DNA of 64,000 nucleotides, from IMG/VR virus record IMGVR_UViG_3300022848_000014, positions 1 through 64,000 of that record; one strand, given 5' to 3'. A model generated the notes under the pieces. It was given only the letters and a program-made list of their open reading frames with translations. It did no database searches and had not been told where the DNA came from. The position numbers were made by a program, and so were the translations under genes. Below are positions 1 through 64,000 of this stretch, one piece after another (position 1 is the first letter of the stretch; the number at the start of each line of letters is the position of its first letter). The stretch comes from a virus.

Positions 1-1106
1 ATGAGATCAGTTGTGTCGTCTTTGTAATCGCTATCAATAAGGTTGTCCTGATCTTTGTTGACCATTTGAGCATAGGAAGGAGTCCCTTCAACAGTAAATA
101 GTTGAGCAACCGTAGCTAGGTCTTCTGCCGCTGCTCCCTCAACACCTTTTTGCGGCTCGGTAAATGGAACCGTTCCATCACTCCTTACGAATGGTGTTAG
201 ATCAATACACGGAGGTATTACATCACCCACAGGGAGGTCAGAATCACCATTTGGATATGACCAAGCTCCGTCGGTTGTCGCAGCCCAAGCGGAGTTGTCT
301 AGTCCTGTTGGTATTGAGTCTCCGTTATTGTACTTGGTTGTACGTAATGATTGCTTCATTATGTAATACGGGTCTATGAAAATAACGTCATAAACATTCC
401 CGTCTGCATCTGTAACCGTTGGTCCGGGGTCAACCAAAGTAAACCCTCTGATATTCAGTCCTTCATTGAGCGATACCCCACCTACCGTTAAAGCATTAGC
501 CCCATTCCACTTAGCATAATTCCTGTCATCAAAAGTTCCTTCTCCTATGGCACAAACTAAAAATCTTGCAAATCCATCAAACTCCGAATAATTTCCATTA
601 GCTAATCTATACCCTGCAGCATAAGCAGAAAACCCTAATAAATCAGTTCCCTCTAATCCTGAAGGCCAATAGGGTCTATCGTCAACTCCTTGCACTCTAG
701 TTGAAGTTAGTTGATCTTCATCTAACGGAAAGAAAAAATCTGTACAATCTGAGAAACTATCAAGTAAACTCATTCCTTCAGGAAGTATACCTCTAGCATC
801 TAATTGAGCACGTACATTATAGAGTAAGCCATATCCTTCCACGACAACTGGTTCCGTGCTTGGGCATCCCTCATCAGCCCCAAAAGGTTTCCAAGCTGTA
901 TTGTCACTTAAGTTGCCACCATCTTGAATGTCCAAATATTGCCATTGGGAAGTGCCATCACCAATATCATTGACGAAGCAGATCATTCCCGCATAACGGT
1001 AGTTGACATCAATTGCATCACGCCCGGCTATACTAGCAACTTTCTGTCGGTCGTCAAGAGGTTTAGGAGCTCTTGGATCAAAATTATCATTGATTGAGTT
1101 AGCCAT
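1..1106 (-). CDS. Tail fibre/receptor-binding-like protein with FISUMP (Fib_succ_major)-like motifs; 3' end runs off the window
   Basis: Not in the ORF track. Hand translation from ATG at 1106 (MANSINDNFDPRAPKPLDDR...) stays open to position 1 and contains YGLLYN, GFSAYAAGYR and TVTDADGNVY...LRTTKYNNGDSIP motifs. Confidence 0.65.
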   Translation of the reverse strand, partial: MANSINDNFDPRAPKPLDDRQKVASIAGRDAIDVNYRYAGMICFVNDIGDGTSQWQYLDIQDGGNLSDNTAWKPFGADEGCPSTEPVVVEGYGLLYNVRAQLDARGILPEGMSLLDSFSDCTDFFFPLDEDQLTSTRVQGVDDRPYWPSGLEGTDLLGFSAYAAGYRLANGNYSEFDGFARFLVCAIGEGTFDDRNYAKWNGANALTVGGVSLNEGLNIRGFTLVDPGPTVTDADGNVYDVIFIDPYYIMKQSLRTTKYNNGDSIPTGLDNSAWAATTDGAWSYPNGDSDLPVGDVIPPCIDLTPFVRSDGTVPFTEPQKGVEGAAAEDLATVAQLFTVEGTPSYAQMVNKDQDNLIDSDYKDDTTDL

Positions 1107-1107
1107 T

Positions 1108-2106
1108 CTATTGGGATATTATCATTTGAATCACCACTTCAGTCGGGTAATTGGAGACATATAGGTCATAATCAATACCCGAAAAATTTCCGCTTGCAAT
1201 CGATTCAATTACGGGTGCCGCAAACAAGTCGGAAGGAGAACCAATTGAGCCTTGATTAATCAGCGTCACAAGCCATGTCAAAAAAGAAGGCTCAGAACTA
1301 GGTACCGCAAACCATAAATACTCAGACGAAGAACTGCCAAAGGTTATGGCCAAGTCCTCAGCTATTTTTTCAAGGACTTCATTTCCCCCGGGTATGTCAA
1401 TAGTAACTATGTCGTTTGTTACCCCCCAAAACCAAGGGTAAATCCATTCATACACTACTTGGTTGGTTTCTATGTTTCCTGCGAGGATCTGCCCTGTAGG
1501 AAAAGGTGTGCCACGACTATTATCTAACACTGGACCATCGGCATACTGGTAATCCCCTTCATACACAATTAAGCCTGGGGCATTAAGGACAGCACCAGTA
1601 TCAGTGAATGAGTCACTATTGCTTATGACTGCTGCATCTTTACTCAGTTCAAAAAGAGTTATATCCCCTGCGTTTGCTTGATCAAATGAAGCGTTGAGTA
1701 TTAGGTCCGCGGCAGTGGCCACCTTTATGAGTTTCGGGTCAGAACCCTGAAGGAGTGCTGTAGGACTCTCGTATTCTGGATTTACAATAGGAAATAACAA
1801 TTGATCAAAGAGTGAAGAGAAAGACTCACCGTTTAAATCTGCAACACTTGTTCCTTCGGGGATTCCCCCGACATCCAAAAGCATTTCAATCAGTTCATCT
1901 AAGCCCGATTGATAAGTGGTGGTCCCTGGCGCACTTAAGAAACTCACCCAAGCGGTTCCGTTCCAATATAAAATATCGTAAGTGTTATTATTTATTGGCT
2001 TAAACCAAATGACATCGGTTCTTGATGGTGCTGAAGCTGAAACTACCTTGGCTGAAACATAACCAAGAAACTGAGATGTATCATTACAATTGTTTTTTTC
2101 TAACAT
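1108..2106 (-). CDS. Virion structural/tail-associated protein (likely start MLEKNN at 2106)
   Basis: Acidic, beta-rich ORF ending in the YLWFAVP...YDLYVSNY pattern seen in Bacteroidota phage tail proteins; lies in the tail module. Confidence 0.5.
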   Translation of the reverse strand: MLEKNNCNDTSQFLGYVSAKVVSASAPSRTDVIWFKPINNNTYDILYWNGTAWVSFLSAPGTTTYQSGLDELIEMLLDVGGIPEGTSVADLNGESFSSLFDQLLFPIVNPEYESPTALLQGSDPKLIKVATAADLILNASFDQANAGDITLFELSKDAAVISNSDSFTDTGAVLNAPGLIVYEGDYQYADGPVLDNSRGTPFPTGQILAGNIETNQVVYEWIYPWFWGVTNDIVTIDIPGGNEVLEKIAEDLAITFGSSSSEYLWFAVPSSEPSFLTWLVTLINQGSIGSPSDLFAAPVIESIASGNFSGIDYDLYVSNYPTEVVIQMIISQ

Positions 2107-2278
2107 TCTTTCTTGGCTTAATGCCCAGCATACCGTCTTCACGGATAAAAAGTCGATCTGCCAATCTCCCTTGGGCATACAGAGCACCTGTATCTTCCTG
2201 AAGCACAAATGATGTTTTGGCAAATATGCTTAGGGAGCCATCTCGACTATTTATATGGGCTTTTATTTTAACACTCAT
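2084..2278 (-). CDS. Small hypothetical protein
   Basis: ATG at 2278 overlaps the end of the previous gene; operon-like packing. Confidence 0.5.
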   Translation of the reverse strand: MSVKIKAHINSRDGSLSIFAKTSFVLQEDTGALYAQGRLADRLFIREDGMLGIKPRKNVRKKQL

Positions 2279-2537
2279 TGAAGTCCTTTTTAATCTTACG
2301 CATGAGCGTTTGATCTCCACGCCCCAAAGTACCTAAACATTCGTCTGAGTCATCCGTACAGTATGGATAAACTTTGCACGTAAAGTTGTTCATGGTGCTT
2401 CCGACCCCAATAAAACGTATGATAAACTTGAATTGATTTTCAGTGTCTACGCTAGTAATCAAGCGCAGTTCAGACCTTAGAAGCTCTACTGTATGTCCCC
2501 TTGATGGGTGATTCTCAAATTTTATCTGCTGGCTCAT
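2268..2537 (-). CDS. Hypothetical protein
   Basis: ATGA overlap with the muzzle gene stop. Confidence 0.55.
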   Translation of the reverse strand: MSQQIKFENHPSRGHTVELLRSELRLITSVDTENQFKFIIRFIGVGSTMNNFTCKVYPYCTDDSDECLGTLGRGDQTLMRKIKKDFNEC

Positions 2538-5500
2538 GGCGTTTGCATTGATACGGTGTACTTCACTGAGGCACTGGACAATGATATTGTAGATTCCTCA
2601 AAACACGAGAGACGCACAATCATTACTCTTCCCCTCATACTCTCCCCATTTACAAGGGCTAGTGTCGGTTTGGAGAATCCTGGGCTCAATAAGTTACCTT
2701 TTATTTCTCCATTATATTTACTCTCTGATCTCTCAATATTATCTTCAAATATTCGGGAGAGCATGTCTTTTTGCGTTCCTGAGTATTCCGCAGGAATCGA
2801 TAACTCAAAAGCTTGCCACTTACCATTGGATGTCTCGGTTAGCTGATCGAATACCTTATCTACATTAAACTGATCATTGGCAGCAAAGTCTATTCGGGGA
2901 AATTTTCTTGTTCTATCAAATATACCATCTTTACCCATCCAAAATCTAAATGTCTGCCCCTCAACTGAGCCATACACTGCGCTTCCAATAAACCCAATGT
3001 GTTCGTATGAAGCATCCATGTGTACCTTCCACCTCTTGTCATCTTCAGAAAAGATAACCATTTCCCCTTCAATTGAAGCTTCTATTGTTCTGGGGTATAC
3101 GGATGTGATCAGAATATTGTGTCTATCGTCAAATACACTCTGAACAGAGTAGCTGGCTTCTTTGAGTTTTAGCAAGTCATTGGCCTTGTTTGCCCAAAAG
3201 GTTTGATACTTGTAGTCTGATATTGGAAAGATGCCATTCGATGCATTTCGACACCAGGTCCCCATAGACTTGTCAAAGAAATAAGTATGGGTTTTTGACT
3301 TAGAAATAGATGAAGGGTCTTGACACCCCCATTTATCCTTTGACGGAACGATTGATCCAAAGGTTTGCTCACTTAAGCCGATCTGGTTGGTGGTCCCGTC
3401 TTGATTGGTGGCCATGGTGCGCCCAATGTAGACGCTGTTGACTTTATGCTGCTGATAGACCTCTAGGGTATACCCCTTCATAATAAGCCCTGTAATGGCC
3501 CCAAAATCGATTCCTACGTTGGCTACATTAAATGGAGATATAGCCCAGAGGTCATTTATAATCGATTCCTCAAAATACGACCCCCCATGAAGTATGCTTG
3601 ATGTGAATTTTTTGCGCTCAGATTGTGCGTCATATATGACAACACGCCCTTTATCATACTCAGAGAAAAGAAACCAATCACTAAATCTTGAGTCCTCAAT
3701 ATAAGGGAGTACCCCAGGAGGGCTTAACGGGTATACCCTTTGCCGAATGTAAACGTCTCCATTATTGAAAGTTGTTTCTGCTGGAATACTAAGGTCTGCG
3801 GATTGATCGACCCTTGCCCCTGAATGCCTTCTTTGCAGAGTCCCAGGGTCAATTATCTTAAATTCTTGACCAAATTCATGATAGAATTCATTTTGATCAT
3901 TAATAAGCTTAGGCGTGTAAATCTCAACTATTGATTCAGGAGTTATAGAGGCCGCTATGTTTGTTTTGATTACTACATCGTAGCCATCTACGCTAACAAT
4001 CTCTATCTCTTCATAAAAAGTTTCAAATGGATAATCATCTGTAGTAGCATCAGAATAAAGCCTCATAACATCACCCTCAGTAATGGCGTGATTTATAGAG
4101 TTACCAGAAGTAACGTCAGAGCTATCCAGACCATAAGGATTTAATTTCAGCTTTACTAAACTATTCAAAGTATCGTAAGTGTAATCGGTCTCTTCAACCA
4201 TGAAGTACCCAAATGATTGAACGTTTACGCTTGGCGCTAGTGCCCATTGGTAATGGGTTGCAAAAGCAGGTGGTCGATGGAATATTTTAGACTTGATGAT
4301 GTTGGCATAAATTTCCGTAGCATCTGCCGCTGGCTGTTCTGTCGCCGAGGGAATGTAAATCTTAAAACCCTTGGCTCCCTCAATTCTATTAGTTACTCCC
4401 GCATTGTCCCTATTAAAATTGTCGTAGTAGTTTAGGCATAGATAGGCGTATGAGCCTGACTTAAATGACTTGATCGTGTCTGGCGTGGTTGAGTTGATGA
4501 TGTCTTCTTGATTGTATATGAACCTAGAATCTCCGCTTTCACGAGTAGATGCTGTAAACTCAACCATCAACCCAGTAAACTTTATTCCTATTGCAGTACC
4601 CAAGAATAGTAGAGGAAAATGTGTAGTTCCCTCAAACTCGTCTAAGGCTGGATTTAATTCGATAGTAGCTGGGATAACAGCAAATTCAATTAAATAAGTC
4701 TCATTGTAAACTAAGAGTTTTGCTTGAAGCACAGCAAATAATTGATCCATAAAAAACTCAAGCCCATTCACGTAGTCCTGTTCTGTAACCTCATAGAAAG
4801 TCTCAAAGGCAGTGACCTCTGGTGTCCATGACAAGCTATATGTGGGATCGTCAAACTGTACGGCTGGTTGTTGCGTATTCAAAAAGAATAAGTCTGGCTT
4901 AAGTGTCACAGCTACAATCTCCCCAGGTAACGGGACAGTATCAAAATATAAATAGCTGTTTGAAGCAAACTCACTTGATACTGCGTTATAGAAGTTTACT
5001 GGTACGGACGTTACCGTTGGGTTTATCCTCTCATGTGTAAGCTCAATATTTGGTGAGGGCTTGTCATTTCCTGCCTCAAAGTTCCCATAAACTATCTTGT
5101 TGGTATTCAGGTATTCTTGATAATCTGCAGTAATTGGAATGTAATTGAAGTTCCTGAAGGTGCTTGAGTATAATTCCCCAGCTTCTTGGCCTGTGAAATT
5201 AGCAACCCCAATTGTGTTGTCAGACATGTTTTCATCCGATTTTCTGATTGTTCTAAATATTTTCCAAGCGCCAATATTCCCTTCTCTAAACATGAGGACA
5301 ATACTTTCGACAGTATGCATCCCAGTATTGAAGTTTACCTCAATGCCATTTCTAATATTGTCGGTACCAAAAAGTTTACCTGTGGGACCCCATTGTGATT
5401 GCGGGATAACTAAGTTACTTATAGGGCTTGGTGTGCTCCTTCCATTGTCATCATAAACATAAAAATAAGAAAACTGATATGTTTGATTTACAATGTGATT

Positions 5501-6064
5501 AGTCTTAATTTCTGGTAGGGTAATGTATCTGGATTGAGGTCTAAAGTTCGGGGGCAGTGCTCCTGCCAGAATAGTGTCTGAGTCTATTGTTTGGTAGCCA
5601 TTAATTGAGCCACCATCAGAAACCGTGAAGAGCCTCATCTTTTCAAGGTTGAAAGATTTTGGTGGCTGACCCTCTTGCGACCAAGTTAAAATACCATCAA
5701 TAACATTAGCGCAATTAATTCGATTCGTATTGAACCCAAGATAAGACCCCCTCGCGATAACCTCAGCAACATCATTTCTATCGACCTGCTGAATAACGTG
5801 CCCACCATTGGCTTCTCGAATGAATTCAATAAGCTTGTTGCTCTCGTTATCTTGGGTTTTACCAATAGTCTCATACTCTCCAGGTCCCAGGTCTTGAGTC
5901 ATGGCTTTGTCACCTGCAATTGTTCGCACTGAACCTTTTGCCCCCTTATTATTGAAACCTATTTCTACGTTTTCAGCGTAAATGTAGTCCTCCTTAGGGA
6001 TGAGCTCTATGCTATCATCACTATTGAGTCCACCAGTCGGGATGAATATATGTTGGCCTTTCAT
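2534..6064 (-). CDS. Tail stabilization/muzzle protein (crAss-like, P22 gp10-like)
   Basis: 1176 aa; N-terminal GGLNSDDS..LIPKEDY.YAENV, YQFSYFYVYDD motif, C-terminal GESMRG; follows the ring proteins as in crAss-like phages. Confidence 0.75.
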   Translation of the reverse strand: MKGQHIFIPTGGLNSDDSIELIPKEDYIYAENVEIGFNNKGAKGSVRTIAGDKAMTQDLGPGEYETIGKTQDNESNKLIEFIREANGGHVIQQVDRNDVAEVIARGSYLGFNTNRINCANVIDGILTWSQEGQPPKSFNLEKMRLFTVSDGGSINGYQTIDSDTILAGALPPNFRPQSRYITLPEIKTNHIVNQTYQFSYFYVYDDNGRSTPSPISNLVIPQSQWGPTGKLFGTDNIRNGIEVNFNTGMHTVESIVLMFREGNIGAWKIFRTIRKSDENMSDNTIGVANFTGQEAGELYSSTFRNFNYIPITADYQEYLNTNKIVYGNFEAGNDKPSPNIELTHERINPTVTSVPVNFYNAVSSEFASNSYLYFDTVPLPGEIVAVTLKPDLFFLNTQQPAVQFDDPTYSLSWTPEVTAFETFYEVTEQDYVNGLEFFMDQLFAVLQAKLLVYNETYLIEFAVIPATIELNPALDEFEGTTHFPLLFLGTAIGIKFTGLMVEFTASTRESGDSRFIYNQEDIINSTTPDTIKSFKSGSYAYLCLNYYDNFNRDNAGVTNRIEGAKGFKIYIPSATEQPAADATEIYANIIKSKIFHRPPAFATHYQWALAPSVNVQSFGYFMVEETDYTYDTLNSLVKLKLNPYGLDSSDVTSGNSINHAITEGDVMRLYSDATTDDYPFETFYEEIEIVSVDGYDVVIKTNIAASITPESIVEIYTPKLINDQNEFYHEFGQEFKIIDPGTLQRRHSGARVDQSADLSIPAETTFNNGDVYIRQRVYPLSPPGVLPYIEDSRFSDWFLFSEYDKGRVVIYDAQSERKKFTSSILHGGSYFEESIINDLWAISPFNVANVGIDFGAITGLIMKGYTLEVYQQHKVNSVYIGRTMATNQDGTTNQIGLSEQTFGSIVPSKDKWGCQDPSSISKSKTHTYFFDKSMGTWCRNASNGIFPISDYKYQTFWANKANDLLKLKEASYSVQSVFDDRHNILITSVYPRTIEASIEGEMVIFSEDDKRWKVHMDASYEHIGFIGSAVYGSVEGQTFRFWMGKDGIFDRTRKFPRIDFAANDQFNVDKVFDQLTETSNGKWQAFELSIPAEYSGTQKDMLSRIFEDNIERSESKYNGEIKGNLLSPGFSKPTLALVNGESMRGRVMIVRLSCFEESTISLSSASVKYTVSMQTP

Positions 6065-6825
6065 TATCGTTTAGCTCCTTGCTTGTATGATTCATAAAAT
6101 GCATCCAAGACCTCATCAAGTGTTGGGGTGCTTACGTATCGATCTAATAGATTCTCAGCATCTCTGAGTGCTTGCATCTGAAGCCCAATTAAGCTTCCGT
6201 ATTCTTTAACGTTTCTTGCGTAATGTTCTAAGATGAGGTGTTGACGAACACAGTTTACAGCCTCAAGCGGAACCATGCTTGTGCCATCCTTCTTTACCCC
6301 ACTCGATGTATACTCAAGAATAAGTTCATTCTTAGGTAATGACCCATCTATAGATAAGAGTCTTTCTTCTCTATCAATGTTGAAGTATCCAACATTCCAT
6401 CCACCACCGCGGCCCAACATTCCAGTCACTAATGATCCATTTCGGTAGTGATCGGCAAATGCATAACCCCCACTAGGAATACTTACTGCATTCGTGCTGG
6501 TAGGTATTCTTTCCCCACAAGCTTCTTTACGTGGCAGGACAAGGTGCTCATTGAGTCCCAGGGTCCACATCTCCCCGTTTAACTCCATTCCCACCTTCAG
6601 GTAGTCAACGAAGTCATTTGGAAGCGTGAAGAGGTTTGTTGAACTGGCATCGTAATACTTGACAGCTATGTTCGGGAGGTAGAGCATATTCAGTTTCTCA
6701 CTGTAATACTCATTGGCGATGACAGTGAACCTTTCAATCATCTTGTCCCCTTCGCCACCAATCCTGAGTAGTGCACTGGCTACAATGTAGGCCATGGATT
6801 TAGGGGCATCTATATATTCACTCAT
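6064..6825 (-). CDS. Tail ring/tubular protein
   Basis: LPNDFVDYLKVG and ILEYTSSG motifs; position upstream of the muzzle. Confidence 0.7.
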   Translation of the reverse strand: MSEYIDAPKSMAYIVASALLRIGGEGDKMIERFTVIANEYYSEKLNMLYLPNIAVKYYDASSTNLFTLPNDFVDYLKVGMELNGEMWTLGLNEHLVLPRKEACGERIPTSTNAVSIPSGGYAFADHYRNGSLVTGMLGRGGGWNVGYFNIDREERLLSIDGSLPKNELILEYTSSGVKKDGTSMVPLEAVNCVRQHLILEHYARNVKEYGSLIGLQMQALRDAENLLDRYVSTPTLDEVLDAFYESYKQGAKR

Positions 6826-7427
6826 CTTTCGTCGTTTATTTTGTCTTCAGGTGGTTGCCCGAAATACAAGGATTTAGTAATCAAGAATAAATCAACCTCG
6901 CCCTTTGGGGGAAGCTTCACGTCATCTTCCCAGTCAATGCTATCCAATGAGGCCACAATTCTTATGTCAAAAGAGCTGCACTCTGAGACTGGCTTCACAA
7001 TGATTCTATTGGCCGAGGTACTGTAAGTGCCATTATGCTGATTGGCCAATGCTTTCTGAAGGATTGACATAATTTGATCAGCCGCAGGATTTCTGTGTAC
7101 AAAGGCATTCTCTGGCTGAAGATGTGGGTAGATACTTCTGATTCCCTCTTGATTGACTGTGGCGATCCCTTTATACTTTGGGGTCAGGGAATAAATTTGA
7201 TCGCTAACCTTTACAAACGGTACCTTTTCCTCAGTGTAGGTAAAGTCACTCAATATAGAACTGTACTCCGAAGTGTTTCGGCTTACGAGTCTATTGATTA
7301 GAGTCTCATACCCAAATGACAAGTACATTGCCATCAAGTCCTCATCGAGTGCGGCAAGCTTATCGTCTGTCATCCTGTTTCCAGAGAACGACTCTTGAAA
7401 GAGGTTAATTAGTTTTTGTTTTGTCAT
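6822..7427 (-). CDS. Tail ring/adaptor protein
   Basis: Size and position within the ring-protein series; translationally coupled. Confidence 0.55.
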   Translation of the reverse strand: MTKQKLINLFQESFSGNRMTDDKLAALDEDLMAMYLSFGYETLINRLVSRNTSEYSSILSDFTYTEEKVPFVKVSDQIYSLTPKYKGIATVNQEGIRSIYPHLQPENAFVHRNPAADQIMSILQKALANQHNGTYSTSANRIIVKPVSECSSFDIRIVASLDSIDWEDDVKLPPKGEVDLFLITKSLYFGQPPEDKINDER

Positions 7428-8179
7428 TGACCCGATTGTTTGCGGCTTTGAGAATCTTGATAGGCAAATTGGTCGCGTATCGTAATGGCTATTTCATTAT
7501 AAACCATGTCTAACATTTCTGTATGAATGTTGCCTGGCCACTCAAGCTCCACCGACCTACTGATTGCGCCAGTGTCAAGCTCACCAGTACCATCATGAGT
7601 CGCCCCTGGTGGTAGGTATACTTGCTTGTCCCCACTCATTATGAAATCATAAACAGGTGTTTTAGGGATTCGGTAGTAAGGGAGATCGACCCTTTTTATT
7701 CCCAATGGTAAAATCTCCAATGACATACCCCCCTCTGCTAATCTGGCTCTCGGCTTTCGAAGTGTAGGCTTTCGGATTTCACTTGACTGGATAATGCCCC
7801 ATTCACCCTCAAAGGCCAAAGCAATTGGCTTAGTGAACTTCTCACCCTCCTTCACATAAGTATGTCGAAGGCCACCCAGCCTAATAAAGTCAGTTGGCAA
7901 CGCAGCATATCCATTAACCACTGGGACTCCTTGAGACTGCCCCCCTTTTCTCTGAAGGCAAAACCTGAGTGATTCGGGTATTTGGAAAGACACATCAAGT
8001 GCTTGCCTTGGCACGGCCTGACCTGGGGAAAATTCCTCAGGTAGGCCAGCTTTTTTATTGAAGAGCTTAATATTTGAAACCCTTAGCGCATGATTAAACC
8101 GGTCGGGCTTTGTAGTCCTCCCATTCTGATCCTTATTCAGGCGCTCATTGATTGATGTCAATAACTGATCTAGTGTCAT
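7424..8179 (-). CDS. Tail ring/head-tail adaptor protein
   Basis: LNKDQNG...P..FN, LPTDF and Y.RIPKTP motifs typical of crAss-like ring proteins. Confidence 0.65.
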   Translation of the reverse strand: MTLDQLLTSINERLNKDQNGRTTKPDRFNHALRVSNIKLFNKKAGLPEEFSPGQAVPRQALDVSFQIPESLRFCLQRKGGQSQGVPVVNGYAALPTDFIRLGGLRHTYVKEGEKFTKPIALAFEGEWGIIQSSEIRKPTLRKPRARLAEGGMSLEILPLGIKRVDLPYYRIPKTPVYDFIMSGDKQVYLPPGATHDGTGELDTGAISRSVELEWPGNIHTEMLDMVYNEIAITIRDQFAYQDSQSRKQSGQ

Positions 8180-8182
8180 GTC

Positions 8183-11100
8183 TTAAGATATTTCGGAAAC
8201 TAACATACAGGTACTTTGATTTATGAATCCTTTAGCACCAATAAACGTGAGCATTATTGCTTCCCCATCTGCTATTGTTCTAACAATCGCTGCAAAATCA
8301 GCACCTCTAAAAGCAGAAGTCGTTAAGGTTAGTGTTCTGGTTGTACCACTTGAGTTTTGAACCATGAACACATACATTCTTCCATCAACAATCTCACTAC
8401 TATTTGATGTGCTTATAGTTAAGTCGTTAGTCCCAAGATTAAAGGTAAACATCTGAGCCGCCAAACTGAAGTCAATACTATATGCCGTGTCCCCGAAGGT
8501 GTTCCCGTCATTAATTACTGGTAACTTAACCCCTCCATACGTTGAAGTTTCAGGTATCTCAGTGCTAATGAGCATCATTTTAGCAGAAGCAAAGAGAGCA
8601 GGTATCCCAATAAAAGTCAGTATTGCTGTTTTTCCTGCAGGAATAGATGCTTCTGGTAACGCAAGATTTTCAGGCCCCTCGTATATAGCAGAAGAGAATT
8701 GTATTTTTATATCTGTTGAAAAATTCCTTATGGTAAAGACATAAATTCTTCCATCTACAATTCCTGATTGATTAAGGCCAGCTATTCCAATATCCTCCCC
8801 AGAGGTGACGCTTAACTCAAAATGCTGTTTGTCAAGATTAAAATCAGGTTGGTAAAAACTAGGGGTGTTTGAGACAAGAATAGATGGTAGCGATACCGAT
8901 TCTAAATTAACCCTAGATGTTTCGTTGCTTATCAAGTAAAGTGCGTTTGCACTTTGCGTAAGGTTTGATCCAATAAAAGTAAAAGAAGCTACATTTCCAG
9001 ATTTTATTGCAAATGGCTCTTGGAAGAACCCAGGGCTAGTAAACCCTTGCCCAAAAGTCACAATCATATTACCAAATTGCGCTTTTACGTTGAACACATA
9101 TAGCCTTCCCTCAACAATGTTTGCTGTACTAGGAGCCTGTATATCTAAGTCTCCTGTAGAGTTTTTGTTTATGGTGTAGAATTGCTTATTGTCTGCAAAA
9201 ACAACATCATACTGAGTTGCTGATCCAATGGGTCCTACATTTATGGATGGGAGGTCTACTGATTCTGATGCTCCTATTGCATAGTCTGAACCAACAGGGA
9301 GCAAGTAAACATCACCCCCTATATCTGCTCCTATAAAAGTGAATCCCGCAGTTGCTCCTGAAGCCAAGTCAATTTCTGGGGCAAAAACAAATGGGTCAGT
9401 ATCCCATGATATAGTGTTTGTCTCAACTCCATTGTTTCTTATGCTCAATCTATAAACTTGCCCCTCTAGCATGTTTGTCGCAGCAAATTCTAAATCCCCG
9501 TTCGCGAAAGGAACGTAAACGTTATTTCCTAGAGCAAGGTCTATTGAGTATGTCGGCCCAGATTGAGACGCTATTTCTTGGTATGCCTCTACTGCAAACC
9601 CCACATCATTAGCGAAAGAACTAAGATTATCTCCTGGCTGTGATGCGGATTGAGCTGCCGCTAGTATTGATATAACCCCAGCGGTTAGTGTAACGAGAAT
9701 ATTTTCTGCATCCGAATCGTCAACTTCTATATATTCATCACCCTCAACGGTTCGGACTGCCTCGCCAAGGATGTTCCCCACCACCTGCCATGACAAAGTA
9801 CCTGAATTATTGTATCGCTCCCAAAGATCCCCGTTACTCTCATTCAAGGCTACGGTTCCTAAAGGTTGCGCCAATGATCCTGGGTCCCCTGTAATCACGA
9901 TGAAACTAGCCCCATCTTCACCTTGCAATGATGCTGCCAGTTCAGAGCTCAACTGAAGGTTGTAATTTGTAGTTGTTCCGGCTATAATTGAAGTGATGGA
10001 TATTGAACCATCGGGACTTACAAACGTGGCATCTAATCCACTTCCACCCAACACTGCTGTTACAGGTGTAACCTTTCTTGATAGCCCATCAGGGTTCTCA
10101 TCACATCCACAATCACACCCCGTCTCGCCAAAAATATTTTTGATTTGTGTAAGTAGAGTCCGATAGCCAGTTTGCCCACAGTAACGAATGAGCCTAGCCA
10201 ATTGGATTTTGCTTGATATTTGCAGTAATTGCTTACCCAATGATGCGGCCTTTGACTGGTCTGTGCATAGTGCATCTTCGTACCTTTTTATTAGACTCTC
10301 ATAGCAACCAGTAATGCAACATAGACTCTCGGAACAATCTACAAGATGTGCTTTTGATGCAATCAATGTGCTCTCGACATAAGTATTCCTCTTTGCATCT
10401 AAAATAAATTGCATCGACCTCTCAACAACAAAACTGTATGTCCCAGTGTAAAGCTCTGACAGTTTCTTTGATTGTGAAGAAAAAACCACATCAGAAGGTG
10501 GATTCACGGCATTCTCAGGATACTTTATGGTTGCTATTCTAGTGTCCGTTCCAATGTCATACGCAAAGAGAGTGTTGTCAGTAAATTCAATGGTTCCATA
10601 ATCACAATCAGAAACCGCTTCAATACTTAATTCAGGATAAGAGAAAATGTAGCTGAATGACTTTAGGGTCTGCTCATAGCTTATAGTCCCCAAAGTAGCA
10701 GCCTCATCAGTAGGAACCGAAACGTCAGGCAAAGTAGAACCCAAGTTGATCGTAGGGAACCCACTAGAATCATAAGTAACAGATACTATCGTGTAAGTTC
10801 CAGCATTTGGTGCCGCCCCACCTCCCAAGACAGCATTTATACTCACATCTATGGACTCATCGATAAGTAATACTTGACTAATCTTGATGGCAGTTGCGCT
10901 AATAAAGCTGAAATTATATGAACCAGAATTCTTGGTCCTGGTGTTCATTTCATAATTGTAAACACCTTGGACAGGAGCGTCAGTAGCAATATCTTCATTC
11001 AGTGACCCCAGGGTAAACACCCTGCTTACATCATAGTCGATGTCTGGTGATTCATAGTCAGTGTTTAGGTGAATCACTTCTCCCGTTGGATCGGTGACTT

Positions 11101-11236
11101 TAAAAACACTATCTACTTCAGTTTCATCCAGGCCCAAAGAAGTTAGGTTGGTTATATCTTCAAGTTTTAAAGATGAGATGTTATTCTCTGCATCTGAGGC
11201 ATCAATAACAAAAGTTTGCTTAGTCTGGAAGCTCAT
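8183..11236 (-). CDS. Structural protein with Cys-rich middle region and four C-terminal beta-rich repeats (fibre/decoration)
   Basis: 1017 aa; CGCDENP cluster; repeated (V/L)(E/D)G..Y motif. Confidence 0.55.
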   Translation of the reverse strand: MSFQTKQTFVIDASDAENNISSLKLEDITNLTSLGLDETEVDSVFKVTDPTGEVIHLNTDYESPDIDYDVSRVFTLGSLNEDIATDAPVQGVYNYEMNTRTKNSGSYNFSFISATAIKISQVLLIDESIDVSINAVLGGGAAPNAGTYTIVSVTYDSSGFPTINLGSTLPDVSVPTDEAATLGTISYEQTLKSFSYIFSYPELSIEAVSDCDYGTIEFTDNTLFAYDIGTDTRIATIKYPENAVNPPSDVVFSSQSKKLSELYTGTYSFVVERSMQFILDAKRNTYVESTLIASKAHLVDCSESLCCITGCYESLIKRYEDALCTDQSKAASLGKQLLQISSKIQLARLIRYCGQTGYRTLLTQIKNIFGETGCDCGCDENPDGLSRKVTPVTAVLGGSGLDATFVSPDGSISITSIIAGTTTNYNLQLSSELAASLQGEDGASFIVITGDPGSLAQPLGTVALNESNGDLWERYNNSGTLSWQVVGNILGEAVRTVEGDEYIEVDDSDAENILVTLTAGVISILAAAQSASQPGDNLSSFANDVGFAVEAYQEIASQSGPTYSIDLALGNNVYVPFANGDLEFAATNMLEGQVYRLSIRNNGVETNTISWDTDPFVFAPEIDLASGATAGFTFIGADIGGDVYLLPVGSDYAIGASESVDLPSINVGPIGSATQYDVVFADNKQFYTINKNSTGDLDIQAPSTANIVEGRLYVFNVKAQFGNMIVTFGQGFTSPGFFQEPFAIKSGNVASFTFIGSNLTQSANALYLISNETSRVNLESVSLPSILVSNTPSFYQPDFNLDKQHFELSVTSGEDIGIAGLNQSGIVDGRIYVFTIRNFSTDIKIQFSSAIYEGPENLALPEASIPAGKTAILTFIGIPALFASAKMMLISTEIPETSTYGGVKLPVINDGNTFGDTAYSIDFSLAAQMFTFNLGTNDLTISTSNSSEIVDGRMYVFMVQNSSGTTRTLTLTTSAFRGADFAAIVRTIADGEAIMLTFIGAKGFINQSTCMLVSEIS

Positions 11237-11263
11237 GTCTTATAGATTTATGGGTGCAAAATA

Positions 11264-11298
11264 ACGAAAGCCCTGATTCGTAGAACCAGGGCTTTCGT
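11264..11298. terminator. Intrinsic terminator-like hairpin
   Basis: 12-bp stem ACGAAAGCCCTG/CAGGGCTTTCGT downstream of the 11320-12294 gene. Confidence 0.65.
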
Positions 11299-11319
11299 AT
11301 TTGAATAAACAACGACTTC

Positions 11320-12294
11320 TTAATTGTCGGAGTCACCAGCATCTTCAGGTGCGCTATCTATACTCTTCACGGCTGTTTGAAGAGCTTTCAAGCTCCTTGG
11401 GTTATTTTCCAAATGCCTTATAAGCACCTCTTCTTTTTGATTTGCTTGGTTTCCGCTAAGTTTCAGAAGCACTCCTGCGGATTTACTACCTTTTTCATCA
11501 AAGAATGTCCAACACTTATTGTTGTTCACATATTTCAAGATGTTTGAGTCAATGGCGATTGAAAGAGATTGCTTGATCTCATCTTTAACATCGGGCTTAC
11601 TTAAGCCTTCGTACTTCGCCTTGAACTCTGTGTAGTTCCTATCAATACTCTGATGAATAGCTGGGTTCTCAAGGATACTAAAGAGCTTGCTTCGGATGAT
11701 GTTGATGTCATCTTTCTGGCTATTCACCACTCTGTACATGGCGGCAATGTCACGGAGATCAGATTCAGAACCTACCTCAAGGATGAAATTGTCAACACTT
11801 GTTCGAAGTGAACGTTTGCTCATTTTTTCCTCGGCTACTTTTTCTGCAATCTCAATTTTTAGCCATGGCCTGTAATTGCCATCTTTTTCTGCTGCAGATA
11901 TACCAGCAATCGAGTTGCTGATCATTGGGCAGTAGAGGCCAAAGAACAATTGTCTCTCTAGGTCTTCAACATGCCATTTGTCCCTGAAGTAAACAGACTT
12001 TGGCTCAAAGTCATCTCTCTTTGTTGCTGGATTGAAGTAACTGCTTTCATAATATCGAAACACATCGCTGGTTCCGTTAGTGTTTTGAACAGTCTGCAAA
12101 AGTGCGAGTGGAAGGCCAGGTGGTGATGCCTTGCTTTTCTCCACATCTTTTGATGCTCTTAATTCTTGTGGATCAGTATACATCCTATCTGGATGCCAAA
12201 CCAATACTAAATGACCATTCTTATCGAGAAGCTTGGCCAGCTTGTCTTTATCTGCCTTGGTAGGTTCGTAAAGAACTCCATTTTTCGTTATCAT
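11320..12294 (-). CDS. Conserved crAss-like protein immediately downstream of MCP
   Basis: 324 aa; synteny with the crAss-like capsid module. Confidence 0.55.
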   Translation of the reverse strand: MITKNGVLYEPTKADKDKLAKLLDKNGHLVLVWHPDRMYTDPQELRASKDVEKSKASPPGLPLALLQTVQNTNGTSDVFRYYESSYFNPATKRDDFEPKSVYFRDKWHVEDLERQLFFGLYCPMISNSIAGISAAEKDGNYRPWLKIEIAEKVAEEKMSKRSLRTSVDNFILEVGSESDLRDIAAMYRVVNSQKDDINIIRSKLFSILENPAIHQSIDRNYTEFKAKYEGLSKPDVKDEIKQSLSIAIDSNILKYVNNNKCWTFFDEKGSKSAGVLLKLSGNQANQKEEVLIRHLENNPRSLKALQTAVKSIDSAPEDAGDSDN

Positions 12295-12315
12295 AATCTA
12301 TAATTGGGGTTTAAA

Positions 12316-12343
12316 ATAGGGGAAGACAAATGCCTTCCCCTAT
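12316..12343 (-). terminator. Intrinsic terminator after MCP
   Basis: Stem ATAGGGGAAG/CTTCCCCTAT followed by a T-run on the minus strand. Confidence 0.7.
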
Positions 12344-12358
12344 GATGATTTAATTAGA

Positions 12359-13729
12359 CTAGCTTACTGTAACCAGGGCCCACTTTTCACCGTTTGCATT
12401 TTGCGAACCAATGTGTGTTCTCTGGAAAGTGTTTCTGTCATCAAACTGATTTACTTTCAGTCCCATTCCAGCACCACCTACTGACCATACCTCGGCTCGA
12501 CGGTCATAAGCACCCAATTTCTTGTAGCGCATACCCATTTCTTCGAGGTACTTACCATTTTCTGGATCAACAAACTTGTTGAGTGAGTGGAACAAGCTCC
12601 AATCAGTCATTTGAAAGTTAGTCGCTCCAAAAGTGGTTGGATTCGCGAAGTTTGAATTTCGCTTCAACATGTAGGTACGCCCACTCTTTGTGAAGTACTT
12701 AAAGTTGATCACGGAATCCTTAGCAGGACGACCACCATACAAGTCTGCTTGCGCTGTATCAATAGCGTAGCTGATGTTGGTATCGTTGTGGTAAGTCTTC
12801 AACGAATTCTCGATGTTCTGGTATCGAGTTGGCCCTGACTGAACGCAAATGTAGTTTCCTACATGATTGGCCTCAAGGGTCAAATCAATTACATCGAAAT
12901 CAGGAACATCAAAAGCACCAGAAGCTTTCGGTAATGGATTCGCACGTCTTCGGGCATATTGGTAAGCACCTTCAGTAGTAAGAATCTTACGCTTCGTGTC
13001 AGGATCAATCATGGTTGAGTTGACCGTTCGCTTTTGGAAGGTGAGGGCACCATCCATTTTCAGCATTGTACGGTAATCCAACTGAGCCTGTCCTTCCCAG
13101 TAGTAAGAATTGAACTCTTTCCCTGCGAGTTTCAACCAAGTTTGGTTGGTCATCTCAGTACCAGTAACACCGATTGTTTCTTTGATAATTTGCATATCAT
13201 TGTTACGCTCGACAGTACCAGTAACAACTCCTTCAGGTTGTCCAGAACCTTCAGAGAACGCACCAGAGATGATGATAATCTCATCACCCGTAGCAACAAG
13301 ACCAAAGTTATCTGTTTGATCGTTCAACTTGATGGTAATAGATGGACTTGCAGGAGTCGTGGTGTCAATATCCCAGATTACACCCGTTACCTCATTCTTC
13401 AACATGACAGTATCGAATCGACGTGGGTAAAATCTGTTCTCATCATCCATGCTTTCTGTAGCAAGGACGAGCACTAAGTCATTCCCATCACCTGGGGCTG
13501 CGACTTCTGTTTCAACTTTGAAGGTGCCATGGTAACGCTTAAGCTCAAAGTGGCTAAAGGTTTCCTGTGCGACTTCTTTTTCAAACATCAATTCCTTCAG
13601 CATCATAAAGTGACTCTTTCCTTGGTCGCCGTATGGTCGGAATAATGATTGCAATTTCTCTGGTTTGTGTAGGTCGAAACCTGACACTATCTCAGATGCG
13701 AATATTGCGGCAATTGAACTTACTTCCAT
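12359..13729 (-). CDS. Major capsid protein (crAss-like, HK97 fold)
   Basis: 456 aa; FSEGSGQP...N.MQIIKET..VTG motif; follows portal and scaffold; own terminator. Confidence 0.85.
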   Translation of the reverse strand: MEVSSIAAIFASEIVSGFDLHKPEKLQSLFRPYGDQGKSHFMMLKELMFEKEVAQETFSHFELKRYHGTFKVETEVAAPGDGNDLVLVLATESMDDENRFYPRRFDTVMLKNEVTGVIWDIDTTTPASPSITIKLNDQTDNFGLVATGDEIIIISGAFSEGSGQPEGVVTGTVERNNDMQIIKETIGVTGTEMTNQTWLKLAGKEFNSYYWEGQAQLDYRTMLKMDGALTFQKRTVNSTMIDPDTKRKILTTEGAYQYARRRANPLPKASGAFDVPDFDVIDLTLEANHVGNYICVQSGPTRYQNIENSLKTYHNDTNISYAIDTAQADLYGGRPAKDSVINFKYFTKSGRTYMLKRNSNFANPTTFGATNFQMTDWSLFHSLNKFVDPENGKYLEEMGMRYKKLGAYDRRAEVWSVGGAGMGLKVNQFDDRNTFQRTHIGSQNANGEKWALVTVS

Positions 13730-13760
13730 TTTGTTTTGAAATTATGGGGTTAAACTATTA

Positions 13761-14912
13761 TCAACCTTGACGTTTACCCATAGCCCACTCAAATGCAATA
13801 TCAGAATCGGTCTTAAGACTTCCTGAAGTATTTCTAGGATCACCATCTTTTGGATCGATTGCGGAAGGATTTGTGTATTGTTTTCTAAATTCTTCATCAG
13901 TCAACCCTCGTACATTTGTTGCATGGCTTGCCATAATTTCCTTAATGTTGGAGGCTACAGCCATAGCATATACGTTATTGATGTTCTGTTGATACGCCTT
14001 TTGGTCATAAGGGTCTTTCAACCCGGCCTGATTTCTGACTATAGACTCTTTCATTGAAGTAACAGTCTTTTCATCAAACTTAAATTCGTATGGTATCCCT
14101 TCCGCAGGTGCATAAACGAATTTACTCAAGCCGTCGGTCATTTTATCAACTACTCCGCGTAGTTTATCCGATGTTTCGGAAAATAACTGCTGACGATCCT
14201 TTTGCTGCTTCTCGTAATCCACAGCTTCGGGCTTTTTGATTTTGCTTTGGTACTCAGTGATTTTCTTTAACGCCTGATTAGCATCAACCTTCATGTCCAT
14301 GGCAATGTCTTCATTGTCATTGGCTTCAAATTCTTCCGCAGATTCAAAGCCATACTTCTTGAGGATTCGCCTCTTGAAGTAGTCGGGGTTATCAGCATAT
14401 TCAGGGTTATCAATAATTTCCTGAGTAATTAATGCGTCAAGTGGATTGGCAGCAGCAGTCTCTTTTGATATTCCTTTGATTCTTTGGAATATAGGATAAC
14501 TAATGATGCCAGTTTCTTTTGCAAACGAATTGAACTCAGCTATACTATCGTCTGCCCAATCAATGCTTGCTGAAGCTTTCGCTTCTAATATTTTTTTCTC
14601 TTCCTGATAGGAAGTTTCTCTCTCTTTTGATGAGGTGTAAAGTTTGTGAATGTCGTCTACATTCTTTGCTTCTTCACCAAACTTCTCAGTAAACATCTTG
14701 CCCAATCGCTCCTGAAAACGAGTGTCAAAAGCAACATCTTCTGGCGTTGGTGGAGCAGGTGGAGCAGGATCATTACCTGGTGGCACTAATGGTGCTGGTG
14801 GCACTGGTGGTGTTGGTGGTGCTGGTGGTGCTGGATCATCTCCTTTAGTGGGATCGTTTGCTATACCATCATCAATCATAAATTGTAAGTGTGCTGGAAC
14901 TTCTACTGCCAT
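13761..14912 (-). CDS. Putative scaffolding protein
   Basis: Acidic helical protein with Pro-rich N-terminus between portal and MCP. Confidence 0.65.
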   Translation of the reverse strand: MAVEVPAHLQFMIDDGIANDPTKGDDPAPPAPPTPPVPPAPLVPPGNDPAPPAPPTPEDVAFDTRFQERLGKMFTEKFGEEAKNVDDIHKLYTSSKERETSYQEEKKILEAKASASIDWADDSIAEFNSFAKETGIISYPIFQRIKGISKETAAANPLDALITQEIIDNPEYADNPDYFKRRILKKYGFESAEEFEANDNEDIAMDMKVDANQALKKITEYQSKIKKPEAVDYEKQQKDRQQLFSETSDKLRGVVDKMTDGLSKFVYAPAEGIPYEFKFDEKTVTSMKESIVRNQAGLKDPYDQKAYQQNINNVYAMAVASNIKEIMASHATNVRGLTDEEFRKQYTNPSAIDPKDGDPRNTSGSLKTDSDIAFEWAMGKRQG

Positions 14913-14929
14913 TGTTTATTTATTTGTTA

Positions 14930-14937
14930 CAAACATA
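14930..14937 (-). promoter_or_regulatory. Bacteroidota -7 promoter element (TATGTTTG) upstream of scaffold/MCP
   Basis: Matches TAnnTTTG in a short intergenic gap. Confidence 0.5.
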
Positions 14938-14943
14938 CAAATA

Positions 14944-17250
14944 TTATACAACTGCGTTGATGCTTTTATTATTGTCTTGAGTCGCCTTCATTCCAGCCAC
15001 GATTTTGGCCTTCTCGATTTCTTTGTCTGCTAGTTGCAATTTTAGCTTACTCTCAGCCGCAAGCTTCATTTCGAGTCTAGCGGTTTCTCCCTCTTGTGTG
15101 GCCTGTTCTTTTTTAGCTTCTTCTTGCTTAAGCTGAATGGCGCTTTGCTGTGCGCTTTCCTGCATAGCCTCACGTCTCTTGTTGCCAGCCTCTTCCCTCT
15201 CACGGATAATCATGTCAAGACGCTTCTGGGTTTCCTTAAGGTTTCCCCCTTCTACCATTTGCTCAACAAGGATGTAGTCTGCATGGCTTATTCCTGGTTG
15301 GCCATCACTCCCAGCATTCATTGCTGCCAAGGCCGATGCTAAGATGCGCTCTTTTATACGTGTGTCTGGTCTGAGTTTTAGTGCAATCGATATATCCCTG
15401 AAGCTTTTTCCCCCAGGAAGGTAGAGTCCTTGAATAAATGTTTTGCCAATAGCACTTGAGTAATACTCCCTTGCTTTAGGGCTCCAATGTATTGATTCTC
15501 GGATTTTAGTAATGCCGACTTCAGTAAACCTTAGCTTGAGATGGTGATACTTTGTGATGATGGGCTTTAAGTTATTGTTTGTGTTCCCATACATTATTTC
15601 ACTCAACGCGGAAGATTGTCTTTCGGGGACTCCTGCTCCACCTGAAGCTTCTGGCGTGATCCCTGATGTTTCTTGGATGAAAGCTCTGTTCAACTCAAAT
15701 GCAGATATGAACTCTTGCATCTGTGTTCCCATTCCACCAGGTAGTTCATAGACTGGCTTTGATGCTCCGGGTATTGGTGTTCCGTTTTTGGTGGTTGCCC
15801 GATACAAAACATGTCCTTCATTGAGGGTCATTCGGAGAATATCCGTTCCCTTCATTTTCTTATCCTTAATGCCCATACTCGATACTGATTCGAAGTTCAC
15901 GGCTAGTCCAGGTGGTCTTGCTTTTGTAAGGGCATTTTGATACTTCACCCACGCTACCTGCATGTTTCTAAGATTTGGAATACAACGTTTAGTGATCGAT
16001 GGTCCACGGAGTTTCACAATCTGAAGGGGAATCATTGGGACACCATCTTTGTATGAAACATCATACTCTTGCCCATAATTAAAGACATGATCGGTTCCAA
16101 TAACCCAGGACTGGGTGTAGAGAACTGGACTATCATATCGATATGCCCCCTTGCGATCATCTGCCCAATATGTTGCTTCATTACTCTTGACCCTTCCACT
16201 CTTGGTCACAACCTTTCTGCGGTACTCCGATTTACTTCCAAGAAACCAGCCTTTTAAAACATCTACTCGAAAGCTATCATAACCCCAGTTTTGGCGTGTC
16301 TCATCGTAATTCGCATAAGCATCAAACCCCCCTTGAGCACTAAAGATTTCCTTATTGATTCCAAAGTAAGTTAGGGCTAAAGATTTTAGTTGCTCTTCAC
16401 TAAATTCACCACTCTTACGAAGGTCTTCAATTGTCATAGATGAGAAATAACCCCCGTACTTTTGGTTGTCAAACTCATCATCTCGGTCATACTTGGCAAT
16501 ACAGAATTCAGGCTGTCTGTACTTAAATGTAGTCTTTTGCGTGTGGCGGTCGGTGACGGTTTCCGCTGCCATGTAGCCCACATCAACAGCATCTTCAATG
16601 AACTTTTCTTTTAGTTCGTATAGCTTACTGTCATTTTCAAGAACTTGGGAAAGTTTCTCGATGCCAATTTCTGCAGTAACACGAATACCCCCTAGTGACT
16701 CATAAAGGTTTAGGTCATTGAGGTCTTTCGGTTTCCAACTATTGTCTTCAGGGATTTTTGCTTCGGTGGCCTGGTCCACTTTATTTATGATGCCTTCCAA
16801 AATAGTGTCAGCATACATTTGCCATTTTTTCTTCTCCTTCTCGTCAGTGCTATACTTATCTACAGCCTCGGCAAATGTTTGGAAATCGATGTCCTCAAAC
16901 ATACCTAGAATTGTTTGCTTGAACTTAACCATGATCGGCAAGATAGAGGGATCGATGTTACTCATTCCCTTCCTGTTCTTCTCCATTTCTTCATCCGATC
17001 CTTTCTTCCCATAGTTTGGGAAAACAAGACTCATAGCATCTGACTCTGGCTGCGTCCCGTTCCCAAACCTGCGGAGCATAGCAAATTCTTCCCTTCGGCT
17101 ATATGGCACTGAAGTCCTGTCATTACAGTACTCAGCCATGATTGCCTTGGCTATTTGCATGTGCCATTTACTGTCTTTTTTCTCTTCGGGAATGAACTCA
17201 TTTGGAAATTGACTGATTCCAGAGTAGCTTGATTCGTTTAAATATGCCAT
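14944..17250 (-). CDS. Portal protein (crAss-like)
   Basis: 768 aa; LPIMVKF..., IQETSGITPE..G motif, C-terminal coiled coil; directly after TerL. Confidence 0.85.
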   Translation of the reverse strand: MAYLNESSYSGISQFPNEFIPEEKKDSKWHMQIAKAIMAEYCNDRTSVPYSRREEFAMLRRFGNGTQPESDAMSLVFPNYGKKGSDEEMEKNRKGMSNIDPSILPIMVKFKQTILGMFEDIDFQTFAEAVDKYSTDEKEKKKWQMYADTILEGIINKVDQATEAKIPEDNSWKPKDLNDLNLYESLGGIRVTAEIGIEKLSQVLENDSKLYELKEKFIEDAVDVGYMAAETVTDRHTQKTTFKYRQPEFCIAKYDRDDEFDNQKYGGYFSSMTIEDLRKSGEFSEEQLKSLALTYFGINKEIFSAQGGFDAYANYDETRQNWGYDSFRVDVLKGWFLGSKSEYRRKVVTKSGRVKSNEATYWADDRKGAYRYDSPVLYTQSWVIGTDHVFNYGQEYDVSYKDGVPMIPLQIVKLRGPSITKRCIPNLRNMQVAWVKYQNALTKARPPGLAVNFESVSSMGIKDKKMKGTDILRMTLNEGHVLYRATTKNGTPIPGASKPVYELPGGMGTQMQEFISAFELNRAFIQETSGITPEASGGAGVPERQSSALSEIMYGNTNNNLKPIITKYHHLKLRFTEVGITKIRESIHWSPKAREYYSSAIGKTFIQGLYLPGGKSFRDISIALKLRPDTRIKERILASALAAMNAGSDGQPGISHADYILVEQMVEGGNLKETQKRLDMIIREREEAGNKRREAMQESAQQSAIQLKQEEAKKEQATQEGETARLEMKLAAESKLKLQLADKEIEKAKIVAGMKATQDNNKSINAVV

Positions 17251-17252
17251 AG

Positions 17253-19706
17253 TTAAAATGCAGTTTCGTACCAGTCGCTAATATCGATATAATCATCGTC
17301 TACTAAATTAGTGGTACCAATATTGTTATTAAGAGAGTGCGGTGGGTTCATGTTATTTGAGGTTATCAAACACCCGCCACCAGCAGTAAATTGATCATAA
17401 TCAGTCATCTCTTCTATCCCATCAATTTCTGAGCACTCAGAAAGTTGTCGTATATGGTTGTCCCGTCTCCCGTGCTTTTCAATGTAATCCCTCCATGAGT
17501 TTACTATGTCGTTTTTACTCCCAGTCTGAGAGTTAAAACCTGGCGTAATCTTTTTCTTACCCGTAGCTTCATTGGTGAAATAATAAAGGAAATGATGGTT
17601 GTTTGTTCGCTCTAGGAACTTCCATATATCTGGAACGTTTATCTCTGGGCTTATTTGACAACCATAGTACATGCATGCCCATAGTAACTGCTTGTTCCCG
17701 TCATCAGATATTTTAGGGCGATCAATGTAATCAGCCACAAACCTATGACTCTGCCACTCAGTTATTGGTACAGTCGAATCATCGATGAGGTGATTTCTAT
17801 TCATAAAAATAGAACCAGCCATGTCGCTCATTCGCTTATGCTCAGTCTTATTGAATTTAAAAGGATCTCCTGAAGCTATGAATGCTTTCCCGTTGTCAGG
17901 CATCATATTCCCATCGCCATCTCTGACCCATTTGTTTGAGTATTCAACCGGTAGGATAAGGCTATTATGCCACTTAGGATTTCTTTTGTCCTCTACCCAG
18001 TAAACCATCTGGTCTTGCTCTTCAAAGTCAAAGTACCCCTTTTGAGTAGCTGTCTTTTCGAACTCAAGCTGATTGACCCTATCATTTAGGATCGCAATAT
18101 TGAATCCAATGTCTGAGGTGTTCTTTCGGAAACAGTCACGGTATCGCGTTGGGTGCAATCGTAGGTGCTCATTTAGATCACTCATGGCCTTAGGATCATC
18201 GGAAGTTCGCAACTGCTGCTCTTTTATCTTGAGGTGCATCTTGGCACCATAGTCTTTTCCAATAAATTCTTCTTGCTGGGGTGTCGGCTTGCTAATGACA
18301 CTCTCACCATAGTAGCCGATAAAACCTTGGAGTCCATCGTAGGCTGGCATGAATATATCGACGAGCATTGTTGTTGTCATCCCCAGTGCATTTCTCTCAT
18401 CGTACTTAGATGCTTCACATAGCTTGTAGTAGTTTGCCCCACCTTTTTTTGTCATCTCACCTACTGTAGATGTTTTGATTGTGAACCCGACCATCTCTGC
18501 ACCATCTCCCATACTCAAGCAGTTTTTGGTGTTGTCGTGGCCAGCATATACATCTCTCAGGACTGTTTTCCCACATTCATCTTCATGGAATACGAGTAGC
18601 TTTGATTGATCAAAATACATCTCAGAGGCCGTCGATGCAAAATCGATTTTTGATCCAAGACCCTTTTTGGACATGGCGTGTGCCCCACCTTTCTTTACTG
18701 TCTGGGCTTTCGGTTTAAGGGACAATTCATTCTTGGCATCATCGGAACCTTCGTACTCTGGCTTCATCCACCAAGGAAGTTCACGGAATGGCATCATAGT
18801 CATATCCCTAAAAGCTCTCCTAGCATGAACCTCATCCATTGATAGAATTCCAGAGTATGCGTTTAATGTCAGGATTGTCTTTAAAAGCATGTACCAATCT
18901 GCCCTAAATGTGGCTCCTTCCCTCCTGTGTTTCGGATAATTCATTCCGATCACGGTCCTGGTCTTCATGTCAATTACCCAAAAACCTTCGACCGCCTCAT
19001 AAGCAGAGAGGGTGTAGCCATACTCTACCGACTCGTTCTGTAAATAAACCTCATACTCATCAGCCTGTTGCTGCGTACCAAAATATTTTGTCTTTAACTT
19101 TTTGCCCTCAAACCACGTAGCCTTAAAATGAAATGGGGCTTCTGTTGTTTTCTCAAAGTGCATGAGGGCAATCCACCAGCGCCTATCTCTATCTCGATAG
19201 TGGGGAGAACCAATATCCATTTTGCCAAAATTCATGTGGGCAAAATGAAACCCTTCTATAAAGGTGGGTTTGCCGTTAATGAAGCACCAGTATCCAAAGA
19301 GGGTATAGTACCACATTTTTCGCATCCAGTTGAGCTCTTCTTTGTACTCGACTTGATTCTTGGTAAGAAACAACCAAAGGTCTTTAAGTGTCGCGCTGTC
19401 TTCCTCTTTTTTTCCCTTTTCATCTAGTTTGTCCCGCATGAATTCGTCATACAAACTATCAAGTTTATGGGGCATCTTCTGCTTCTGGAACTTCTGCTTT
19501 GCCGCAGGTAATCCATAGCCATCAATGAGCCTCCAATCTGGGGAAGTAGGCGTGTAAATTCGAATAGTCCCAAGGTCTTTGTCGTCTTCGTGGTACTCCA
19601 CAAAATCCTCTTCCCTCTTGTAATCCTTTAAGATAGACCAATCGAGAGTGCCGTATTTCTCCTTCTTGTAAGCTTCAAAATTAATCGGTAAATCCAGATA
19701 ACCCAT
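17253..19706 (-). CDS. terL: Terminase large subunit
   Basis: Walker A-like KHRREGAT, Walker B FHEDECGK, nuclease motifs SGDPF, PEIN, YDQFTAGG. Confidence 0.9.
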   Translation of the reverse strand: MGYLDLPINFEAYKKEKYGTLDWSILKDYKREEDFVEYHEDDKDLGTIRIYTPTSPDWRLIDGYGLPAAKQKFQKQKMPHKLDSLYDEFMRDKLDEKGKKEEDSATLKDLWLFLTKNQVEYKEELNWMRKMWYYTLFGYWCFINGKPTFIEGFHFAHMNFGKMDIGSPHYRDRDRRWWIALMHFEKTTEAPFHFKATWFEGKKLKTKYFGTQQQADEYEVYLQNESVEYGYTLSAYEAVEGFWVIDMKTRTVIGMNYPKHRREGATFRADWYMLLKTILTLNAYSGILSMDEVHARRAFRDMTMMPFRELPWWMKPEYEGSDDAKNELSLKPKAQTVKKGGAHAMSKKGLGSKIDFASTASEMYFDQSKLLVFHEDECGKTVLRDVYAGHDNTKNCLSMGDGAEMVGFTIKTSTVGEMTKKGGANYYKLCEASKYDERNALGMTTTMLVDIFMPAYDGLQGFIGYYGESVISKPTPQQEEFIGKDYGAKMHLKIKEQQLRTSDDPKAMSDLNEHLRLHPTRYRDCFRKNTSDIGFNIAILNDRVNQLEFEKTATQKGYFDFEEQDQMVYWVEDKRNPKWHNSLILPVEYSNKWVRDGDGNMMPDNGKAFIASGDPFKFNKTEHKRMSDMAGSIFMNRNHLIDDSTVPITEWQSHRFVADYIDRPKISDDGNKQLLWACMYYGCQISPEINVPDIWKFLERTNNHHFLYYFTNEATGKKKITPGFNSQTGSKNDIVNSWRDYIEKHGRRDNHIRQLSECSEIDGIEEMTDYDQFTAGGGCLITSNNMNPPHSLNNNIGTTNLVDDDYIDISDWYETAF

Positions 19707-20439
19707 ACTTAACGTTTAACTTCTCTTGGTGTTTTGATACCATCTCCGTGGATCGGTCTTGGCGCTCATCTCTTTTCCTCTTGTATGGTGAGGTCCCTGG
19801 TAACGGATCTTCCTTATTCTTGAATGAGGCCGCTATGTCCTCTGGCCTAAGCCCCAGCTTTTCAAGCTCCACATAGTCAAGGAAACGACCCTTCATCCGA
19901 TTCATATTGTCCTCAGCCATTAAGTCAGTCGTCACAGACTCAATCTCAGCTTGGGTACGCTTAATAGTATCGAAGGATGTAGCCGCCCCCTGACTTAGTT
20001 TCTCCTGTGCAATGTAATAACCTTCCTGAAGACTCACTAAATAACTGTACTTGGAACCCCTGTGAAGTCTCACGTATCTGAAGATCATCTTCAAAACCGC
20101 TTCATTGTTGTTCATTAAAACATCATTTACCGTATCCGAATAGTCACCCTCTTCATTTGGATCAACACCTGCCAGATGCATAGCATTGTACTTACGCAAC
20201 TGAATATTCTCAATGTTTAATCTCAAGGGACTATTGTAGTCATACATGTAAACAATGTACTTGATCAACACTGACTTCTTAATGTTCGGAATCTTAACGA
20301 TAAACTCATCGAATTCCATGAAAATGGGAAACCTTACGAGTGGATTCTGTTTAGCCGTTAGCCTATGAATATTTACCGATAAACGATCAAACTGATCATC
20401 AGCGAAATTGTAAAGCTTATAATTTATCATACGGGTCAA
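19681..20439 (-). CDS. Hypothetical protein, possible terminase small subunit
   Basis: Helical 252 aa protein overlapping the TerL start; function inferred from position only. Confidence 0.4.
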   Translation of the reverse strand: MTRMINYKLYNFADDQFDRLSVNIHRLTAKQNPLVRFPIFMEFDEFIVKIPNIKKSVLIKYIVYMYDYNSPLRLNIENIQLRKYNAMHLAGVDPNEEGDYSDTVNDVLMNNNEAVLKMIFRYVRLHRGSKYSYLVSLQEGYYIAQEKLSQGAATSFDTIKRTQAEIESVTTDLMAEDNMNRMKGRFLDYVELEKLGLRPEDIAASFKNKEDPLPGTSPYKRKRDERQDRSTEMVSKHQEKLNVKYGLSGFTD

Positions 20440-20659
20440 ATTTAATTATTACTTGGACTCTCTGGTTGTCTTTGCCCCGATTATAATCCCTGCGCTCAAT
20501 AGTGTATGTGACACCAAGGAACCGTGCACGAGAATCTACTTGAGACTCTAATACAGCAAATGTAGCAACACTCATCTTTGTCGTGACTATCGAAACAGAG
20601 TCACCAGGATTCGGATCATCTGGGCTCAAACTGTCCTTGTAATTATAGTGCCAGCTCAT
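20417..20659 (-). CDS. Hypothetical protein
   Basis: Overlaps both neighbours in the operon. Confidence 0.55.
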   Translation of the reverse strand: MSWHYNYKDSLSPDDPNPGDSVSIVTTKMSVATFAVLESQVDSRARFLGVTYTIERRDYNRGKDNQRVQVIIKFDPYDKL

Positions 20660-21585
20660 AGATTGCTCATGTCAAACAACTCCTGATCAGTCATCGGCCT
20701 ACCACCAACTTCCATCTTTGATAAAATATGGCGAATAGGTGTCCTATACAACTTCTCCCCCAGTACAGCATTGCCATCATTCTGCAGCTGTATCTTAAGA
20801 CCCTTGTGCAAAACAACTAAATCACCAGCAGCAACGTCCCCAGTGTCAGGCGCAAAATCCTCGCTGTACCATTCCACTTTCGATCCTACATACCTTACCC
20901 TACCATACTTTACACTCTCCCTATTATTCAAATGGGCTAACATACGGCTCTCACGCATAACCTCATCCTCTACTGGCTCAAACAATACCCAACCATTTAA
21001 CGGGAAAACATCCGTGTCGTCCTTGTCATAAAGCTTCTTCCCCTCTTCAAATATAGCAACCCCCTTAGACCGAAACCTTACAATGAAATCCCTGTAATTT
21101 ACCATGCAGTATAAATCACCTGTCCCAATGTCAATCACTGCACGGTGATCCCCCTTCGCATCTCCTAACCCTAGTGCCTGGGTTATCCCAAGGAAGCGCA
21201 CCAGTACCCTATCTCCTACCTCAACCTCTATTACCCCGAACTGATCGAAATCTGTCCTCTGGTCTTGTGCCTTGGCCAAACGTAAACCATCAGGCAACGA
21301 TACAACCTCTACATACGTAGGTGCCCACTCATTCTGATGAAACTTAGTGTTCACACTCATGGCAAAACCATCTACAGACGACTCTATGATCTCCGTGTCA
21401 CCCCTCGGTACTTTTACCAATACATGATTGTTTATCATCCCCATACCTAAAATGCTATCCAGGGTCATCTCTAAATAACGAGGTCGCTGTATGTCATAAC
21501 TCTTATCCCTACGCTCCTTATACTCCCGCTGATTAACTTCTACCTCAGAACTTAATACACTGTCTTCATCTATTGTTATTCCCAT
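20656..21585 (-). CDS. Tandem GroES-like (Cpn10-fold) protein
   Basis: Two repeats: NNHVLVK...VEVVS...VEVGDRVLV and PLNGWVLFEP...GRVRYVG...VAAGDLVVL. Confidence 0.6.
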   Translation of the reverse strand: MGITIDEDSVLSSEVEVNQREYKERRDKSYDIQRPRYLEMTLDSILGMGMINNHVLVKVPRGDTEIIESSVDGFAMSVNTKFHQNEWAPTYVEVVSLPDGLRLAKAQDQRTDFDQFGVIEVEVGDRVLVRFLGITQALGLGDAKGDHRAVIDIGTGDLYCMVNYRDFIVRFRSKGVAIFEEGKKLYDKDDTDVFPLNGWVLFEPVEDEVMRESRMLAHLNNRESVKYGRVRYVGSKVEWYSEDFAPDTGDVAAGDLVVLHKGLKIQLQNDGNAVLGEKLYRTPIRHILSKMEVGGRPMTDQELFDMSNL

Positions 21586-21601
21586 TGCTATGTTTTTCCT
21601 A

Positions 21602-21609
21602 CAAACATA
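21602..21609 (-). promoter_or_regulatory. Bacteroidota -7 element (TATGTTTG) at the head of the structural operon
   Basis: TAnnTTTG 17 nt upstream of the 21585 start. Confidence 0.5.
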
Positions 21610-22311
21610 CGTTATTGTAACTTATTCACACTTGTAGTATTGCTACAATAGGGTTCCAGACGATACGATTTTATGAGGGGGGTCTAATCATAATAGGGCC
21701 AGGCACCGTGCGCATTGGGGAAACGGCAAACACAGACCCCGCCCCCCGTTTCTGAATGAAGCGATAAAACAAGCGATTTTAAAGCATTCAAGACACCCCA
21801 CGGGTAAAGCGTATAGATAAAGCTGATAGAAGCGATAGAATAGGGTCTCCATCGTGTGTAGAGGCAGCACCCTGCAATTGATAGCCAAGCAGTTAGAAGC
21901 CTACTTAACATAATAGCAATTATGGGACGACCACAATAGCGACAGCAGCAGCACCACCACAGGAAGGGAGCCAATGATATGCGAGAGGCTAACACGTTGA
22001 AGCAAAGCAAGTAACCCTATTCAATACCCTTTAAAACGTAGGCCGTGCCAATCTTGACCTTTGTTTACCTGCTTTGTTTATGTTATGGGATGTAATGAGG
22101 TGGAACGCTTGGCCTACTTAAGGGAGAAGGGCAACCGTGCAAGCCTTAAGACGTTTAAACCTGATCAATTCGCTTTTATTGGTCTTATTATACGTGTTCA
22201 AGTGTTCAATACCTTTATTTCCTGAAGCACGAACAGCCCACCAATAGGGCAACACAGAACGAAAGTAAAATAAATTTTCCTAAACGTTAGGTTTAACCAT
22301 TTAATAAGCCG

Positions 22312-22319
22312 TAGATTTG
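22312..22319 (+). promoter_or_regulatory. Bacteroidota -7 element (TAGATTTG) at the head of the early-type cluster
   Basis: TAnnTTTG upstream of the first plus-strand gene. Confidence 0.5.
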
Positions 22320-22352
22320 TGGATATATTACAAACCGCAAAAACACACACAA

Positions 22353-22574
22353 ATGAAAATTTCCGCAATCAAATTAATTTCCACCTTTTTAGCGTTCACC
22401 TTTACAGCCGCAATTATAATCTACATTATTGCTACAATGGCAAACGGACGCTTTACCAACCCATCTGAATGGAGCGAAGGAAGCCGAATTTTTTGTACAA
22501 TCATTTCATTACTTGGAGGAATGTTGCTTACAGCGTATCACTTCGATATTACTCAATCTGAAAACGAACTTTAA
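22353..22574 (+). CDS. Small membrane protein (2 TM)
   Basis: ATG at 22353 after an A-rich leader; two hydrophobic segments. Confidence 0.65.
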   Translation: MKISAIKLISTFLAFTFTAAIIIYIIATMANGRFTNPSEWSEGSRIFCTIISLLGGMLLTAYHFDITQSENEL

Positions 22575-22602
22575 TAAATACAAACCAACAAACAAATAAA
22601 TT

Positions 22603-22863
22603 ATGAAAAATGCTTTTTTTATTACCGGTCTAATCTTCGCAAGCTTTGCAGCCACTGCGCAAACAATGACAAAGGACGAAAACGGAAATTTCGTTCAGGT
22701 CAAAGCAGAGACAGCCGTACACGACAGCACAACCACACACACGGCCAAATTTAACGGAAAGAAAGATGAACCCGTATACATTGGCAAACGTGGTGGAATG
22801 TATGTAATACGATACGCTAAAAAGTCAGGTAAATTTTACCGCAAGTACTTGAAAAGAGAGTAG
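22603..22863 (+). CDS. Small secreted protein
   Basis: Signal peptide (...FAATA-QT); GKRGGMY.....SG..YRKY motif. Confidence 0.65.
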   Translation: MKNAFFITGLIFASFAATAQTMTKDENGNFVQVKAETAVHDSTTTHTAKFNGKKDEPVYIGKRGGMYVIRYAKKSGKFYRKYLKRE

Positions 22864-22877
22864 AAGCCACTGAAGCC

Positions 22878-22920
22878 ACCACCGCCCCACAATTTAAAAC
22901 GTTGTGGGGTTTTTGGGTGC
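22878..22920 (+). repeat. 43-bp hairpin repeat, copy 1 (similarity to copy 2 extends to ~22952)
   Basis: ACCACCGCCCCACAATTTAAAACGTTGTGGGGTTTTTGGGTGC. Confidence 0.95.
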
Positions 22921-22963
22921 CAGACTTTTGGCAAAAAAACCACAAATAAAAAAACCCAATACC

Positions 22964-23272
22964 ATGCAAGACAAGAGAAGAATAAATTTCGAATTTCACA
23001 ACGAACGCCTAGAGTTAAACCGTTTCGATATTATTGCGCTCGACAAATTAGGTGGAGACTTATTTAGACGCCAAAGCTTTTATGCAGATAACGTTGTTTG
23101 GTTTGATTGCCTTGGCCTATTCAAACTAAACACTAGTGACATGTTTTGTATTTTACAGAATGACAACGAACCAAGCAAATTTTACCAGTTCGACTTCATT
23201 AACGACCTTTTCGATTTGTTGGATGATGAACTGAATGTAATTGAAACGGGCATAAACTTACTAGATATATAA
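22964..23272 (+). CDS. Hypothetical protein
   Basis: ATG at 22964 downstream of repeat copy 1. Confidence 0.6.
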   Translation: MQDKRRINFEFHNERLELNRFDIIALDKLGGDLFRRQSFYADNVVWFDCLGLFKLNTSDMFCILQNDNEPSKFYQFDFINDLFDLLDDELNVIETGINLLDI

Positions 23273-23274
23273 AG

Positions 23275-23415
23275 ATGAACACCAACCTAACAAAACAAGA
23301 AAAAATAATTATTGCACTACTCAGAGGACACCACCTAGAACCCGCAGAGATTGAGATAGCAAAACAACAAGTCCAAGCCCTTAATTTAAACCTAAAAACA
23401 CGAATACCAAGATGA
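23275..23415 (+). CDS. 46-aa hypothetical protein
   Basis: Hand-translated MNTNLTKQEK...; ATGA overlap with the next gene. Confidence 0.5.
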   Translation: MNTNLTKQEKIIIALLRGHHLEPAEIEIAKQQVQALNLNLKTRIPR

Positions 23416-23792
23416 AAAGCAAAGCGATAATTTCCAACATCAAGACATCTATAATGGGCACAATAAAATTCGATATGACCGCAAAAGGTCACAGAGGCAC
23501 ACAAAATTTTATTTGTTATCCGATAACAGAAGAAACCAAATTGATCACAATCCAAAGCGGCAAACGCATTGGAAAATATGACCCCGAGACCGGGATAATA
23601 TTACTATCAAAAAGCCGTGCGAACAGTTCATATTTTCACCATCTTCAAATGGATAATTTAACAGCCGTAGAAATTGACCCGCTAGAAAATCAAGAGTTGA
23701 AGATGAAAATATTCACGACCTCAGGAAAAAAAGTAGGAGAGTCAATAGTGAAATCTAACAACTCAGGAGCCATTAACATCTTTGAGATGTAG
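23412..23792 (+). CDS. Hypothetical protein
   Basis: 126 aa ORF ending just before repeat copy 2. Confidence 0.7.
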   Translation: MKSKAIISNIKTSIMGTIKFDMTAKGHRGTQNFICYPITEETKLITIQSGKRIGKYDPETGIILLSKSRANSSYFHHLQMDNLTAVEIDPLENQELKMKIFTTSGKKVGESIVKSNNSGAINIFEM

Positions 23793-23809
23793 GAGATACT
23801 CAAGCCAAA

Positions 23810-23852
23810 ACCACCGCCCCACAATTTAAAACGTTGTGGGGTTTTTGGGTGC
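23810..23852 (+). repeat. 43-bp hairpin repeat, copy 2
   Basis: Identical to copy 1. Confidence 0.95.
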
Positions 23853-23888
23853 CAGACTTTTGGTAAAAAAACCACAAATAAAATTGAT

Positions 23889-24698
23889 ATGAATACTTCA
23901 AAAATTACCCCAGTGAAAACACTCAAGGCAGGATTAGAAATTTATGAAACTTATAACCAATGGCAAGAAAAAGACGGAGCCTTATATTTTGCGGGAATTG
24001 GAATTATAATAAGCGGAAGAATGCACGAAGCAGACACCGCCTATAATAAAAATTGGCAAAATAAATTCGTTGGCGAATTGCAATTGACATATATCGACCC
24101 CGATAAAAAAATGAGCGAAACGTTCTATACAGAAGGGACTTTCGGAATAACAATTTTTGCCGCAAATTCAGAAGATTTTATTTTGCAGTGTGAGAACTAC
24201 CTTAATAAAAACTTTGAGGGGTTGAAGGAATACTACAGAGAAGCAGACGAAACTGGGAGAATAGTAAGAAAAGTAAGAAAAAGAACGCCTAAGAACACGC
24301 AAACAAATAGACAAATAGGCAAAATAGCCGGGTGCATAGAATACGCATTTAGACAAAGCCACAAAAGAAAATCAGATCGATATGAATTTAAAGATATTGG
24401 AATGGAATCATTAACGGGAGAAGATGCAAAAATGCGAGATTATTACATAAACAGAAGCAACAACAGACGCAACACAGACATAAAATATCAAAATAAACTG
24501 CAAAAATCATTTTTGAATCAATTCGGTTTCACGTTGAAAAGTGTAGTATTTAATTTTAAATTTTGTTTGCATTCTTTCGAAGCCAATCTACTAAAAACAA
24601 AAGGTATAGGAAAAGAAGAAGGGCAAAAACTTAAAGAAGTACTAACCGACAAAGAATTCAGAACAATTCAAAAAGCATTTAGATATTACAATTTCTAA
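23889..24698 (+). CDS. Hypothetical protein
   Basis: 269 aa ORF between repeat copies 2 and 3. Confidence 0.75.
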   Translation: MNTSKITPVKTLKAGLEIYETYNQWQEKDGALYFAGIGIIISGRMHEADTAYNKNWQNKFVGELQLTYIDPDKKMSETFYTEGTFGITIFAANSEDFILQCENYLNKNFEGLKEYYREADETGRIVRKVRKRTPKNTQTNRQIGKIAGCIEYAFRQSHKRKSDRYEFKDIGMESLTGEDAKMRDYYINRSNNRRNTDIKYQNKLQKSFLNQFGFTLKSVVFNFKFCLHSFEANLLKTKGIGKEEGQKLKEVLTDKEFRTIQKAFRYYNF

Positions 24699-24715
24699 AG
24701 ATCTGCTTATTGCAA

Positions 24716-24758
24716 ACCACCGCCCCACAATTTAAAACGTTGTGGGGTTTTCGGGTGC
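24716..24758 (+). repeat. 43-bp hairpin repeat, copy 3
   Basis: One T>C difference from copies 1 and 2. Confidence 0.95.
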
Positions 24759-24778
24759 AAACCCTTAACACTTAAAAA

Positions 24779-25081
24779 ATGGATTCATTCGAAACAAGAT
24801 ACAGCACATTAAAAAAATGTATCAAATTGAGACAACAAGCGGAAAAAAGCGAAAATATTACAGAGGTGCGAAATCTTGTAAATAATATTTTTGAGATTCA
24901 CACGATACACAGCCAACAAATTAAAGCCAAAATAAAAGGGAAAGACTTTACTGATGTTCACGGTTTAGATTTTAATGTTTGGGCATACGATACGGAATAC
25001 GATATAGAGAAAGTTTACTACTCAATCAAAGACAAATACCATTCTTTGCATTGGGATAAATACGGGTATAACGCTTATTGA
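24779..25081 (+). CDS. Hypothetical protein
   Basis: 100 aa ORF between repeat copies 3 and 4. Confidence 0.7.
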   Translation: MDSFETRYSTLKKCIKLRQQAEKSENITEVRNLVNNIFEIHTIHSQQIKAKIKGKDFTDVHGLDFNVWAYDTEYDIEKVYYSIKDKYHSLHWDKYGYNAY

Positions 25082-25095
25082 TTACTAAAGCCGAA

Positions 25096-25138
25096 ACCAC
25101 CGCCCCACAATTTAAAACGTTGTGGGGTTTTCGGGTGC
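25096..25138 (+). repeat. 43-bp hairpin repeat, copy 4
   Basis: Identical to copy 3. Confidence 0.95.
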
Positions 25139-25226
25139 AGGTGCAAGAGCTCAGGAACCAACACCGCACAACATTCTCCAGGCCCGAAGCCAAGACCGCA
25201 TTGAAAAACCCAAAAAACACAATAAA

Positions 25227-25661
25227 ATGCCAAGAATAGAAATTGTAGAATACATTTTACCCTCTCATCTTGCAAACTATCTGATCAATGGAGACGCAGA
25301 CAATTTGACAAGCGAAGAGCAGAAAGAGATTGACGATTTTTGCGAAGAACATGATGTAAGATGTACGGACGCAGACACAGAGAACGACTATTTTAGCCCT
25401 AGCAATGATATGACAGGGTACAGACTAGCGGGAGACGTTTGTAAATTCACATTTGTAAGGAATAACCCAATAGACTACTTTGAAAAGTACGAACTATTGC
25501 CACCAACAGCGAGAGCAATTGTAGGGCTGTTTTCAGATATTCAATCTAACAAGGGACTGTCTTACGAAGATTGTAAATACTTTCTAATGCTAATGGAGCG
25601 AATAGGGTATACATTTGACTATGACTTAAGGGCAGAACCTTTTAATCTCAGATTGATTTAA
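25227..25661 (+). CDS. Acidic early-type phage protein (YILPSHLANYLINGD motif)
   Basis: Start at MPRIEI; motif recurs in small phage/MGE proteins. Confidence 0.6.
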   Translation: MPRIEIVEYILPSHLANYLINGDADNLTSEEQKEIDDFCEEHDVRCTDADTENDYFSPSNDMTGYRLAGDVCKFTFVRNNPIDYFEKYELLPPTARAIVGLFSDIQSNKGLSYEDCKYFLMLMERIGYTFDYDLRAEPFNLRLI

Positions 25662-25677
25662 CCCGAAATAAAGCGAG

Positions 25678-25806
25678 ATGAAAAAAACGACAAAAGCTAT
25701 TTTTGATAGCCTAAAGCAAGAACTTAAGCAAGTCAAGACAACCAAGGATAAAGCACTCATTAAATTTGCGGAAGTGATAATTTTACAGCACAATAAATAC
25801 CTATAA
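25678..25806 (+). CDS. 42-aa hypothetical protein
   Basis: Hand-translated MKKTTKAIFDSLKQ...; fills the gap between genes. Confidence 0.45.
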   Translation: MKKTTKAIFDSLKQELKQVKTTKDKALIKFAEVIILQHNKYL

Positions 25807-25810
25807 AATA

Positions 25811-26098
25811 ATGGAATCAAATACAGAATTATTGAATCTCGAAAAGAAAAAAATCGAATTATTCAACAAAATTGGCAGACGGAAAAAAGAAATGTCTAAG
25901 GAACTGTTCACGCAAAAAGAAATTTTTGAAACGCCACAGATCAATGACAAATTATTTGACTTGTCACCAAGCTTGGAAGCCGGTCAATCTACTCTTCAGG
26001 AATTGAAAGACGAGTACAAAATCATTTCGAGAATTATTGCCGACATCAAAGAGTCTATTCGTCAGAGCAAAAAATGGAAGCAAAGCAGTATTAAATAG
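25811..26098 (+). CDS. Hypothetical coiled-coil protein
   Basis: ORF track; co-oriented cluster. Confidence 0.6.
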   Translation: MESNTELLNLEKKKIELFNKIGRRKKEMSKELFTQKEIFETPQINDKLFDLSPSLEAGQSTLQELKDEYKIISRIIADIKESIRQSKKWKQSSIK

Positions 26099-26154
26099 TT
26101 GTAGTATAGTTACAAATAGTGTATATTCGCATTTATAAACCACAAACGATTGAC

Positions 26155-26403
26155 ATGAAGAAAAAGGAATTTTCAACAAAACCAGCACTTAAAGGACAGT
26201 TAGCACATATCTTTCTCTTTTTTGATGAAGATAATTGTGAGAGAGCAGTTCAATTTCTAAATAGTACAGAAATAGCCGAAATAAGGTTCGCTAAAATATT
26301 TCCGGGCAGAAAAGACCATGACGGGGTAGAGATAGAATGTTATGGGGGTGAGAGGGAAGGATTTGTGCCTGAATTCTTAGAAGCAATGAAACCACAAAAA
26401 TAA
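26155..26403 (+). CDS. Hypothetical protein
   Basis: ATG after an AAACCACAAA leader. Confidence 0.6.
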   Translation: MKKKEFSTKPALKGQLAHIFLFFDEDNCERAVQFLNSTEIAEIRFAKIFPGRKDHDGVEIECYGGEREGFVPEFLEAMKPQK

Positions 26404-26410
26404 GAATACC

Positions 26411-26644
26411 ATGAAAACAGCAAATTTCGTAGAACAAAGGAACCTTTTTGATCAAAAAGATCAAGAAACACAGAAGCGAGAATCTGAAGAAAAAGAGGAA
26501 TACAAAGAACGCCAAACCGCAGCCCACAGTGAAATGAGAGAAGCCATTAATGATGGAATAGCATCTTATGGGGACTTAGAGGATATTTGCCTTGGTCATG
26601 GGGTTGATTGCGACGAAATTGAAATGATCTTACTTGGCTACTAA
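26411..26644 (+). CDS. Hypothetical acidic protein
   Basis: ORF track. Confidence 0.6.
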   Translation: MKTANFVEQRNLFDQKDQETQKRESEEKEEYKERQTAAHSEMREAINDGIASYGDLEDICLGHGVDCDEIEMILLGY

Positions 26645-26717
26645 ATTTGTGTTGGTTGTAAGTCCAATAAATTGTGAACACGGCCCTTCATTGGGTTGTA
26701 AACAAACCACAAATAAC

Positions 26718-27023
26718 ATGAAAATTATAAAAGTAACATACGCAATAAATGGGGCAGAAAGCAATACGGACATTTACCCCACGCATTCCTCTCATTTCAC
26801 GAAGTTTTTTTTCAATTTTGAGATATGTATTCATTCTGAGGATAAGCCAATAGACTCAATTGGAATTCATAATGATATTGTCCTCAGAAGCCACAACGAA
26901 CTCAGGGAATACGCAATCAAAGAAGCCAAAAGTTGGGGACACGAGCATTTTGATATGTATCAAGAGGTATGTATATCGAAGAACTTGAACTTTATTTCAC
27001 ACAACGCTGAATACCACAAATAG
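26718..27023 (+). CDS. Hypothetical protein
   Basis: ATG after an AAACCACAAA leader. Confidence 0.6.
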   Translation: MKIIKVTYAINGAESNTDIYPTHSSHFTKFFFNFEICIHSEDKPIDSIGIHNDIVLRSHNELREYAIKEAKSWGHEHFDMYQEVCISKNLNFISHNAEYHK

Positions 27024-27024
27024 T

Positions 27025-27495
27025 ATGAATAAGCAAATAGAAATATTCGAGGAACTGTACAAATTTGCAGAGATAGATGTTACTTACAAGCGCAGGGTGA
27101 AAGCTAAGGATAGAGTCAAAATAACACAGTCAAGTGACTTTTACAATGGCATTAAACCATATTACGGGGAACAGTTAGAATATAAGGAGAAATTTTTTGT
27201 TGCAGCACTGAATAGGGCTAATAAAATTGTAGCCATCTCAAAAATTTCTGAAGGAGGTATCTCAGGGACAGTAGTTGATCCTAGAATTATAATGCAAATG
27301 TTACTACTTAATAACGCAAGCGCATTTATTATAAGTCATAACCACCCAAGCGGAAGTCTTAATCCAAGTGAGTCGGATATTCACTTAACAGAAAAGCTTA
27401 AAAAAATAGGTAACCTTTTGGAAATTAAATTGCTCGACCACATAATTGCAGCAGAGGAAGGGTACTACTCATTTGCTGATGACGGGAAAATATAA
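27025..27495 (+). CDS. radC: RadC-like JAB-domain protein
   Basis: E.F....LNRANK..., ISEGGISGTVVDPR, HNHPSG...PS..D, LLDHII. Confidence 0.9.
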   Translation: MNKQIEIFEELYKFAEIDVTYKRRVKAKDRVKITQSSDFYNGIKPYYGEQLEYKEKFFVAALNRANKIVAISKISEGGISGTVVDPRIIMQMLLLNNASAFIISHNHPSGSLNPSESDIHLTEKLKKIGNLLEIKLLDHIIAAEEGYYSFADDGKI

Positions 27496-27516
27496 CAACT
27501 CATTAAAACTGAAGAT

Positions 27517-27999
27517 ATGAATGACAATGAATTTAAAACCTACCAATGCGAAGTTGAAGCCTTCTCTGATGTATGGTTATTTATGACACACACACCCGGT
27601 ACAGTTCACGGGTACGAACTGAAAGGTGATGCAAGCGTAGTTGGTAACTTAACACTGCTATTTCATAGTCTACTATCATTGGAAGAGATTAAAGCGATTC
27701 TGAAGGATGTGATGGATGGACACGTAATGGAGAGAACAGTTAAAGAATGGAATGGTGAGAATGACCTTGGCCAGTTCAAGTATCAAGAAATAAAAAACAT
27801 CTTAATAGCAAGAGCCAAAATTTGCGTAGAACGCGGATTTAACCACTTTGTACATGAGATACAGCGACCGCTGGATTACCAAAGAGTGATAAGAGACATA
27901 GGAAAAGATACCAATGGATATATTACCATTTCCTCTTTTCTGAAGCCAACAAAAAACACTAACACTACTGAAATCGTATTCAGAATCATAACAAAATAG
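27517..27999 (+). CDS. Hypothetical protein
   Basis: ORF track. Confidence 0.65.
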   Translation: MNDNEFKTYQCEVEAFSDVWLFMTHTPGTVHGYELKGDASVVGNLTLLFHSLLSLEEIKAILKDVMDGHVMERTVKEWNGENDLGQFKYQEIKNILIARAKICVERGFNHFVHEIQRPLDYQRVIRDIGKDTNGYITISSFLKPTKNTNTTEIVFRIITK

Positions 28000-28068
28000 A
28001 TATGAAAAGTACAAGACAAGCAATTCAATTTTAACGTCAAAATTGAAGCGCAGGACATTAAAGAGTCA

Positions 28069-28488
28069 ATGGTAATGTTGTCCCTATTGACGGCTGAAGA
28101 GACGCGGATGACGAGCGCGACTGAAGCGAATGTTGGCAAGATGTTGCCAGAACACGCATTTCAGGTAATGACTCAAGACCCTGAAGAAAAAGATAGATAT
28201 GTATCACTTATGGAGACACACTACCTTGTTTCGGAAGCCATAGTAGTAATGCGTATGCAAGGGGAAGATACGCAGCCAATAGATTTTCGGGAATTCTACG
28301 ATAATGGAGGTACCGGAATGCTGATGGAGGCAGCTAGACTAATTGCTGAAAGATTTGAAGCGAAATACTCTGACTTCGATTGGAATGCTGAAGTCGATAT
28401 TAATGAACCAAGTTATTGGGAAGCAGTTGAAACATTTGTAGGCCAAACCGATTGGTTGAATATTTACAATAATAACCCGGCAACATAA
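28069..28488 (+). CDS. Hypothetical acidic protein
   Basis: ORF track; start uncertain (see finding at 28002). Confidence 0.6.
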   Translation: MVMLSLLTAEETRMTSATEANVGKMLPEHAFQVMTQDPEEKDRYVSLMETHYLVSEAIVVMRMQGEDTQPIDFREFYDNGGTGMLMEAARLIAERFEAKYSDFDWNAEVDINEPSYWEAVETFVGQTDWLNIYNNNPAT

Positions 28489-28660
28489 TGAGAGGAAAAG
28501 AAAGTATAGCCAAGACCAAGAAGGTAATGGTAGGACTCGGAATTATTGTGATAGGAATCTTTGCACAAGACTACGAAATGGGAGTGGCATTTTGGTTTTT
28601 TCTTGTTGGGATATTTGTAGTAGTTAGCTAAAGAATAATTTTCACTTAATTTGTAAGATA

Positions 28661-28957
28661 ATGACAACAACGAAGTCAATGATCAAAAATACTGATGTTA
28701 GAAATCTAATCGAAACAGCCCGGGACAAGGGTTGTTTCTTTTGGACTGCCAAACTACCATACACAGTTGATATGGTTCAGGAGGTGATAATTGTCAAGAC
28801 TGAAGGAGGACTCAAAGCTATTCGTATGCAAGAGCTCATAATGGAGCCAGAATTTATGAAAGCAGTTGCAGGGTCACAAGAATACTTGTTGCAAAGGTAC
28901 AAGAAGGGATTGTGGACTAATTTTGTTCACGCATTAATAACTCAAGAAGAAAGGTAG
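28661..28957 (+). CDS. Hypothetical protein
   Basis: ORF track. Confidence 0.6.
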   Translation: MTTTKSMIKNTDVRNLIETARDKGCFFWTAKLPYTVDMVQEVIIVKTEGGLKAIRMQELIMEPEFMKAVAGSQEYLLQRYKKGLWTNFVHALITQEER

Positions 28958-29227
28958 ATGATACTCATATTTAGAATTTCGGATGGAAAGCCGATCAAGA
29001 CAGTTACTACACTTAAGGAAGCTTCAGAAGCTACCGGGTGCGATATGGGCAATATCTCAAATATTATCAAGGGTACTATTGACCAGAGTAAGGGCTATAC
29101 ATTCGTAAAGACAGATGGGACTCTGAGCAGAATACTTTGCTCGACATTGGTAGATGATTATTTTAGAATACGGGAGAACAGTCTTAAGGACTACATTTGT
29201 AAAAAACAAAGTGGAAATTATGTTTGA
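28958..29227 (+). CDS. NUMOD1-like HTH DNA-binding protein
   Basis: DGKPIK...TLKEASEATG....NIS..IKG......GYTF. Confidence 0.65.
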   Translation: MILIFRISDGKPIKTVTTLKEASEATGCDMGNISNIIKGTIDQSKGYTFVKTDGTLSRILCSTLVDDYFRIRENSLKDYICKKQSGNYV

Positions 29228-29426
29228 GACATTTGCAAAGAGAAACCCGTCAGAAGGTTTTAAGATGGACGGAGAAAACAAGCTCATTTCCTCCGGGCAC
29301 ACAATAGTAAAAGAAGCAGGTAAAATTGTATGTCAAAAAGACGGACCCTGGGATACCGTGTTTTCCGTTCCCGAAAATATAAGCTACGCACTTTTTGAAA
29401 AACTGATGTTCGAATGTTTAAGTTAG
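29220..29426 (+). CDS. Hypothetical protein
   Basis: ATG overlapping the previous gene end. Confidence 0.5.
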   Translation: MFETFAKRNPSEGFKMDGENKLISSGHTIVKEAGKIVCQKDGPWDTVFSVPENISYALFEKLMFECLS

Positions 29427-29767
29427 ATGAATTCAAAAACCAAAGGAGCCTATTTGCGTCGAAGCGAATAGGCTCTGATGGTAGGAGTGAGTTGAGTGGT
29501 AGAAATATTGACTTGAATAATGTTTGTTGCTACGCACATATTTTACCCAAAGGTTCGTACCCACACTTAAAACTTGTTGCAAAAAACATAATCCTGGTCC
29601 ACCCAGATGAGCACACTATACGAGACCAAGGAACTGTTCAACAAGAAAAACAGTACAAAGAGAGGTACCCCGACACGAATTGGGAGACTTGGGACTTAAG
29701 GAAAGAAGAGATGCTAGAAATTCACGCACTAAACAGTAAGTCCAGAATAGCGTTTGTGAAAAAGTGA
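29414..29767 (+). CDS. NinG/HNH-like nuclease
   Basis: AHILPKG.YP.L.....NI.L....EH...D motif. Confidence 0.6.
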   Translation: MFKLDEFKNQRSLFASKRIGSDGRSELSGRNIDLNNVCCYAHILPKGSYPHLKLVAKNIILVHPDEHTIRDQGTVQQEKQYKERYPDTNWETWDLRKEEMLEIHALNSKSRIAFVKK

Positions 29768-29769
29768 TT

Positions 29770-29970
29770 TCATGATATTATCTCTAGGGAATCTAAGTAA
29801 TGATTGTAGCACGGATCCTCCCAATGCTGGATTTCTGACTTTTCATGGGTATCCTCATCCACCATGTACAAGAGAGTCACCTTTGAAGTATCATACGGAT
29901 AGTATTCAGTTTCATAGAGCTCACCCACTTTCGGGATACGACCATTTGAATGAGTGATCCTTACTATCAT
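29770..29970 (-). CDS. Hypothetical protein
   Basis: Last gene of the minus-strand replication operon. Confidence 0.5.
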   Translation of the reverse strand: MIVRITHSNGRIPKVGELYETEYYPYDTSKVTLLYMVDEDTHEKSEIQHWEDPCYNHYLDSLEIIS

Positions 29971-29974
29971 GATT

Positions 29975-30277
29975 TTATATCTGTTTAGTTTTATTTGATT
30001 TTGAATACCACGTCACTGGATGAAGCTCTTGGCTTTCTTCCCTCTGAAGTGCGGTTAATAGTTGCGACCTGTAAACCTCAACATGAAATCGAAACATTCT
30101 AGTATTTCCCTTGATTGGTTTCTTTACCGCTGAAGCAACGTGGTAGACACTGTTTGATTGCTTCTGACCTATAGCTACAAGAAAATCATCTTCTTTTACA
30201 CCTCCTTTCCATACAGGCATGTCGATATAAAGCTTTCTTAATCGATCAGGCATTTTATTTTTGTTTTTCAAGTTCAA
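29975..30277 (-). CDS. Hypothetical protein
   Basis: ORF track. Confidence 0.55.
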   Translation of the reverse strand: MNLKNKNKMPDRLRKLYIDMPVWKGGVKEDDFLVAIGQKQSNSVYHVASAVKKPIKGNTRMFRFHVEVYRSQLLTALQREESQELHPVTWYSKSNKTKQI

Positions 30278-30644
30278 TGTCTAATGCCTTTTTCGCTGCG
30301 GTCATTGTAGTTTTGGATGCGTTGTAAATTAATCGATAGACACTACGATCTATGTATATCTTACAGAGACTTTGGAATCGATGTTGGATTTGTGCTGTAA
30401 GATTATTCAGTAAATCAAACCTATGCTGTGCGTAATTCTCAAGCATTGCCAGTATTTTTAGCTTGAAGTTAATACTTACCTCTGAGTCGATCCACTGAGG
30501 ATTATTCTTGTTCTCATAAAGGTGTTTGACTGAATCTTGCAAGTCCAAAAGGAATACAAATATTTCCTCTGGCTCGTCAGTTTCCTGAAGCCACTTTTGC
30601 TTCTCCTTCGCGTAATCCGTATCTATTTTATCTTGTATTATCAT
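30255..30644 (-). CDS. Hypothetical protein
   Basis: ORF track; coupled to neighbours. Confidence 0.6.
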   Translation of the reverse strand: MIIQDKIDTDYAKEKQKWLQETDEPEEIFVFLLDLQDSVKHLYENKNNPQWIDSEVSINFKLKILAMLENYAQHRFDLLNNLTAQIQHRFQSLCKIYIDRSVYRLIYNASKTTMTAAKKALDIELEKQK

Positions 30645-30991
30645 GATATTTTGTAGTCTATTAATTGACTCTTTCTGTAAAAAAATGGCTCTACGTCTTC
30701 ATCCATGTCAAAAAGTCTCATTATCACTTCGCCATCGTCATCAACGGCAAACCCATCACACTTTTTAATGGTCATTCCACCTTCTACAAAAAGGGTAATA
30801 ATTTTACCGTTCACACCTGGATACTCTTTGCTTCCAAGTATTTGGGCCAACTCGTCTCTTCTCATTGTTTTAAGCTCGATAATAAAGTGGAGCTTCTTTA
30901 AAGTGATCTCTGCGCTACTTGCCATTTGTCTAATAAGTTTTTGCTGCTTGTGCTTGAATAAAACTCTTCGCTGTCGTGTAACTTTTTCCAT
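30641..30991 (-). CDS. Hypothetical protein
   Basis: ORF track; overlaps the primase 3' end. Confidence 0.55.
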   Translation of the reverse strand: MEKVTRQRRVLFKHKQQKLIRQMASSAEITLKKLHFIIELKTMRRDELAQILGSKEYPGVNGKIITLFVEGGMTIKKCDGFAVDDDGEVIMRLFDMDEDVEPFFYRKSQLIDYKIS

Positions 30992-32166
30992 GTTTCTCTG
31001 ACTTCTATGAATTGTCTGGATAAGCCAAAATTCATAGACAATTCTATTGCCTTTATGTTTTTCAAATGAGGGTTTTCAATACTCTCAAGGTAATTCACCA
31101 TTGTATCGAAGAACTGTCCATCAAGTTCGTTGTCTTTTGCCAAAAATGATATGCCCCCAACCGATTGGCTAAAGTCATACTTTAAATGCTCTTTTAAATA
31201 GTCATCTGGGTCTAAGTTCTCTGGCATTGGAAGGAATTTTGGTTCCACACCTGAGTCTAGGAATAACCGAACGACTCTACTAGTTGCTTTTATACCTGCT
31301 TTGTCCCCATCATAGATGATTGTCCAATTCTTAGTCAATCTGAGGCATTCTTTTATCTGACCCTCAGTGAAAGACGTACCTAAAGGACAAAGGGTATTCT
31401 CATGCTTGTATTCATGCGAGGTGATAACGTCAGGGTTTCCTTCGAGCAGTATTCCATGATCTAACTTAACGATTGCGGACCTGGATTCAAAGATTCCATA
31501 CAAAACGTTTGATTTAACGAATAGCTCAGTTTCTCTGCCATTGATATACTTGTACTCCTTGCCACCATCGATTCTTCTACCAGTGAATGATATGATAGAC
31601 CCACTTCTTGATCTTATTGGAAAAATGAGCCTCCCACGCATTAAATTGTGCCCATTTTCACTGATGAGCCCACAGTTTTTGAAATGGCGATCATAATCTG
31701 CAGACGGAGTCATTGGGCAGTAGCCCAGTGCCCACTTTTTAATTTGCTCTTGACTAAAGCGGGAAGCGTATTTCTGCGCTGAAGCCGACTGTTCAAGTAA
31801 TGAGATAAAATAAGCTGACAGAATAGAAGCTGAAGCTTGTATCTGGGATCTTTTGGTTAAAAGTTCTTGAGGCACATCGTCCCCTAGTTCGATCCCGTAC
31901 ATTTCACCTAAGAAACGCATGGCATCTGGATACTCAAGCCCCTCCATTTCCTCTACAAGAGTAATTGCATCACCACCCTTTCCCGACGAGAAATCCTTAA
32001 ATATTTGCTTCGATGGGGAGAATAGGCAGCTTGCAGTGTCTTCATCACCAAAGGGTGACAAGCACTTCCAATTCGCGCCAGACTTAACCAGATTGAGATT
32101 GTAATGCCTTGCCACCTCTAGGATGTCTAGCTTTTCGCTTAATTCTGCCAGCTTTATGTGATTCAC
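30898..32166 (-). CDS. dnaG: DnaG-type DNA primase
   Basis: Degenerate Zn-finger SPF..E.T.S.....KQIFKDFSSGKGGD, RLIFPI, KYIN..ET, TOPRIM EG..DV and YDGDKAG, DPDD. Confidence 0.95.
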   Translation of the reverse strand: MNHIKLAELSEKLDILEVARHYNLNLVKSGANWKCLSPFGDEDTASCLFSPSKQIFKDFSSGKGGDAITLVEEMEGLEYPDAMRFLGEMYGIELGDDVPQELLTKRSQIQASASILSAYFISLLEQSASAQKYASRFSQEQIKKWALGYCPMTPSADYDRHFKNCGLISENGHNLMRGRLIFPIRSRSGSIISFTGRRIDGGKEYKYINGRETELFVKSNVLYGIFESRSAIVKLDHGILLEGNPDVITSHEYKHENTLCPLGTSFTEGQIKECLRLTKNWTIIYDGDKAGIKATSRVVRLFLDSGVEPKFLPMPENLDPDDYLKEHLKYDFSQSVGGISFLAKDNELDGQFFDTMVNYLESIENPHLKNIKAIELSMNFGLSRQFIEVRETWKKLHDSEEFYSSTSSKNLLDKWQVAQRSL

Positions 32167-32168
32167 GT

Positions 32169-33767
32169 CTATAGATTTAAATCATCTAGTGAATCATTAA
32201 GGAACTCGTCTAATGCTTCATTGGACATCTCAAGCATAGCGTCATCAACATCTAAGGCTGAGTCTGGGAACTTAGTATTGTATTTATCTTCAAAAGTCGG
32301 GAAGAGTCTACCATCTTTCTCAGCAAAAGCCCGCATAACTTTATGCAACAACTTATGGTGTCTCGGCTTATCAGGACTCCCATCACCCCATATAATACCC
32401 ATTCTATTGCCTGAAACTTCGGCTATATCTGGGGTTCCTTTGTCTTCGGGAAGCTCTGAAGATTTTTGTGGCAGGTGTGGTCTCTCCGTTGCTTTCTCAG
32501 TGTTTCTCTCTTCTCGTTTCAACTCAACCTCTGGATACTTTTTTATAAAGAAAGCCTCCATTTGATTTTCGTCTTCCGCAAAAGTTTCAGTAAGCTCAAG
32601 CAAGCGTCCAGTGGTTTTTCGTCCAGGGATTTTATCGACCCATCCCAAAAGAGCTGCAGGTGCTTTTGCATTAAGGAAGGTGATCATTTCCCCCCCATTG
32701 TCACACTGCTTAACAAGTTCGTGCCATGGTGGTGTTCCCTCGTTTTCTTTCGTCTCTTGAAATGGATCAGTACCATTGGGACTCTGTTCAAAGCGAAGCT
32801 TAAGTGCTCTTCCTTCCTCAATCGTTCCTGTCACTGGATTCCCAAGGTTATAACTGTTCTCATCAAGACTCTCTAAATCTTGTATTGATAAGTTGTCAGT
32901 TTCTGGCGCATAAGACCATATTTTCCCCTCAAAGACCCCCTTAAGTTGTGGTTCTTGTGAGATGTGACCACCCGCATCTTCGGTCTTTCCTTTTACTCTG
33001 TCAACTAATTTCTTAGTCACACTACCATTCTCCTTCTCCTGCTTGGTGGCTTCTGACATGTCCATCTCATGTCCATTTAACTTCACAGTATTACCCAGAC
33101 CTTTTTTGTAGTCCGTGTACTCTTCGGTCAAGACAATGTTGCGTAGGATGTCACCAAAAAAGTCACGCACAACAAATCCTAAGGCTCGGTACATGCACAT
33201 TCTTTCGGGATAGTCCCTCCAAAATTCAGAATCCTTGCCTTTAAGATCTGGATTGTAGAGTCCTGCTTTCTTCGCGTCTTCAATAGAGTAAGACCTTTCA
33301 AACGTAACTTCTGAACCCCCTATCTTTCTTTTCCCAGAAATGTAAAAAGTAAAACTACCATCTCTAATTGAGCCTTTGTAGTTTTCGTTCCATGCAAGGA
33401 CAGCCCCAGAAGCAAATATTTTGGCCTTAGCAATGTCGCCTTTGATCATAAAGCGACCATCACCAGTTGGGATGACTTGGCCAATAGACTCTGCCCATCC
33501 AAATCCGTTTTCAATACCGAATTCAATTACTGAAGCAATGATCCCTACTTTATTCTCAGAAGTCGCTATACGATCTGGGAGGGGTACATTGCTTGCAAGC
33601 CATTTTAGAAGCTTCTCGTAGTCTTCTAATGTTTCAACAGTTGTTAGTCGGGTGCTGATAAACCCTTTGTGTTCATTATGCATCATAGTTATTTGATTTA
33701 TTTGTAACATATTGAGGTGTTGATATTTTTTAATTACATCTGGGTCAAATTGTAATGGTATCTTCAT
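32169..33767 (-). CDS. RecT-like single-strand annealing protein with long C-terminal extension
   Basis: YSIEDAKKAGL, W..YPERM..YRALGF..RD.F.D.L motifs; near YqaJ exonuclease. Confidence 0.75.
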   Translation of the reverse strand: MKIPLQFDPDVIKKYQHLNMLQINQITMMHNEHKGFISTRLTTVETLEDYEKLLKWLASNVPLPDRIATSENKVGIIASVIEFGIENGFGWAESIGQVIPTGDGRFMIKGDIAKAKIFASGAVLAWNENYKGSIRDGSFTFYISGKRKIGGSEVTFERSYSIEDAKKAGLYNPDLKGKDSEFWRDYPERMCMYRALGFVVRDFFGDILRNIVLTEEYTDYKKGLGNTVKLNGHEMDMSEATKQEKENGSVTKKLVDRVKGKTEDAGGHISQEPQLKGVFEGKIWSYAPETDNLSIQDLESLDENSYNLGNPVTGTIEEGRALKLRFEQSPNGTDPFQETKENEGTPPWHELVKQCDNGGEMITFLNAKAPAALLGWVDKIPGRKTTGRLLELTETFAEDENQMEAFFIKKYPEVELKREERNTEKATERPHLPQKSSELPEDKGTPDIAEVSGNRMGIIWGDGSPDKPRHHKLLHKVMRAFAEKDGRLFPTFEDKYNTKFPDSALDVDDAMLEMSNEALDEFLNDSLDDLNL

Positions 33768-34480
33768 TAAAACGGAAGGTCATCTGGTGGCATACTTTCA
33801 TGGTTGGGCAAGTCCATACCCGTCTCTTGCTTGCCTGGCGTACCCGAAAATGATCTATCTTCAGGTAATGCATCTAAAGCTGGGGCTGGTTTTGCTGCCG
33901 GACCATCACGATCTGGAATACCAGGGCAATTTGGCTTGATCTTTTCCGCAATGATCTTCTCCATCATTTCATTTATTGCAGTATGATCGTATACGTCTTT
34001 GCCGTTGATGACATGCTTTGTTGATTTTGGCAATTGATCCATACTCCATCTCCAACCATACATACCGTCTTTACCGCTTGTACCAGGTTCCCGAACACAA
34101 AGGGAACTGTATCCACTCTTGTTCTCGTAGACACTAATATTAAGCTCCTTTCCTGCCTTGATTTCTGCTTCACAAGCGGATAGAGTGTTTATCAAAGACC
34201 TCCCAAGCATTGAGAAGCTAGAGTCAACTTTGTGGATCGGTTCATCCTCGCCAAAATCAAATGAGAATACAATTTTCTTGTACTCTTCTCCTTTTTGGCT
34301 TTTCTGGGACTTCACCTCAATATCAACCAACTTACCCTCTATGTAAGAGTAGTTTTCAATGGGTGTCCATTTGCCCTCCAATTTTGCTAGTTCAGAGAAA
34401 TATGTTTTCTTTTCCAGCTTGTCAAACCTGAGTTGTAGAAAGACAAACTTGTTACCTGCTGAGTTACCTTTTCCTGCCAT
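33767..34480 (-). CDS. Putative single-stranded DNA-binding protein
   Basis: OB-like N-terminus and acidic DDLPF C-terminal tail. Confidence 0.7.
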   Translation of the reverse strand: MAGKGNSAGNKFVFLQLRFDKLEKKTYFSELAKLEGKWTPIENYSYIEGKLVDIEVKSQKSQKGEEYKKIVFSFDFGEDEPIHKVDSSFSMLGRSLINTLSACEAEIKAGKELNISVYENKSGYSSLCVREPGTSGKDGMYGWRWSMDQLPKSTKHVINGKDVYDHTAINEMMEKIIAEKIKPNCPGIPDRDGPAAKPAPALDALPEDRSFSGTPGKQETGMDLPNHESMPPDDLPF

Positions 34481-34965
34481 TAGATTAAATTTTTAGCGTA
34501 GTGCGCCATTAATAGTGCGTCTACTTTAGGGTTAGTGAATTTTATGTGTGGATATAATCGTTCGGCTATCTGACGTAGCCTGTTTTTGTGTTCTACTTTA
34601 CTCTCTCCTTTTACAACGACAAGCCCTATGGCTTTCTGCCATGTTCGCGGAGTAACCATGTGTGTTTCTGCTTGGACTATCTCAGCAAACATTTTGCATT
34701 TACCGTTATTTTCACCAAAACTGAAGGAAGATACTACCCCCTGCTTTGGCATTGCGTGAACCTTTTCCATTACGCACCGAATACCCATGACTTTTGAATA
34801 TGGTCGCCATGTCTGGGCAAACAACACTAAGTCACGTTCTGTTGGCTTCTTACTGAATTCAAAAAATGTGCATTCGCTGGGAGTCACCATGTCATTAATA
34901 ACAGCGATACAGCCGCTACTCCCCCCTGGGTCTATTCCAATGTTGATTGAGTGTGATTGAGTCAT
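34480..34965 (-). CDS. RuvC-like Holliday junction resolvase
   Basis: IGIDPG, EKVHAMPKQGVVSSFSFG, P.TWQK, DALLMA. Confidence 0.85.
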   Translation of the reverse strand: MTQSHSINIGIDPGGSSGCIAVINDMVTPSECTFFEFSKKPTERDLVLFAQTWRPYSKVMGIRCVMEKVHAMPKQGVVSSFSFGENNGKCKMFAEIVQAETHMVTPRTWQKAIGLVVVKGESKVEHKNRLRQIAERLYPHIKFTNPKVDALLMAHYAKNLI

Positions 34966-35215
34966 GTACTAATATTCTGGTTGGTGTAATTGATCTTATG
35001 ATTCCTAATTCTGTGTCTGCAACTAATCCTATGATTTCCGATAGCTGATGAGTGCCCCCGTGTCCGTCCCCTATGAGTGTAATTTCATTGCCCCAGTGAA
35101 GGAATGTCCCTAGTCTTGGTAAGAATCCACTCTTTGGGTCATAATCTTCATACTGGGTATCAATCTCATCGTAATCGTCAGTCCATAGGTAATAGACTAG
35201 ATCTCCTTCGATCAT
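34916..35215 (-). CDS. Hypothetical protein
   Basis: ORF track. Confidence 0.55.
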   Translation of the reverse strand: MIEGDLVYYLWTDDYDEIDTQYEDYDPKSGFLPRLGTFLHWGNEITLIGDGHGGTHQLSEIIGLVADTELGIIRSITPTRILVHDSITLNQHWNRPRGE

Positions 35216-36372
35216 AGGTTAAAGTCTAGTTTACTGACATTTCCCTTCAATTCCTTTTCGTCGAATTCTTCGCCAATTTTGGTGGTCATCATGTTGGATT
35301 TACCCATTCTTAAATATCCATCATCAAAGACTATTTCGCGCACCTGATTGTCTACCAATAAACCCATGAGTTCATTATATCGACGGTCTTGCATCTGCTT
35401 GATAACCTTGCCGTACTTTTTGGCTAATTCATATTGACGAAGCTTGGTGTAAGACTTAAATGTGCCTTTCATGTAAGAACGCTCACGCTGGAATTTACCA
35501 GATTTCCATCTTCTGTATGCCTCTGTGCTGTTCGGTCCTGGCTGAAGGTTGTCGATTGCCTCATAAAGCTTTGCGGCCTCAGAAACACGTCCTTTTGCCT
35601 CGGCTTGCCTTGCTTCCATAAAGAATCTACGGGCAGGTAACACGCGATTAAACCACCAATCTTTGGAAACTTCTATGATGATTTCAGCAAGTTCTTTATC
35701 ACGTTCATAATACCTGACGCTAAAGTGTTGACCAGCTTTCTTGATTGCAATCTCAGCATAATCAGATTCAGTTACCACCATTTGTTGATGAAGCTGAATC
35801 ACATATTGAGTAGGCATCCCAGTCTCATACCCTTTACCAGTGTACTCACCAATCGTTTTGATTTCTAAAGGTGCCGCCTTTAATAGTGGCTCTCCCGTGA
35901 TCATGTTTGCGGACCCAGGGGCAATAGCCATATCTAAACTTGAAAAAAGCCAAGGCATTTTTTGATTGACTAAGTAGTATTTAGTCTCAAGTGACTTTCT
36001 GATTAGGTACTGATCTAATTTACCTGAGTCAATCCATTTCTTGTGGTTGGCAATATAACCCTCAGGGGTTCCATCCCAAAATTGCCATACTTCACCAATA
36101 ATGGGTTCATCGGTATGGCCCCAGAATGTAAGTTGATTACTAAATTCTACTGGTGTCTCCCTGCCAATCTTATGCTCAAACATTTCAGCAGGAGATGGTG
36201 CGTATTCATTGATCGGTAGTCCCGTATCAACATCTTCAATAAGCTTTGCCATTTCTGAAGCACCAATACCCCCAGGGTAATCGGGTATGCCAGTTGTTCT
36301 AAATCTGAACCACTCAGGGCTATGTGCTTTTATAGCGAACTTGTGAAAATGATCTTCTGTAAATATTTCCAT
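35212..36372 (-). CDS. YqaJ-like (lambda exonuclease family) recombination nuclease
   Basis: EW...R...IGASE, WGH..EP, SLD, LEIKT, Y..QLHQQM. Confidence 0.88.
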   Translation of the reverse strand: MEIFTEDHFHKFAIKAHSPEWFRFRTTGIPDYPGGIGASEMAKLIEDVDTGLPINEYAPSPAEMFEHKIGRETPVEFSNQLTFWGHTDEPIIGEVWQFWDGTPEGYIANHKKWIDSGKLDQYLIRKSLETKYYLVNQKMPWLFSSLDMAIAPGSANMITGEPLLKAAPLEIKTIGEYTGKGYETGMPTQYVIQLHQQMVVTESDYAEIAIKKAGQHFSVRYYERDKELAEIIIEVSKDWWFNRVLPARRFFMEARQAEAKGRVSEAAKLYEAIDNLQPGPNSTEAYRRWKSGKFQRERSYMKGTFKSYTKLRQYELAKKYGKVIKQMQDRRYNELMGLLVDNQVREIVFDDGYLRMGKSNMMTTKIGEEFDEKELKGNVSKLDFNL

Positions 36373-36854
36373 ATTCTGTCGAATTGTGGTTTTAGTAATT
36401 TTAATTGTGCCTTGCGAATCTCTAAGTTCAAGCCATTTTCATCAGCTATTCCTAATTCATTGCAATCGGTTACAAACATATCAAAATCTTGGTTAATATT
36501 CAGGAAAGCGGTTGGATTATTATCCAAAGCCTCAATAGACATTCTATTCGTCCAAATATGTTCTACCAATCTGGAACAACTTTGACTCTGGTCGAATATT
36601 ACAAGGAGTGCTTCCATTTCTTTGTCCCACTTCTCAGTCTCATAAATGTATGCCTCAAGCTGGTGCCTTTGTTCCGCTGGTATTGCTTCAAGATCATATT
36701 TATTTTGTGCTGCCTTTCTTTTAGCAATCAATTCAATCTTAGTTCTTAGATACTGGGTTTTGAAATGACTAATGCTTGCGCTTAATTGGGCGTGAACACT
36801 AACATCAATGCTTTGATCACCAAAATATCGATTCTTGTATTTTATTTGATCCAT
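36330..36854 (-). CDS. Hypothetical protein
   Basis: ORF track. Confidence 0.6.
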   Translation of the reverse strand: MDQIKYKNRYFGDQSIDVSVHAQLSASISHFKTQYLRTKIELIAKRKAAQNKYDLEAIPAEQRHQLEAYIYETEKWDKEMEALLVIFDQSQSCSRLVEHIWTNRMSIEALDNNPTAFLNINQDFDMFVTDCNELGIADENGLNLEIRKAQLKLLKPQFDRIWKYLQKIIFTSSL

Positions 36855-37171
36855 TTTTTTAGGTCTTTGATTAGATTGTTTAGCTCATCCCTCTTTGCTT
36901 CTAGGGTTATTTCGTCTTTTTTAAGTTTGCTGTTTTCTAGTTCCAATTCAGAAATTTGCTTCTGCATCATAACGAATGTGGCCTGACACCTAGAGATGTA
37001 CTGAAAACTATAATCAAGAGCACCTAAAGCTTCTTTCTTTCGCTCAAAGGCAGGGGCTTCATTAATAGCTTTGACAGCCGCTTGGTGGTACTGCCTCACC
37101 GATTCCATTTTAAGTAAGTCAGTGTTTGTCTCTGCGGATATAAATTGGTCAAATGGCATTCCTTCGCTCAT
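36842..37171 (-). CDS. Hypothetical coiled-coil protein
   Basis: ORF track. Confidence 0.6.
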   Translation of the reverse strand: MSEGMPFDQFISAETNTDLLKMESVRQYHQAAVKAINEAPAFERKKEALGALDYSFQYISRCQATFVMMQKQISELELENSKLKKDEITLEAKRDELNNLIKDLKKWIK

Positions 37172-38000
37172 TGTTCATCGCTTTTTGCCTCTTGGCTGGT
37201 TCTTTTTTAGTTAGGATTTTCTTTGCCGCTTTGACAGAATCCCTAAGTTCTGCGGGTATATTTGCTTGCTGGAAAAATGTTGCATTGTGATCCATTTGAT
37301 CAAGAAAATCAAGTTGGTCTCTGGACATACCTTCTATGATCCTTTTACCATCCGTTGTCCACATGTAGTGATCTTCCTTGAGTATTCGCCCAATGACAGG
37401 GTGTTTATGCTGATTGGCCATCCTCTTCAAGATAGAGGTGTACATATCTTGATCGGTTGTTGGTCTAATCATTTTATGCTGCAACATTTTAGCTATAACT
37501 ATTTTGTAGTGGTCTTTAGAGTATGGCCCACCAAAGGAGTTAACGAGGTTGTAGCTGATGCTATGTATTTTCCAGAATTTCACCGCTTGCAGATATGTGT
37601 TGTACATACCCAGAATAATTAAGAAGTGGTCTGTAGTGAGCTTAAAATGCCGACTCTGAAATTTAGCTTTTAAGAAAGGTACTGAAGCGAAATTGATAAA
37701 TATAGGGTTGCGCTGATGTCTGTTGACTTTCTTTTTCAATTCATGGTATGACTCTGCCATGCATTGTCGCTTTACCGCAAACCTAAAAGCTCCCTTGTAG
37801 GTATCAAACTCATCTTTGAATTTACACTTACCTAGAATGTGGCCATACCTCACAGCATACTGATGTGCATTTGGGTCCACAGCAGGATCAATCTTTCCGA
37901 ATTTCATGTAAACGGATTTGTCCATGTAAATTTTACGCAGGTAATGGGCACTTATTCTACGGTAAATCAAGTGCTTTTCCAACGGAGTTAGCTTTGCCAT
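37149..38000 (-). CDS. Hypothetical basic protein
   Basis: 283 aa ORF overlapping the helicase end. Confidence 0.65.
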   Translation of the reverse strand: MAKLTPLEKHLIYRRISAHYLRKIYMDKSVYMKFGKIDPAVDPNAHQYAVRYGHILGKCKFKDEFDTYKGAFRFAVKRQCMAESYHELKKKVNRHQRNPIFINFASVPFLKAKFQSRHFKLTTDHFLIILGMYNTYLQAVKFWKIHSISYNLVNSFGGPYSKDHYKIVIAKMLQHKMIRPTTDQDMYTSILKRMANQHKHPVIGRILKEDHYMWTTDGKRIIEGMSRDQLDFLDQMDHNATFFQQANIPAELRDSVKAAKKILTKKEPAKRQKAMNNERRNAI

Positions 38001-38943
38001 CTATTTGCTTGGGGTATAAGTTAATTCCTAATTTCTTCTGATAGTATCTGTGCCTTTTTGCATCCCACTTAACGATGACCCGCTTAACGTAAGACCCCTG
38101 CTCTTTTACTTCTTCAGGCTTCTGCTTACCATAGAGTATGACCGAATCATTTTGCTCGTAGGGAAAGCCAGGTTCGATGTCAAGGTAGGTTGGTGGCCTC
38201 CATATTCCAATCATTGCCATTCCCCGTCGAAACCACTCTTGGCCATGGGCTAATTCTTGAGGGTCTGGCGCTGGATAATAGAGCTGCATTTGGCCATCTA
38301 TCTTAATTGCTACTTTTTTCTGGTCACGTAAATGGACAACTACAATGTTGTAGCGCATTTTCTTGTCTGCATTTTTCCGTATCCAGATCAATTCCTTCTG
38401 AAGGACAATATCTCGACTGGGTTGTGATCTCCAATCTATCTCAAGCTCATCAATCGGATCGACAAGTGTTATCTGGAATTCAATACCAAGTTCTTTCTCT
38501 ACTTGATCCACTCTATTATACCAGTCTCTTAAGGCAACTTGCTCTTCAGTTCCCTTTTCCTCGTGGTCCAGGATAACGAAGTGCTCATAGACAAATGCTT
38601 CAGCAGTCATCCTTTCGGTCTTCGTCATTTGATTATTGAAGGTGTCGATGTAGTCTTTCTCTGCTACCATCTCTGCAAGCTTCCTATAGATAGTGGCTGG
38701 CTTACCGGTCTCTGGGGACATTAGTATTGTCTTCATACCATATAGGATAGCCATATCAATAAGTAGGTCAAAGACCCATTGGGTTTTACCCGTATGCGGT
38801 GGGCCGTACACGTAGAGTGTAGTACCAAGGACTACGGAGAATGGTTCGTGATAAACCTTAAGGGACTGCTTGTATCCACGTCCCACACCCTCATCGTATA
38901 CCTTGTGCATTGTATCTCTGTGCTCGTCTAGTCTGCTAAACAT
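37957..38943 (-). CDS. DnaB/RecA-fold replicative helicase
   Basis: Walker A GPPHTGKT, SPE, LVDP Walker B, VVH, KQKP. Confidence 0.8.
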   Translation of the reverse strand: MFSRLDEHRDTMHKVYDEGVGRGYKQSLKVYHEPFSVVLGTTLYVYGPPHTGKTQWVFDLLIDMAILYGMKTILMSPETGKPATIYRKLAEMVAEKDYIDTFNNQMTKTERMTAEAFVYEHFVILDHEEKGTEEQVALRDWYNRVDQVEKELGIEFQITLVDPIDELEIDWRSQPSRDIVLQKELIWIRKNADKKMRYNIVVVHLRDQKKVAIKIDGQMQLYYPAPDPQELAHGQEWFRRGMAMIGIWRPPTYLDIEPGFPYEQNDSVILYGKQKPEEVKEQGSYVKRVIVKWDAKRHRYYQKKLGINLYPKQIDGKANSVGKALDLP

Positions 38944-39111
38944 TTATTTAGTTAGTTTTTTTTCCACTTTTTCAATCCAAATAACAACATCCATAAGATC
39001 ACAAGTGGGTATTCCTCGATCACATTCTGAGTCATAATTATTAATACGCCTCATAAGTTCATCCTTAAACTTTTGAGCCGATACATTTTTTAATTTCTTC
39101 TTCATGATTAA

Positions 39112-39196
39112 CATATTTCTCCGTAAGTACTCCGAAAGACGTTGCTCAACAGTCGCTTAATGCCATTCGAAGAGAACGGCACGAAGCTTAGTGTTA
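39112..39196 (-). repeat. 85-bp inverted repeat, partner of 54783-54867
   Basis: Reverse complement matches 54783-54867 with 2 mismatches. Confidence 0.95.
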
Positions 39197-39199
39197 GCT
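39144..39199 (-). mobile_element. attC-like site E
   Basis: Minus strand AGCTAAC-ACTAAGCTTCGTGCCGTTC TCTTC GAATGGCATTAAGCGACT-GTTGAGC, imperfect palindrome. Confidence 0.7.
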
Positions 39200-39206
39200 G
39201 CAAGTG

Positions 39207-40040
39207 CTACGTTCCAGTTTTAATTGAAAGTTCGTACATATCAGCCGTAATAATATTTTTTTCTCCCACCCTCTCTTTTGAGATTTGATACATATCAAAA
39301 TCATTTTCAATGCCAATGTAGTTTCTTTTTGTTTCAAAACAAGAAAGTCCAGTTGTATTACTTCCGCAAGTATTATCAAGAACCCAATCATTTTCATTTG
39401 AGTAGGTTTTAACAAGGTATTTAATCAACTCCAGTGGTTTTTGAGTTGGATGTAATGCTGATTTTTGTTTATCAGTAGCAAAACTCAAAACACTTTTCGG
39501 GTATCGTTCTGTACTATCATAAGTTGTAAGCCCATGTTCACCATAGTTAGTAGTCTTTTTAGAGTTTCTTTTATGCTTTGCTGTGCTTACCTTTCTTTCG
39601 TGTCCAGTAGTCTTTTGTGGGTTATACGTTGGTAATCTCTTGTAGAATACCAGTATGTCTTCGTGGCTTCTCAATGGCATTCTTTTAGCGTTTAAGTGTC
39701 CTGTTGGGGTTGTTTTTTGCCAAATTAGATTATATCTATGTAGCTTCTCATTTGAGAGCATCAACCTTGCAGAAAATTTATCCTGTCCGAAAAGAACTAT
39801 TGCCCCATTTTTAACTATTATTCTTTCGTATTGCTCCCAAAGTAAATTCAAATCAATGAGTGAATCCCATTTATTCTTAGTTACACCATAAGGTAAATCA
39901 CAACAAATTAGGTTTATGCTTTGGTCGGGTATTTGTTTCATCATCTGAAGGCAGTCTCCAAACCAAAGAATGTTTTTGGTTTTTTCAAAACCATCTTTGC
40001 CACCGCTCAAAAAAATATTATTACTACGTTCGTTTTTCAT
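39207..40040 (-). CDS. DNA N6-adenine/N4-cytosine methyltransferase (beta class)
   Basis: GDCL..M, CDLPYG, HPTQKP, VLDNTCGS.TT, YIGIE. Confidence 0.92.
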   Translation of the reverse strand: MKNERSNNIFLSGGKDGFEKTKNILWFGDCLQMMKQIPDQSINLICCDLPYGVTKNKWDSLIDLNLLWEQYERIIVKNGAIVLFGQDKFSARLMLSNEKLHRYNLIWQKTTPTGHLNAKRMPLRSHEDILVFYKRLPTYNPQKTTGHERKVSTAKHKRNSKKTTNYGEHGLTTYDSTERYPKSVLSFATDKQKSALHPTQKPLELIKYLVKTYSNENDWVLDNTCGSNTTGLSCFETKRNYIGIENDFDMYQISKERVGEKNIITADMYELSIKTGT

Positions 40041-40073
40041 ATCAAAGTTTTGTGTTTAAAATCCGCACCAGTC

Positions 40074-40168
40074 AGCTAACATGGTATATAAAAAATAGCC
40101 TATTAAAGTTCGGTGTATAATATCAATGTTTGTGGTCAGGCTACTTTTCATATACCTGTCCGTTAGCA
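40074..40168 (-). mobile_element. attC-like site D
   Basis: TGCTAAC..GGTATATGAAAAGTAGCCT...AGGCTATTTTTTATATACC.T-GTTAGCT on the minus strand. Confidence 0.75.
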
Positions 40169-40178
40169 ACAATAAAAA

Positions 40179-40355
40179 TTATTCCTCCCACCAGTAAAGC
40201 ACCTTAAAGAAGCTCTTTATCATTTCAGGAACATCCCATTCATCACCTAACCAAGTGCTTTCCCCTTCACCATTGTTACAAGAAGGTGCATTGTTTTTTA
40301 TTCTGTATTTACCAACAGAAGTTGGTTGTCTTTCGTTTGTGCTTACCCAAGCCAT
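40179..40355 (-). CDS. 58-aa cassette protein (MAWVSTNERQP..., DUF551-like start)
   Basis: Single ORF filling the space between sites C and D. Confidence 0.6.
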   Translation of the reverse strand: MAWVSTNERQPTSVGKYRIKNNAPSCNNGEGESTWLGDEWDVPEMIKSFFKVLYWWEE

Positions 40356-40367
40356 AATTTTAAAAGT

Positions 40368-40461
40368 TGCTAACAAAAGCTATAAATAAAAGCCTTGTTA
40401 AGGTTTGTGTGTGAATTGAACTTTGTGTTGAAGGCTTCAATTCATAGCCTAGTCATTACCT
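40368..40461 (-). mobile_element. attC-like site C (AAT variant)
   Basis: AGGTAAT..GCTATGAATTGAAGCCTT...AAGGCTTTTATTTATAGC..GTTAGCA on the minus strand. Confidence 0.7.
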
Positions 40462-40469
40462 GCAAGTGC

Positions 40470-41609
40470 TTAGACTTGTGCTAAACTTGAAGATTCGTGC
40501 TTATCATCCCGTAATAATATTTTTTTTCTCCCCTCTTTTGATTCTGCTAATATTAGAGCTTTGAATATTTGAAATGCAACCTGGGGTACAATTGCATTTC
40601 CGTATGCTTTTATTGATTCTTGTCGCCATTTAGGAAAGGTAATTCCGTCCAGTTGGTTGGAAATCCCATCATTTCCGCTACAAATTGGGGATTGAGTTGG
40701 CCATCTACCATCATAGTAAGTCCAACTTGCTTTCCTTTCTCCAAACGATTCAGAACGCATTTGTCCTTTGGGTTTCCCCTGTTCCTGTTGTCGCTTGCAT
40801 TCGGTGTCGGCAACATTCCTTTTTGATTCCACTTCGCTACCGTTTCTTCCAAATTCCCTTTGTTCCTGTTTGCTAATTTCTCGCTGTTTAGATTGCATCC
40901 GTTTACTTGGTTCGCTCTCGGTGTCGGTATTAATCCCTGAGATATTTGATGTGATAATGTTGTTTGAACTTTCGTTCCGTCTTTCCTGTACCAAGAGGTT
41001 TCCTTCCAAATCCAACCTTTTTCTTTTGCTCTCTCTGGCGTTATGTTCGCCATTGGATTTGCGCTCGGTGTTGATAGCAATAAACCAGACCCTATCTCTT
41101 CTATGGGGAGCGTTGACGGCAGCAGCTGGAAGTACACACGGTTGTACTTTGTACCCTTCATTTTCCAAGTCAGCTTGCACCTCGTTGAAAACCAATCCGT
41201 CATTCCAACTAATGAGACCAGAAACATTTTCTGCCACAACATATTTGGGTTTAATCTCTCGAATTGCTCTAAGCATTTCTGGCCAGAGGTGTCGGTCATC
41301 TTCTTTACCAAGTCTTTTACCTGCTGAGCTGTAAGGTTGGCAGGGGAATCCTCCTGTGAGGATGTCAATTTTTCCTCTGTGAATAGAGAAGTCTGTTTTG
41401 GTAATGTCTTCATAAGATATTGCTTTAGGCCAGTAATGTTTTAGTATTCGTTGACCAAATTCGTTCCATTCGCAATGAAATACGTTTTCCCACCCCATCC
41501 ATTCAGCAGCTAAATCAAAGCCACCAATTCCAGAGAACAGAGAACCGTGTTTTAGGCTATCGCCTAATTTGCCATCGCTCAAAAAAATATTATTACTACG
41601 TTCAGTCAT
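40470..41609 (-). CDS. DNA C5-cytosine methyltransferase, large (alpha-like) chain
   Basis: LFSGIGGF, GGFPCQ, ENV, HRRDRVW, C-terminal YGNAIVPQ (motif X); motif IX absent. Confidence 0.92.
   Translation of the reverse strand: MTERSNNIFLSDGKLGDSLKHGSLFSGIGGFDLAAEWMGWENVFHCEWNEFGQRILKHYWPKAISYEDITKTDFSIHRGKIDILTGGFPCQPYSSAGKRLGKEDDRHLWPEMLRAIREIKPKYVVAENVSGLISWNDGLVFNEVQADLENEGYKVQPCVLPAAAVNAPHRRDRVWFIAINTERKSNGEHNARESKRKRLDLEGNLLVQERRNESSNNIITSNISGINTDTESEPSKRMQSKQREISKQEQREFGRNGSEVESKRNVADTECKRQQEQGKPKGQMRSESFGERKASWTYYDGRWPTQSPICSGNDGISNQLDGITFPKWRQESIKAYGNAIVPQVAFQIFKALILAESKEGRKKILLRDDKHESSSLAQV
40610..41413 (-). CDS. Nested out-of-frame C5-MTase small (beta-like) chain carrying motif IX
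   Basis: 267 aa alternative-frame ORF with three (L/I)(S/P)TP repeats and LNPQFVAEMMGFPTNWT. Confidence 0.7.
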   Translation of the reverse strand: MKTLPKQTSLFTEEKLTSSQEDSPANLTAQQVKDLVKKMTDTSGQKCLEQFERLNPNMLWQKMFLVSLVGMTDWFSTRCKLTWKMKGTKYNRVYFQLLPSTLPIEEIGSGLLLSTPSANPMANITPERAKEKGWIWKETSWYRKDGTKVQTTLSHQISQGLIPTPRANQVNGCNLNSEKLANRNKGNLEETVAKWNQKGMLPTPNASDNRNRGNPKDKCVLNRLEKGKQVGLTMMVDGQLNPQFVAEMMGFPTNWTELPFLNGDKNQ

Positions 41610-41644
41610 TTAATTAAAGTTTGTGTTTATTAATCGCACCAGTC

Positions 41645-41700
41645 AGGTAACACGCTATAAAAGCCATTGAAAAAACGGCTCTTATAGCTATTCGTTAGGC
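41645..41700 (-). mobile_element. attC-like site B
   Basis: GCCTAAC..GCTATAAGAGCCGTT TTTTC AATGGCTTTTATAGC.T-GTTACCT on the minus strand. Confidence 0.75.
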
Positions 41701-41716
41701 ACAATTAAAACAAACT

Positions 41717-42550
41717 TTATTGCATATTAATTTCGCTCTCCGTTTCGCTTCTTTTATCTAAGTCGTTTATCCCACACATACCATTACAATCAAACAATGG
41801 TTTAGGCTCTCTACCTTTCATCATACTAATATCTTTCATTTGTGGGTAGTCTTTATGTGGTTTTAGAAATACTAATCCACCGCCTTTACTTTGGTCTTTC
41901 AACATAGTTATTGGCTTACCTTTAACATTTGTTAGTTCATGCTCCATCGCTGCCATTTTATCAAATTTATCAGGAAAGTCTCTACTCATTTTCTGCCAAT
42001 ATCCAATTCCACCTTGTACGCATCCAGTCTTAAAACAATTGTTATTTAAGAACCCTAATTGATACATATTTGGAACTTCAATACTTGCATCTTGTACAAT
42101 CTTAATACAATCCTTTTTATTCAATCCATGCATCATTAAAGGAAATAAAGGTTTTGTTTGTGGATGGTTTAAAACCATCCCTTTTGCTCTCTTATATTCG
42201 TCAAGTTCAAACCCAAAAATTTGATGTTTCCATTCATTAGTCTTTTCCCACGTTTCACGTACTTGCCTTTTCATTTCAGAACTACATACAGCACCCTTAG
42301 CATTGTTCAGTGCTTTGTATCTTCGCCAAACTGCTTGAACGCTTTCGTGCTTTGTACTACTTATAGTCTCAATCTCTATGCCATACCAATCGGCACAGTC
42401 TTTCATAAATCGGTAAGTATCATCGTCTTCATTATGTGTATCAATAAAAATAATTCTTACATTTTCTTTACCATACAAATCAATTCCAATTTTACAAGCT
42501 ACCGCACTTGTAATTCCACCACTCCACCAGCCAATTATCTTATATTTCAT
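41717..42550 (-). CDS. PAPS-reductase-like PP-loop protein
   Basis: WWSGGITSAVAC PP-loop; C..E.KR..R, GF...E..R, Y.LGF.NNNC...GCV.GG.GYW. Confidence 0.75.
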   Translation of the reverse strand: MKYKIIGWWSGGITSAVACKIGIDLYGKENVRIIFIDTHNEDDDTYRFMKDCADWYGIEIETISSTKHESVQAVWRRYKALNNAKGAVCSSEMKRQVRETWEKTNEWKHQIFGFELDEYKRAKGMVLNHPQTKPLFPLMMHGLNKKDCIKIVQDASIEVPNMYQLGFLNNNCFKTGCVQGGIGYWQKMSRDFPDKFDKMAAMEHELTNVKGKPITMLKDQSKGGGLVFLKPHKDYPQMKDISMMKGREPKPLFDCNGMCGINDLDKRSETESEINMQ

Positions 42551-42951
42551 ATTGCAAATGATTTTAAATATTCCACACCATCTTCTAATGTGTCAAAAAC
42601 AATATCAGAAACCTGTGTTACAAAGGATAAGTAATTATCTTTTATTGTTTCGTGATTTGGTTCAAGTACAGTTATAACCGTTTTACCCAATCCTTTAGCA
42701 TAACCAGCCTCACAACATAAACCAATACAGCTCGTGTTTGTTTTTTCAATATAAACAAATAGTATATCACTTTGCTTTATAAAATGCAAATCCCATTTTC
42801 CGTACTCATTCACATTCATAATAACCCTTTCGTTATTCTTAAACTCTTTATCTTTTGGGTTAATCCATTCAATATTATCAGAACATTCTTTTACTTTATT
42901 AGCCCAATCGCTCTTAAAACCACCAGCTAAATATGTTTTTTGTTTTATCAT
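42547..42951 (-). CDS. Nucleoside 2-deoxyribosyltransferase-like protein
   Basis: YLAGG, NP, WDL..I..SD, G...E.GYA..LGK.V. Confidence 0.75.
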   Translation of the reverse strand: MIKQKTYLAGGFKSDWANKVKECSDNIEWINPKDKEFKNNERVIMNVNEYGKWDLHFIKQSDILFVYIEKTNTSCIGLCCEAGYAKGLGKTVITVLEPNHETIKDNYLSFVTQVSDIVFDTLEDGVEYLKSFAI

Positions 42952-42987
42952 TGTATATATTTTTCATATTTTATAATTAATAACTGT

Positions 42988-43118
42988 GCCTAACACGGTA
43001 TAAAAATAATAGCGGTTTTAGGTCTTTATTTAAGGTTAGTAATATTTATTTAATTCTGTTCTTAATCGTTTGGTTCGTGCGTTTCAATCCGCTACTATTC
43101 TTATACAACACGTTACCA
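42988..43118 (-). mobile_element. attC-like site A
   Basis: TGGTAAC..GTATAAGAATAGTAGCGG...CCGCTATTATTTTTATAC..GTTAGGC on the minus strand. Confidence 0.75.
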
Positions 43119-43128
43119 ACAATAAAAA

Positions 43129-43287
43129 TTACTCGTATTGGTCGCTGTCTTTTATCGTTTCAAGAGCACTAATCCTGTCTTGTAAAACTTTCTTCTCTCT
43201 CATTAATAACATTATATCTTCTTCCGCTTTTTTCAAATATAATTTAGTATCCTTTATTGCTGCATCAATTTTTGTCATTTTACTCAT
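43129..43287 (-). CDS. 52-aa coiled-coil protein directly upstream of site A
   Basis: Hand-translated MSKMTKIDAAIKDTK...DQYE; ATGA overlap with the upstream gene. Confidence 0.55.
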   Translation of the reverse strand: MSKMTKIDAAIKDTKLYLKKAEEDIMLLMREKKVLQDRISALETIKDSDQYE

Positions 43288-43676
43288 GGTGTCTTGTGCT
43301 TTTCAGTTTTGTATACGATTCCTCCTGGTACGAAAACTTTACCGTTGTATTTTAGGTGTTCATCCTTGTTGTCCGTCCAAAATAATTCAAAATCGGAATA
43401 AACACTAAGATCATCTCGATCAGAGTAGACGCGAAACTTCATCGACTCTTCTTTTCTTAGCTTCAGGATAGCCTCTCCCTCACCCACGAAAATATACTCA
43501 TGTCCGTAGTCTGCTGTCAATGACTCCACATATACTTCTGAAGGGAAATACAAGTGATAGGTAGTTTTCTGTGCTTTACACGAATTGAATAGGAAGAAGG
43601 TTAAGAAAATTATTCCTGCAGCGAGGGCGCTTAATGTGTAAATGTACTTGCCAATAAAATGATCAGTCCTTGTCAT
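43284..43676 (-). CDS. Membrane-anchored hypothetical protein
   Basis: N-terminal hydrophobic segment. Confidence 0.6.
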   Translation of the reverse strand: MTRTDHFIGKYIYTLSALAAGIIFLTFFLFNSCKAQKTTYHLYFPSEVYVESLTADYGHEYIFVGEGEAILKLRKEESMKFRVYSDRDDLSVYSDFELFWTDNKDEHLKYNGKVFVPGGIVYKTEKHKTP

Positions 43677-43688
43677 GTTGCTTTTTTT

Positions 43689-44096
43689 TTATTGTTGTTT
43701 AATTTTACGTGGAAGCCTCAGGTACCATCTATTTCCTAAGGGCCTCATACTTTTAAGTTCAAAGACAAGAGCATCAATGAACTCTCTATCATACTTGTCT
43801 TTTTCTAACTTAAGACAATTCCTACGATTGAAAATAATATTTAAGTTTCGATCAAAGTACTGCCGAATTTGTGCTGAGGTAAACTTTCTCTTGTTTTTAT
43901 GTGGAAGCCTCAGGTACCATTTATTCCCTAGCACCCTGAAGGTTTGAACTCCATCAAAAAGAATGTCATTGTACACCTGCTCATAGGTGTATATTTCTAT
44001 TTTCTGACAATTACCACGATTGAAAATAAGATTTAAGTTTCGGTCGAAGTACTGCCGAATTTGTGTTTGGGAAAACTTTCTAAAATAATTTCTCAT
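43689..44096 (-). CDS. Basic protein made of two ~64-aa repeats
   Basis: QIRQYFDRNLN.IFNR.NC and LGN.WYLRLP each occur twice; 192-bp DNA period. Confidence 0.65.
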   Translation of the reverse strand: MRNYFRKFSQTQIRQYFDRNLNLIFNRGNCQKIEIYTYEQVYNDILFDGVQTFRVLGNKWYLRLPHKNKRKFTSAQIRQYFDRNLNIIFNRRNCLKLEKDKYDREFIDALVFELKSMRPLGNRWYLRLPRKIKQQ

Positions 44097-44260
44097 CTAT
44101 TTATCTGTTTACCTTGGATTATCTCCATGTGCTTAAGGTTGTATTGGTGTCGTGGCTGATGTAGATTACAAAACTTGAGACTCCAACACGCCCCTTTATC
44201 GCGAACCAACCACTCTGAAGTAGCTCTTTTACCACAATTGCATTTCCCATGAACCGCCAC
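44093..44260 (-). CDS. Small Cys/His-rich hypothetical protein
   Basis: Hand-translated from GTG: MAVHGKCNCGKRA...FCNLH; fills the gap. Confidence 0.4.
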   Translation of the reverse strand: MAVHGKCNCGKRATSEWLVRDKGACWSLKFCNLHQPRHQYNLKHMEIIQGKQINR

Positions 44261-44262
44261 GG

Positions 44263-44838
44263 CTAATTTCCTGAAAACATTCCTGTGGATGCCTCTGGTG
44301 CTTTTGGGTCTGGCATAGAAAGGTATCGGTCAAGTATCTTGTCCCTTAAGATGTACTCTGGGGTCAAATACTTCATTCCATTCTCTTGGTGAAACGAATC
44401 CATCTTTGCCCGATAAATAGCTTTGTGTATTTCCTGAATGCCATATTTTTCGAAAGCTTCAGCAAAGATCTTCTTAGAGCTTTTATCACCCCTCGACTTC
44501 TTGCTGGTAATCTCATTGAATCGCTTGATAAACTCCTTGTACTGGGGGTGATTGGTGATGCTGATCTGCTTAAGCTTAAGAAGCTTGTAAACATTAGCTT
44601 CCATATCTTTTAGGGTCCCTGGCACTCTCTCAAGGACTCCACACAAAATAAGTTCGTCTACCGCAAACCATTCCTCACGTCTCTCATAAACCAAGACTTG
44701 ATTATTACGGAGTTTTATAGGTGTGTCGCTTGGACTCTCCTTTTGACGAATCGCCAAACATATTAGTCTCAAGTAAGACTGAAATGTTTCGGGTGAATGG
44801 GTATTGAGGTGATTGAAATCACTTATGTCTAATAGCAT
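44263..44838 (-). CDS. Phage replication initiator-like protein
   Basis: FN....K......, YLTPEYILR....RYL C-terminal motif of phage replisome organisers. Confidence 0.65.
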   Translation of the reverse strand: MLLDISDFNHLNTHSPETFQSYLRLICLAIRQKESPSDTPIKLRNNQVLVYERREEWFAVDELILCGVLERVPGTLKDMEANVYKLLKLKQISITNHPQYKEFIKRFNEITSKKSRGDKSSKKIFAEAFEKYGIQEIHKAIYRAKMDSFHQENGMKYLTPEYILRDKILDRYLSMPDPKAPEASTGMFSGN

Positions 44839-45148
44839 GTTTTGGGGTCTTTAAGTAATTGATTGCGGTTTCATTCATCAAAATAAACTTGGGGCCAGTC
44901 ATTGGGTCTAACTCCCCTTTGGCATTAAGTTTAGGAAACGGATAGACAACTTCAAAGATTGATGTTCCTGGCTCTATCTTACGCGAAATTGTTGATAGCC
45001 CTACTCTGGCTAATGACGCAAACACACCTATAGGAATCGCGTTCCACCGCAGGTAATACCTTGCGCTTTCTCGGTCTACACCCTGTTTGACTATTTGTTC
45101 CTGAAGATCAATATTGAGACCCAGGACTGGCCTTAGTTTATATGTCAT
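44819..45148 (-). CDS. Hypothetical protein, possible HTH
   Basis: FASLARVGLSTISRKI; first gene after the promoter. Confidence 0.55.
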   Translation of the reverse strand: MTYKLRPVLGLNIDLQEQIVKQGVDRESARYYLRWNAIPIGVFASLARVGLSTISRKIEPGTSIFEVVYPFPKLNAKGELDPMTGPKFILMNETAINYLKTPKHAIRHK

Positions 45149-45166
45149 TTGTGGTTTATTTGATTA

Positions 45167-45197
45167 CAAATGTAGCAGACTATTCTAGGAAAACAAA
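45167..45197 (-). promoter_or_regulatory. Bacteroidota sigma-A promoter for the replication operon
   Basis: TTTG-N19-TACATTTG on the minus strand. Confidence 0.7.
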
Positions 45198-45205
45198 TTT
45201 TACAA

Positions 45206-45889
45206 TTAGAATTGTATTACTGAGTATTGAATTCCAATTCCAATGTTTAACCCAAAACCGTTGTCCCCAATGCCATAAGACACTGAGGGACCAACGCTGA
45301 ATCTTTTTGGCTTCAAGCTGTAATTGAAAGAGCTCAGGTCTTGGGTATAGGTATCTGGATTTAATGATGTCGCCATTATCTGTAGCGTATCGGGTCTGAA
45401 TAGATTCTTCTCCCTATGTACACTGTAATCAAACTTGTTCAAAATCCTCTGCTGAAGGTTAAGGCTGTCTACCCCCATTGTTACAGTTCCTTCTATCCAC
45501 TCCGTACTGAAGGAGGATTGATAGACAGGCATACTATCACGGTATTCGATTATTGTGACCTCATCTGTGCCAATGTCGTATAGAGTCTCTACATCATGGC
45601 TTATAGCGGTAATTGTGTTCTTAAGGTCTTTTAGGGTATTCTGGATTCTCAGGTTTGTCCCCTCTAATCCACGAAGGGCTAACAACTGATCCCGATTCTG
45701 AATCTCTAGGGAATTCTTTTGAGCCACTTGATGACCATGCTTGTTCTGCCAGGACCGCAGACTATCATTGAGGGCTATTTCATTCTTCTTAAATGTTTGA
45801 GTCCTTTGATTGGATTCAACAATAACACCTGCGGAACAGGCTATTGCTATTATGGCTACTAACCATGCTACCTTTTCATTCATACTCAA
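45206..45889 (-). CDS. Spanin-like membrane protein
   Basis: N-terminal TM, coiled coil, C-terminal amphipathic beta strands ending in F (RFSVGPSVSYG...IGIGIQYSVIQF). Confidence 0.5.
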   Translation of the reverse strand: MSMNEKVAWLVAIIAIACSAGVIVESNQRTQTFKKNEIALNDSLRSWQNKHGHQVAQKNSLEIQNRDQLLALRGLEGTNLRIQNTLKDLKNTITAISHDVETLYDIGTDEVTIIEYRDSMPVYQSSFSTEWIEGTVTMGVDSLNLQQRILNKFDYSVHREKNLFRPDTLQIMATSLNPDTYTQDLSSFNYSLKPKRFSVGPSVSYGIGDNGFGLNIGIGIQYSVIQF

Positions 45890-45940
45890 ATGTATAAAAA
45901 AACCCCCATCTGCTTAAGATGAGGGTCAAACCTAACACTA

Positions 45941-46372
45941 CTATGAAAAGTTATGCCAACCAGGATTAATGTGCAAGAAAGAACTTGACAATCCTGAATT
46001 GAATATCCTATTATAGTCTCCGGGGTCTATATGCGCTGAGGCTGTCTTGTCGGGTAGTTCCAGGGCAGGAGGATTTTCAATATTTAGGTTATAAGTCCAG
46101 TATCGACTTTCCCTTGAGTCTGCTTCATGCTTCAAGTAGCAATTACAATAGGAATACTCTAAGTCTTCCTCTAATGTAACGAACATGTCGCCAGCTTCAG
46201 GGAATAGAGTCATTTCCAGACTTGAATAGACACCGATAGTAAAATCGTTGTCAAGGGTCACATCAACTATGCTGATGTCAGGTGGGGCTTCTTCCACAGG
46301 GAATACCGTCGAGGCACTTGCGGAGAAAGAGAACACCAAGATGGCCATTAAGCCGAACAGTGTTTTTTTCAT
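45941..46372 (-). CDS. Secreted hypothetical protein
   Basis: Signal peptide MKKTLFGLMAILVFSFSASA. Confidence 0.6.
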   Translation of the reverse strand: MKKTLFGLMAILVFSFSASASTVFPVEEAPPDISIVDVTLDNDFTIGVYSSLEMTLFPEAGDMFVTLEEDLEYSYCNCYLKHEADSRESRYWTYNLNIENPPALELPDKTASAHIDPGDYNRIFNSGLSSSFLHINPGWHNFS

Positions 46373-46510
46373 CTTTTTGTTTTTAGTATAATAACATTTG
46401 ATTCCAAACATAGCCACAGATTTCGGTAAATCCTAATTAGTCTGATCTTCCGTTATTAACATTCATGCTGTTAATATCAGTCTAACAACTTTGTAATTGA
46501 CTGAAAATCA

Positions 46511-46541
46511 AAATGCCCAGCACTTCGGGTACTGGGCATTT
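46511..46541. terminator. Hairpin, possible bidirectional terminator
   Basis: AAATGCCCAG/CTGGGCATTT stem. Confidence 0.55.
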
Positions 46542-46656
46542 ACTTCGAATAAAAAAATTGCTGTCTAAGTTTCGCTCGTTTGCGATACATTTGACGCTAT
46601 GAAATTGGTATCGCACAATAGTACTCTAATTTCTTCTGAAGCAAAAACAATAGTCG

Positions 46657-46685
46657 AGTCTATCCGAGCAGGATGGGCTTTTTTT
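46657..46685 (+). terminator. Intrinsic terminator
   Basis: AGTCTATCC/GGATGGGCT stem followed by a T-run. Confidence 0.55.
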
Positions 46686-47057
46686 ATATACATACCCTCC
46701 ACGATGCAGTTTTCAGCTCTTTACTGCGTGATCAACAGAGAGAATAATAAAGTGGGGAGACTCTTAAGACAGACCATATCAAAAAAGTGGGGGCAACGCA
46801 CACACACGACCCCCGACTTGGAAATTAACAAAAGATATATCTGATGCACAAAATTACACGTTTTTTTGGATTAGAAAAGCGGAGTAATCTGGTGGAATGC
46901 CAGTTCAAGGGTGTAGACGCTTAATGGGTAGTAAGTCTAAGCATTGCTTTAAATAGCTTTAGACTGAAGGTTCTTGCCTTTCCAAGGATAAAGTGTGAGG
47001 TATGTCCAATCGCCAACGACTTGTAGAAAAGTTGCAAACAAAACTTTTGGCTAAAAA

Positions 47058-47088
47058 TTTGCATCCAATCAAAACCTTATTACATTTG
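47058..47088 (+). promoter_or_regulatory. Bacteroidota sigma-A promoter for the chaperonin operon
   Basis: TTTG-N19-TACATTTG. Confidence 0.75.
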
Positions 47089-47106
47089 TCTCAAACCACA
47101 CGTAAA

Positions 47107-47310
47107 ATGAGTAAAGATTTAAGCAAATACCAAGACGCATTTTTTGTCAGGCAAGAAGAAAAACAAGTAGCTAATTACAATGATGCTCTGGTTGACCCTA
47201 GAACTCGCGATGGCCTTGTGCCAGCATTCGCATTCCAATTTATGATGAAGACCTATGACAAGCATCTGGGTCATGATATTGGGCGAATGATATTTATTGG
47301 ATCAAACTAA
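47107..47310 (+). CDS. Hypothetical protein
   Basis: ATG (MSKDLSKY) just after the promoter. Confidence 0.6.
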   Translation: MSKDLSKYQDAFFVRQEEKQVANYNDALVDPRTRDGLVPAFAFQFMMKTYDKHLGHDIGRMIFIGSN

Positions 47311-47392
47311 ACATTGGCAGTGGGCATTGTGAAAACATCTTTTTTTGTGGTTAAGAAAAGTATTCGCAGTGCCCCTGCTTTAATTTAAAACC

Positions 47393-47770
47393 ATGGCAGA
47401 ACTATTTAACCGTAATAAAGTAGCATCTAAAGGATTGCACAATTACATCCAACGAATGCTTAAGGCAAAGGATAAACGCGAAGTCTTGAAATTATTGCGG
47501 GACTATGCGCCCATCACCAACAAAGCACAGCGACTTATCCTTGGGTTAAAGCCAAACTACTTTAATGTGTTCATGATGCAGAGGGTAGAATACTACACCA
47601 ATAAGCATGTGAGTGATGAAATGGTGATGTTAAGAGAAGTATTCGTTCCAGAATTATTGGAGCAAATCAAGGAGATAGCCGTTAAGGAAAATCGGAACGA
47701 AGAGAAGTTAGTCAAGAATTATATTTTAGGTAAAAACATAAAATCCAAACCGTATGTCAAAGAAAAATAG
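47393..47770 (+). CDS. Hypothetical protein
   Basis: ORF track. Confidence 0.65.
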   Translation: MAELFNRNKVASKGLHNYIQRMLKAKDKREVLKLLRDYAPITNKAQRLILGLKPNYFNVFMMQRVEYYTNKHVSDEMVMLREVFVPELLEQIKEIAVKENRNEEKLVKNYILGKNIKSKPYVKEK

Positions 47771-48047
47771 TGCAATTCCTGTTGGGGATAGAGTACTTGT
47801 AATCCCTGATCAAGCCCAGCAAGAGATGTTTGGGCTTATGATTCCCTCTCAAGCTCAAAAGAAAGTCCAGACTGGTAGAGTAATAGCTGTTGGTAAAGGG
47901 AAGGGCGAATTGGAAATGCAGACAAAGGCTGGGGATACAATTCTCTACAGTGACTTTGCTGGAACTGAAATCAAAATCGATGATGTTGTTCATATCATCA
48001 TGCGTGAAACCGATGTTTATTGCATCCTTAAAAATGAAGAAGTATGA
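47754..48047 (+). CDS. groES: Co-chaperonin GroES
   Basis: PVGDRVLV, GLMIP..A.KK...G.VIAVG.G, KAGD.ILYS.FAGTEIK, IMRETDV. Confidence 0.93.
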   Translation: MSKKNSAIPVGDRVLVIPDQAQQEMFGLMIPSQAQKKVQTGRVIAVGKGKGELEMQTKAGDTILYSDFAGTEIKIDDVVHIIMRETDVYCILKNEEV

Positions 48048-49801
48048 GAAAAAAGTTAATTGAATTCGATAATGCCAAGGAAAAGATGGCTCTAGGGGCT
48101 AATAAACTGGCAAGGGCTGTTTCATGTACCCTGGGACCAAAAGGTAGGAACGTTGTGCTCTATCTTGAAGATGGCCGAATGCACACGACAAAAGATGGTG
48201 TGACTGTAGCACTCTTTACAAAGTTCTTTGATCAAATAGAAGATGCTGGTGCCACGTTCCTTCAGGATGCATCAAAGAAAACGGTTCACCAGTCAGGTGA
48301 TGGGACAACTACTTGTACACTCGTAGCCAATGCGCTCATCCAGCAAGGGGTGACATACCTCAAGGATAAGATGCACTCTGCTGTGGAGTACACAGATGGA
48401 ATTCAAAAAGCCTCTAGGAATCTAATCGAAGAGTTGGTGCAGGAGTCAATCGAAATCAATGGGGATTTAGATATGATTGAGAATGTTGCTAGGATAAGTG
48501 CCAACAACGATGCTGAACTAGGGAAAATCATCCGTGAAGCTATTGAGGCTGTGGGTTTAGATTCCATCATTCAGGCAGACGACAGTGGGGACAACACCAC
48601 TTCAGTTAAAGTAGTAGATGGAATGGAATTCCAAAATGGATTCAAGCACCCTTACTACATTAATGACCATAAGGGTCGGTGTGTGTTTGATGACAAGAGT
48701 GACAAGGTGAAAGTGATCATTATAGACAATGACCTTACGACACTGAAGCAAGTAATTATGATGATGAAGCATATTGGGGAGAACAACCTGAAGGCTGTCA
48801 TTGTATGCAATCAAATGATTGGTGAAGCAGATAGTGTAGCCCTTGTCAATGTCCAAAATAATGGGCTAAAGGTTTGTGTAGTCAATGCCCCAGGCATGGG
48901 GGACCGAAGACGGGCTTATCTCAGGGATTTAGGGATATTCACTGGTGCCACGGTAATCGGTGATGAAACGGGCACGGAGATCGAAAATTTCAAGCCAGAA
49001 TGGATGGGTACTTGTGAGAAGTTTGTGGCAGATGCTAAGACCTCCCGATTCATTATGGGGGGTAACGTTCCTGACGTTGTTCAGGGCGATATTGATTCTT
49101 TGAAATTAAAGATGGTTAAGCCTGGCCCAGAGAGTTCAATGGAAGCAAGGGCTAATTACACAAGGCAAAAGCAAGAAGTAAAGGATCTCTACGAAAAGAA
49201 GAAGTTGATTACAAATGAGATCGGAAGTATTGAGACTCAAATTGGTAATACAACAGATGCCTTTGCTATCAAGAAGCACAAAGAACGCATTCAGAGGCTC
49301 AAGGGTAAGGCTGCAATCATCTTAGTAGGGGCACAGACCACTCAAGAGCTTCGTCAAAAGAAAGATCGAGTAGATGATGCCATAAAAGCTACTCAAGCTT
49401 CAGTTGAGGAAGGAATCGTGCCTGGTGGTGGTGTCAGCTTCTATAATGCCATGAAAAGGGTAACGCTTAATGATCCTTATGCTGGTGATGAGACACCTGA
49501 GCAAATAGGTTACTACGCATTCCTAGATGTGATGTCTGAAGTTCTGATTAAGATTTGCGAAAATTCAGGGTATGACGTTGCCTCTACTATAGCAAAGATG
49601 GAAGCTCGGAAAGACATGCAATTTGGTCTTAACGCAAAGAGTGGTGAATTCTGCAACCTGATAGACGCAGGGATCATCAATCCTACTAAAGTTGATCGTG
49701 TAGCAATTGAAAACGCGACATCTTCAGCTTGCACAATGCTATTGTCGGAGTGTGTTATATACCCCGATCCTGAAGCATTTGAAGAGGTGCCCCAGCAATA
49801 A
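48044..49801 (+). CDS. groEL: Chaperonin GroEL
   Basis: TLGPKGRNV, TKDGVTVA, GDGTTT, APG.GDRR, KDRVDDA, EEGIVPGGG. Confidence 0.95.
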   Translation: MRKKLIEFDNAKEKMALGANKLARAVSCTLGPKGRNVVLYLEDGRMHTTKDGVTVALFTKFFDQIEDAGATFLQDASKKTVHQSGDGTTTCTLVANALIQQGVTYLKDKMHSAVEYTDGIQKASRNLIEELVQESIEINGDLDMIENVARISANNDAELGKIIREAIEAVGLDSIIQADDSGDNTTSVKVVDGMEFQNGFKHPYYINDHKGRCVFDDKSDKVKVIIIDNDLTTLKQVIMMMKHIGENNLKAVIVCNQMIGEADSVALVNVQNNGLKVCVVNAPGMGDRRRAYLRDLGIFTGATVIGDETGTEIENFKPEWMGTCEKFVADAKTSRFIMGGNVPDVVQGDIDSLKLKMVKPGPESSMEARANYTRQKQEVKDLYEKKKLITNEIGSIETQIGNTTDAFAIKKHKERIQRLKGKAAIILVGAQTTQELRQKKDRVDDAIKATQASVEEGIVPGGGVSFYNAMKRVTLNDPYAGDETPEQIGYYAFLDVMSEVLIKICENSGYDVASTIAKMEARKDMQFGLNAKSGEFCNLIDAGIINPTKVDRVAIENATSSACTMLLSECVIYPDPEAFEEVPQQ

Positions 49802-49838
49802 TTGAATGCAATTAGTTAAACCCTAAATACAGAGTAAA

Positions 49839-50102
49839 ATGCCAGAATTAGATAACGGTGAACCCCAAGCGTCAAGACCATTGACTTTTGGTGAGAAAGC
49901 AGTGGGACTAAGATTTAACCCAGGCGGTATGACTGAAGTAGATGAGTGCAAATCTATCTTTGCAGAAGCAATTGATCAAATGCATGATTTCCGAGAGTTG
50001 GAAAGCTCTACCAAAGGTCAAAAGCGTCATGCTTCTATTGCCATTACAGAACTTGAGTCAGCACAAATGAGAGCCGTTAAAGCTCTTACTTGGAAAGACT
50101 AA
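49839..50102 (+). CDS. Acb2/Tad1-like helical hairpin protein (candidate immune-signal sponge)
   Basis: GE..VG..FNP.G...V...K...A..ID ... R.ASIAITELE.AQM.AVKA pattern. Confidence 0.55.
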   Translation: MPELDNGEPQASRPLTFGEKAVGLRFNPGGMTEVDECKSIFAEAIDQMHDFRELESSTKGQKRHASIAITELESAQMRAVKALTWKD

Positions 50103-50108
50103 AGTAAA

Positions 50109-50181
50109 GCCAAGGCTCATTTGCAAATTGTCTTTCATTGTGGCGGGTAGTAGGAGAATCCTACGACAAATGGGTCTTGGT
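50109..50181 (+). ncRNA. Structured intergenic element, copy 1
   Basis: Closing stem GCCAAGGCTCATTTG/CAAATGGGTCTTGGT; second copy at 50676. Confidence 0.5.
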
Positions 50182-50185
50182 AAAT

Positions 50186-50292
50186 TCGGAAGTGGCGAAA
50201 TGGTAGACGCTATTAATAGGATGATGTTGGTGGAAAAGAAAAGCGCACCCAACTAAAAAACATCCATGTAGGTTCGAATCCTGTCTTCCGAA
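50186..50292 (+). ncRNA. tRNA-like RNA with expanded, non-canonical anticodon region
   Basis: Acceptor TCGGAAG/CTTCCGA, D-arm GCGAAATGGTAGACGC, T-arm GTAGGTTCGAATCCTGT; no 7-nt anticodon loop. Confidence 0.6.
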
Positions 50293-50332
50293 CTAATAAT
50301 CAAATAATTTATATTCATCTAAAAACCGCAAA

Positions 50333-50665
50333 ATGAACGAAGCAAAAATGTCAGAACCAGGATCAAGACAGACCTGTTCATCAGTATTACGTGATATTAC
50401 TGATTCAATAGGCCATACCCAAGATGTTCTAAACGAACTAGAGCGTAATATGGGTCAATTCTTTGACTCTTCCTCAGAAGATGATGCCAAAGGGCCCATA
50501 GCTGCAGAAGCAAAAAACTCCTTGAATGGTGAGACAATCCATGAGGTAGTGTTTGGTCATGGTGACAAGTTTTCTTTTCACACGCTAAACCAAATTGCCC
50601 ACTTAACTAGTACACAGTCGAGTCAATTGACAAGGATTATGGATCAAATAAACACGAACCTTTAG
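50333..50665 (+). CDS. Hypothetical protein
   Basis: ORF track; AAACCGCAAA leader. Confidence 0.65.
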   Translation: MNEAKMSEPGSRQTCSSVLRDITDSIGHTQDVLNELERNMGQFFDSSSEDDAKGPIAAEAKNSLNGETIHEVVFGHGDKFSFHTLNQIAHLTSTQSSQLTRIMDQINTNL

Positions 50666-50675
50666 TAAAACATAA

Positions 50676-50746
50676 GCCAAGACCCATTTGCTTTTTACAA
50701 ATTGTAACTCGGCATGGGAAACTCCCATTAGTAGGTGGGTCTTGGT
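50676..50746 (+). ncRNA. Structured intergenic element, copy 2
   Basis: Closing stem GCCAAGACCCATTTGC/GTAGGTGGGTCTTGGT. Confidence 0.5.
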
Positions 50747-50768
50747 AATTTTATAAACCACAAAAAGA

Positions 50769-51035
50769 ATGATTATTACAGCCAAACCAATTCGAATCGG
50801 TACTTCTGGGAGCAATGGTAAGTTCCGAAAAGAAGTTTCCTCATTGTACGACATTCATAAATGGATGAGTGAAAAGAGTGGTGAAATGCTAACGGTTAAG
50901 CTTAAGAAGAATCAACTTTTCTCTCAGCCCAAGACTCATGCCGAAAGCCGTGAACAAGAGTATGCGATAAGACACCACGCAAAAAATTTCAGATCGGCAG
51001 GAGAAGGTTTACGATCAAGCCCCTTTACTTTTTGA
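50769..51035 (+). CDS. Hypothetical protein
   Basis: ORF track. Confidence 0.55.
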   Translation: MIITAKPIRIGTSGSNGKFRKEVSSLYDIHKWMSEKSGEMLTVKLKKNQLFSQPKTHAESREQEYAIRHHAKNFRSAGEGLRSSPFTF

Positions 51036-51039
51036 GTAA

Positions 51040-51276
51040 ATGAATAATTCAAAAAACATATTAGAGTCTTTTGATTTTCTGGACGAGCTAGGTAAAAGCT
51101 GGTCTAAATCCAGAATGAATGAGCCTGGCAGGATTGTCAGAACATCTAAGGGTGTCATTGGGAGGATAGTAAACTCAGAGCCTTCAGTTACAAAGGGGAA
51201 AATAGCAGTCTATACCAAGGAAGATACTATCTTGTGTAGCCCTGACTCACTAAGAACAATTGGATTCATAAACTAA
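51040..51276 (+). CDS. Hypothetical protein
   Basis: ORF track. Confidence 0.6.
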   Translation: MNNSKNILESFDFLDELGKSWSKSRMNEPGRIVRTSKGVIGRIVNSEPSVTKGKIAVYTKEDTILCSPDSLRTIGFIN

Positions 51277-51277
51277 G

Positions 51278-51496
51278 ATGAACGAGGATCACTTTGAATT
51301 TATAGAGTATCGGATGTCCATTATTGATGGTCTAGTCAGGAAAATAGCAGTTTACCGTGAGCGCCCAATTGTTGTGACTGGGAAGTTTATAGGGTTTAAA
51401 GAAATAGATTTTGATGAAATTGACCAGTTCCAAGACTCATGGACTGAAGAAGAGAAAGAATTATACAATCCAAACCACAATAATCTAAAACGCTAA
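51278..51496 (+). CDS. Hypothetical protein
   Basis: ORF track. Confidence 0.55.
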   Translation: MNEDHFEFIEYRMSIIDGLVRKIAVYRERPIVVTGKFIGFKEIDFDEIDQFQDSWTEEEKELYNPNHNNLKR

Positions 51497-51942
51497 TGTC
51501 AACAGATGAAATTTATACTACTGGATTCCATGTAAAATCTTATGAAATCGTTACTGATTTTCTAGAGGAATTAACTTACAATGATCAATTTCACCCCGAA
51601 GGTGAGAGAACTGTTTTTGTCACAAAAACAAGGGAGGTTCCTGTTATTCTTTACAACACCGTTCTGTCTATAGACAAACCTGTTAAGGCTGGTAATCACT
51701 ATATGGAAATGGAGACTGAAGCACTCTTTATTGCTGTGGGGACGGAGCTAGTGAGTGTTAAACTCTTGAATGAAGTTGAATTGTTTGCTTATAGCTCTCC
51801 TGTTAAATTGGTGCTTGTTAGTTCACCCTTTGATGAAGCTGGCCAAGGATTACATCTTGGGGAAGAAGACATGCATTTGCGAGTACGTCCAATGTCACCA
51901 CTAGACTGCTTTCCTGGTCCCATACCTACTGAAGAAGATTAA
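51496..51942 (+). CDS. Hypothetical protein
   Basis: ORF track; TAATG coupling. Confidence 0.6.
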   Translation: MSTDEIYTTGFHVKSYEIVTDFLEELTYNDQFHPEGERTVFVTKTREVPVILYNTVLSIDKPVKAGNHYMEMETEALFIAVGTELVSVKLLNEVELFAYSSPVKLVLVSSPFDEAGQGLHLGEEDMHLRVRPMSPLDCFPGPIPTEED

Positions 51943-51964
51943 TCTACAATGATCGTTAATATCA

Positions 51965-52426
51965 ATGTACATATCAAAGAAAACAAGGGAGGTAGTCCGG
52001 TTGAAGTTTGGGGGGCTCTGCGCCTATTCTGGGACTGTATTAGAGAGCGATTGGCAAGTAGATCACCTTAAGCCTTTGATTAGGGGTTATGATGGAGCCC
52101 CACGGTTTCCTGAGAGGCATTCAATTGATAACATGGTTCCTTCTCAAAAAATCATTAATCATTACAAGGGAACACTCGATCCAGAAACCTTTAGGTCTTG
52201 GTATCTTGGGGGACTCCATGAGAGGCTGAAGAAACTCCCCCGAAAAACTAGGGTCAAGAACACAAGAAACAGGAAGAGGTATTTAAGGCGTGTTGCCTCA
52301 TTCTTTGATATTACACCTGACACGCCATTTTCAGGAATCTTTTATTATGAAATACATAAACCACAACATGGGACAATTAGAGGAAACACCAGAAGAAAAA
52401 TCAAAAAGATCAGCACAACTAATTGA
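51965..52426 (+). CDS. HNH endonuclease-like protein
   Basis: R..V..KFGG.CAYSG..L...WQVDH..P ... NMVPS....N.YK. Confidence 0.8.
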   Translation: MYISKKTREVVRLKFGGLCAYSGTVLESDWQVDHLKPLIRGYDGAPRFPERHSIDNMVPSQKIINHYKGTLDPETFRSWYLGGLHERLKKLPRKTRVKNTRNRKRYLRRVASFFDITPDTPFSGIFYYEIHKPQHGTIRGNTRRKIKKISTTN

Positions 52427-52694
52427 GATGGCCAAGCTGTATCTGCTTCAGATTGACGAAAATCACTTAGAATCAGTGTCAACCCAGCTACACACACAAG
52501 CATCTAGGCAGGAGTCAATGTCCATCATTAATATGCATTACTATCCAGAGAAGACGCAAATACTAAGAGCTCAGGCTGGTGCTTTGGGTGCTTTGTTGTC
52601 ATTTATTAGTCATCTCAAGGAAATCGATCAGTTGAAAAAGACCTTAGACAAAGCCAAGCAGGGTAGGGAGCAAATAGATAGATTGTTTTTGTAG
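52368..52694 (+). CDS. Hypothetical protein
   Basis: ATG after an AAACCACAAC leader. Confidence 0.55.
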   Translation: MGQLEETPEEKSKRSAQLIEMAKLYLLQIDENHLESVSTQLHTQASRQESMSIINMHYYPEKTQILRAQAGALGALLSFISHLKEIDQLKKTLDKAKQGREQIDRLFL

Positions 52695-52697
52695 TTC

Positions 52698-53003
52698 ATG
52701 CGTCACAAAGCCTATAAAACTGACTACAGTTGGCATTATCTTCAGATCAAGGAAAGATTGAAGAATGCTTTCATAAAGGATGGATTCAGTAGATCTTTTT
52801 ATGGTGATTACTTGAGTAAGGAAATACTCTATAGCCTCCTGTTTGAATTCAGAGTGGGTGATCCACCTAACTGTAGCTCTAGGGGCTCAAAGAAAGATTG
52901 GAGAGACTGGCATATTGTTCTTGAGACTCATGGGACTTGGCTCAAGTTTTATCAGTTCTATCTTTGTTCAGTTGATATTTATGAATGGAATAAAATAAAA
53001 TGA
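52698..53003 (+). CDS. Hypothetical protein
   Basis: ORF track. Confidence 0.5.
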   Translation: MRHKAYKTDYSWHYLQIKERLKNAFIKDGFSRSFYGDYLSKEILYSLLFEFRVGDPPNCSSRGSKKDWRDWHIVLETHGTWLKFYQFYLCSVDIYEWNKIK

Positions 53004-53015
53004 AAACAGAGCAAA

Positions 53016-53240
53016 ATGAAAAACAATAAAATTATAAGCAGTTTTAAATATTGGGCAATCACTAGAAAATGGTTGTGGCAAAGAGTCGTTTTTGATAATG
53101 GTGTTGTTGGCAGAAACTATCACAGATATGACCATATCTTGTATTCTTATTGTCAAGGAATGGGTGATAATGGAGAGTATGGAGGTATTAATACCGTAAT
53201 AAAATTACAAGTGGAATCATCTATGCGTAATTGTGCCTAA
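53016..53240 (+). CDS. Hypothetical cassette-type protein; stop codon lies inside site F
   Basis: Ends TGT GCC TAA(C). Confidence 0.6.
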   Translation: MKNNKIISSFKYWAITRKWLWQRVVFDNGVVGRNYHRYDHILYSYCQGMGDNGEYGGINTVIKLQVESSMRNCA

Positions 53241-53297
53241 CGGTTTGTATATGAAATCGGCTGACGATAGGAAGCTGTTTTATATACCGTGTTAGCC
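53235..53297 (+). mobile_element. attC-like site F
   Basis: GCCTAAC-GGTTTGTATATGAAATCGGCT...AGCTGTTTTATATACCGT-GTTAGCC. Confidence 0.75.
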
Positions 53298-53335
53298 ATC
53301 TGGCTGTGGTAAATTAAGAACTAAAATTAAATAGA

Positions 53336-53980
53336 ATGAAAATATTAATAGCTTGTGAGGAGAGCCAAGAAGTTTGTAAGGCTTTCCGAGAAATAGGATT
53401 TGAGGCTTATAGTTGCGATATGCAAGAATGTAGTGGTGGTAAACCTGAATGGCATATTGTAGGTGATGCAGTTGTAGAAGCGTATAGTGGTAAATATGAC
53501 CTTATGATAGCGCACCCACCTTGCACTTATATTAGTAGAGCTGGTGCAAGATGGATGTACCCAACAGCAGGAAATTTAAGCCAAGAAAGATTTAATAAAG
53601 CAATGGAAGCGAAGGATTTGTTTATGAAATTATTGAACGCTCCTATACCTTATATTGCTGTTGAGAACCCAACATTGTTAAAAGTAGTTGGATTGCCTAA
53701 ACAAAGCCAAGCGGTGCAACCTTATGAATACGGACACCCTTATAGTAAAAGAACTCTGCTGTGGATTAAAAATTTACCACTATTAAGCCCAACCAAAATA
53801 GTAAGCGAATATAAGCCGTACTTACCAAGTAATACAGGGGGCAAAAAACGAGGGCAGAAATATCAATTTAAGAACATAAGCCAAAAGGAAAGCAGTAAAA
53901 CTTTTAGCGGAATTGCAAAAGCTATGGCTGAACAATGGGGAAACTTCATTAAAAGCGATAATGTAGCAGCTTGTGGCTAA
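53336..53980 (+). CDS. Phage DNA cytosine methyltransferase-like protein
   Basis: ILIACEES, SCD, IAHPPCT, ENP, K.TLLW...LP, SKTF.GIA.AMAEQWG; stop inside site G. Confidence 0.8.
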   Translation: MKILIACEESQEVCKAFREIGFEAYSCDMQECSGGKPEWHIVGDAVVEAYSGKYDLMIAHPPCTYISRAGARWMYPTAGNLSQERFNKAMEAKDLFMKLLNAPIPYIAVENPTLLKVVGLPKQSQAVQPYEYGHPYSKRTLLWIKNLPLLSPTKIVSEYKPYLPSNTGGKKRGQKYQFKNISQKESSKTFSGIAKAMAEQWGNFIKSDNVAACG

Positions 53981-54042
53981 CGTGTTGTATATGATTAAGC
54001 GATAGCGACCCTTTTTAGGGTTAATTATATACGGTGTTACCT
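53975..54042 (+). mobile_element. attC-like site G
   Basis: GGCTAAC-GTGTTGTATATGATTAA...TTAATTATATACGGT-GTTACCT. Confidence 0.75.
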
Positions 54043-54068
54043 GCAGTACGGATTATTAAAAACGAAAT

Positions 54069-54773
54069 ATGAAAAGAAACAAAATATATTTAGGGGATTG
54101 TTTAGAGTTGATGCCTAAACACGTAGAAGATAAAAGCGTTGATATGATTTTTTGCGATTTACCTTATGGAACAACACAAAACAAATGGGATAGCGTTATA
54201 CCTTTTGAGCCACTTTGGGAACAATATAAGAGAGTTATAAAAGATAATGGAGCTATTGTGTTATTTGGCTCACAACCTTTTACAAGTGCTTTAATTATGA
54301 GTGAACCTAAAATGTTTAAATACTCTTGGTATTGGTTAAAAAATAGAGCTACTGGAGTTTTAAACTCTAAAAAACAACCGTTAAGAAATATTGAAGAAAT
54401 TTGTGTTTTTAATATAAAGAAATATAACCCACAAGGATTGATTGAGGTGAACCAACCAAGTAGAAACAGCAAGAAAGATTACGATAACTATGGGAAAGGA
54501 ACTAGTAAACAATACACTCAAAAATACACAAACTACCCAAAGCAATTGATTGAGTTTAATAGCGTGCAAAGAACAACGCACCCAACAGAAAAGCCATTAG
54601 ATTTAATTGAATATATGATTAAGACTTACACAAATGAAGGTGATTTGATACTTGATAATACTTGTGGAAGTGGAACAACTGGAAGAGGAGCGAAGAACTT
54701 AAACAGAGATTATATTATGATGGAGCAAGAAGAGAAGTATTATGACATTGCTTGTAAAAGACTACTAACTTAG
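54069..54773 (+). CDS. DNA N6-adenine/N4-cytosine methyltransferase (beta class), paralogue of 39207-40040
   Basis: GDCLELM, CDLPYG, HPTEKP, ILDNTCGSGTT. Confidence 0.92.
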   Translation: MKRNKIYLGDCLELMPKHVEDKSVDMIFCDLPYGTTQNKWDSVIPFEPLWEQYKRVIKDNGAIVLFGSQPFTSALIMSEPKMFKYSWYWLKNRATGVLNSKKQPLRNIEEICVFNIKKYNPQGLIEVNQPSRNSKKDYDNYGKGTSKQYTQKYTNYPKQLIEFNSVQRTTHPTEKPLDLIEYMIKTYTNEGDLILDNTCGSGTTGRGAKNLNRDYIMMEQEEKYYDIACKRLLT

Positions 54774-54779
54774 TATTGC

Positions 54780-54835
54780 AGGTAACACTAAGCTTCGTGC
54801 CGTTCTCTTCGAATGGCATTAAGCGACTGTTTAGC
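54780..54835 (+). mobile_element. attC-like site H (same body as site E)
   Basis: AGGTAAC-ACTAAGCTTCGTGCCGTTC...GAATGGCATTAAGCGACT-GTTTAGC. Confidence 0.7.
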
Positions 54836-54867
54836 ACCGTCTTTCGGAGTACTTACGGAGAAATATG
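54783..54867 (+). repeat. 85-bp inverted repeat, partner of 39112-39196
   Basis: 83/85 identity to the reverse complement. Confidence 0.95.
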
Positions 54868-54879
54868 GGTTTTAAAAAA

Positions 54880-54996
54880 ATAGCTCACATCTCCTGAGCC
54901 TGGGCCGACACCTCCCGCAGTTGTATGTTGTCGCCAGTTTCATGCTTCAGGTACCCTCCACATGACGCAGAATTCAGGCCCGGACATGTGAGCTAT
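54880..54996. other. GC-rich multi-stem structure between convergent operons
   Basis: ATAGCTCACAT/ATGTGAGCTAT 11-bp closing stem plus inner stems; T-run follows on the minus strand. Confidence 0.5.
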
Positions 54997-55005
54997 AGTG
55001 CAAAT

Positions 55006-55641
55006 CTAGCTTTTTATCCAATCTGAGCAAACATGTATTTCACTCTTATGTCTGAGTCGCATAAATACCCCATGGCCTTCTCGTGATCCTGCGCTATTGG
55101 TGTTCCCCTCTACTGTAAGGACGTACCCATCCCCGAAGTCCATTACAATTACCCCCACATGAGCCACACGCTTTAGTCTAGTGAAATAGAGTCCAAAAGT
55201 CCAACCTTGTTGGAATGTAATATGATCGCCATCGATACCCCTTTGCCAGACAATTTTATCTTTTGGAAACCAACAGGGACTCCATGCGGGACAGGACGGA
55301 CCTTCTAATCCTATACTCAGGAGTCCATAGTTTGCGAAGCAAGCACAATATGGGTTTCCAGGCTCAACTCCGCACCCATTGAAGAAAAGATCGATTAGCG
55401 GACCTCTATTGGAGGCGTTATCCTCTTTTGCCCCCAGATATGATTTCAGGGTATCCACATACCATTTTTCTGTGGGCCTGGGTACTGAGATGTCTAGGTA
55501 TACTGTGTCTCGGATGAATATACTATCCTTTTTCAAGGGCTCTTGGTATGTATCTGTTATAGTATGGCCGCTATCATTGCAGCCGCACAAAGAACAAAGA
55601 ATGCATAGATAGATAAGAAAAATAGGGGTCTTCTGAAGCAT
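55006..55641 (-). CDS. CHAP-domain endolysin with N-terminal hydrophobic/lipoprotein-like signal
   Basis: PYCACF catalytic Cys, AHVGVI, TVEGNT. Confidence 0.85.
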   Translation of the reverse strand: MLQKTPIFLIYLCILCSLCGCNDSGHTITDTYQEPLKKDSIFIRDTVYLDISVPRPTEKWYVDTLKSYLGAKEDNASNRGPLIDLFFNGCGVEPGNPYCACFANYGLLSIGLEGPSCPAWSPCWFPKDKIVWQRGIDGDHITFQQGWTFGLYFTRLKRVAHVGVIVMDFGDGYVLTVEGNTNSAGSREGHGVFMRLRHKSEIHVCSDWIKS

Positions 55642-56000
55642 TGGAATTCTGGTTTTTCGGTTTTTCGTATTGTCTTAATATCATTCACAAACTCACTATC
55701 TAATCCTACCCCTTCACCATCTGGATCGGTGAAGTAGTCAGTGACTAATGGGAAGAACCTCTTAAGCATGTACCAAGCGCCCATTAAGACGATTGAGAAC
55801 ACACCGATACCCGCCAGAGACGACATTAGGTACCTCATTGATATTGCTGGCATTTCATCCGGGCCAAAAATGTACCCAAGGCCGTACAACCCCCCATATA
55901 CAATTCCAACCCACACTAGGATATTAATAACGTCTTTCCCCATTACCAGGGACCAAGCTTTCTTGATCAATTTAATTGATTTACTTTTTTGCATTTTCAT
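55557..56000 (-). CDS. Holin-like membrane protein
   Basis: Three hydrophobic segments; overlaps the lysin start. Confidence 0.55.
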   Translation of the reverse strand: MKMQKSKSIKLIKKAWSLVMGKDVINILVWVGIVYGGLYGLGYIFGPDEMPAISMRYLMSSLAGIGVFSIVLMGAWYMLKRFFPLVTDYFTDPDGEGVGLDSEFVNDIKTIRKTEKPEFQCFRRPLFFLSIYAFFVLCAAAMIAAIL

Positions 56001-59000
56001 CTTTCATTTTTTGAATTGATAAATCTCGTTTGGCTTTACGCTCTTCGTCTCTTATTTTTTTTGCTGCAGCTCTTTCTAGTGCAACTTTAACTCCAGGCCC
56101 CTTTTCAAGAGCTAGTTCCCATGTTTTCTGTGTAATGTCTACCTCATACTTTTTAGCCATCATATCCTCTAAAGCTTTTTGGGCTGTTCGATTAATTCCT
56201 GGCTTATCAGGATTAACCACTTCCTTAAGATATGAGTAGTGAACTAATTTTTGTTCTTTCTCAGTGATCCTTTCTTGTGGGATTTTCTCGATGTAGTTGT
56301 AGAGGGTCATTGTATATCGATAAGTCTCGTCGTCTAGGTCTTCAACAAACCTACGGACTAAAGGCATTTGGTTCACACTTCCCTCTTTATCAAAAGTAGC
56401 TATGCGAACTGCTTCTTGGGCTATACCCCCAAAAACCTCATTCATTATGTAGTCAAAAGTCTCTGGACTAATACTCACACCCATTTTGTCATAGAGTTGT
56501 TGGGCACCCTCTATGTAGGCTTCATTTGTACTTTTATGGTAAATCTCATGATCAGCCTTTCCAATAGTAAATTTCGGATAAATTGGACTCATCTTATAAT
56601 CTTTATTCATGGAGACCTCAGCACTTTGGGAAGCAAGTACTGGCAAAAAGGCACTTACCCAGTTAGCTTGGTTCCCACTCACAGGGTCAACCACCATTTG
56701 TACCGAATGCAATTGATTAAAGAAAGCTCTGGCTGGTGTGATCCTGCCAGATTGAAGGTCATAAGCAGCTTCACCCATTGACATAAATAGTCTTAGGAAA
56801 GAATAGGATTTCGGAATCTTGAAGGGCTTTGTTGGTTCAACTGGATTATAGATGTAAGTGTTCTGAGTCCAGTCCATCGGTGATTCGGTCATCATTTTTA
56901 GCTCATCCTCTTCATCCATCATGCTGTAGAGTAGCATTTTGTTTAGGTAGGCAAATGAGGCTGCTGCTGCCAGAGCTTTTCTACCAGACTTTGACTTGAG
57001 TAATTGCCCAGTCTTGGCCACACCCTGTATTCCTGCATTAAGGAAAAGGTACATGCTATTGAGAATAGTCATTTGAGACCCTTTTTTCTCAAAGTTTAGG
57101 GATATGTTTTTAGCGGCTCCCGCAGCCTGTTGTGGGGATAACCCTGCATCCCTGAGTGATGCATATACGGCTAGTCTGTTGGACATCTCAAAAACCTCAT
57201 TGATTCCTAAGGCTGTGTCCATCATGGCGTGAAGCGTCTCTTTGGCCATGTTTGTCCCTTTGTTTGCTTTAGACTTCTCACCAAGTTTTTTTAAGCTGTC
57301 AACCTGATCTTGTATCTGGCCATAGTTAGCCCATGACATGTACATCCCTTCAGCCCTTGCCTCACTCAGATATTGCATCATGTCACCCCCTTGGTCTGTG
57401 GCACCAAAGTAGTTTTTAGCAATTGTGGGTCCAGCAATACGAAGGTTTGCTAGATATGCACGTCGAATTCCCTTTAAGTCATATCGATCTTTTTCCACTC
57501 CTAAGTTTGCAAGGACATCCTGTGTATCACGAGCAAAGTTGGGAACACCAAAGAATATGTTAAGGGATGTTATGAGAGACCGTTGGAAATTAGTCATTGC
57601 CCCAAAACCTTTGATAATTTTGCCCTCCCACTTTCCTGTCTTTCGATTACTTGGGATAAGCGCATTATAGAGTCCTTCATGCCTAACCTCAAGATAAACG
57701 ATTTTACCCCCGGGCATACGAACCTTTACTGAGTTCGTTTTCACATTGTCAGGAACAAGGTCATTGTAAGAGATTATGTCTCCCGTATCTGGATCGATGT
57801 CAGGTATTCCTCTTGCGGTATGCACTTTCCATACTGAAGGATCGGCATTTTGACGAGCAAGTTCCACGAGCGCTCTATTGGCATTATTCTTCTCTACTTT
57901 CTCAATGGTTTTGGCCAGGTTTACTACCGCTTGATTTAATGGGTCATAGACTTGCTCTGAAGTATATGAGCCCCTTCCTTCAGCGGCCAGGATGTCAGGA
58001 GAAGTGCTACCACCTTTTTTCTTTGACTTTGAGTTAAAGAATGCAGGGTCAATAACAACGGGCATGTAGTTTGACCATTCAATATCTGATCCTGTTTTAT
58101 CCCCATTTAGTAGGGCTTGGTATTGCTTTTCGTCGATGAAATCGTTTTCATAGAGTATATCAAGATTCTTTTCCAAAACTTCCTCCCTGAATTCTTGGGC
58201 AAACTCATCTAGGTCTTTACGCTTTCCATCATAGCTATCTAATATGGCCTGTGCGTCTTTATCGCTCATTCTGGCTCCTTCCTCTACAATTCGATATAAT
58301 TCCACCTCATTGTTCTCGATAGCCTCAATTTGGGCAGCGTAGAACTGTTGTCCTCTTGTGGTTTCAGCATTTTCCATCTTAGCAGTTAGTTGAGCAACTT
58401 TTTCTTCCTGCTTCTTGATTGACATATCCCTGAGTCTTGCATTACGCTCAGGAACGTGAAGGGCGTACATGAATTGGGAAAGGTCTGTGAGTGTTAATCC
58501 CTTCTTTTTCATTCTTCCATTAAGGGAAGCTTTGTTCTGCTTTCTCTTTTCAAATACGGTGCTTCTGCCTGATATTTGGAAAGTGGTACCAGGGTCCGCG
58601 CCATAAATATAGGTCTTGAGTGCATCGATTTGTTCTGCAGTCTTTGATCTAACAAGCTCTCGTTTCGTGTAAGCATTAAGTGCGTCTGGTAAGTTTTTAC
58701 CCTTAAGCTTCTCGATAGACTGTTGAATTTTCTTAAGCCATATATCCCCATCTTGGAAAGCTTGCCTGAAGCTGGTAAACGTTTCAAAGCCTTCTGTTTT
58801 AGATAGGGGTATTGTCATGCCAGATTCATTCAGAAAATCAATTTCCCTTTGAACCCTTCCCATTAGGACATCGGCCAATTTCTCATCCATGCCTAGTTTA
58901 TCTACGACAAACCTCGTGATTGCTGCAGGGTCAGCGCCTCCTTGCATGGCCATTACGATTGAAGCTCGAATCTTCATGAAGTCCCTTGACATGTTGACTG

Positions 59001-62000
59001 TCATAAACTCCTTGTAAAGGTTCTCATTACGAAGCTTACCATCAAACATTGCTCTCAAGTGAGGGGAAAGCGCCTGATTCATGGTAAGCTCTTCAGCCAC
59101 TTTTTGGGTAAATCCCTCTAGTGTCAAGTTCTCAATTTCCTTGGCATTCAATTTACCAGACCACATACCAGAGGCTATGAGGGGCTTAGTAAATTGATTG
59201 AATGCTGTGCTTAAGAACTTGCGAAATTTCTTTCTGAAGTTGTCGGGCTGCTTATCAACCTCTAAAGCTTTATCGGCTATGGCATCAGTCAACGCATCTA
59301 AGTATGGGTTCCTAGACTTCCTTTTTTTGGCTTCTGCCAAATACTTTGTGCCTTCCATCATTTCCTTCACTTGATGAAGTAACTCAGGTCGGTTTTGCAT
59401 TGCTGGGAGTATCCATGCTTTTGCAAAAGTCTTGAAAGTTTCCTTTGGGGTGATTGTGGCAGGATTGAAGTAGATGTTCCCATCCATGCTCACAATTACT
59501 TGTTGCCCCGCATATTCATCTCCGAGTGCTTCAACTTGCTCTTTGAATTCTGAGAAGTCAAATGAAACTTTTAGTCCAGGGAATGCTTTACCCAGTGCAG
59601 TTGCAATCTTGGACGCATATCTGGTATTGGCCTCAGTTGACTCTTGCGTGTCTGGGAGTGTTACCGATTGCATATCGATACCTTCGAAAGCCTGTATAAC
59701 TTGATCCCCCAATAGATCCCCAAAAGTCATCACGGCCATTGCCTCTGCACCGTTGTATCCTTCAGCTTCTAAAGCCGCAATGATTTCCTCATTAGTAAAC
59801 CCTTGTGATTGCAGCAATTCTATAATGGCCTTAATCTCTGCGTGTTCATTAAATCCTACTTGGAAGAGGGGTTTGCTCTCAGCCTCGACTTTATCAATTT
59901 CAACATTACGATCATCAAATACGACATAATTTGCGTCGGTGTATTCCTTATTCCGTGGTTTTGGTATACCCATGGAGAGTGTTCCAACAGGATAGCGGAT
60001 GCCATCGATTCCTTTATGGGTCAACCTCATTGATGCTTGTTGTGGACTCATGTATTTAGTGAGCGTAAAATACAAGAAAGCTCCACTAAAGAGATCCGCA
60101 TCAGTTAAGAGCTCGACTAATTTATCAGTGTCATTATCAAGATCGTATTGCTCGTTAAAATGCTCCATGAGCACCTCATGTAAATCTGGTTCAGCAGCGT
60201 ATGTTTTCCCATCATTTGTGTCAAAATAAATTTCGTAACCTAGTGCCTCATAATCACCTTGCTCTGAATTGCTTACATCAACAGCTACACTGTTTGGGTC
60301 TGGTACTTCTAATATTCTACGAAGTTGATCTTCTGGCAGTGCGTTTTTCCATTCTAGGTACTCGTATTCACTTGGTTCTTTCCCTTTATGAATGGTAGTA
60401 TGATAAACTTGGCCACCACCAATTGTCCATGGCTTAACCTCTCCGCTTTTTATTAGTGGAACAATTTTGGCAAAGGCAGCAGCTTTTTTATGTGTGGAGC
60501 TTTCTTTATTTGGATCATTCTTAGCCCCTTCAGCCCACTTCTTCTCAAAGTATTCTGCCCTCTTAATGTAATCGGCCTTGAGTCTAGGGGATGCATTCAT
60601 GAGGTTTGATTCAAACACCTGATCTAAAGCCTCTCTCTCGTTATAATCAAAATCTAAAGGATCTCCGTCTTTTGATTTGATTTCCCAATTTTTAGTGTCT
60701 TGAATTTTTCGTGAGAGTGTTGTAGCATAATCCTGGGCTATTTCTTTTTTACTTGTGAAATAGAGGCCATAGCCAAAAGCTTGAGCACCCTCACCAGTCC
60801 CAATCTTATCTGAGTTGAACTTATCAAATAAAAATGGTGTTCCGTGATATGCTCTGACTTCTTGGCTGGTCCCTTGATTTCCAAAAAGGATTATTTGTTC
60901 TTCTCTTGATATTGGTGATCCATCCCCATAATTTTCAGTCGCAGATGGTGGGGTTTCCTTTCGTTGTCGAGGACTCATTGCAGCCCTGTTCTGTACGTTT
61001 CTAGCCTCAGTCTCTCCCGCTAGTGATTGGTATAGCTTGTGAGCCACATCACTAGGGACTCTTTTAGAAATTATTGCTGTTTTCTCTGAGGTTAATTCTT
61101 CGGATTTGAGTGTTTCAATTTCAGCTAGTAAAAAATCACGTCTACCATCAAGTGTTTCTAAAGCTTCTTGTAACACTAAACTTACGGGCTTACCTAAGTT
61201 CGCATCTTCGCTCTGAGAACTGAAATACATTAATTCAGTTGATGCATCATAGGAGCCTAATTTCTCAGTCCCAAAGTTACCTTGTATAAGAGCATTAAGA
61301 TTGTCTTTAGCTACCCTTTCCTCTCTTTGAAGTTTCTGAATTTCATCCGTTAAATATCCATTTTCATCAGGTCTTTCTTTTTTATTCAGGTCATACAGTT
61401 CTTCTGTCTCTTTCTTTTTTTGCCTAAAAAGAAGTGTCAGATCAGAAAGTTCATTTCTAAACGCTTCATCAGTCTGAAATTTATTAAGAACATCCTGAGT
61501 AACCTTTTTGCTATCAGATACATCTAGCAGGTCTTTTCTGGTTGCAGTGATTGCAGACGTAGAAAGTTCATTTTGCTTGCTTGCAGGTAGAGATGCTATG
61601 ACTGATTGTGGATTGCCTCCCATAGCAAAACCTTCAATCATTTGAATAGCGTGTTGCAGTTCGTGTATGAAGGTCGATCCCTTGTCTTGAGCGTATGGAG
61701 TTACTTGAAGCACTTTTGTTTCAGAGTTGTAAGACCCCTGAAGCCCCCCGAAATCCATGAAGCCACCTTTTTTTGATATTTTAATATCAAGAAGAGCTGG
61801 GTAAAGCTTGAATATTTCTTCGTATGGACTAATGACTTCGGTTATTGAAACTGTTTCAGTACCAAAAAGTTTCTGTGTAGCGAGAGCTTCAAACGCTTCA
61901 GTATTGAACATTGGTGGTTGTACTTCATACTTCCACTTTCCGTCAGTACCTCTTGCCCATCCTGTTAATCCACGAATGTATTCTGCACCATCTTTAATTC

Positions 62001-64000
62001 CTGGGTTTAGGTTGTTCTCTAATAATTGCGCCCGGCCTAACTTCTCCTTGACTTCATTATTCAGATTAGCATTTGAACCCACAAACTGGAATAAGGCTTT
62101 CCCATTTGGAGATAGACTATTTGGGTCTATTGGACCACCTTCTTCAGGTGTTAGTTTCACACCTAGCTCTTGCCCTCCCAGTAGATCGAATATAGCTCCA
62201 TCTAGGAATTCATCGAGGGTCATCTTGTCAATGGATTCTGTCTTTTGCATGAAGAAGGTTTCACCCAAATATGCTTTCATCTTCTCGATCCAGGCAGTGA
62301 ACTTATCTACCATGGCCTTTGAGCCTAGTGCCTTACTTAAGTTCTTGGCACCCCTCATCCCGATCGCTTGTACTAAAGCCTCATCTCGTTTCTCGTATTC
62401 AGTTAGGTGTGCATAGGCAGGATTGTTCTTGATCTCTTGGAATATGGCAGTTTCCTTCATCAACTGATTGGCCTCATTGTAAAGGTCATAGTTGGTGGCC
62501 TTCATGTGCTCAATGTAGATGTGGGCAAACTCATGTATGGCAGTATCCCTAGTTGCTGCTTGTGGGTTTATGTAGACTTTTCCGTTCCAATAAAACCCTT
62601 TGACTTTGTTGGTGTCCACGGGTATTCCCATCTCCGCAGACACTTTGGCTGCTGCTTCATTAAACGCTTCTTGATCATAAACCACTGGAACCTTAATTGC
62701 CTCAAGTAATTGCTTGATGGAGTTCCCTATGAATTCGGAAACACCTTTGCGCCTGGTCTTAATTACATCGGTAGCAGCCTTAGTTCGTACTTGGAAAGGA
62801 GTGTCTGGAACTGGTTCATTTGCCTTTGCTTCAGCTTTTTTAGCATCGTCCTTTTTGATTTGGGCCTGGGCACTTAGTTTGTTGAATTTTTTCCCAGTGA
62901 GTTCCCCCATTAATTCATCAATGGCAACTTGCCCAGGTGTTCGGCTAATTCCATTAGGATTGGCAATCATAAAGTCCACGATGTCATTACCGTCTACCTG
63001 AACAGCTTCGGTACCCGTGTCCCCTTCTCCTTCTGAGATATTGTCAGCTAGTTTTGCAATATCTGAAACTATTTTTTCCCCTTTCTTGGCAAACCATGTT
63101 TTCGCAAGGTTGAAAGTGATGTTTGTCGCATTGCTGTTTCTGATAAAGTCTTCTCTCGATATAGAGTTCTTGCCTAAGTTCTCAGATATGAGTCTATCCA
63201 TTTGGCTCAGACTTGATTGCTGAAGAGTCTGATCCATGTATGCCTCAGAAAGACTTGTTTTAATCTCGTCTAAAATCGTATCATATTGATCGCGGATTTT
63301 GTCAGACATTTCCTGTAAGTGGGCTTCTGTGTTGCCAGGGTCTTTTATAATCTTCTGCTCTGTTTCGTACTGAATATCTTGCATTATTTGACTTGGAACA
63401 ATCTCTTGGCTCCCGAATATCTCATCCTTGATACGTTGTACAACATCAAATATCTTTTTGACTGCTTCAGTAGACTTGGGCGGTGCTGGCTGGCGTTTGG
63501 CATTTTTACCCCTCTTAGTCTTTACCACTTTAGCTTTAGGGGCTTTAGTGGATGAGAGTCCTTCCGATAAAGCTTCAGTAGATTTTTCTAGGTTTCCTCC
63601 CTTGACTGCTTTTGTGACTTTTTCTGCAATTGGGTTTTTGTCAGTCTTACCTTCAGTTTGAACAGGCTTGTCGGGCTTTGGATCACCATCAGTTTTAGTG
63701 TCAGCTTTGTTCTCGACTTTTCCATCTGTTTTCTTTTTTGCCTCTAGTAAGGGAGAAATTAGTTTGTCATACTTCTGGTAAATCGCATCAAACTTCTTCT
63801 TGTCAGAATCCGAAAGTTTAGATCGATCTACTTTACCGTCTACCCTTGCTTCATCTATGTTTGGAATGGCTTCGGATAGTTCGGTTTGCTCTTCTGCTCG
63901 AAGTGTTTCTACCTTTTTTGTTACTTCTTCTTGCTCCCGTACTTCGGTGTCGGTTTCGGCTTTATTGTCTTTTTTACTTGGTAGGTCTTTTTTACTGGCT
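55981..64000 (-). CDS. Giant polyvalent (ejected/internal virion) protein: zincin metallopeptidases, LPD23-like, ADP-ribosyltransferase-like and C-terminal LPD38-like domains; 5' end beyond the window
   Basis: Frame stays open from 63528 to the window edge; HEFAH, TGW..G.DGKWKYE, HELQH...LAGE.EARNV, YHG...F....IGTGEG.QAFG.GLYF, NF.KKG.......LFLNA.IQG motifs. Confidence 0.8.
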   Translation of the reverse strand, partial: ASKKDLPSKKDNKAETDTEVREQEEVTKKVETLRAEEQTELSEAIPNIDEARVDGKVDRSKLSDSDKKKFDAIYQKYDKLISPLLEAKKKTDGKVENKADTKTDGDPKPDKPVQTEGKTDKNPIAEKVTKAVKGGNLEKSTEALSEGLSSTKAPKAKVVKTKRGKNAKRQPAPPKSTEAVKKIFDVVQRIKDEIFGSQEIVPSQIMQDIQYETEQKIIKDPGNTEAHLQEMSDKIRDQYDTILDEIKTSLSEAYMDQTLQQSSLSQMDRLISENLGKNSISREDFIRNSNATNITFNLAKTWFAKKGEKIVSDIAKLADNISEGEGDTGTEAVQVDGNDIVDFMIANPNGISRTPGQVAIDELMGELTGKKFNKLSAQAQIKKDDAKKAEAKANEPVPDTPFQVRTKAATDVIKTRRKGVSEFIGNSIKQLLEAIKVPVVYDQEAFNEAAAKVSAEMGIPVDTNKVKGFYWNGKVYINPQAATRDTAIHEFAHIYIEHMKATNYDLYNEANQLMKETAIFQEIKNNPAYAHLTEYEKRDEALVQAIGMRGAKNLSKALGSKAMVDKFTAWIEKMKAYLGETFFMQKTESIDKMTLDEFLDGAIFDLLGGQELGVKLTPEEGGPIDPNSLSPNGKALFQFVGSNANLNNEVKEKLGRAQLLENNLNPGIKDGAEYIRGLTGWARGTDGKWKYEVQPPMFNTEAFEALATQKLFGTETVSITEVISPYEEIFKLYPALLDIKISKKGGFMDFGGLQGSYNSETKVLQVTPYAQDKGSTFIHELQHAIQMIEGFAMGGNPQSVIASLPASKQNELSTSAITATRKDLLDVSDSKKVTQDVLNKFQTDEAFRNELSDLTLLFRQKKKETEELYDLNKKERPDENGYLTDEIQKLQREERVAKDNLNALIQGNFGTEKLGSYDASTELMYFSSQSEDANLGKPVSLVLQEALETLDGRRDFLLAEIETLKSEELTSEKTAIISKRVPSDVAHKLYQSLAGETEARNVQNRAAMSPRQRKETPPSATENYGDGSPISREEQIILFGNQGTSQEVRAYHGTPFLFDKFNSDKIGTGEGAQAFGYGLYFTSKKEIAQDYATTLSRKIQDTKNWEIKSKDGDPLDFDYNEREALDQVFESNLMNASPRLKADYIKRAEYFEKKWAEGAKNDPNKESSTHKKAAAFAKIVPLIKSGEVKPWTIGGGQVYHTTIHKGKEPSEYEYLEWKNALPEDQLRRILEVPDPNSVAVDVSNSEQGDYEALGYEIYFDTNDGKTYAAEPDLHEVLMEHFNEQYDLDNDTDKLVELLTDADLFSGAFLYFTLTKYMSPQQASMRLTHKGIDGIRYPVGTLSMGIPKPRNKEYTDANYVVFDDRNVEIDKVEAESKPLFQVGFNEHAEIKAIIELLQSQGFTNEEIIAALEAEGYNGAEAMAVMTFGDLLGDQVIQAFEGIDMQSVTLPDTQESTEANTRYASKIATALGKAFPGLKVSFDFSEFKEQVEALGDEYAGQQVIVSMDGNIYFNPATITPKETFKTFAKAWILPAMQNRPELLHQVKEMMEGTKYLAEAKKRKSRNPYLDALTDAIADKALEVDKQPDNFRKKFRKFLSTAFNQFTKPLIASGMWSGKLNAKEIENLTLEGFTQKVAEELTMNQALSPHLRAMFDGKLRNENLYKEFMTVNMSRDFMKIRASIVMAMQGGADPAAITRFVVDKLGMDEKLADVLMGRVQREIDFLNESGMTIPLSKTEGFETFTSFRQAFQDGDIWLKKIQQSIEKLKGKNLPDALNAYTKRELVRSKTAEQIDALKTYIYGADPGTTFQISGRSTVFEKRKQNKASLNGRMKKKGLTLTDLSQFMYALHVPERNARLRDMSIKKQEEKVAQLTAKMENAETTRGQQFYAAQIEAIENNEVELYRIVEEGARMSDKDAQAILDSYDGKRKDLDEFAQEFREEVLEKNLDILYENDFIDEKQYQALLNGDKTGSDIEWSNYMPVVIDPAFFNSKSKKKGGSTSPDILAAEGRGSYTSEQVYDPLNQAVVNLAKTIEKVEKNNANRALVELARQNADPSVWKVHTARGIPDIDPDTGDIISYNDLVPDNVKTNSVKVRMPGGKIVYLEVRHEGLYNALIPSNRKTGKWEGKIIKGFGAMTNFQRSLITSLNIFFGVPNFARDTQDVLANLGVEKDRYDLKGIRRAYLANLRIAGPTIAKNYFGATDQGGDMMQYLSEARAEGMYMSWANYGQIQDQVDSLKKLGEKSKANKGTNMAKETLHAMMDTALGINEVFEMSNRLAVYASLRDAGLSPQQAAGAAKNISLNFEKKGSQMTILNSMYLFLNAGIQGVAKTGQLLKSKSGRKALAAAASFAYLNKMLLYSMMDEEDELKMMTESPMDWTQNTYIYNPVEPTKPFKIPKSYSFLRLFMSMGEAAYDLQSGRITPARAFFNQLHSVQMVVDPVSGNQANWVSAFLPVLASQSAEVSMNKDYKMSPIYPKFTIGKADHEIYHKSTNEAYIEGAQQLYDKMGVSISPETFDYIMNEVFGGIAQEAVRIATFDKEGSVNQMPLVRRFVEDLDDETYRYTMTLYNYIEKIPQERITEKEQKLVHYSYLKEVVNPDKPGINRTAQKALEDMMAKKYEVDITQKTWELALEKGPGVKVALERAAAKKIRDEERKAKRDLSIQKMKDENAKK

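Follow-up and report, generated by a model that had tools for sequence, protein, structure and literature searches.

We analyzed a window of 64,000 nucleotides (positions 1 to 64,000) from the 73.7-kb record of a 74-kb salt-lake phage, IMGVR_UViG_3300022848_000014, and found that five hairpin sites on its minus strand, A to E, form a polar array (array 1) that bounds four gene units. A previous sequence-only reading had described five minus-strand palindromes here, each starting with TAAC (TAAT in site C) just past a stop codon and ending with GTT. Their exact coordinates and these boundary motifs were reproduced, and Pfam, which we used to assign the cassette genes of array 1, returned the gene content that had been proposed.

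Along the direction of transcription, array 1 opens with site A (42988-43118), a 131-nt hairpin with a long loop that scored 40.9 bits (E = 1.1e-6) with R1, a covariance model trained on 70 sites, all of them from other contigs. It is followed by a two-gene unit (41717-42951) in which an NDT-like gene (42547-42951; PF15891) overlaps a PAPS-reductase-like gene (41717-42550; PF01507), and by site B (41645-41700), a 56-nt hairpin with an R1 score of 48.3 bits. Downstream lie a C5 cytosine DNA methyltransferase gene (40470-41609; PF00145, 4.9e-51) and site C (40368-40461), a degenerate variant with a TAAT head and GGCTATG...TATAGC arms that R1 did not match. A 58-amino acid (aa) open reading frame (ORF) without a family match (40179-40355), the 95-nt hairpin of site D (40074-40168; 39.0 bits), and an N6/N4 DNA methyltransferase gene (39207-40040; PF01555, 2.4e-27) come next. 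The array closes with site E (39144-39199), a hairpin of a type other than that of A to D, which together with about 40 nt of conserved flank occupies 39112-39203. Upstream of site A, a 52-aa ORF (43129-43287, minus strand) has a 3' end resembling that of the 58-aa cassette, and no site was found upstream of this ORF; a repeat family, D11, pairs 40161-40184 with 43111-43134 at 92%.

The same window contains a second array on the plus strand (array 2, 53235-54867), whose sites span 53235-54835: F (53235-53297), G (53975-54042), and H (54780-54835, with flank to 54867). Its genes encode a 214-aa DNA methyltransferase (53336-53980) and a 234-aa N6/N4 methyltransferase (54069-54773), with the PHROGs assignments phrog_757 and phrog_67.

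Array 1 sits within replication and recombination genes, as had been claimed, with primase/helicase-like, RecE-like, and RecT-like genes and a weak replication-initiator match in its flanks. The description of its units as AT-rich held for the array as a whole (35.9% GC versus 40-41% in the flanks) but not for the C5 methyltransferase gene, which alone has 41.6% GC. The reported absence of an integrase from the window extended to the whole 73.7-kb record, in which we found neither a tyrosine or serine recombinase nor a remnant of one. Megablast against GenBank phages returned no close relatives and a 328-aa backbone protein led to none from IMG/VR; as this lack of close relatives made a whole-locus comparison impossible, we used cassette-level comparisons instead.

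A covarying family of hairpin sites

Sites A to D carry (G/C)TAT(A/G)...TATA(G/C) arms around variable loops, and in the layout of the site family, a TAAC/GTTA outer box is followed inward by an asymmetric spacer that stays unpaired, then by an 11-bp stem, often with a G.T mismatch in it, and finally by a variable loop. Owing to the internal loop between box and stem, our first genome-wide scan, which demanded that the terminal AAC/GTT be paired in the minimum-energy fold, missed A to D, and it was replaced by motif and covariance-model searches. Run over the 64 kb, R1 matched A, B, D, F (50.4 bits), and G (45.7 bits), all at 39 to 50 bits (E ≤ 3e-6 for B, A, and D), and nothing else, leaving C, E, and H unmatched; on the reverse orientation it reached 12 to 13 bits only.

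The stem covaries, with double-sided changes at all six variable pairs (145 cells versus 57 ± 6 upon shuffling, 0 of 500). Folded as single strands and compared with shuffles, B, D, E, and G gave z-scores of -3.44, -4.35, -2.72, and -2.9, respectively. Sites A and C alone folded no better than shuffles (z of -0.06 and -1.35), which we attribute to their long loops. The sequence-only reading would have been refuted by sites that do not fold as attC-like hairpins, and it withstood this check: The sites are covarying hairpins. The R-box consensus RYYYAAC...GTTRRRY that it had invoked survived only in its core, as nothing beyond TAAC/GTTA was (nearly) invariant; the head of B (GCCTAAC) and the tail of A (GTTAGGC) conform to the full consensus, but TGGTAAC, AGGTAAT, and GTTACCT do not. 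Two further candidates were rejected: A second GCGTGTTACCTG at ~35645 lies inside the RecE-like gene, without a hairpin, and was judged a chance match, and TAGTAGTGTTAGG at 45931 is a lone half-match only.

Unit ends are complementary and coincide with breakpoints

We found that the tail of each site is complementary to the head of the next site. The tail of site A, GTTAGGCACAG, is complementary to the head of B, and F to G and G to H in array 2 satisfy the same rule. Site C owes its placement to this rule, its head pairing with the tail of B and its tail with the head of D (21 nt at 86%). In this phage, the observed order of sites was the unique best of 720 permutations, and for 63 adjacent site pairs on other contigs, the mean complementary run was 3.84 versus 1.50 ± 0.14 in shuffles, none of 5000 of which reached it. 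In Rufibacter, even the fourth base covaries (GTTG with CAAC). The units end in inverted repeats of 8 to 21 nt, with an imperfect repeat of up to ~75 nt in the two methyltransferase units. Together with the detection by R1, this head/tail rule supported the integron-cassette architecture that had been proposed for the locus.

At the outer ends of array 1, the rule finds no continuation. The head of site A has no partner tail anywhere in the phage genome, and A is therefore taken as the array boundary, while the tail of site E has no partner head in the phage genome. Over 92 nt, site E with its flank (39112-39203) matches the end of array 2 (54776-54867) at 96.7% identity, E and H having core and flank in common and different heads. 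E/H is the array-terminal element and a candidate attI-like primary site, the latter role being inferred; it was absent from all other contigs examined. Reading the final ATG of E/H as the first codon of a recombinase gene since lost found no support.

An invariant gene order among relatives, or gain and loss breakpoints away from GTT, would also have spoken against the sequence-only reading, and neither was found. The whole C5 methyltransferase unit (window 41710-40456) recurs in contig L036 at 85.6% over 1267 nt, and the homology to this cassette stops exactly at GCAGGTAA|C/T, the TAA|C head. In contig L250, an A-like hairpin (81.6% identity) is joined to a different gene, and the PAPS-reductase-like gene forms a cassette by itself, with a head and a tail of its own that match; in L249, that gene lies in an ordinary operon without sites. 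Gene content between sites thus differs among relatives, and breakpoints fall at AAC/GTT boundaries, with the ends of high-scoring segment pairs ~11-fold enriched at sites. The best-resolved breakpoints, TAA|C, correspond to G|TT on the noncoding strand, so that each gene appears to move together with the hairpin on its upstream side and not with the one after. The hairpin core followed the tail more than the head (6-10% versus 0-0.7%), yet tail-sharing pairs mostly have different cores; an A-like core was found with three different tails, and one metagenome contig stops between the core and the tail of D. Which of the two boxes is cut can only be inferred.

Variation at the sites was also observed in the source lakes, where metagenome contigs start and stop at site boundaries. 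An 889-nt contig without mismatches equals exactly 39193-40081, i.e., a tail, the N6/N4 methyltransferase gene, and a head, and another, spanning 40161-40457 with zero mismatches, consists of the core and tail of C, the 58-aa gene, and the head of D. At site B, contigs part ways at 41648, with three to four different continuations, and at 41698. Summed depth in the source lakes was higher for the cassettes than for the backbone; parts not covered by metagenome contigs carry no meaning. Two contig joints (39206>40161 and 40375>43017) showed 88% likeness and, given their short sides or unknown inserts, are weak hints only.

The same sites lie beside a recombinase in Bacteroidota

This family of sites has matches in over 119 viral contigs and over 120 genome contigs, the latter almost all from Bacteroidota. 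Their neighbors in the viral (IMG/VR) contigs are mostly DNA methyltransferases (N6_N4 methyltransferases at 42 loci, C5 methyltransferases at 14). Rufibacter glacialis carries at least 23 sites at a spacing of 0.5 to 1.2 kb, with one ORF per unit and a Xer-like recombinase, at L241:15697-17154, adjoining one array end; per-genome site counts are lower bounds, because each genome yielded more than 1000 candidates, of which the whole-genome model search scored only 150. Among 80 recombinase loci, 13 had site matches of which all 24 lay downstream and in a single orientation, and two viral contigs (L005 and L057) carry the recombinase beside an array. The sequence-only reading had suggested that the phage uses a Bacteroidota cassette-recombination system and had called for a search for a linked tyrosine recombinase. 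Both suggestions were borne out, in that the sites form arrays beside a recombinase in Bacteroidota and in a few phages, the enzyme being Xer-like and not IntI.

Upon comparing the array-linked recombinases with known families, we found that they align to TIGR02249 in two stretches, with positions ~181-240 skipped and scores below the cut-off, and that they likewise match 2a3v in two stretches. They are equally near XerA, XerD, and IntI4 and lack the IntI-specific insertion. Their best NCBIfam match is NF040815 ("XerA_Arch / integron integrase"), below the cut-off except in L218. The recombinase of the site family hence appears to be of Xer type, a link that rests on gene neighborhood only.

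Phage and bacterial arrays differ in polarity. Gene and site lie on the same strand in 188 of 192 viral cases and on opposite strands in 164 of 182 bacterial ones. By the integron convention, phage genes, including those of this phage, are antisense, whereas the bacterial loci fit the convention (ORF upstream, co-oriented).

Discussion

We interpret the region as an integron-like cassette array whose sites belong to a Bacteroidota/phage family served by a Xer-like recombinase, and we give this reading a probability of roughly 0.7. It is grounded in the observed covariation of the sites, their complementary ends and breakpoints, the variation in cassettes, the recombinase-then-array layout of the bacterial loci, and the inverted polarity in phages. 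The resemblance to classical integrons and CALINs is close: Mostly single-gene cassettes lie between imperfect palindromes of 55 to 135 nt with an AAC/GTT outer box, the sites have the unpaired spacer, inner stem, and variable loop of classical attC sites, the start of a cassette is complementary to its own end, and, as in CALINs, the site cluster of this phage has no integrase. Departures are the linked recombinase without the IntI insertion, the R-box of which only TAAC/GTTA is kept, and the phage cassette genes that are antisense by the integron convention.

In the mechanism that we envisage, the infected host or a co-infecting phage would supply the recombinase, which may bind sites folded from single-stranded DNA, both enzyme and substrate being inferred, and strand exchange would take place at the AAC/GTT box. 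Cassettes would leave as circles, an intermediate that is likewise inferred, and enter another site or the terminal E/H element; the circle junction of the C5 methyltransferase cassette would read GCAGGTAA-C-core-GTTACCTGACTGG, i.e., head, hairpin core, and tail of the same cassette. The public data, which are available as assembled contigs only, showed neither excised circles nor recombination events, and as the phage carries no recombinase or remnant, activity of the array in this phage is only inferred. The cassette-borne DNA-modification genes probably shield phage DNA from host restriction, and the predicted outcome is that the phage renews its anti-restriction genes. The fuller version of this model, to which we would give somewhat less than even odds, has Bacteroidota and their phages share one cassette pool, with a Xer-derived recombinase without the IntI insertion, opposite polarity in phages, a phage-specific attI-like entry at E/H, and a recombinase borrowed in trans to renew anti-restriction methyltransferases.

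Methyltransferase-bearing attC clusters of phages have been published before [Qi et al. 2023 (PMC9892861)], and DNA methyltransferases are the cargo in those phage CALINs as in ours. The locus might be a classical attC cluster whose sites are substrates of a host IntI, as was proposed for phage CALINs in that study, and the architecture is indeed that of attC arrays. Two attC sites were called there in Polaribacter phage P12002L, a carrier of the same site family whose two arrays also end in one common terminal element. IntI1 recombined attC2, this array-terminal element, but attC1, the true family hairpin, was the sole site of six not verifiably recombined by IntI1 (PMC9892861). The missing IntI insertion and the score below the integron-integrase cut-off of the array-linked recombinase, as well as the reduction of the R-box to TAAC/GTTA, also count against an IntI substrate. 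Moreover, the sites are common in Bacteroidota, yet IntegronFinder 2.0 named a complete integron among Bacteroidetes proper only in Salinibacter ruber.

A fossil array, assembled in an ancestor, with sites that are now inert and persist merely through inheritance or because they serve as structural elements of RNA or DNA, would fit a phage that has no recombinase or remnant, and would also fit site C with its mutated box (TAAT), outside the reach of R1. We nevertheless consider this improbable, as A, B, D, F, and G retain intact boxes and high R1 scores, source-lake contigs diverge exactly at site boundaries with cassette depth above that of the backbone, and host genomes encode a recombinase that could plausibly act in trans.

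Regulatory hairpins (terminators, RNA-processing, or PeSL-like elements) between which genes are shuffled by homologous recombination have very little left in their favor. PeSLs are promoter plus stem-loop repeats that are thought to work by homologous recombination, and they were reportedly described in 2010 by Arbiol and colleagues as mobile regulatory cassettes of T4-type phages. As with PeSLs, repeated intergenic stem-loops flank phage accessory genes and mark the boundaries of gene shuffling; the sites are co-oriented with genes and conserved in sequence, and their few core types could support homologous exchange. Such exchange would, however, not yield complementary unit ends, and homology with L036 breaks off at TAA|C precisely, not within a repeat. 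On the coding strand, no site showed the signal of a terminator, in which a T run follows a G+C-rich stem; promoter-like matches were not enriched at sites (10 found versus 14.8 expected), and no Rfam family matched the sites. In bacteria, sites of this family are associated with a tyrosine recombinase, and gene polarity is inverted. Least credible are small transposon-like units with terminal inverted repeats (GTTA.../...TAAC) inserted between existing hairpins, for although the unit ends are inverted repeats, the units contain no transposase and show no target-site duplications, the intervening hairpins are one conserved, polar, covarying family, and in the bacterial counterpart arrays, one end is associated with a tyrosine recombinase.

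An integron-like array of the Bacteroidota/phage family also invites comparison with two kinds of cellular integrons. Sedentary chromosomal integrons have uniform attC sites (e.g., the Vibrio repeats) and an intI gene divergent from the array. The bacterial arrays found here are similarly long, with small single-ORF cassettes, they break assemblies, and their sites are near-uniform per species (all Rufibacter glacialis sites have the loop GGCCGTCGGCC), but their Xer-like recombinase points towards the array, on the cassette-gene strand, and their host phylum is Bacteroidota. Archaeal integrons whose integrases are XerA-like have reportedly been described by Ghaly and colleagues in 2022. The XerA_Arch name of the best NCBIfam match recalls these, although Bacteroidota and their phages are the hosts here.

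The prevailing view holds integrons to be rare in Bacteroidota and takes the IntI insertion as their defining feature. Our findings suggest that an integron-like system with a simpler, Xer-type enzyme is common in this phylum and has been overlooked, and that lytic phages participate by keeping a stock of DNA-modification genes that can be exchanged. For the non-IntI site family itself, we found no published description; neither did we find a Bacteroidota-specific integron-like system in the literature, with most subscription journals outside the search. In the arms race between phage and host, such a system would give a fast turnover of anti-restriction genes, and for the origin of integrons, it bears on the need for the IntI insertion in folded-site recombination. 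The present locus offers a clean recombinase-less example, in which two arrays occur, the terminal element is duplicated, and the sites show population variation in the source lakes. For annotation, current attC tools appear to miss most such sites: In P12002L, we count at least seven junctions, of which two had been called (PMC9892861).

Array layout and a conserved site family

The integron-like reading of this phage, in which a Bacteroidota cassette system had been proposed from the sequence alone, was supported by our analysis with four corrections, and the locus adds another clean example of an integron variant that has been little described, if at all. The source record, an IMG/VR virus with direct terminal repeats, measures 73,733 bp, of which the window covers bases 1-64,000. 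In array 1 (39144-43118, minus strand), flanked by genes for replication and recombination proteins, we found the five imperfect palindromes at exactly the positions first reported (A 42988-43118, B 41645-41700, C 40368-40461, D 40074-40168, E 39144-39199), and the contents assigned to the four gene units between them held as well: an NDT-like gene overlapping a PAPS-reductase-like gene, a C5 DNA methyltransferase, a 58-aa ORF, and an N6/N4 DNA methyltransferase. Array 2 (53235-54835, plus strand) consists of sites F (53235-53297), G (53975-54042), and H (54780-54835) with two further methyltransferases. At 53230-53241 and 53970-53981, the TAA of the site's TAAC box (CCTAAC, GGCTAAC) is the stop codon of the preceding ORF, and the ORF upstream of F shares its 14-nt terminal head (TAATTGTGCCTAAC) with the array-1 cassette of the PAPS-like gene. 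On the minus strand, an isolated stretch at 45931-45943 (TAGTAGTGTTAGG) matches only the 3' half of a site; this half-match directly follows the stop codon of ORF 45941-46417, lacks a 5' arm, and precedes a G+C-rich hairpin that has a run of T. Further along, the minus strand of 55981-63999 holds a very long ORF (>2500 aa) that continues past the window end.

Upon scanning IMG/VR and a genome collection with a two-arm pattern derived from the window's sites (at least ~120 contigs per scan), we aligned 70 sites from the scanned contigs, excluding the window's own. The consensus comprises a 4-bp outer TAAC/GTTA box, an unpaired, asymmetric spacer (G plus 4-5 nt facing 2 nt plus T), and an 11-bp inner stem followed by a variable loop. 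Of the RYYYAAC...GTTRRRY architecture suggested before, only TAAC/GTTA is conserved; the full R-box consensus fits some site ends (GCCTAAC at the B head, GTTAGGC at the A tail) but not others (TGGTAAC, AGGTAAT, GTTACCT). Stem cells were paired in 94.8% of cases, compared to at most 56% on sliding, and all six stem pairs left free by the pattern carried double-sided changes (145 cells versus 57 ± 6 shuffled; 0/500), with a G.T mismatch at one pair in 37/70 sites. Run unfiltered over the whole window, a covariance model built from these outside sites recovered five sites (F, B, G, A, and D; 39-50 bits) and returned no other matches, whereas the opposite orientation reached only 12-13 bits, indicating that the sites are real, polar, and directed as the genes are. 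The model missed C, a degenerate variant with TAAT, as well as E and H, which represent another hairpin type. By folding alone, B, D, E, and G were significant, while A and C were not.

Complementary cassette ends

The bases following the GTT of each site (its tail) were complementary to the bases preceding the AAC (the head) of the next site and not of the same site, where complementary runs extended over merely 0-6 nt. Among the 720 possible assignments of six heads to six tails, the real order was the single best. Between the two methyltransferase units the ends are related, and the bases that set them apart covary (GTTACC with GGTAA; GTTAGC with GCTAA). The rule extended to other viral contigs (63 adjacent pairs; mean run of 3.84 versus 1.50 ± 0.14, 0/5000) and to a bacterial array in Rufibacter glacialis, in which the fourth base covaries too (GTTG with CAAC). 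By analogy with integron cassette circles, such complementarity is the footprint that would be expected if the units passed through an end-paired form. Explanations in which the sites are regulatory hairpins, or the units are transposon-like, fit less well.

The C5 and N6 methyltransferase genes (within 39193-41651) have unrelated cores and yet ~75 nt in common at both ends, including their first (ERSNNIFLS) and last codons. A perfect 16-nt inverted repeat occurs in their coding sequences at 39247-39262, 40009-40024, 40511-40526, and 41581-41596, and pairing of the two ends within each unit yielded -21 to -23 kcal/mol, versus -9 ± 1.9 kcal/mol for shuffled sequences. Contig L036 carries the same end shell, and a similar stretch lies upstream of gp38 in Polaribacter phage P12002L, there in non-coding DNA.

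Polarity and crossover position

Relative to the TAACG-to-TGTTA reading of a site, 188/192 viral cases had the gene on the same strand, and 164/182 bacterial cases had it on the other. Bacterial arrays thus show the classical order (an ORF, then its site), whereas the phage cassettes are antisense.

Sequence comparisons provide evidence for a crossover at the head, TAA|C on the phage coding strand (equivalent to G|TT on the other strand), because the hairpin core goes with the tail: in site pairs from different contigs, core and tail were both common in 6% (identical) or 10.6% (within 2 mismatches), versus 0% and 0.7% for core and head. The same position is indicated by L036, which matches the C5 methyltransferase unit over 1267 nt (85.6% identity), from site B across the gene, and in which homology ends exactly at GCAGGTAA|C/T, with unrelated sequence beyond; by E and H, whose hairpin and ~40-nt flank are common (96.7% over 92 nt) while their heads differ; and by P12002L, where everything after TAAC is common to its two arrays. 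The evidence is not one-sided, as an A-like hairpin was found with three different tails and one metagenome contig stops between the core and tail of D; hence, which box is cut remains unsettled. If the crossover is at TAA|C, a gene would move together with the hairpin upstream of it rather than with the downstream one, a correction to the earlier reading, and E/H would occupy the position of attI.

Distribution and an associated recombinase

Among the matches listed, most site neighbors on viral contigs were methyltransferases of the N6/N4 (42 loci) and C5 (14 loci) types, in arrays of up to at least nine sites. The bacterial genome matches listed were almost all from Bacteroidota, plus Ignavibacteria, with diverse accessory genes as neighbors. 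Rufibacter glacialis has a dense chromosomal array of at least 23 sites, 0.5-1.2 kb apart. Each unit contains a single small ORF, and the loop is a uniform palindrome particular to the species (GGCCGTCGGCC). The array is split across at least five contigs and broken at contig ends (array and recombinase parts at L242:831-5646, L244:119-3775, and L241:15697-17840). One of its ends is found immediately 3' of a tyrosine recombinase gene that points into the array. In a survey of 80 loci related to this recombinase, all 24 site-model matches (13 loci) lay downstream of the recombinase gene on the opposite strand, and many contigs terminated just after that gene. Two viral contigs, L005 and L057, also encode a recombinase of this group (sharing 26-42% identity with the bacterial enzymes), its start codon ~45-55 nt past the TAAC of the last cassette.

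A linked tyrosine recombinase, as had been sought, thus exists beside bacterial and two viral arrays, but it is Xer-like and not IntI: its match to the integron-integrase model TIGR02249 fell into two stretches, skipping positions ~181-240 and scoring below the cut-off, and it was equally close to XerA/XerD structures and to IntI4. A classical IntI explanation of the arrays fits less well. In the window's phage itself, we found neither a recombinase of the tyrosine or serine type nor a remnant of one, in line with the earlier report of a missing integrase.

Relation to published phage arrays

The earlier reading could not confirm whether such arrays had been described; integrase-less attC clusters in virulent phages, including P12002L, with methyltransferases as recurrent cargo, were already published (Qi et al. 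2023, PMC9892861). P12002L carries the site family found here and obeys the head/tail rule. Its attC1 is a family hairpin and, of six sites, the sole one that IntI1 did not verifiably recombine; attC2, which IntI1 recombined, is the reverse complement of a non-hairpin terminal element that begins right after TAAC and ends both P12002L arrays (L240, 29166-29247 and 37200-37304), paralleling the duplicated E/H of our phage. IntegronFinder 2.0 names a complete integron among Bacteroidetes proper only in Salinibacter ruber. We found no description of the site family, the Xer-like recombinase, or the polarity inversion in a literature search of incomplete coverage.

Variation among relatives and in salt lakes

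In contig L250, the PAPS-reductase-like gene forms a cassette by itself, with matching ends of its own; in contig L249, it belongs to an ordinary operon without sites. All public runs containing the phage DNA were salt-lake metagenomes, analyzed as contigs and not reads; cassette contexts were compared in the four runs (X5-X8) that contain only part of the phage DNA. Zero-mismatch contigs spanned exactly 39193-40081 (the N6 methyltransferase unit) and 40161-40457 (C core, 58-aa gene, and D head), and several different continuations departed from the sites at 39146, 39193, 41648, and 41698. These contigs show that alternative cassette contexts exist; they do not show recombination events or circles. 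Summed depth in runs X5-X8 was 10-30 over the cassettes (locally up to ~80, bin mean), compared to 3-7 over the backbone, and this excess over 39136-41805 suggests that the cassettes or the methyltransferase cores are also present in other genomes of the community.

Follow-up and report, generated by a model that had tools for sequence, protein, structure and literature searches.

Two putative integron-type gene cassette arrays in a tailed phage of lytic type

Layout of the locus

The window (the whole stretch of DNA analysed, 64 kb) is part of a salt-lake phage record of 73.7 kb (~74 kb) with direct terminal repeats, and the genome that carries the cassettes is that of a tailed phage of lytic type. 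Six units, each consisting of a hairpin site followed by one or two genes, are arranged in two arrays (Table 1), and all eight sites and six units lie where the original prediction had placed them. Their cargo is chiefly DNA methyltransferases. The two arrays are separated by a central segment of phage genes, among them a GroEL-like gene that matches phrog_5725; neither a site nor a match to the covariance model described below was found within this segment, and the cassette-end motif of the site family stands at each end of it (ATTGTTGGTAA and AATTGTGCCTAA).

A 49-nt hairpin common to both arrays, hereafter the anchor, closes each of them and lies in a 92-nt inverted repeat whose arms are 97% complementary. 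Specifically, the leader that follows the anchor is the same in both arms, reaching the ATG of a 56-aa backbone gene (38944-39114) in the left arm and being followed only by a 10-codon frame in the right one. No tyrosine recombinase was found in the whole 73.7-kb record, ARAGORN reported neither tRNA nor tmRNA in the window, and a search of the viral collection with the backbone protein adjoining the left anchor gave no close relatives of the window phage. The phage does have RecT-like and RecE-like genes, the products of which could shuffle units with common leaders.

Table 1. Sites, cassettes, genes and flanking features of the two arrays (positions in the window; bits are covariance model scores)
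Feature	Position	Strand	Description
92-nt inverted repeat, left arm	39112..39203	minus	L4 and 38-nt leader
Site L4 (anchor)	39199-39144	minus	ends left array
Cassette c4	39194..40162	minus	L3, then N6/N4 DNA methyltransferase gene
c4 gene	39207-40040	minus	N6/N4 DNA methyltransferase, 277 aa (PF01555, 2.4e-27)
Site L3	40168-40074	minus	head of c4; 45 bits
Cassette c3	40163..40455	minus	L2, then 65-aa ORF (40179-40376) without assigned family
Site L2	40461-40368	minus	head of c3; 23.4 bits
Cassette c2	40456..41694	minus	L1, then C5 cytosine DNA methyltransferase gene
c2 gene	40470-41609	minus	C5 cytosine DNA methyltransferase, 379 aa (PF00145, 4.9e-51)
Site L1	41700-41645	minus	head of c2; 36.5 bits
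Cassette c1	41695..43112	minus	L0, then two genes
c1 gene	42547-42951	minus	nucleoside 2-deoxyribosyltransferase-like
c1 gene	41717-42550	minus	PAPS-reductase-like
Site L0	43118-42988	minus	long site, head of c1; 44.8 bits
Central segment	43113..53240		~10 kb; separates the arrays; phage genes including GroES/GroEL-like
Site R0	53235-53297	plus	head of c5; 53.2 bits
Cassette c5	53241..53980	plus	R0, then 214-aa gene (53336-53980); no Pfam family matched
Site R1	53975-54042	plus	head of c6; 43.7 bits
Cassette c6	53981..54785	plus	R1, then N6/N4 DNA methyltransferase gene
c6 gene	54069-54773	plus	N6/N4 DNA methyltransferase, 234 aa (PF01555, 8.2e-31)
Site R2 (anchor)	54780-54835	plus	ends right array
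92-nt inverted repeat, right arm	54776..54867	plus	R2 and the same 38-nt leader

Site family and complementarity of cassette ends

The eight sites are hairpins of the RYYYAAC...GTTRRRY type known from integron attC, with GTT opening the right box in all of them and AAC closing the left box in seven (the exception, L2, has AAT). With a covariance model trained on 59 bacterial sites (Bacteroidota chromosomes) and three from the window, six sites of the window score 23-53 bits, all on the same strand as the local genes. The model finds nothing else in the 64 kb and misses the anchor. When folded, the inner palindrome is imperfect: it has a variable loop, the two strands are asymmetric, and the unpaired spacer measures 5-6 nt in one hairpin arm vs 2-4 nt in its partner. 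The asymmetry, made up of G-T pairs, a single additional base in one arm and the unequal spacers, could not be mapped onto the canonical T and G extrahelical bases of the bottom strand. In five of the six family sites of the window the gene strand forms the more stable hairpin, and stability favours this same strand of the site in 99% of 121 bacterial sites. No Rfam family matches the sites, be it in the window or in the bacterial loci.

Complementarity between the start and the end of a cassette is textbook integron biology, and what is found at this locus is this classic signature, not a new one. Indeed, the start of each unit is complementary to its own end in all six units, as originally predicted. 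When the start is compared with the reverse complement of the unit's own end, five units match without interruption for 10, 9, 8, 8 and 10 nt, counted from the G of GTT, while in c2 a 7-nt match follows a G/A mismatch, because the end box of this unit reads AAT, not AAC (a reading also given in the prediction). Pairing continues past 7 bp, again as anticipated, reaching 12/13 for c1 and 13/14 for c6. Starts and ends of different units match over 4-6 nt, with the exception of c2/c6, where CCTG is common to both, and the two boxes within one present-day site, which had been said to mismatch, match over only 0-6 nt.

Two of the checks that had been proposed together with these claims came out in their favour. 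In the shuffled-pairing test, the identities summed over positions 5-14 amount to 40, against a permutation mean of 23.7, and 1 of 720 permutations reaches this value. When the units are circularised in silico, the junctions of own end and own start fold at -12.4 to -18.0 kcal/mol, compared with -7.4 to -13.0 kcal/mol for the present-day sites; the flank folding gain of -43.2 (permutation mean -21.4) is reached by 2 of 720 permutations, the second of which is the c2/c6 swap.

Cassettes, anchors and recombinases in other genomes

Cassette complementarity is symmetric and therefore cannot tell which of the two boxes is cut, and it is the relatives in other genomes that bear on this point. The same cassettes with the same boundaries, which it had been suggested to look for, are found elsewhere, namely c5 in three genomes (L136, L137 and L140), where homology begins in the R0 box and ends at the TAAC of R1, and c1 in another (L225), where a site of the L0 type still precedes the gene and the downstream site differs. 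Phage L001 has two paralogous cassettes with common upstream sites, and own start/end complementarity is seen there as well; three further relatives (L139, L224 and L226) have the same genes without any site. In these comparisons, the site inherited with a gene is the upstream one, not the downstream one, which places the crossover in the left (AA/C) box, at TAA/C on the gene strand or, equivalently, G/TT on the complementary strand. The original proposal of a circular unit with crossover in a conserved triplet is upheld, with the correction that the comparative evidence points to TAA/C on the gene strand and assigns to each gene the site that precedes it.

Salt-lake contigs, the layout of which was interpreted over their covered parts only, present alternative junctions and no circles. 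R1 and c6 are preceded by at least three alternative upstream sequences, with the junction at TAAC (place 53978), other sequences are joined immediately before GTTAGCAAC at 40161 (c3), one contig ends at 39193 and 40081 (c4), and one has c4 and the anchor joined to the right flank. A contig of run X8 suggests inversion of the 15.6-kb segment through the 92-nt repeat. In addition, c2, c4 and gp38 of Polaribacter phage P12002L have common 5′ and 3′ shells and unrelated cores.

The 49-nt anchor core is identical but for one position in three unrelated phage backbones. The cassettes upstream of it, two to four per backbone, differ from one backbone to the next, and two backbones have one cassette end in common. 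In one pair of phages (L001 and L004) the common backbone starts at the anchor, and the region upstream of it in L004 is not in the L001 record. Since the anchor stays constant with the backbone while the adjoining cassettes change, it appears to act as a docking site. The flank downstream of the anchor differs between phages directly after GTT, and this difference, like the missed covariance match, is left unexplained by a simple resident-site model. The anchor was also considered as the attC of a backbone-side cassette; a corresponding start box, GTTGAGC or GTTTAGC, was sought and none was found.

More than 120 Bacteroidota genomes contain members of the site family, as do 22 of a sample of 41 from the Flavobacteriaceae. 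On Bacteroidota chromosomes these sites are arranged as cassette arrays that repeat the start/end signature of the phage (a 6/6 match in 13 of 21 units; mean 4.95 vs 2.26 in the control), and a T-run follows many of these sites on the hairpin strand. The ORF is opposite in direction to the site in 20 of the 21 bacterial units, whereas in the phages every site is on the gene strand, and phage cassettes are therefore mirror images of bacterial ones. A Xer-like recombinase of ~400 aa adjoins bacterial sites, always on the same side (13/13 loci) and at no more than 2.5 kb in 4 of 7 genomes with both on one contig. This protein scores 214 bits against TIGR02249, below the cut-off of 265, and is without a counterpart of VchIntIA residues 207-246 (the ~40-aa IntI insertion); with the integron-integrase profile, nothing above cut-off was found in five site-bearing genomes. 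The recombinase of the Polaribacter array L134 is 402 aa long (16172-17380, minus strand). Given the proximity to the sites, which is what links the two, the acting enzyme is likely the host Xer-like recombinase and not a classical integron integrase. No occurrence of the conserved bacterial 16-mer was found in the literature, and searches on integrons in Flavobacteria and Bacteroidota yielded general statements only.

Interpretation and relation to known systems

The locus is most probably to be read as two integron-type mobile gene cassette arrays in a lytic-type tailed phage. A cassette would consist of a folded hairpin site, belonging to a Bacteroidota-specific attC-like family, and one or two genes, mostly for DNA modification, and would be transiently circular, the site of the circle presumably having perfectly paired boxes. 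A tyrosine recombinase from the infected host would act on a single folded strand, cutting within the conserved triplet (TAA/C, gene strand), and the circle would be joined into the resident hairpin of the phage, i.e. the anchor. The site resulting from the insertion would be a hybrid of two units, which would explain why the start of a unit pairs with its own end and not with that of its neighbour. The phage gene lies on the strand with the more stable hairpin and reads toward the putative docking site, the reverse of chromosomal arrays. The methyltransferase cargo probably serves to blunt host restriction enzymes.

Phage attC arrays without integrase and with methyltransferase cargo, including that of P12002L, were described by Qi et al. 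2023 (PMC9892861). One of the two P12002L sites, P12002L_attC1, was found by HattCI only and yielded no recombinants when assayed with the class 1 integrase IntI1; the terminal site attC2 did recombine with IntI1, and the predicted directions of the two sites were ‘divergent’ (PMC9892861). Like the window phage, P12002L is a virulent flavobacterial phage with methyltransferase cassettes and no integrase, and it has sites of the same family, to which P12002L_attC1 belongs, with the same end motifs (such as AATTGTGCCTAAC and GCACTTGCA). The negative assay of P12002L_attC1 argues against classical integrases and is neutral on the Xer-like enzyme. Against the two sites reported there, the window contains eight, distributed over two inverted arrays, and the start/end signature, mirror polarity, common anchor and Bacteroidota chromosomal counterpart are not part of PMC9892861.

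Qi et al. classed the P12002L array as integron cassettes of classical polarity, in which every gene has its own attC behind it and a canonical IntI in the host recombines at G/TT on the gene strand. Both the design of the sites and the position of stop codons inside the TAAC box indeed look canonical, and IntI1 is active on the terminal site. For the window this reading is nevertheless unlikely: it is the upstream site that is inherited with the gene, the anchor remains with the downstream backbone, and the genes run opposite to those of bacterial arrays. The five site-bearing genomes and the adjoining recombinase, with neither an integron integrase above cut-off nor the IntI insertion, speak against it too, as does the failure of the P12002L family site with IntI1, the site that did work having been predicted antisense to the genes.

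Alternatively, the hairpins may be terminators or regulatory stem-loops, and the units may be shuffled by RecT/RecE-like homologous recombination of the phage at common leaders and trailers, with no site-specific recombinase involved. The presence of both genes, the common shells with unrelated cores and the T-run after many bacterial sites would fit, and the contig in which the right flank adjoins c4 and the anchor is the product expected from recombination of the 92-nt repeat. However, such shuffling does not predict that a unit would be self-complementary over its first and last 7-13 nt, neighbouring site cores differ and thus offer little homology to recombine, and the breakpoints fall on AAC/GTT triplets in both phages and bacteria, which makes this account decidedly improbable. 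Readings by chance or by terminators only were rejected on the permutation tests, and the original view of site-specific insertion instead of terminators finds support in these tests, the folds, the units elsewhere and the bacterial arrays. Finally, the complementarity could be a by-product of sites that are each palindromic in their own right, without any mobility, and TAAC/GTTA in all sites does provide a 4-nt baseline match, but boxes up to 1.4 kb apart match while those of one site hardly do, and this idea, refuted by both the permutation (1/720) and the fold test, deserves almost no credence.

The integron-type arrays thus favoured have in common with integron cassettes and attC sites the RYYYAAC/GTTRRRY hairpins, the asymmetric spacer, the proposed triplet crossover, hybrid sites, complementary ends and uniformly oriented units of one or two genes. 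In integrons, however, the ORF is co-oriented with the attC top strand and attC is at the 3′ end of the gene, whereas relative to site polarity the window genes occupy the other strand. A complete integron also has an integrase with the IntI-specific insertion beside the array, which is absent in the window phage, and the site family comes with no attI adjoining an integrase and with a host recombinase that is without this insertion. Sedentary chromosomal integrons, which reportedly (in a bioRxiv study of 2024) store anti-phage defence cassettes, are likewise cassette arrays in phage-host conflict, but the window array is on the phage side, with counter-defence methyltransferase cargo. T4-type phages have promoter-stem-loop cassettes, i.e. 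small accessory genes in hyperplastic regions flanked by stem-loops, for which the proposed mode of movement is homologous recombination between the repeated promoter-stem-loops; neither triplet crossover nor own-end complementarity is known in them.

Integrons are known as bacterial gene-capture platforms. The balance tips slightly towards Bacteroidota and their phages having a common integron-like capture system, with a ~400-aa Xer-like enzyme, head-of-gene sites mirroring chromosomal cassettes, a conserved docking hairpin on unrelated backbones and a pool of anti-restriction methyltransferases for recombinase-less phages. Clean boundaries, a candidate unoccupied docking site and population variants from one lake make the system directly testable, and the unrelated genes in common cassette shells, which bear on how cassettes are made, add to this testability. 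Standard integron finders, which require an IntI-specific domain and canonical attC, probably under-report such Bacteroidota arrays. If phages do run mirror-image integrons by means of a host enzyme and a portable docking hairpin, counter-defence genes would form a common, rapidly exchangeable pool, and such a pool, if real, would explain the high variability of methyltransferase islands in flavobacterial phages.

Complementary ends of the cassette units

The window holds eight sites, all of the design RYYYAAC, hairpin, GTTRRRY, and arranged in two arrays (see the table of features). In integrons, complementarity between the start and the end of a cassette is the classic consequence of G|TT crossover, and the original prediction was that the units in the window carry the same footprint, often with pairing beyond 7 bp. 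Indeed, the start is complementary to the unit's own end in all six units between sites, in perfect runs of 8-10 nt in every unit but c2, where a match of 7 nt lies behind a G/A mismatch because the end box of c2 reads AAT. The pairing is long in c1 (12 of 13 positions) and c6 (13 of 14), while the two boxes within one present-day site agree over 0-6 nt only. Two of the checks that had been proposed, shuffling of pairings and folding of circularised junctions, gave the same answer. More specifically, the observed identity was reached by the true pairing alone among 720 pairings, and a junction rebuilt by joining a unit's end to its own start is more stable, by 2.7 to 8.9 kcal/mol, than the sites as they stand today; the observed gain is reached only by the true pairing and by the swap of c2 and c6 (which have the box CCTG in common). 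Therefore, the complementarity is real and not made by chance.

Features of the window (first 64 kb of the viral record)
Feature	Coordinates	Strand	Remark
Five sites (L0-L4)	43118 to 39144	-	intervening genes also minus
Three sites (R0-R2)	53235 to 54835	+	genes plus
Unit c1	41695-43112	-
Unit c2	40456-41694	-
Unit c3	40163-40455	-
Unit c4	39194-40162	-
Unit c5	53241-53980	+
Unit c6	53981-54785	+
Anchor, left (L4)	39199-39144	-	49-nt hairpin
Anchor, right (R2)	54780-54835	+	49-nt hairpin
Common shell of c2 and c4	39193-41651		around methyltransferase cores
Tandem duplication	43703-44081	-	~190 nt, 76% identity
ORF around duplication	43689-44096		135 aa
Intergenic element	50101-50190	+	~85 nt, directly past stop codon
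Intergenic element	50668-50760	+	~85 nt, directly past stop codon
tRNA-like sequence	50186-50292	+	7-bp acceptor stem

The whole viral record is 73.7 kb long with direct terminal repeats, and near-identical DNA is present in salt-lake metagenomes. Genes in the window encode a portal, large terminase, virion proteins, RecT/RecE-like proteins, a primase/helicase-like protein, a GroEL-like chaperonin and an endolysin. All six frames of the 73.7-kb record were searched with Pfam PF00589 and with TIGR02249, an integron-integrase model, and no tyrosine recombinase of any kind was detectable. The units carry three DNA methyltransferases (two N6/N4 and one C5), a two-gene unit (nucleoside 2-deoxyribosyltransferase-like and PAPS-reductase-like) and proteins of 214 aa and 65 aa, both without a Pfam family. 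Units c2 and c4 and gp38 of Polaribacter phage P12002L have a common 5′ leader (CTGACTGGTGCG..AAACACAAA), first codons and 3′ end (GCACTTGCAG) around methyltransferase cores that are not related to each other, an arrangement that points to exchange of cores inside a common shell. Elsewhere, a tandem duplication lies within an ORF, two similar intergenic elements (AAGCCAAGRCYCATTTGC...GGGTCTTGGTAAWTT) look like long hairpins, and a tRNA-like sequence, in which ~60 nt separate the D arm (GCGAAATGGTAGACGC) from the T arm (GGTTCGAATCC), was called by neither ARAGORN nor Rfam.

Site ownership and orientation

Start/end complementarity is symmetric, and says nothing on whether a gene owns the preceding or the following site. 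Five independent lines of comparison indicate that the gene probably owns the preceding, upstream one. The c5 gene has many relatives in viral contigs, and in the closest of these (L136, 99.6% identity; L137, 91%; L140, 87%) the common DNA extends from the R0 box across the gene as far as the next site's TAAC, where it breaks off, so that the boundaries expected in other genomes were recovered. The downstream site differs in all of the five closest relatives, and an R0-type core is kept upstream in three. Likewise, a relative of the c1 gene (contig L225) is preceded by a long core of the L0 type (82% identity) and followed by a different site, and two paralogous methyltransferase cassettes in the uncultured phage L001 have near-identical upstream and different downstream sites. 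In salt-lake contigs, three or more alternative sequences are found upstream of R1 plus c6, and they diverge exactly at TAAC; c3, too, has other neighbouring sequence, joined immediately ahead of its GTTAGCAAC on the plus strand. The reading as site-specific insertion was right in substance, amended in that the site belonging to a gene is the one upstream.

The fifth line comes from bacterial arrays, where gene and site are on opposite strands in 20 of 21 units and the associated recombinase keeps to one side of the site in 13 of 13 loci. With this arrangement taken as canonical, phage cassettes are built in mirror image. The phage gene lies on the more stable hairpin strand, and the comparisons indicate a putative crossover at TAA|C on the gene strand.

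A constant anchor beside variable cassettes

Both arrays finish at their gene-distal side in one sequence, a 49-nt hairpin core with a 38-nt leader, together forming a 92-nt inverted repeat with copies 15.6 kb apart. Copies of the core, invariant save at one position, occur in further contigs, both viral and metagenomic; homology between contigs sets in precisely at AAC and, where the backbone is another, stops just past GTT. The anchor was found on three unrelated downstream backbones, each with two to four different upstream cassettes, and one cassette end (GCACTTGTAGGTAAC) was seen on two backbones. As the anchor is constant and the cassettes beside it vary, it appears to behave as a resident docking site, attI-like in position and attC-like in shape. 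The anchor of contig L004 has two boxes that pair perfectly with each other (TTTCAAC/GTTGAAA), making it a candidate unoccupied site.

One salt-lake contig of run X8 (depth 3.8) joins position 39148 to 54832, placing the c4 3′ end and anchor onto the right-hand backbone flank, which reflects either inversion of the 15.6-kb segment via the 92-nt repeat or cassettes moving between anchors (c4 being also at the right anchor). A second, diverged anchor copy with compensatory stem changes (AAGAAGTGCC...GGCATTTCTT) lies at L004:10-100, followed by a similar leader ahead of another L004 operon; this copy suggests that the hairpin may also be regulatory.

Site family, recombinase and relation to integrons

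A degenerate pattern from R0 and R1 matches more than 120 bacterial genome records (~8 expected by chance, on our own estimate), almost all Bacteroidota (Flavobacteriales, Saprospiraceae, Cytophagales and others). A covariance model built from 59 bacterial and three window sites recovers, at 23-53 bits, six of the eight sites in the window with no other match in the 64 kb, as well as sites in three further phages (L001, Cellulophaga phage phi18:3 and P12002L); all its phage matches are on the strand of local genes. Matches occur in 22 of 41 sampled Flavobacteriaceae genomes, and in bacterial loci co-oriented sites stand in rows of as many as six or seven, mostly at spacings of 0.5-3 kb. In these rows own start and own end match at 6/6 positions in 13 of 21 units (mean 4.95 vs 2.26 for mismatched pairs), and therefore the phage sites belong to a family that marks genuine cassette arrays in Bacteroidota, the probable host phylum. 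One strongly conserved 60-nt site type (TAACGKTTAGTATATGAAGCGTAGC...GCTATGATTTCATATACAKTGTTA) is present as a single copy per genome in five complete genomes.

Chromosomal arrays of this family lie beside a ~400-aa Xer-like recombinase in Polaribacter sp. HL-MS24 (L134:1-17380) and two other Bacteroidota sequences (L135 and L013). The HL-MS24 protein (402 aa) is a tyrosine recombinase encoded 2.2 kb from the closest site, in the direction of the cassette genes. In each of the 13 bacterial loci that include a homologue, it lies to the same side of the site, and in the Flavobacteriaceae sample recombinase and site are on one contig in seven genomes, at most 2.5 kb from a site in four of these. 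A host recombinase is linked to the sites by association only. Scored against NF040815, the XerA/integron-integrase model, the HL-MS24 protein passes (237 bits); at 214 bits against the TIGR02249 cut-off of 265 it is below the integron-integrase threshold. Unlike integron integrases, it is without the integron-specific insertion, its alignment to VchIntIA omitting residues 207-246.

Clusters of attC without integrase and with methyltransferase cargo have been described in virulent phages, including P12002L (Qi et al. 2023, PMC9892861), which we find to have the same site family and end motifs as the window. In that study attC1, of this family, gave no recombinants with IntI1, and the terminal attC2, predicted antisense to the genes, recombined, from the gene strand only; the two outcomes agree with the mirror orientation. 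IntegronFinder 2.0 reported hardly any integrons for Bacteroidetes, and we found no paper on Bacteroidota arrays, mirror polarity or the anchor. The arrays in the window are a well-resolved member of the phage cassette arrays; the strand of the gene relative to site polarity is the reverse of that in integrons, and the arrays are most likely an integron variant in mirror image, associated with an Xer-like recombinase.

Follow-up and report, generated by a model that had tools for sequence, protein, structure and literature searches.

How two DNA methyltransferase genes of unrelated families come to be enclosed by nearly the same ends is the question raised by a gene array of a salt-lake phage, in the IMG/VR virus record IMGVR_UViG_3300022848_000014, of which positions 1 to 64,000 (the window) were analysed. 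The methyltransferases of a phage determine which restriction systems it can escape, and a standard frame around them would explain a fast reshuffling of anti-restriction functions in which any such gene could enter any frame-bearing phage.

Two methyltransferase cassettes with related arms

The N6/N4 methyltransferase cassette occupies positions 39193-40080 of the window and the C5 methyltransferase cassette positions 40455-41651, both on the minus strand (Table 1). They have in common a 5' arm of 84-85 nt, with 84% identity over 96 nt, and a 3' arm of 87-89 nt that is alignable over about 88 nt; every coordinate and string by which the initial annotation had described these shared ends was verified. 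The enclosed cores, which it had taken to be non-homologous, indeed belong to different domain families: PF01555 covers residues 42-255 of the 277-aa N6/N4 protein and PF00145 covers residues 21-352 of the 379-aa C5 protein. From these limits, it follows that the arms contribute about 15-20 N-terminal and 20-25 C-terminal residues beyond the domains.

Inside the arms, the 16-mer GTAATAATATTTTTTT is present in four exact copies, two on the plus strand (the 3' copies of Table 1) and two on the minus strand (the 5' copies), and each unrelated core is thus bracketed by a perfect 16-bp inverted repeat at the positions first reported. No further copy with up to 2 mismatches exists in the 64 kb, the chance expectation is 0.18 copies, and none of 100 shuffles gave four. 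The arms also contain an outer inverted repeat of 15-17 nt (GTTAGCTG.../...CAGCTAAC in the N6/N4 cassette vs GTTACCTG.../...CAGGTAAT in the C5 cassette). After the ATG, the N6/N4 5' arm continues with the leader MKNERSNNIFLSGGK, which includes the 16-mer, and then with the motif GAGCGGTGGCAAA; the corresponding elements of the C5 5' arm are MTERSNNIFLSDGK and GAGCGATGGCAAA.

The proposal that the two genes use different frames in the 3' arm is correct across the 16-mer, where the tail reads EKNIIT in one and KKILLR in the other, but not afterwards, as an extra A and a compensating 1-nt indel bring both arms into one common frame. In the same way, the idea of a single shell stands to the extent that the arms are homologous, but the shells are not identical and represent two of three related lineages (I for N6/N4 and II for C5).

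An inverted copy of the anchor that closes array 1 is found at 54784-54867, where it closes array 2; the copies are about 93% identical, with just two mismatches between AAC and GAAATATG in the alignment. The hairpin at 40081-40161 co-travels with the N6/N4 cassette and is homologous, with compensatory changes, at four other loci (L004, L005, L008 and L009), and in Logan contigs from four runs the small cassette forms a node of its own (40161-40457).

Table 1. Coordinates of the array elements in the window
Feature	Position	Strand	Description
84-nt anchor with hairpin, closes array 1	39112-39195	-	folds as hairpin
N6/N4 3' arm, lineage I	39193-39281	-	G-rich motif, 16-mer, tail ...KTGT, stop, outer repeat ending CAGCTAAC
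Inner 16-bp inverted repeat, N6/N4 3' copy	39247-39262		
N6/N4 DNA methyltransferase core (PF01555)	39282-39995	-	whole gene 39207-40040
N6/N4 5' arm	39996-40080	-	ATG (40040), preceded by an untranslated stretch and by outer repeat GTTAGCTGACTGGTGCG (40080 to 40064)
Inner 16-bp inverted repeat, N6/N4 5' copy	40009-40024		
attC-like hairpin site between cassettes	40081-40161	-	...TAAC, 19-bp stem, loop, GTTAGC; fold z-score -3.9
Small cassette, 65-aa ORF (40179-40376)	40162-40374	-	own 21-nt terminal inverted repeat, without inner 16-mer
Hairpin site between C5 and small cassettes	40375-40454	-	
C5 3' arm, lineage II	40455-40541	-	G-rich motif, extra A + 16-mer, tail ...SSLAQV, stop, outer repeat CAGGTAAT
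Inner 16-bp inverted repeat, C5 3' copy	40511-40526		
C5 cytosine methyltransferase core (PF00145)	40542-41567	-	whole gene 40470-41609
C5 5' arm	41568-41651	-	ATG (41609), preceded by an untranslated stretch and by outer repeat GTTACCTGACTGGTGCG
Inner 16-bp inverted repeat, C5 5' copy	41581-41596		
Hairpin upstream of C5 cassette, next to two-gene cassette ending ...GCCTAAC	41652-41693	-	15-bp stem, fold z-score -3.15

Spread, cargo and anatomy of the frame

An exact 21-mer search recovered stretches from metagenomes (104), viruses (22) and genomes (7), and about 11 matches of the 21-mer and 9 of an 18-mer were set aside as chance hits. All the searches needed an exact 16-mer; decayed frames may therefore be under-sampled, and the set cannot show that the 16-mer is better conserved than the sequence around it. 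The expectation that the same shell would be found with many cargos was borne out, with at least eight unrelated kinds in about 90 distinct copies, and so was that of an ERSNNIFLS-type leader on unrelated proteins, since M-x(3-4)-SNNIFLS occurs in about 90 distinct contexts in viral and metagenome contigs. The cargo is made up of C5 methyltransferases of several lineages (48 frame copies), N6/N4 methyltransferases (18) and the phrog_757 methyltransferase family (7), together with framed methyltransferases of phrog_498 and phrog_954 and three cargos of other kinds: an HNH/NUMOD4 endonuclease, phrog_21498 (function unknown) and a Tet_JBP + FkbM operon.

The window has the cassette alone in common with the other contigs. 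Comparison of 69 upstream and 53 downstream flanks gave a handful of alike pairs, mostly duplicate records, and judged by these flanks the frame sits in unrelated neighbourhoods. One pair of loci, L027 and L053, has a common downstream neighbour and an inner 5' arm with 94% identity, while the cores and outer ends differ. A search with the neighbouring 328-aa protein returned no close relatives of the window phage. Frames are abundant in salt-lake and marine metagenomes, and their carriers are probably phages of Flavobacteriia, a host group pointed to only by similarity to Flavobacteriia phages and by a relic of the frame in the Polaribacter phage P12002L. The 7 matches in genome contigs, considered as a source of host information, were rejected as mostly chance hits or tiny binned contigs.

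At the sequence level, the frame begins and ends with lineage-specific terminal inverted repeats of 15-17 nt, starting with GTT and ending with AAC. Between these ends and the inner segments lie an untranslated stretch and the start codon on the 5' side, and the tail codons and stop on the 3' side. The inner segments are universal, the 5' one consisting of TAG, the 16-mer, GAGCGnnGGCAAA and often a linker of about 27 nt, and the 3' one of GAGCGnGGGGAAG, the reversed 16-mer and CGG. The reading frame of the core continues that of the leader and, as a rule, runs on into the tail. Three frame lineages can be distinguished, each with mutually complementary outer ends and all with the same inner 16-mer segment: a given 5' outer type comes with the 3' type that complements it (14/14, 10/12 and 8/9 cases), and no pairs across types are seen. 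The outer type is linked to leader codons 2-5, and each lineage carries 3-5 kinds of core. The description of the locus as a nested module is fair up to this point, given that the 16-mer is the border between lineage-specific outer and universal inner sequence.

Junctions had been predicted to be sharp at TGGCAAA and GGGAG. The commonest ones do lie there, about 13 nt inward of the 16-mer after GGCAAA on the 5' side and 0-16 nt inward at the GGGAG/GGGAAG motif on the 3' side, but a second discrete class lies behind the 27-nt linker and a few are shorter. In 36 of the 39 distinct junction strings the cargo is in frame with the leader ATG, so that the 16-mer is normally translated, and 55 of 58 copies have a tail that is open to a stop just ahead of the outer repeat. 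The 16-mer is used in two reading frames in the tails and is non-coding at the 3' end of locus L006, in keeping with conservation at the level of the nucleotides. In single-strand folding of whole cassettes, all 16 inner pairs (probability 0.91-0.98) and 14-16 outer pairs are predicted to form; the loss or decay of the 3' 16-mer in 16 of 74 informative copies implies that pairing of both copies is not obligatory. The predicted structure of the framed N6/N4 enzyme, with a mean pLDDT of 34.5 from a 14-row alignment, was unusable for a leader-tail contact.

Proposed exchange of cores and rival explanations

The distribution of cores over frames provides the evidence on how they move. Leaders TKL and NDS occur with cores C5A and C5B' in all four combinations, and the same is true of tail types A and B with these cores. 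All four linker-bearing junction classes are found on two lineages each, whereas the four large classes of direct fusion after GGCAAA (n = 8-10 each) are confined to one lineage each and none crosses, a contrast drawn from eight classes with related members. Codon 12, which lies just inside the 16-mer, goes with the shell instead of the core; its variants GAG and GGT appear in lineage I only, each with at least three different cores. The crossing of lineages only in the presence of the linker and the attachment of codon 12 to the shell argue for homology-dependent recombination rather than for loading or cutting specific to the 16-mer. In Logan contigs from four salt-lake runs, breaks are found at 39193/39206, 40161 and 40457, and the joints from 39264 to 39996 and from 39913 to 41568 correspond to arm edges. 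Taken together, these comparisons indicate that cores and frames have reassorted.

The balance of this evidence tips, if only slightly, towards the frame being the conserved part of a mobile phage cassette family specialised for DNA-modification genes, whose cores would be swapped by homology-dependent exchange. The frame apparently lets anti-restriction genes swap between phages via recombination. During co-infection, a double crossover within both universal inner segments would move a core between resident frames, the arms thereby acting as natural homology arms with a ready-made start and stop, and the 16-mer would be the conserved heart of the crossover zone. New cores would enter by rare illegitimate joining at or near the start codon of the cargo itself and would then spread. 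The likely benefit would be fast swapping of methylation specificities leading to escape from host restriction. The evidence for exchange is entirely comparative, and the available identity of 29-56 nt is little for recombination of the RecA type. The window phage carries YqaJ/RecE-like and weak RecT-like genes; no YqaJ match was detected in five other frame-bearing records, nor was any recombination enzyme common to all found. Moreover, plain homologous recombination does not account for three features: the inverted relation of the two inner segments, which are copies of a single 16-mer, the G-rich direct motifs on both sides of the cargo, and the joining of at least eight unrelated genes at nearly the same two positions.

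In a single-stranded cassette, the 16-mer and the outer repeat would zip into a panhandle, and the selected function of the 16-mer may reside in this fold or in a promoter-like reading. It is conceivable, albeit unlikely, that the nested repeats are the working parts of an integrase-independent phage cassette system, in which the panhandle would align the boundary sites and a putative enzyme would excise, circularise or reload the cargo. If true, this would constitute a natural route from ordinary genes to mobile cassettes and would bear on the unsolved origin of integron cassettes.

Control of expression is a comparably doubtful account. The 16-mers would either bring the two ends of the transcript together by pairing or serve as -10-like parts of convergent sense and antisense promoter-like elements that set methyltransferase dosage, with swapping as a by-product. 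The predicted pairing of the two 16-mers in the full-length single strand is compatible with this idea, as are the TTGATA-17 nt-AATAAT string that overlaps the start codon and 16-mer of the 5' arm, the mirrored TTGAAR-19/20 nt-AATAAT that can be read in antisense direction along the 3' arm, the relics of frame and linker in untranslated leaders of the cultured phage P12002L, and the presence of the linker in the 5' leaders of other cassettes. However, promoter-like matches are not enriched (9 vs 15.7 expected from shuffles, in a scan for a promoter type other than that of the host), and the consensus of Bacteroidota promoters differs from the one scanned. In addition, leader and cargo share a reading frame in nearly all junction types (36/39) and the 3' copy is dispensable (16/74).

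The initial annotation had suggested a second-level gene-capture step. The nested organisation that inspired this idea is real, but a dedicated step, in which a putative site-specific enzyme would recognise the inverted 16-mers and load or exchange coding fragments, appears improbable in view of the linker dependence and the lack of a recombinase. The identity of the 16-mer in three lineages and on both sides, next to lineage-specific leader codons, would suit such an enzyme, as would the fixed short distances of the commonest junctions inside it, the direct motifs GAGCGnGGG between each 16-mer and the cargo, and the joining of at least eight unrelated cargos there. Nevertheless, no tyrosine or serine recombinase is encoded in the complete 73.7-kb window phage, and a tyrosine recombinase is absent from four of five other shell-bearing phage records. 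The empty, ready-made shell that had been anticipated was not found either, whether as a 16-mer pair with a gap of 0-30 or 31-61 nt in IMG/VR or as outer repeats less than 400 nt apart among 150 fetched loci. Reassortment needs the extra homology of the linker, codon 12 remains with the frame, there are at least three junction classes, and the 3' 16-mer decays in many copies. A junction of the integron G/TT type at the inner boundaries was also considered and rejected, as there is no consistent GTT or AAC there.

We regard it as rather improbable that the frame is a relic of a transposon-like element with 16-bp terminal inverted repeats, or of an insertion that struck a hairpin of attC type in its loop. 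Such an insertion would have entered one ancestral cassette, duplicated its target and left only its ends after the core was replaced. A direct repeat of 26-30 nt ending in GAACGTAG is indeed located ahead of both the 5' 16-mer and the 3' outer repeat, the linker recurs as a direct copy ahead of the 3' motif at loci L003 and L008, and, at window positions 53259-53273, it forms the loop of a hairpin of attC type. Judged as a TIR transposon or MITE, the frame has inverted repeats, but its direct repeats are not in the order that target-site duplication in its simple form, outside the terminal repeats, would give, no transposase turned up in searches that covered two recombinase families only, and a second independent insertion site is not known.

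Very little credit can be given to the view that the SNNIFLSxGK leader and the tail work as peptides, for example in targeting, assembly or turnover: the leader is usually in frame (36/39) and the tail open to its stop (55/58), but the 16-mer of the tail has two reading frames, the 3' end of the L006 frame does not code for protein, an untranslated relic of the frame persists in P12002L, leader residues 2-5 vary freely, and the tail is lost in many copies. An on/off switch by inversion between the two 16-mers is hardly tenable; perfect inverted repeats surround a coding segment as in invertible switches and shufflons, but the core is reversed in none of 58 complete copies, strand-changing joints are absent from the contigs of four runs (assemblies, in which rare forms would not show), and the window phage has no invertase gene, with neither a tyrosine nor a serine recombinase encoded.

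Comparison with known cassette systems

The proposed homology-dependent exchange of framed cores has partial counterparts in other phages. At the IPI locus of T-even phages, unrelated internal-protein genes share a conserved N-terminal leader for capsid targeting. This locus resembles the frame in its short 5' coding leader, its unrelated cargos, its hypervariability and its replacement by recombination; the IPI leader, however, has a demonstrated protein function and no 3' arm, whereas the frame is conserved at the nucleotide level on both sides.

A second likeness is offered by the PeSL (promoter-early stem-loop) regulatory cassettes of T4-type phages (Arbiol et al. 2010, PMC2839356; Comeau et al. 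2014, PMC4122927), short conserved motifs beside non-essential genes in variable regions that act both as expression signals and as recombination substrates. Recombination between PeSLs shuffles, replaces and circularises the enclosed genes (PMC2839356, PMC4122927), and shuffling of genes through the frame would be comparable, as suggested by the four combinations, the linker-dependent spread and the joints at arm edges. Stem-loops are present in the array, and promoter-like matches do not exceed chance in the scan for a promoter type other than the host's. In contrast to the frame, PeSLs are intergenic promoter-terminator units with neither a reading-frame fusion nor an inverted 16-mer pair, and their phage and host groups are different; the frame motif lies inside reading frames, with the leader in the ORF in 36/39 junction types and the tail in 55/58 copies. 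Frames also form three matched-end lineages tied to one functional class of cargo.

Another close parallel is found in integron gene cassettes and in attC clusters without integrase (CALINs), which have been described in virulent phages, among them a cluster with methyltransferase genes in the Polaribacter phage P12002L (Qi et al. 2023, PMC9892861). The array around the frames matches the attC-like clusters of that phage (PMC9892861), and the hairpin named attC1 there and the window sites belong to one type. In an assay with IntI1, P12002L attC1 was the one site not recombined, while attC2 was recombined (PMC9892861). In both cases genes are set apart by imperfect palindromes bounded by ...AAC / GTT..., each cassette start is complementary to its own end, the cargo consists mostly of DNA methyltransferases and the phage is devoid of an integrase. 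Furthermore, P12002L gp38 carries a decayed copy of the frame studied here. Chromosomal integrons likewise have a single type of site attached to genes that are not related, as the Vibrio repeats illustrate.

Within the window, five intergenic palindromic sites have ...AAC / GTT... ends and an attC-type fold made up of an R box, an unpaired spacer, an L stem and a variable loop, as CALIN sites do. The site at 40074-40170, where GCTAAC pairs with GTTAGC on a 19-bp stem, has a z-score of -3.9 and that at 41645-41722 one of -3.15, and the remaining three lie between -1.95 and +0.31. Compared with R'' = RYYYAAC and R' = GTTRRRY, the constant part is only GTTA/TAAC (or GTTG/CAAC), and several boxes, for example GTTACCT and AGGTAAT, miss 1-3 degenerate positions. 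A matching end, the expected footprint of a G/TT crossover, is found in 32 of 35 typed frames with no cross-type case, and the unframed cassettes of the window behave likewise. No PF00589 match exists in the window phage or in four of five other records, and TIGR02249 gave none above cut-off in five genomes or metagenome bins with other 21-mer matches, about two of which hold true frames.

The frame departs from integron cassettes in several respects. Its co-travelling hairpin, conserved with N6/N4 and C5B cassettes, is on the 5' side of the gene, and the 3' hairpins differ between frame copies, so that the site that travels with the ORF is not the 3' one. Its complementary ends comprise 15-21 nt and not 7. 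Unlike in attC sites, conservation extends into the coding region at both ends, provides start and stop codons and holds an inner 16-bp inverted repeat, none of which has been described for attC. The abundance of frames in metagenomes and the relic in a cultured Polaribacter phage make cassette formation and integrase-free movement amenable to bench experiments, for which the frame would be a natural model of short-homology cassette exchange. The published picture of attC-like clusters in virulent phages would also be extended to cassettes whose conserved ends reach into the gene, supply its start and stop and form matched-end lineages.

The frame around two unrelated methyltransferase genes

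The source virus record is 73.7 kb long with direct terminal repeats, the window being its first 64 kb, and this phage is present in salt-lake metagenomes. Both framed cassettes are located within a minus-strand DNA-metabolism block of the window. Each one consists of a core gene enclosed by conserved 5' and 3' arms, here called the frame, and each arm harbors one copy of an inner 16-bp inverted repeat (the 16-mer). The arms are closed by an outer inverted repeat (GTTAGCTGACTGGTGCG with GCACTTGCAGCTAAC, and GTTACCTG... with ...CAGGTAAT), which therefore defines the limits of the two cassettes. Two direct repeats are also found in the arms, a G-rich motif (GAGCGnGGG) between each 16-mer and the cargo, and a stretch of 26-30 nt ending in GAACGTAG that precedes the 5' 16-mer and recurs ahead of the 3' outer repeat.

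Features of the window and of the other contigs
Feature	Contig	Position	Strand	Remarks
Deoxyribosyltransferase-like and PAPS-reductase-like gene pair	window		-	first in block, before C5 methyltransferase
Two-gene cassette, deoxyribosyltransferase-like and PAPS-reductase/PP-loop-like	window	41694-42994	-	own 14-nt terminal inverted repeat
C5 cassette	window	40455-41651		lineage II
C5 methyltransferase gene	window	40470-41609	-	PF00145, aa 21-352
267-aa ORF	window	40610-41413	-	other frame, entirely within C5 gene
65-aa ORF	window		-	between C5 and N6/N4 genes
65-aa ORF cassette with adjoining hairpin	window	40161-40457		separate assembly node
N6/N4 cassette	window	39193-40080		lineage I
N6/N4 methyltransferase gene	window	39207-40040	-	PF01555, aa 42-255
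Helicase/primase-like, RecE/YqaJ-like and weakly RecT-like genes	window		-	after N6/N4 methyltransferase in block order
84-nt anchor with hairpin	window	39112-39195		closes one array
84-nt anchor with hairpin	window	54784-54867		inverted copy, closes the other array
Second array	window	53230-54783	+	phrog_757 methyltransferase cassette and N6/N4 cassette
Hairpin loop, attC-like	window	53259-53273		linker sequence
Three-ORF cargo	L006	1751-3734	+	75-aa ORF, Tet/JBP dioxygenase, FkbM methyltransferase
HNH/NUMOD4 homing-type endonuclease	L029	1735-2832	+	occupies a frame with leader, linker and 3' 16-mer; also in L091
Framed C5 methyltransferase	L003	9319-11064	+	581 aa

The sequence claims of the initial annotation, which had proposed a cassette within a cassette, all held on checking. 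The 16-mer GTAATAATATTTTTTT is present in four exact copies, two per orientation, and is confined to these sites, with none elsewhere in the window at up to 2 mismatches (chance expectation 0.18). The 5' arms of the two cassettes are 84% identical and their 3' arms can be aligned over ~88 nt, and the cores between them are unrelated, with the PF01555 and PF00145 domains falling entirely inside the arm limits. The difference in reading frame described for the 3' arm is real but restricted to the 16-mer, as an extra A is offset by a compensating 1-nt indel, beyond which both genes are again in one frame.

The 267-aa ORF inside the C5 gene matches phrog_1008 'DNA methyltransferase' in PHROG (E 8e-26) and no family in Pfam, and the main C5 frame remains open through a low-complexity insert over that interval; this ORF may represent dual coding or a nested gene. 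A similar insert of ~220 aa is carried by the framed C5 methyltransferase of contig L003 relative to a 360-aa relative in contig L008.

Frame copies, lineages and cargos

Public collections were searched with an exact 23-mer, and then a 21-mer, of the 5' arm and with an 18-mer of the 3' arm, and this exact k-mer search left ~90 distinct frame copies once chance matches had been removed. All of them share at their start the leader M-x(3-4)-SNNIFLS-(D/E/G)-G-K. Among the 74 informative copies, the 3' 16-mer is kept in 58 (unchanged in 46, with a single change in 11 and two changes in 1), the 3' arm being decayed or absent in the other 16, and in 55 of those 58 the leader ORF stays open through the cargo into the 3' arm. 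No reversed core was found among the copies examined. In line with the check proposed in the initial annotation, the shell encloses many different cargos: C5 methyltransferases of several lineages, N6/N4 methyltransferases of at least three, the methyltransferase families phrog_757, phrog_498 and phrog_954, an HNH/NUMOD4 endonuclease, a phrog_21498 protein of unknown function, and a Tet/JBP and FkbM operon. In this last case (L006) the leader ORF spans just 29 aa, and the 3' arm does not code for protein. The framed HNH/NUMOD4 nuclease could drive cargo exchange by cutting frames devoid of it.

Frame copies sort into three lineages, each with three to five kinds of core. Lineage I shows the 5' outer end GTTAGCTG, the leader M(K/E)NE(R/H) and the 3' outer end CAGCTAAC; lineage II, GTTACCTG, MT(E/K)x and CAGGTAA; and lineage III, GTTGTACA, MN(D/E)x and TGTACAAC. 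The 5' type predicts the complementary 3' outer type in 32 of 35 cases, and cross-type pairs were never found. The inner parts are universal to all three lineages: the 5' one consists of TAG, the 16-mer and GAGCGnnGGCAAA, the 3' one of GAGCGnGGGGAAG, the 16-mer and CGG. Lineage-specific sequence therefore gives way to universal sequence at the 16-mer.

The cassette is the sole sequence common to the window and the other frame contigs, and different copies hardly ever have similar flanks; the cassette is therefore mobile as a whole and passes between neighbourhoods that are not related. In Logan contigs from four further salt-lake runs, assembly breaks exactly at cassette ends (39193/39206, 40161 and 40457), and joints within these contigs link 39264 with 39996 and 39913 with 41568, which are inner arm edges. 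When the depths of all matching Logan contigs are summed, the arms reach several-fold the depth of the cores, an excess that fits, as weak evidence, with many cassettes having arms in common. The node containing the 65-aa ORF, which has no Pfam or PHROG match, shows the highest contig depth in three of the four salt-lake runs.

Proposed exchange of cores and possible role of the 16-mer

The leaders TKL and NDS are found with the cores C5A and C5B' in all four combinations, and so are two tail types with the same cores. Judged from these sequences, leader type and core have been reassorted, and the breakpoints therefore map to the few tens of bases from leader codon 5 to the cargo, and to a matching 3' stretch. 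Many copies carry a ~27-nt linker after GGCAAA, translated as MADDRKTNN, IADAGSK, MAEERSQG or, via a compensated frameshift, LLTQEAK; it is also present, without being translated, in 5' leader sequences of other cassettes. All four linker-bearing junction classes occur on two lineages each, whereas the four large direct-fusion classes (right after GGCAAA, 8-10 copies each) are all restricted to one lineage. Moreover, the codon 12 variants GAG and GGT, located 6-8 nt inside the 16-mer, are restricted to lineage I, each joined to at least three different cores, which places the crossovers inside that codon and not at the 16-mer. Both patterns, linker-dependent spread and codon 12, point to an exchange that depends on homology rather than to cleavage at the 16-mer, and argue against the proposal that cores are loaded at the 16-mer itself. 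What survives of the nested cassette is the transition between lineage-specific and universal sequence at the 16-mer.

A tyrosine or serine recombinase is not encoded by the window's phage, and tyrosine recombinases are absent from four of the five other frame-bearing records (two of them rated complete). None of the five genomes or metagenome bins with the other 21-mer matches yielded an integron-type integrase; only about two of these matches are true frames. Given the linker and codon 12 pattern and these absences, recombination in the short conserved arms would be the most likely mechanism, a reading that we hold with moderate confidence. A double crossover in both inner segments of a resident frame would swap the core and, being confined to those segments, would leave the outer ends matched. 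This reading is weakened by the purely comparative nature of the evidence and by the shortness of the homology, and no recombination enzyme common to the frame-bearing phages was identified among the records compared. Nor does it account for how every new cargo was initially attached, at nearly the same two positions and near the cargo's own start codon.

Within a copy set collected by exact 16-mer match, the 16-mer appears to be conserved as DNA and not as protein. In the tail it is translated in two different frames, its 3' copy is untranslated in L006, and a relic persists in untranslated DNA of the cultured Polaribacter phage P12002L. In 36 of 39 junction types, by contrast, leader and cargo share one reading frame, so the leader is normally translated. 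Whole cassettes folded as single strands are predicted to pair at all 16 inner positions and at 14-16 outer ones, a panhandle that would place both cassette boundary sites together; pairing is not essential, since the 3' copy is decayed in a fifth of copies. In the 5' arm, a sigma-70-like sequence (TTGATA-17 nt-AATAAT) shares bases with the start codon and with the 16-mer, and a mirrored counterpart is readable on the antisense strand in the 3' arm. Promoter-like matches of this kind were, however, not enriched, and promoters in the likely hosts are of another type. Cassettes that lack the 16-mer but have identical outer ends also exist, as in L150 (a PP-loop cargo in a lineage I frame) and in the second array of the window, where both cassettes have matched outer repeats.

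Relation to known cassette systems

No published description of the frame was found in the literature. The window arrays match the integrase-less attC-like clusters of virulent phages (Qi et al. 2023, PMC9892861): as in those clusters, hairpins have AAC and GTT at their borders, and the start of each cassette is complementary to its end. In both arrays the genes point towards the 84-nt anchor. Phage P12002L carries a decayed frame copy in gp38, and its P12002L_attC1 is a hairpin of exactly the window-site type and the sole tested site not recombined by IntI1 (PMC9892861). Functionally, the nearest system is that of the PeSL cassettes of T4-type phages (PMC2839356, PMC4122927). Unlike the phage attC clusters and PeSL, the frame includes coding sequence at both of its ends, contains a nested 16-mer pair, comes in three lineages with matched ends and is tied to DNA-modification cargo.
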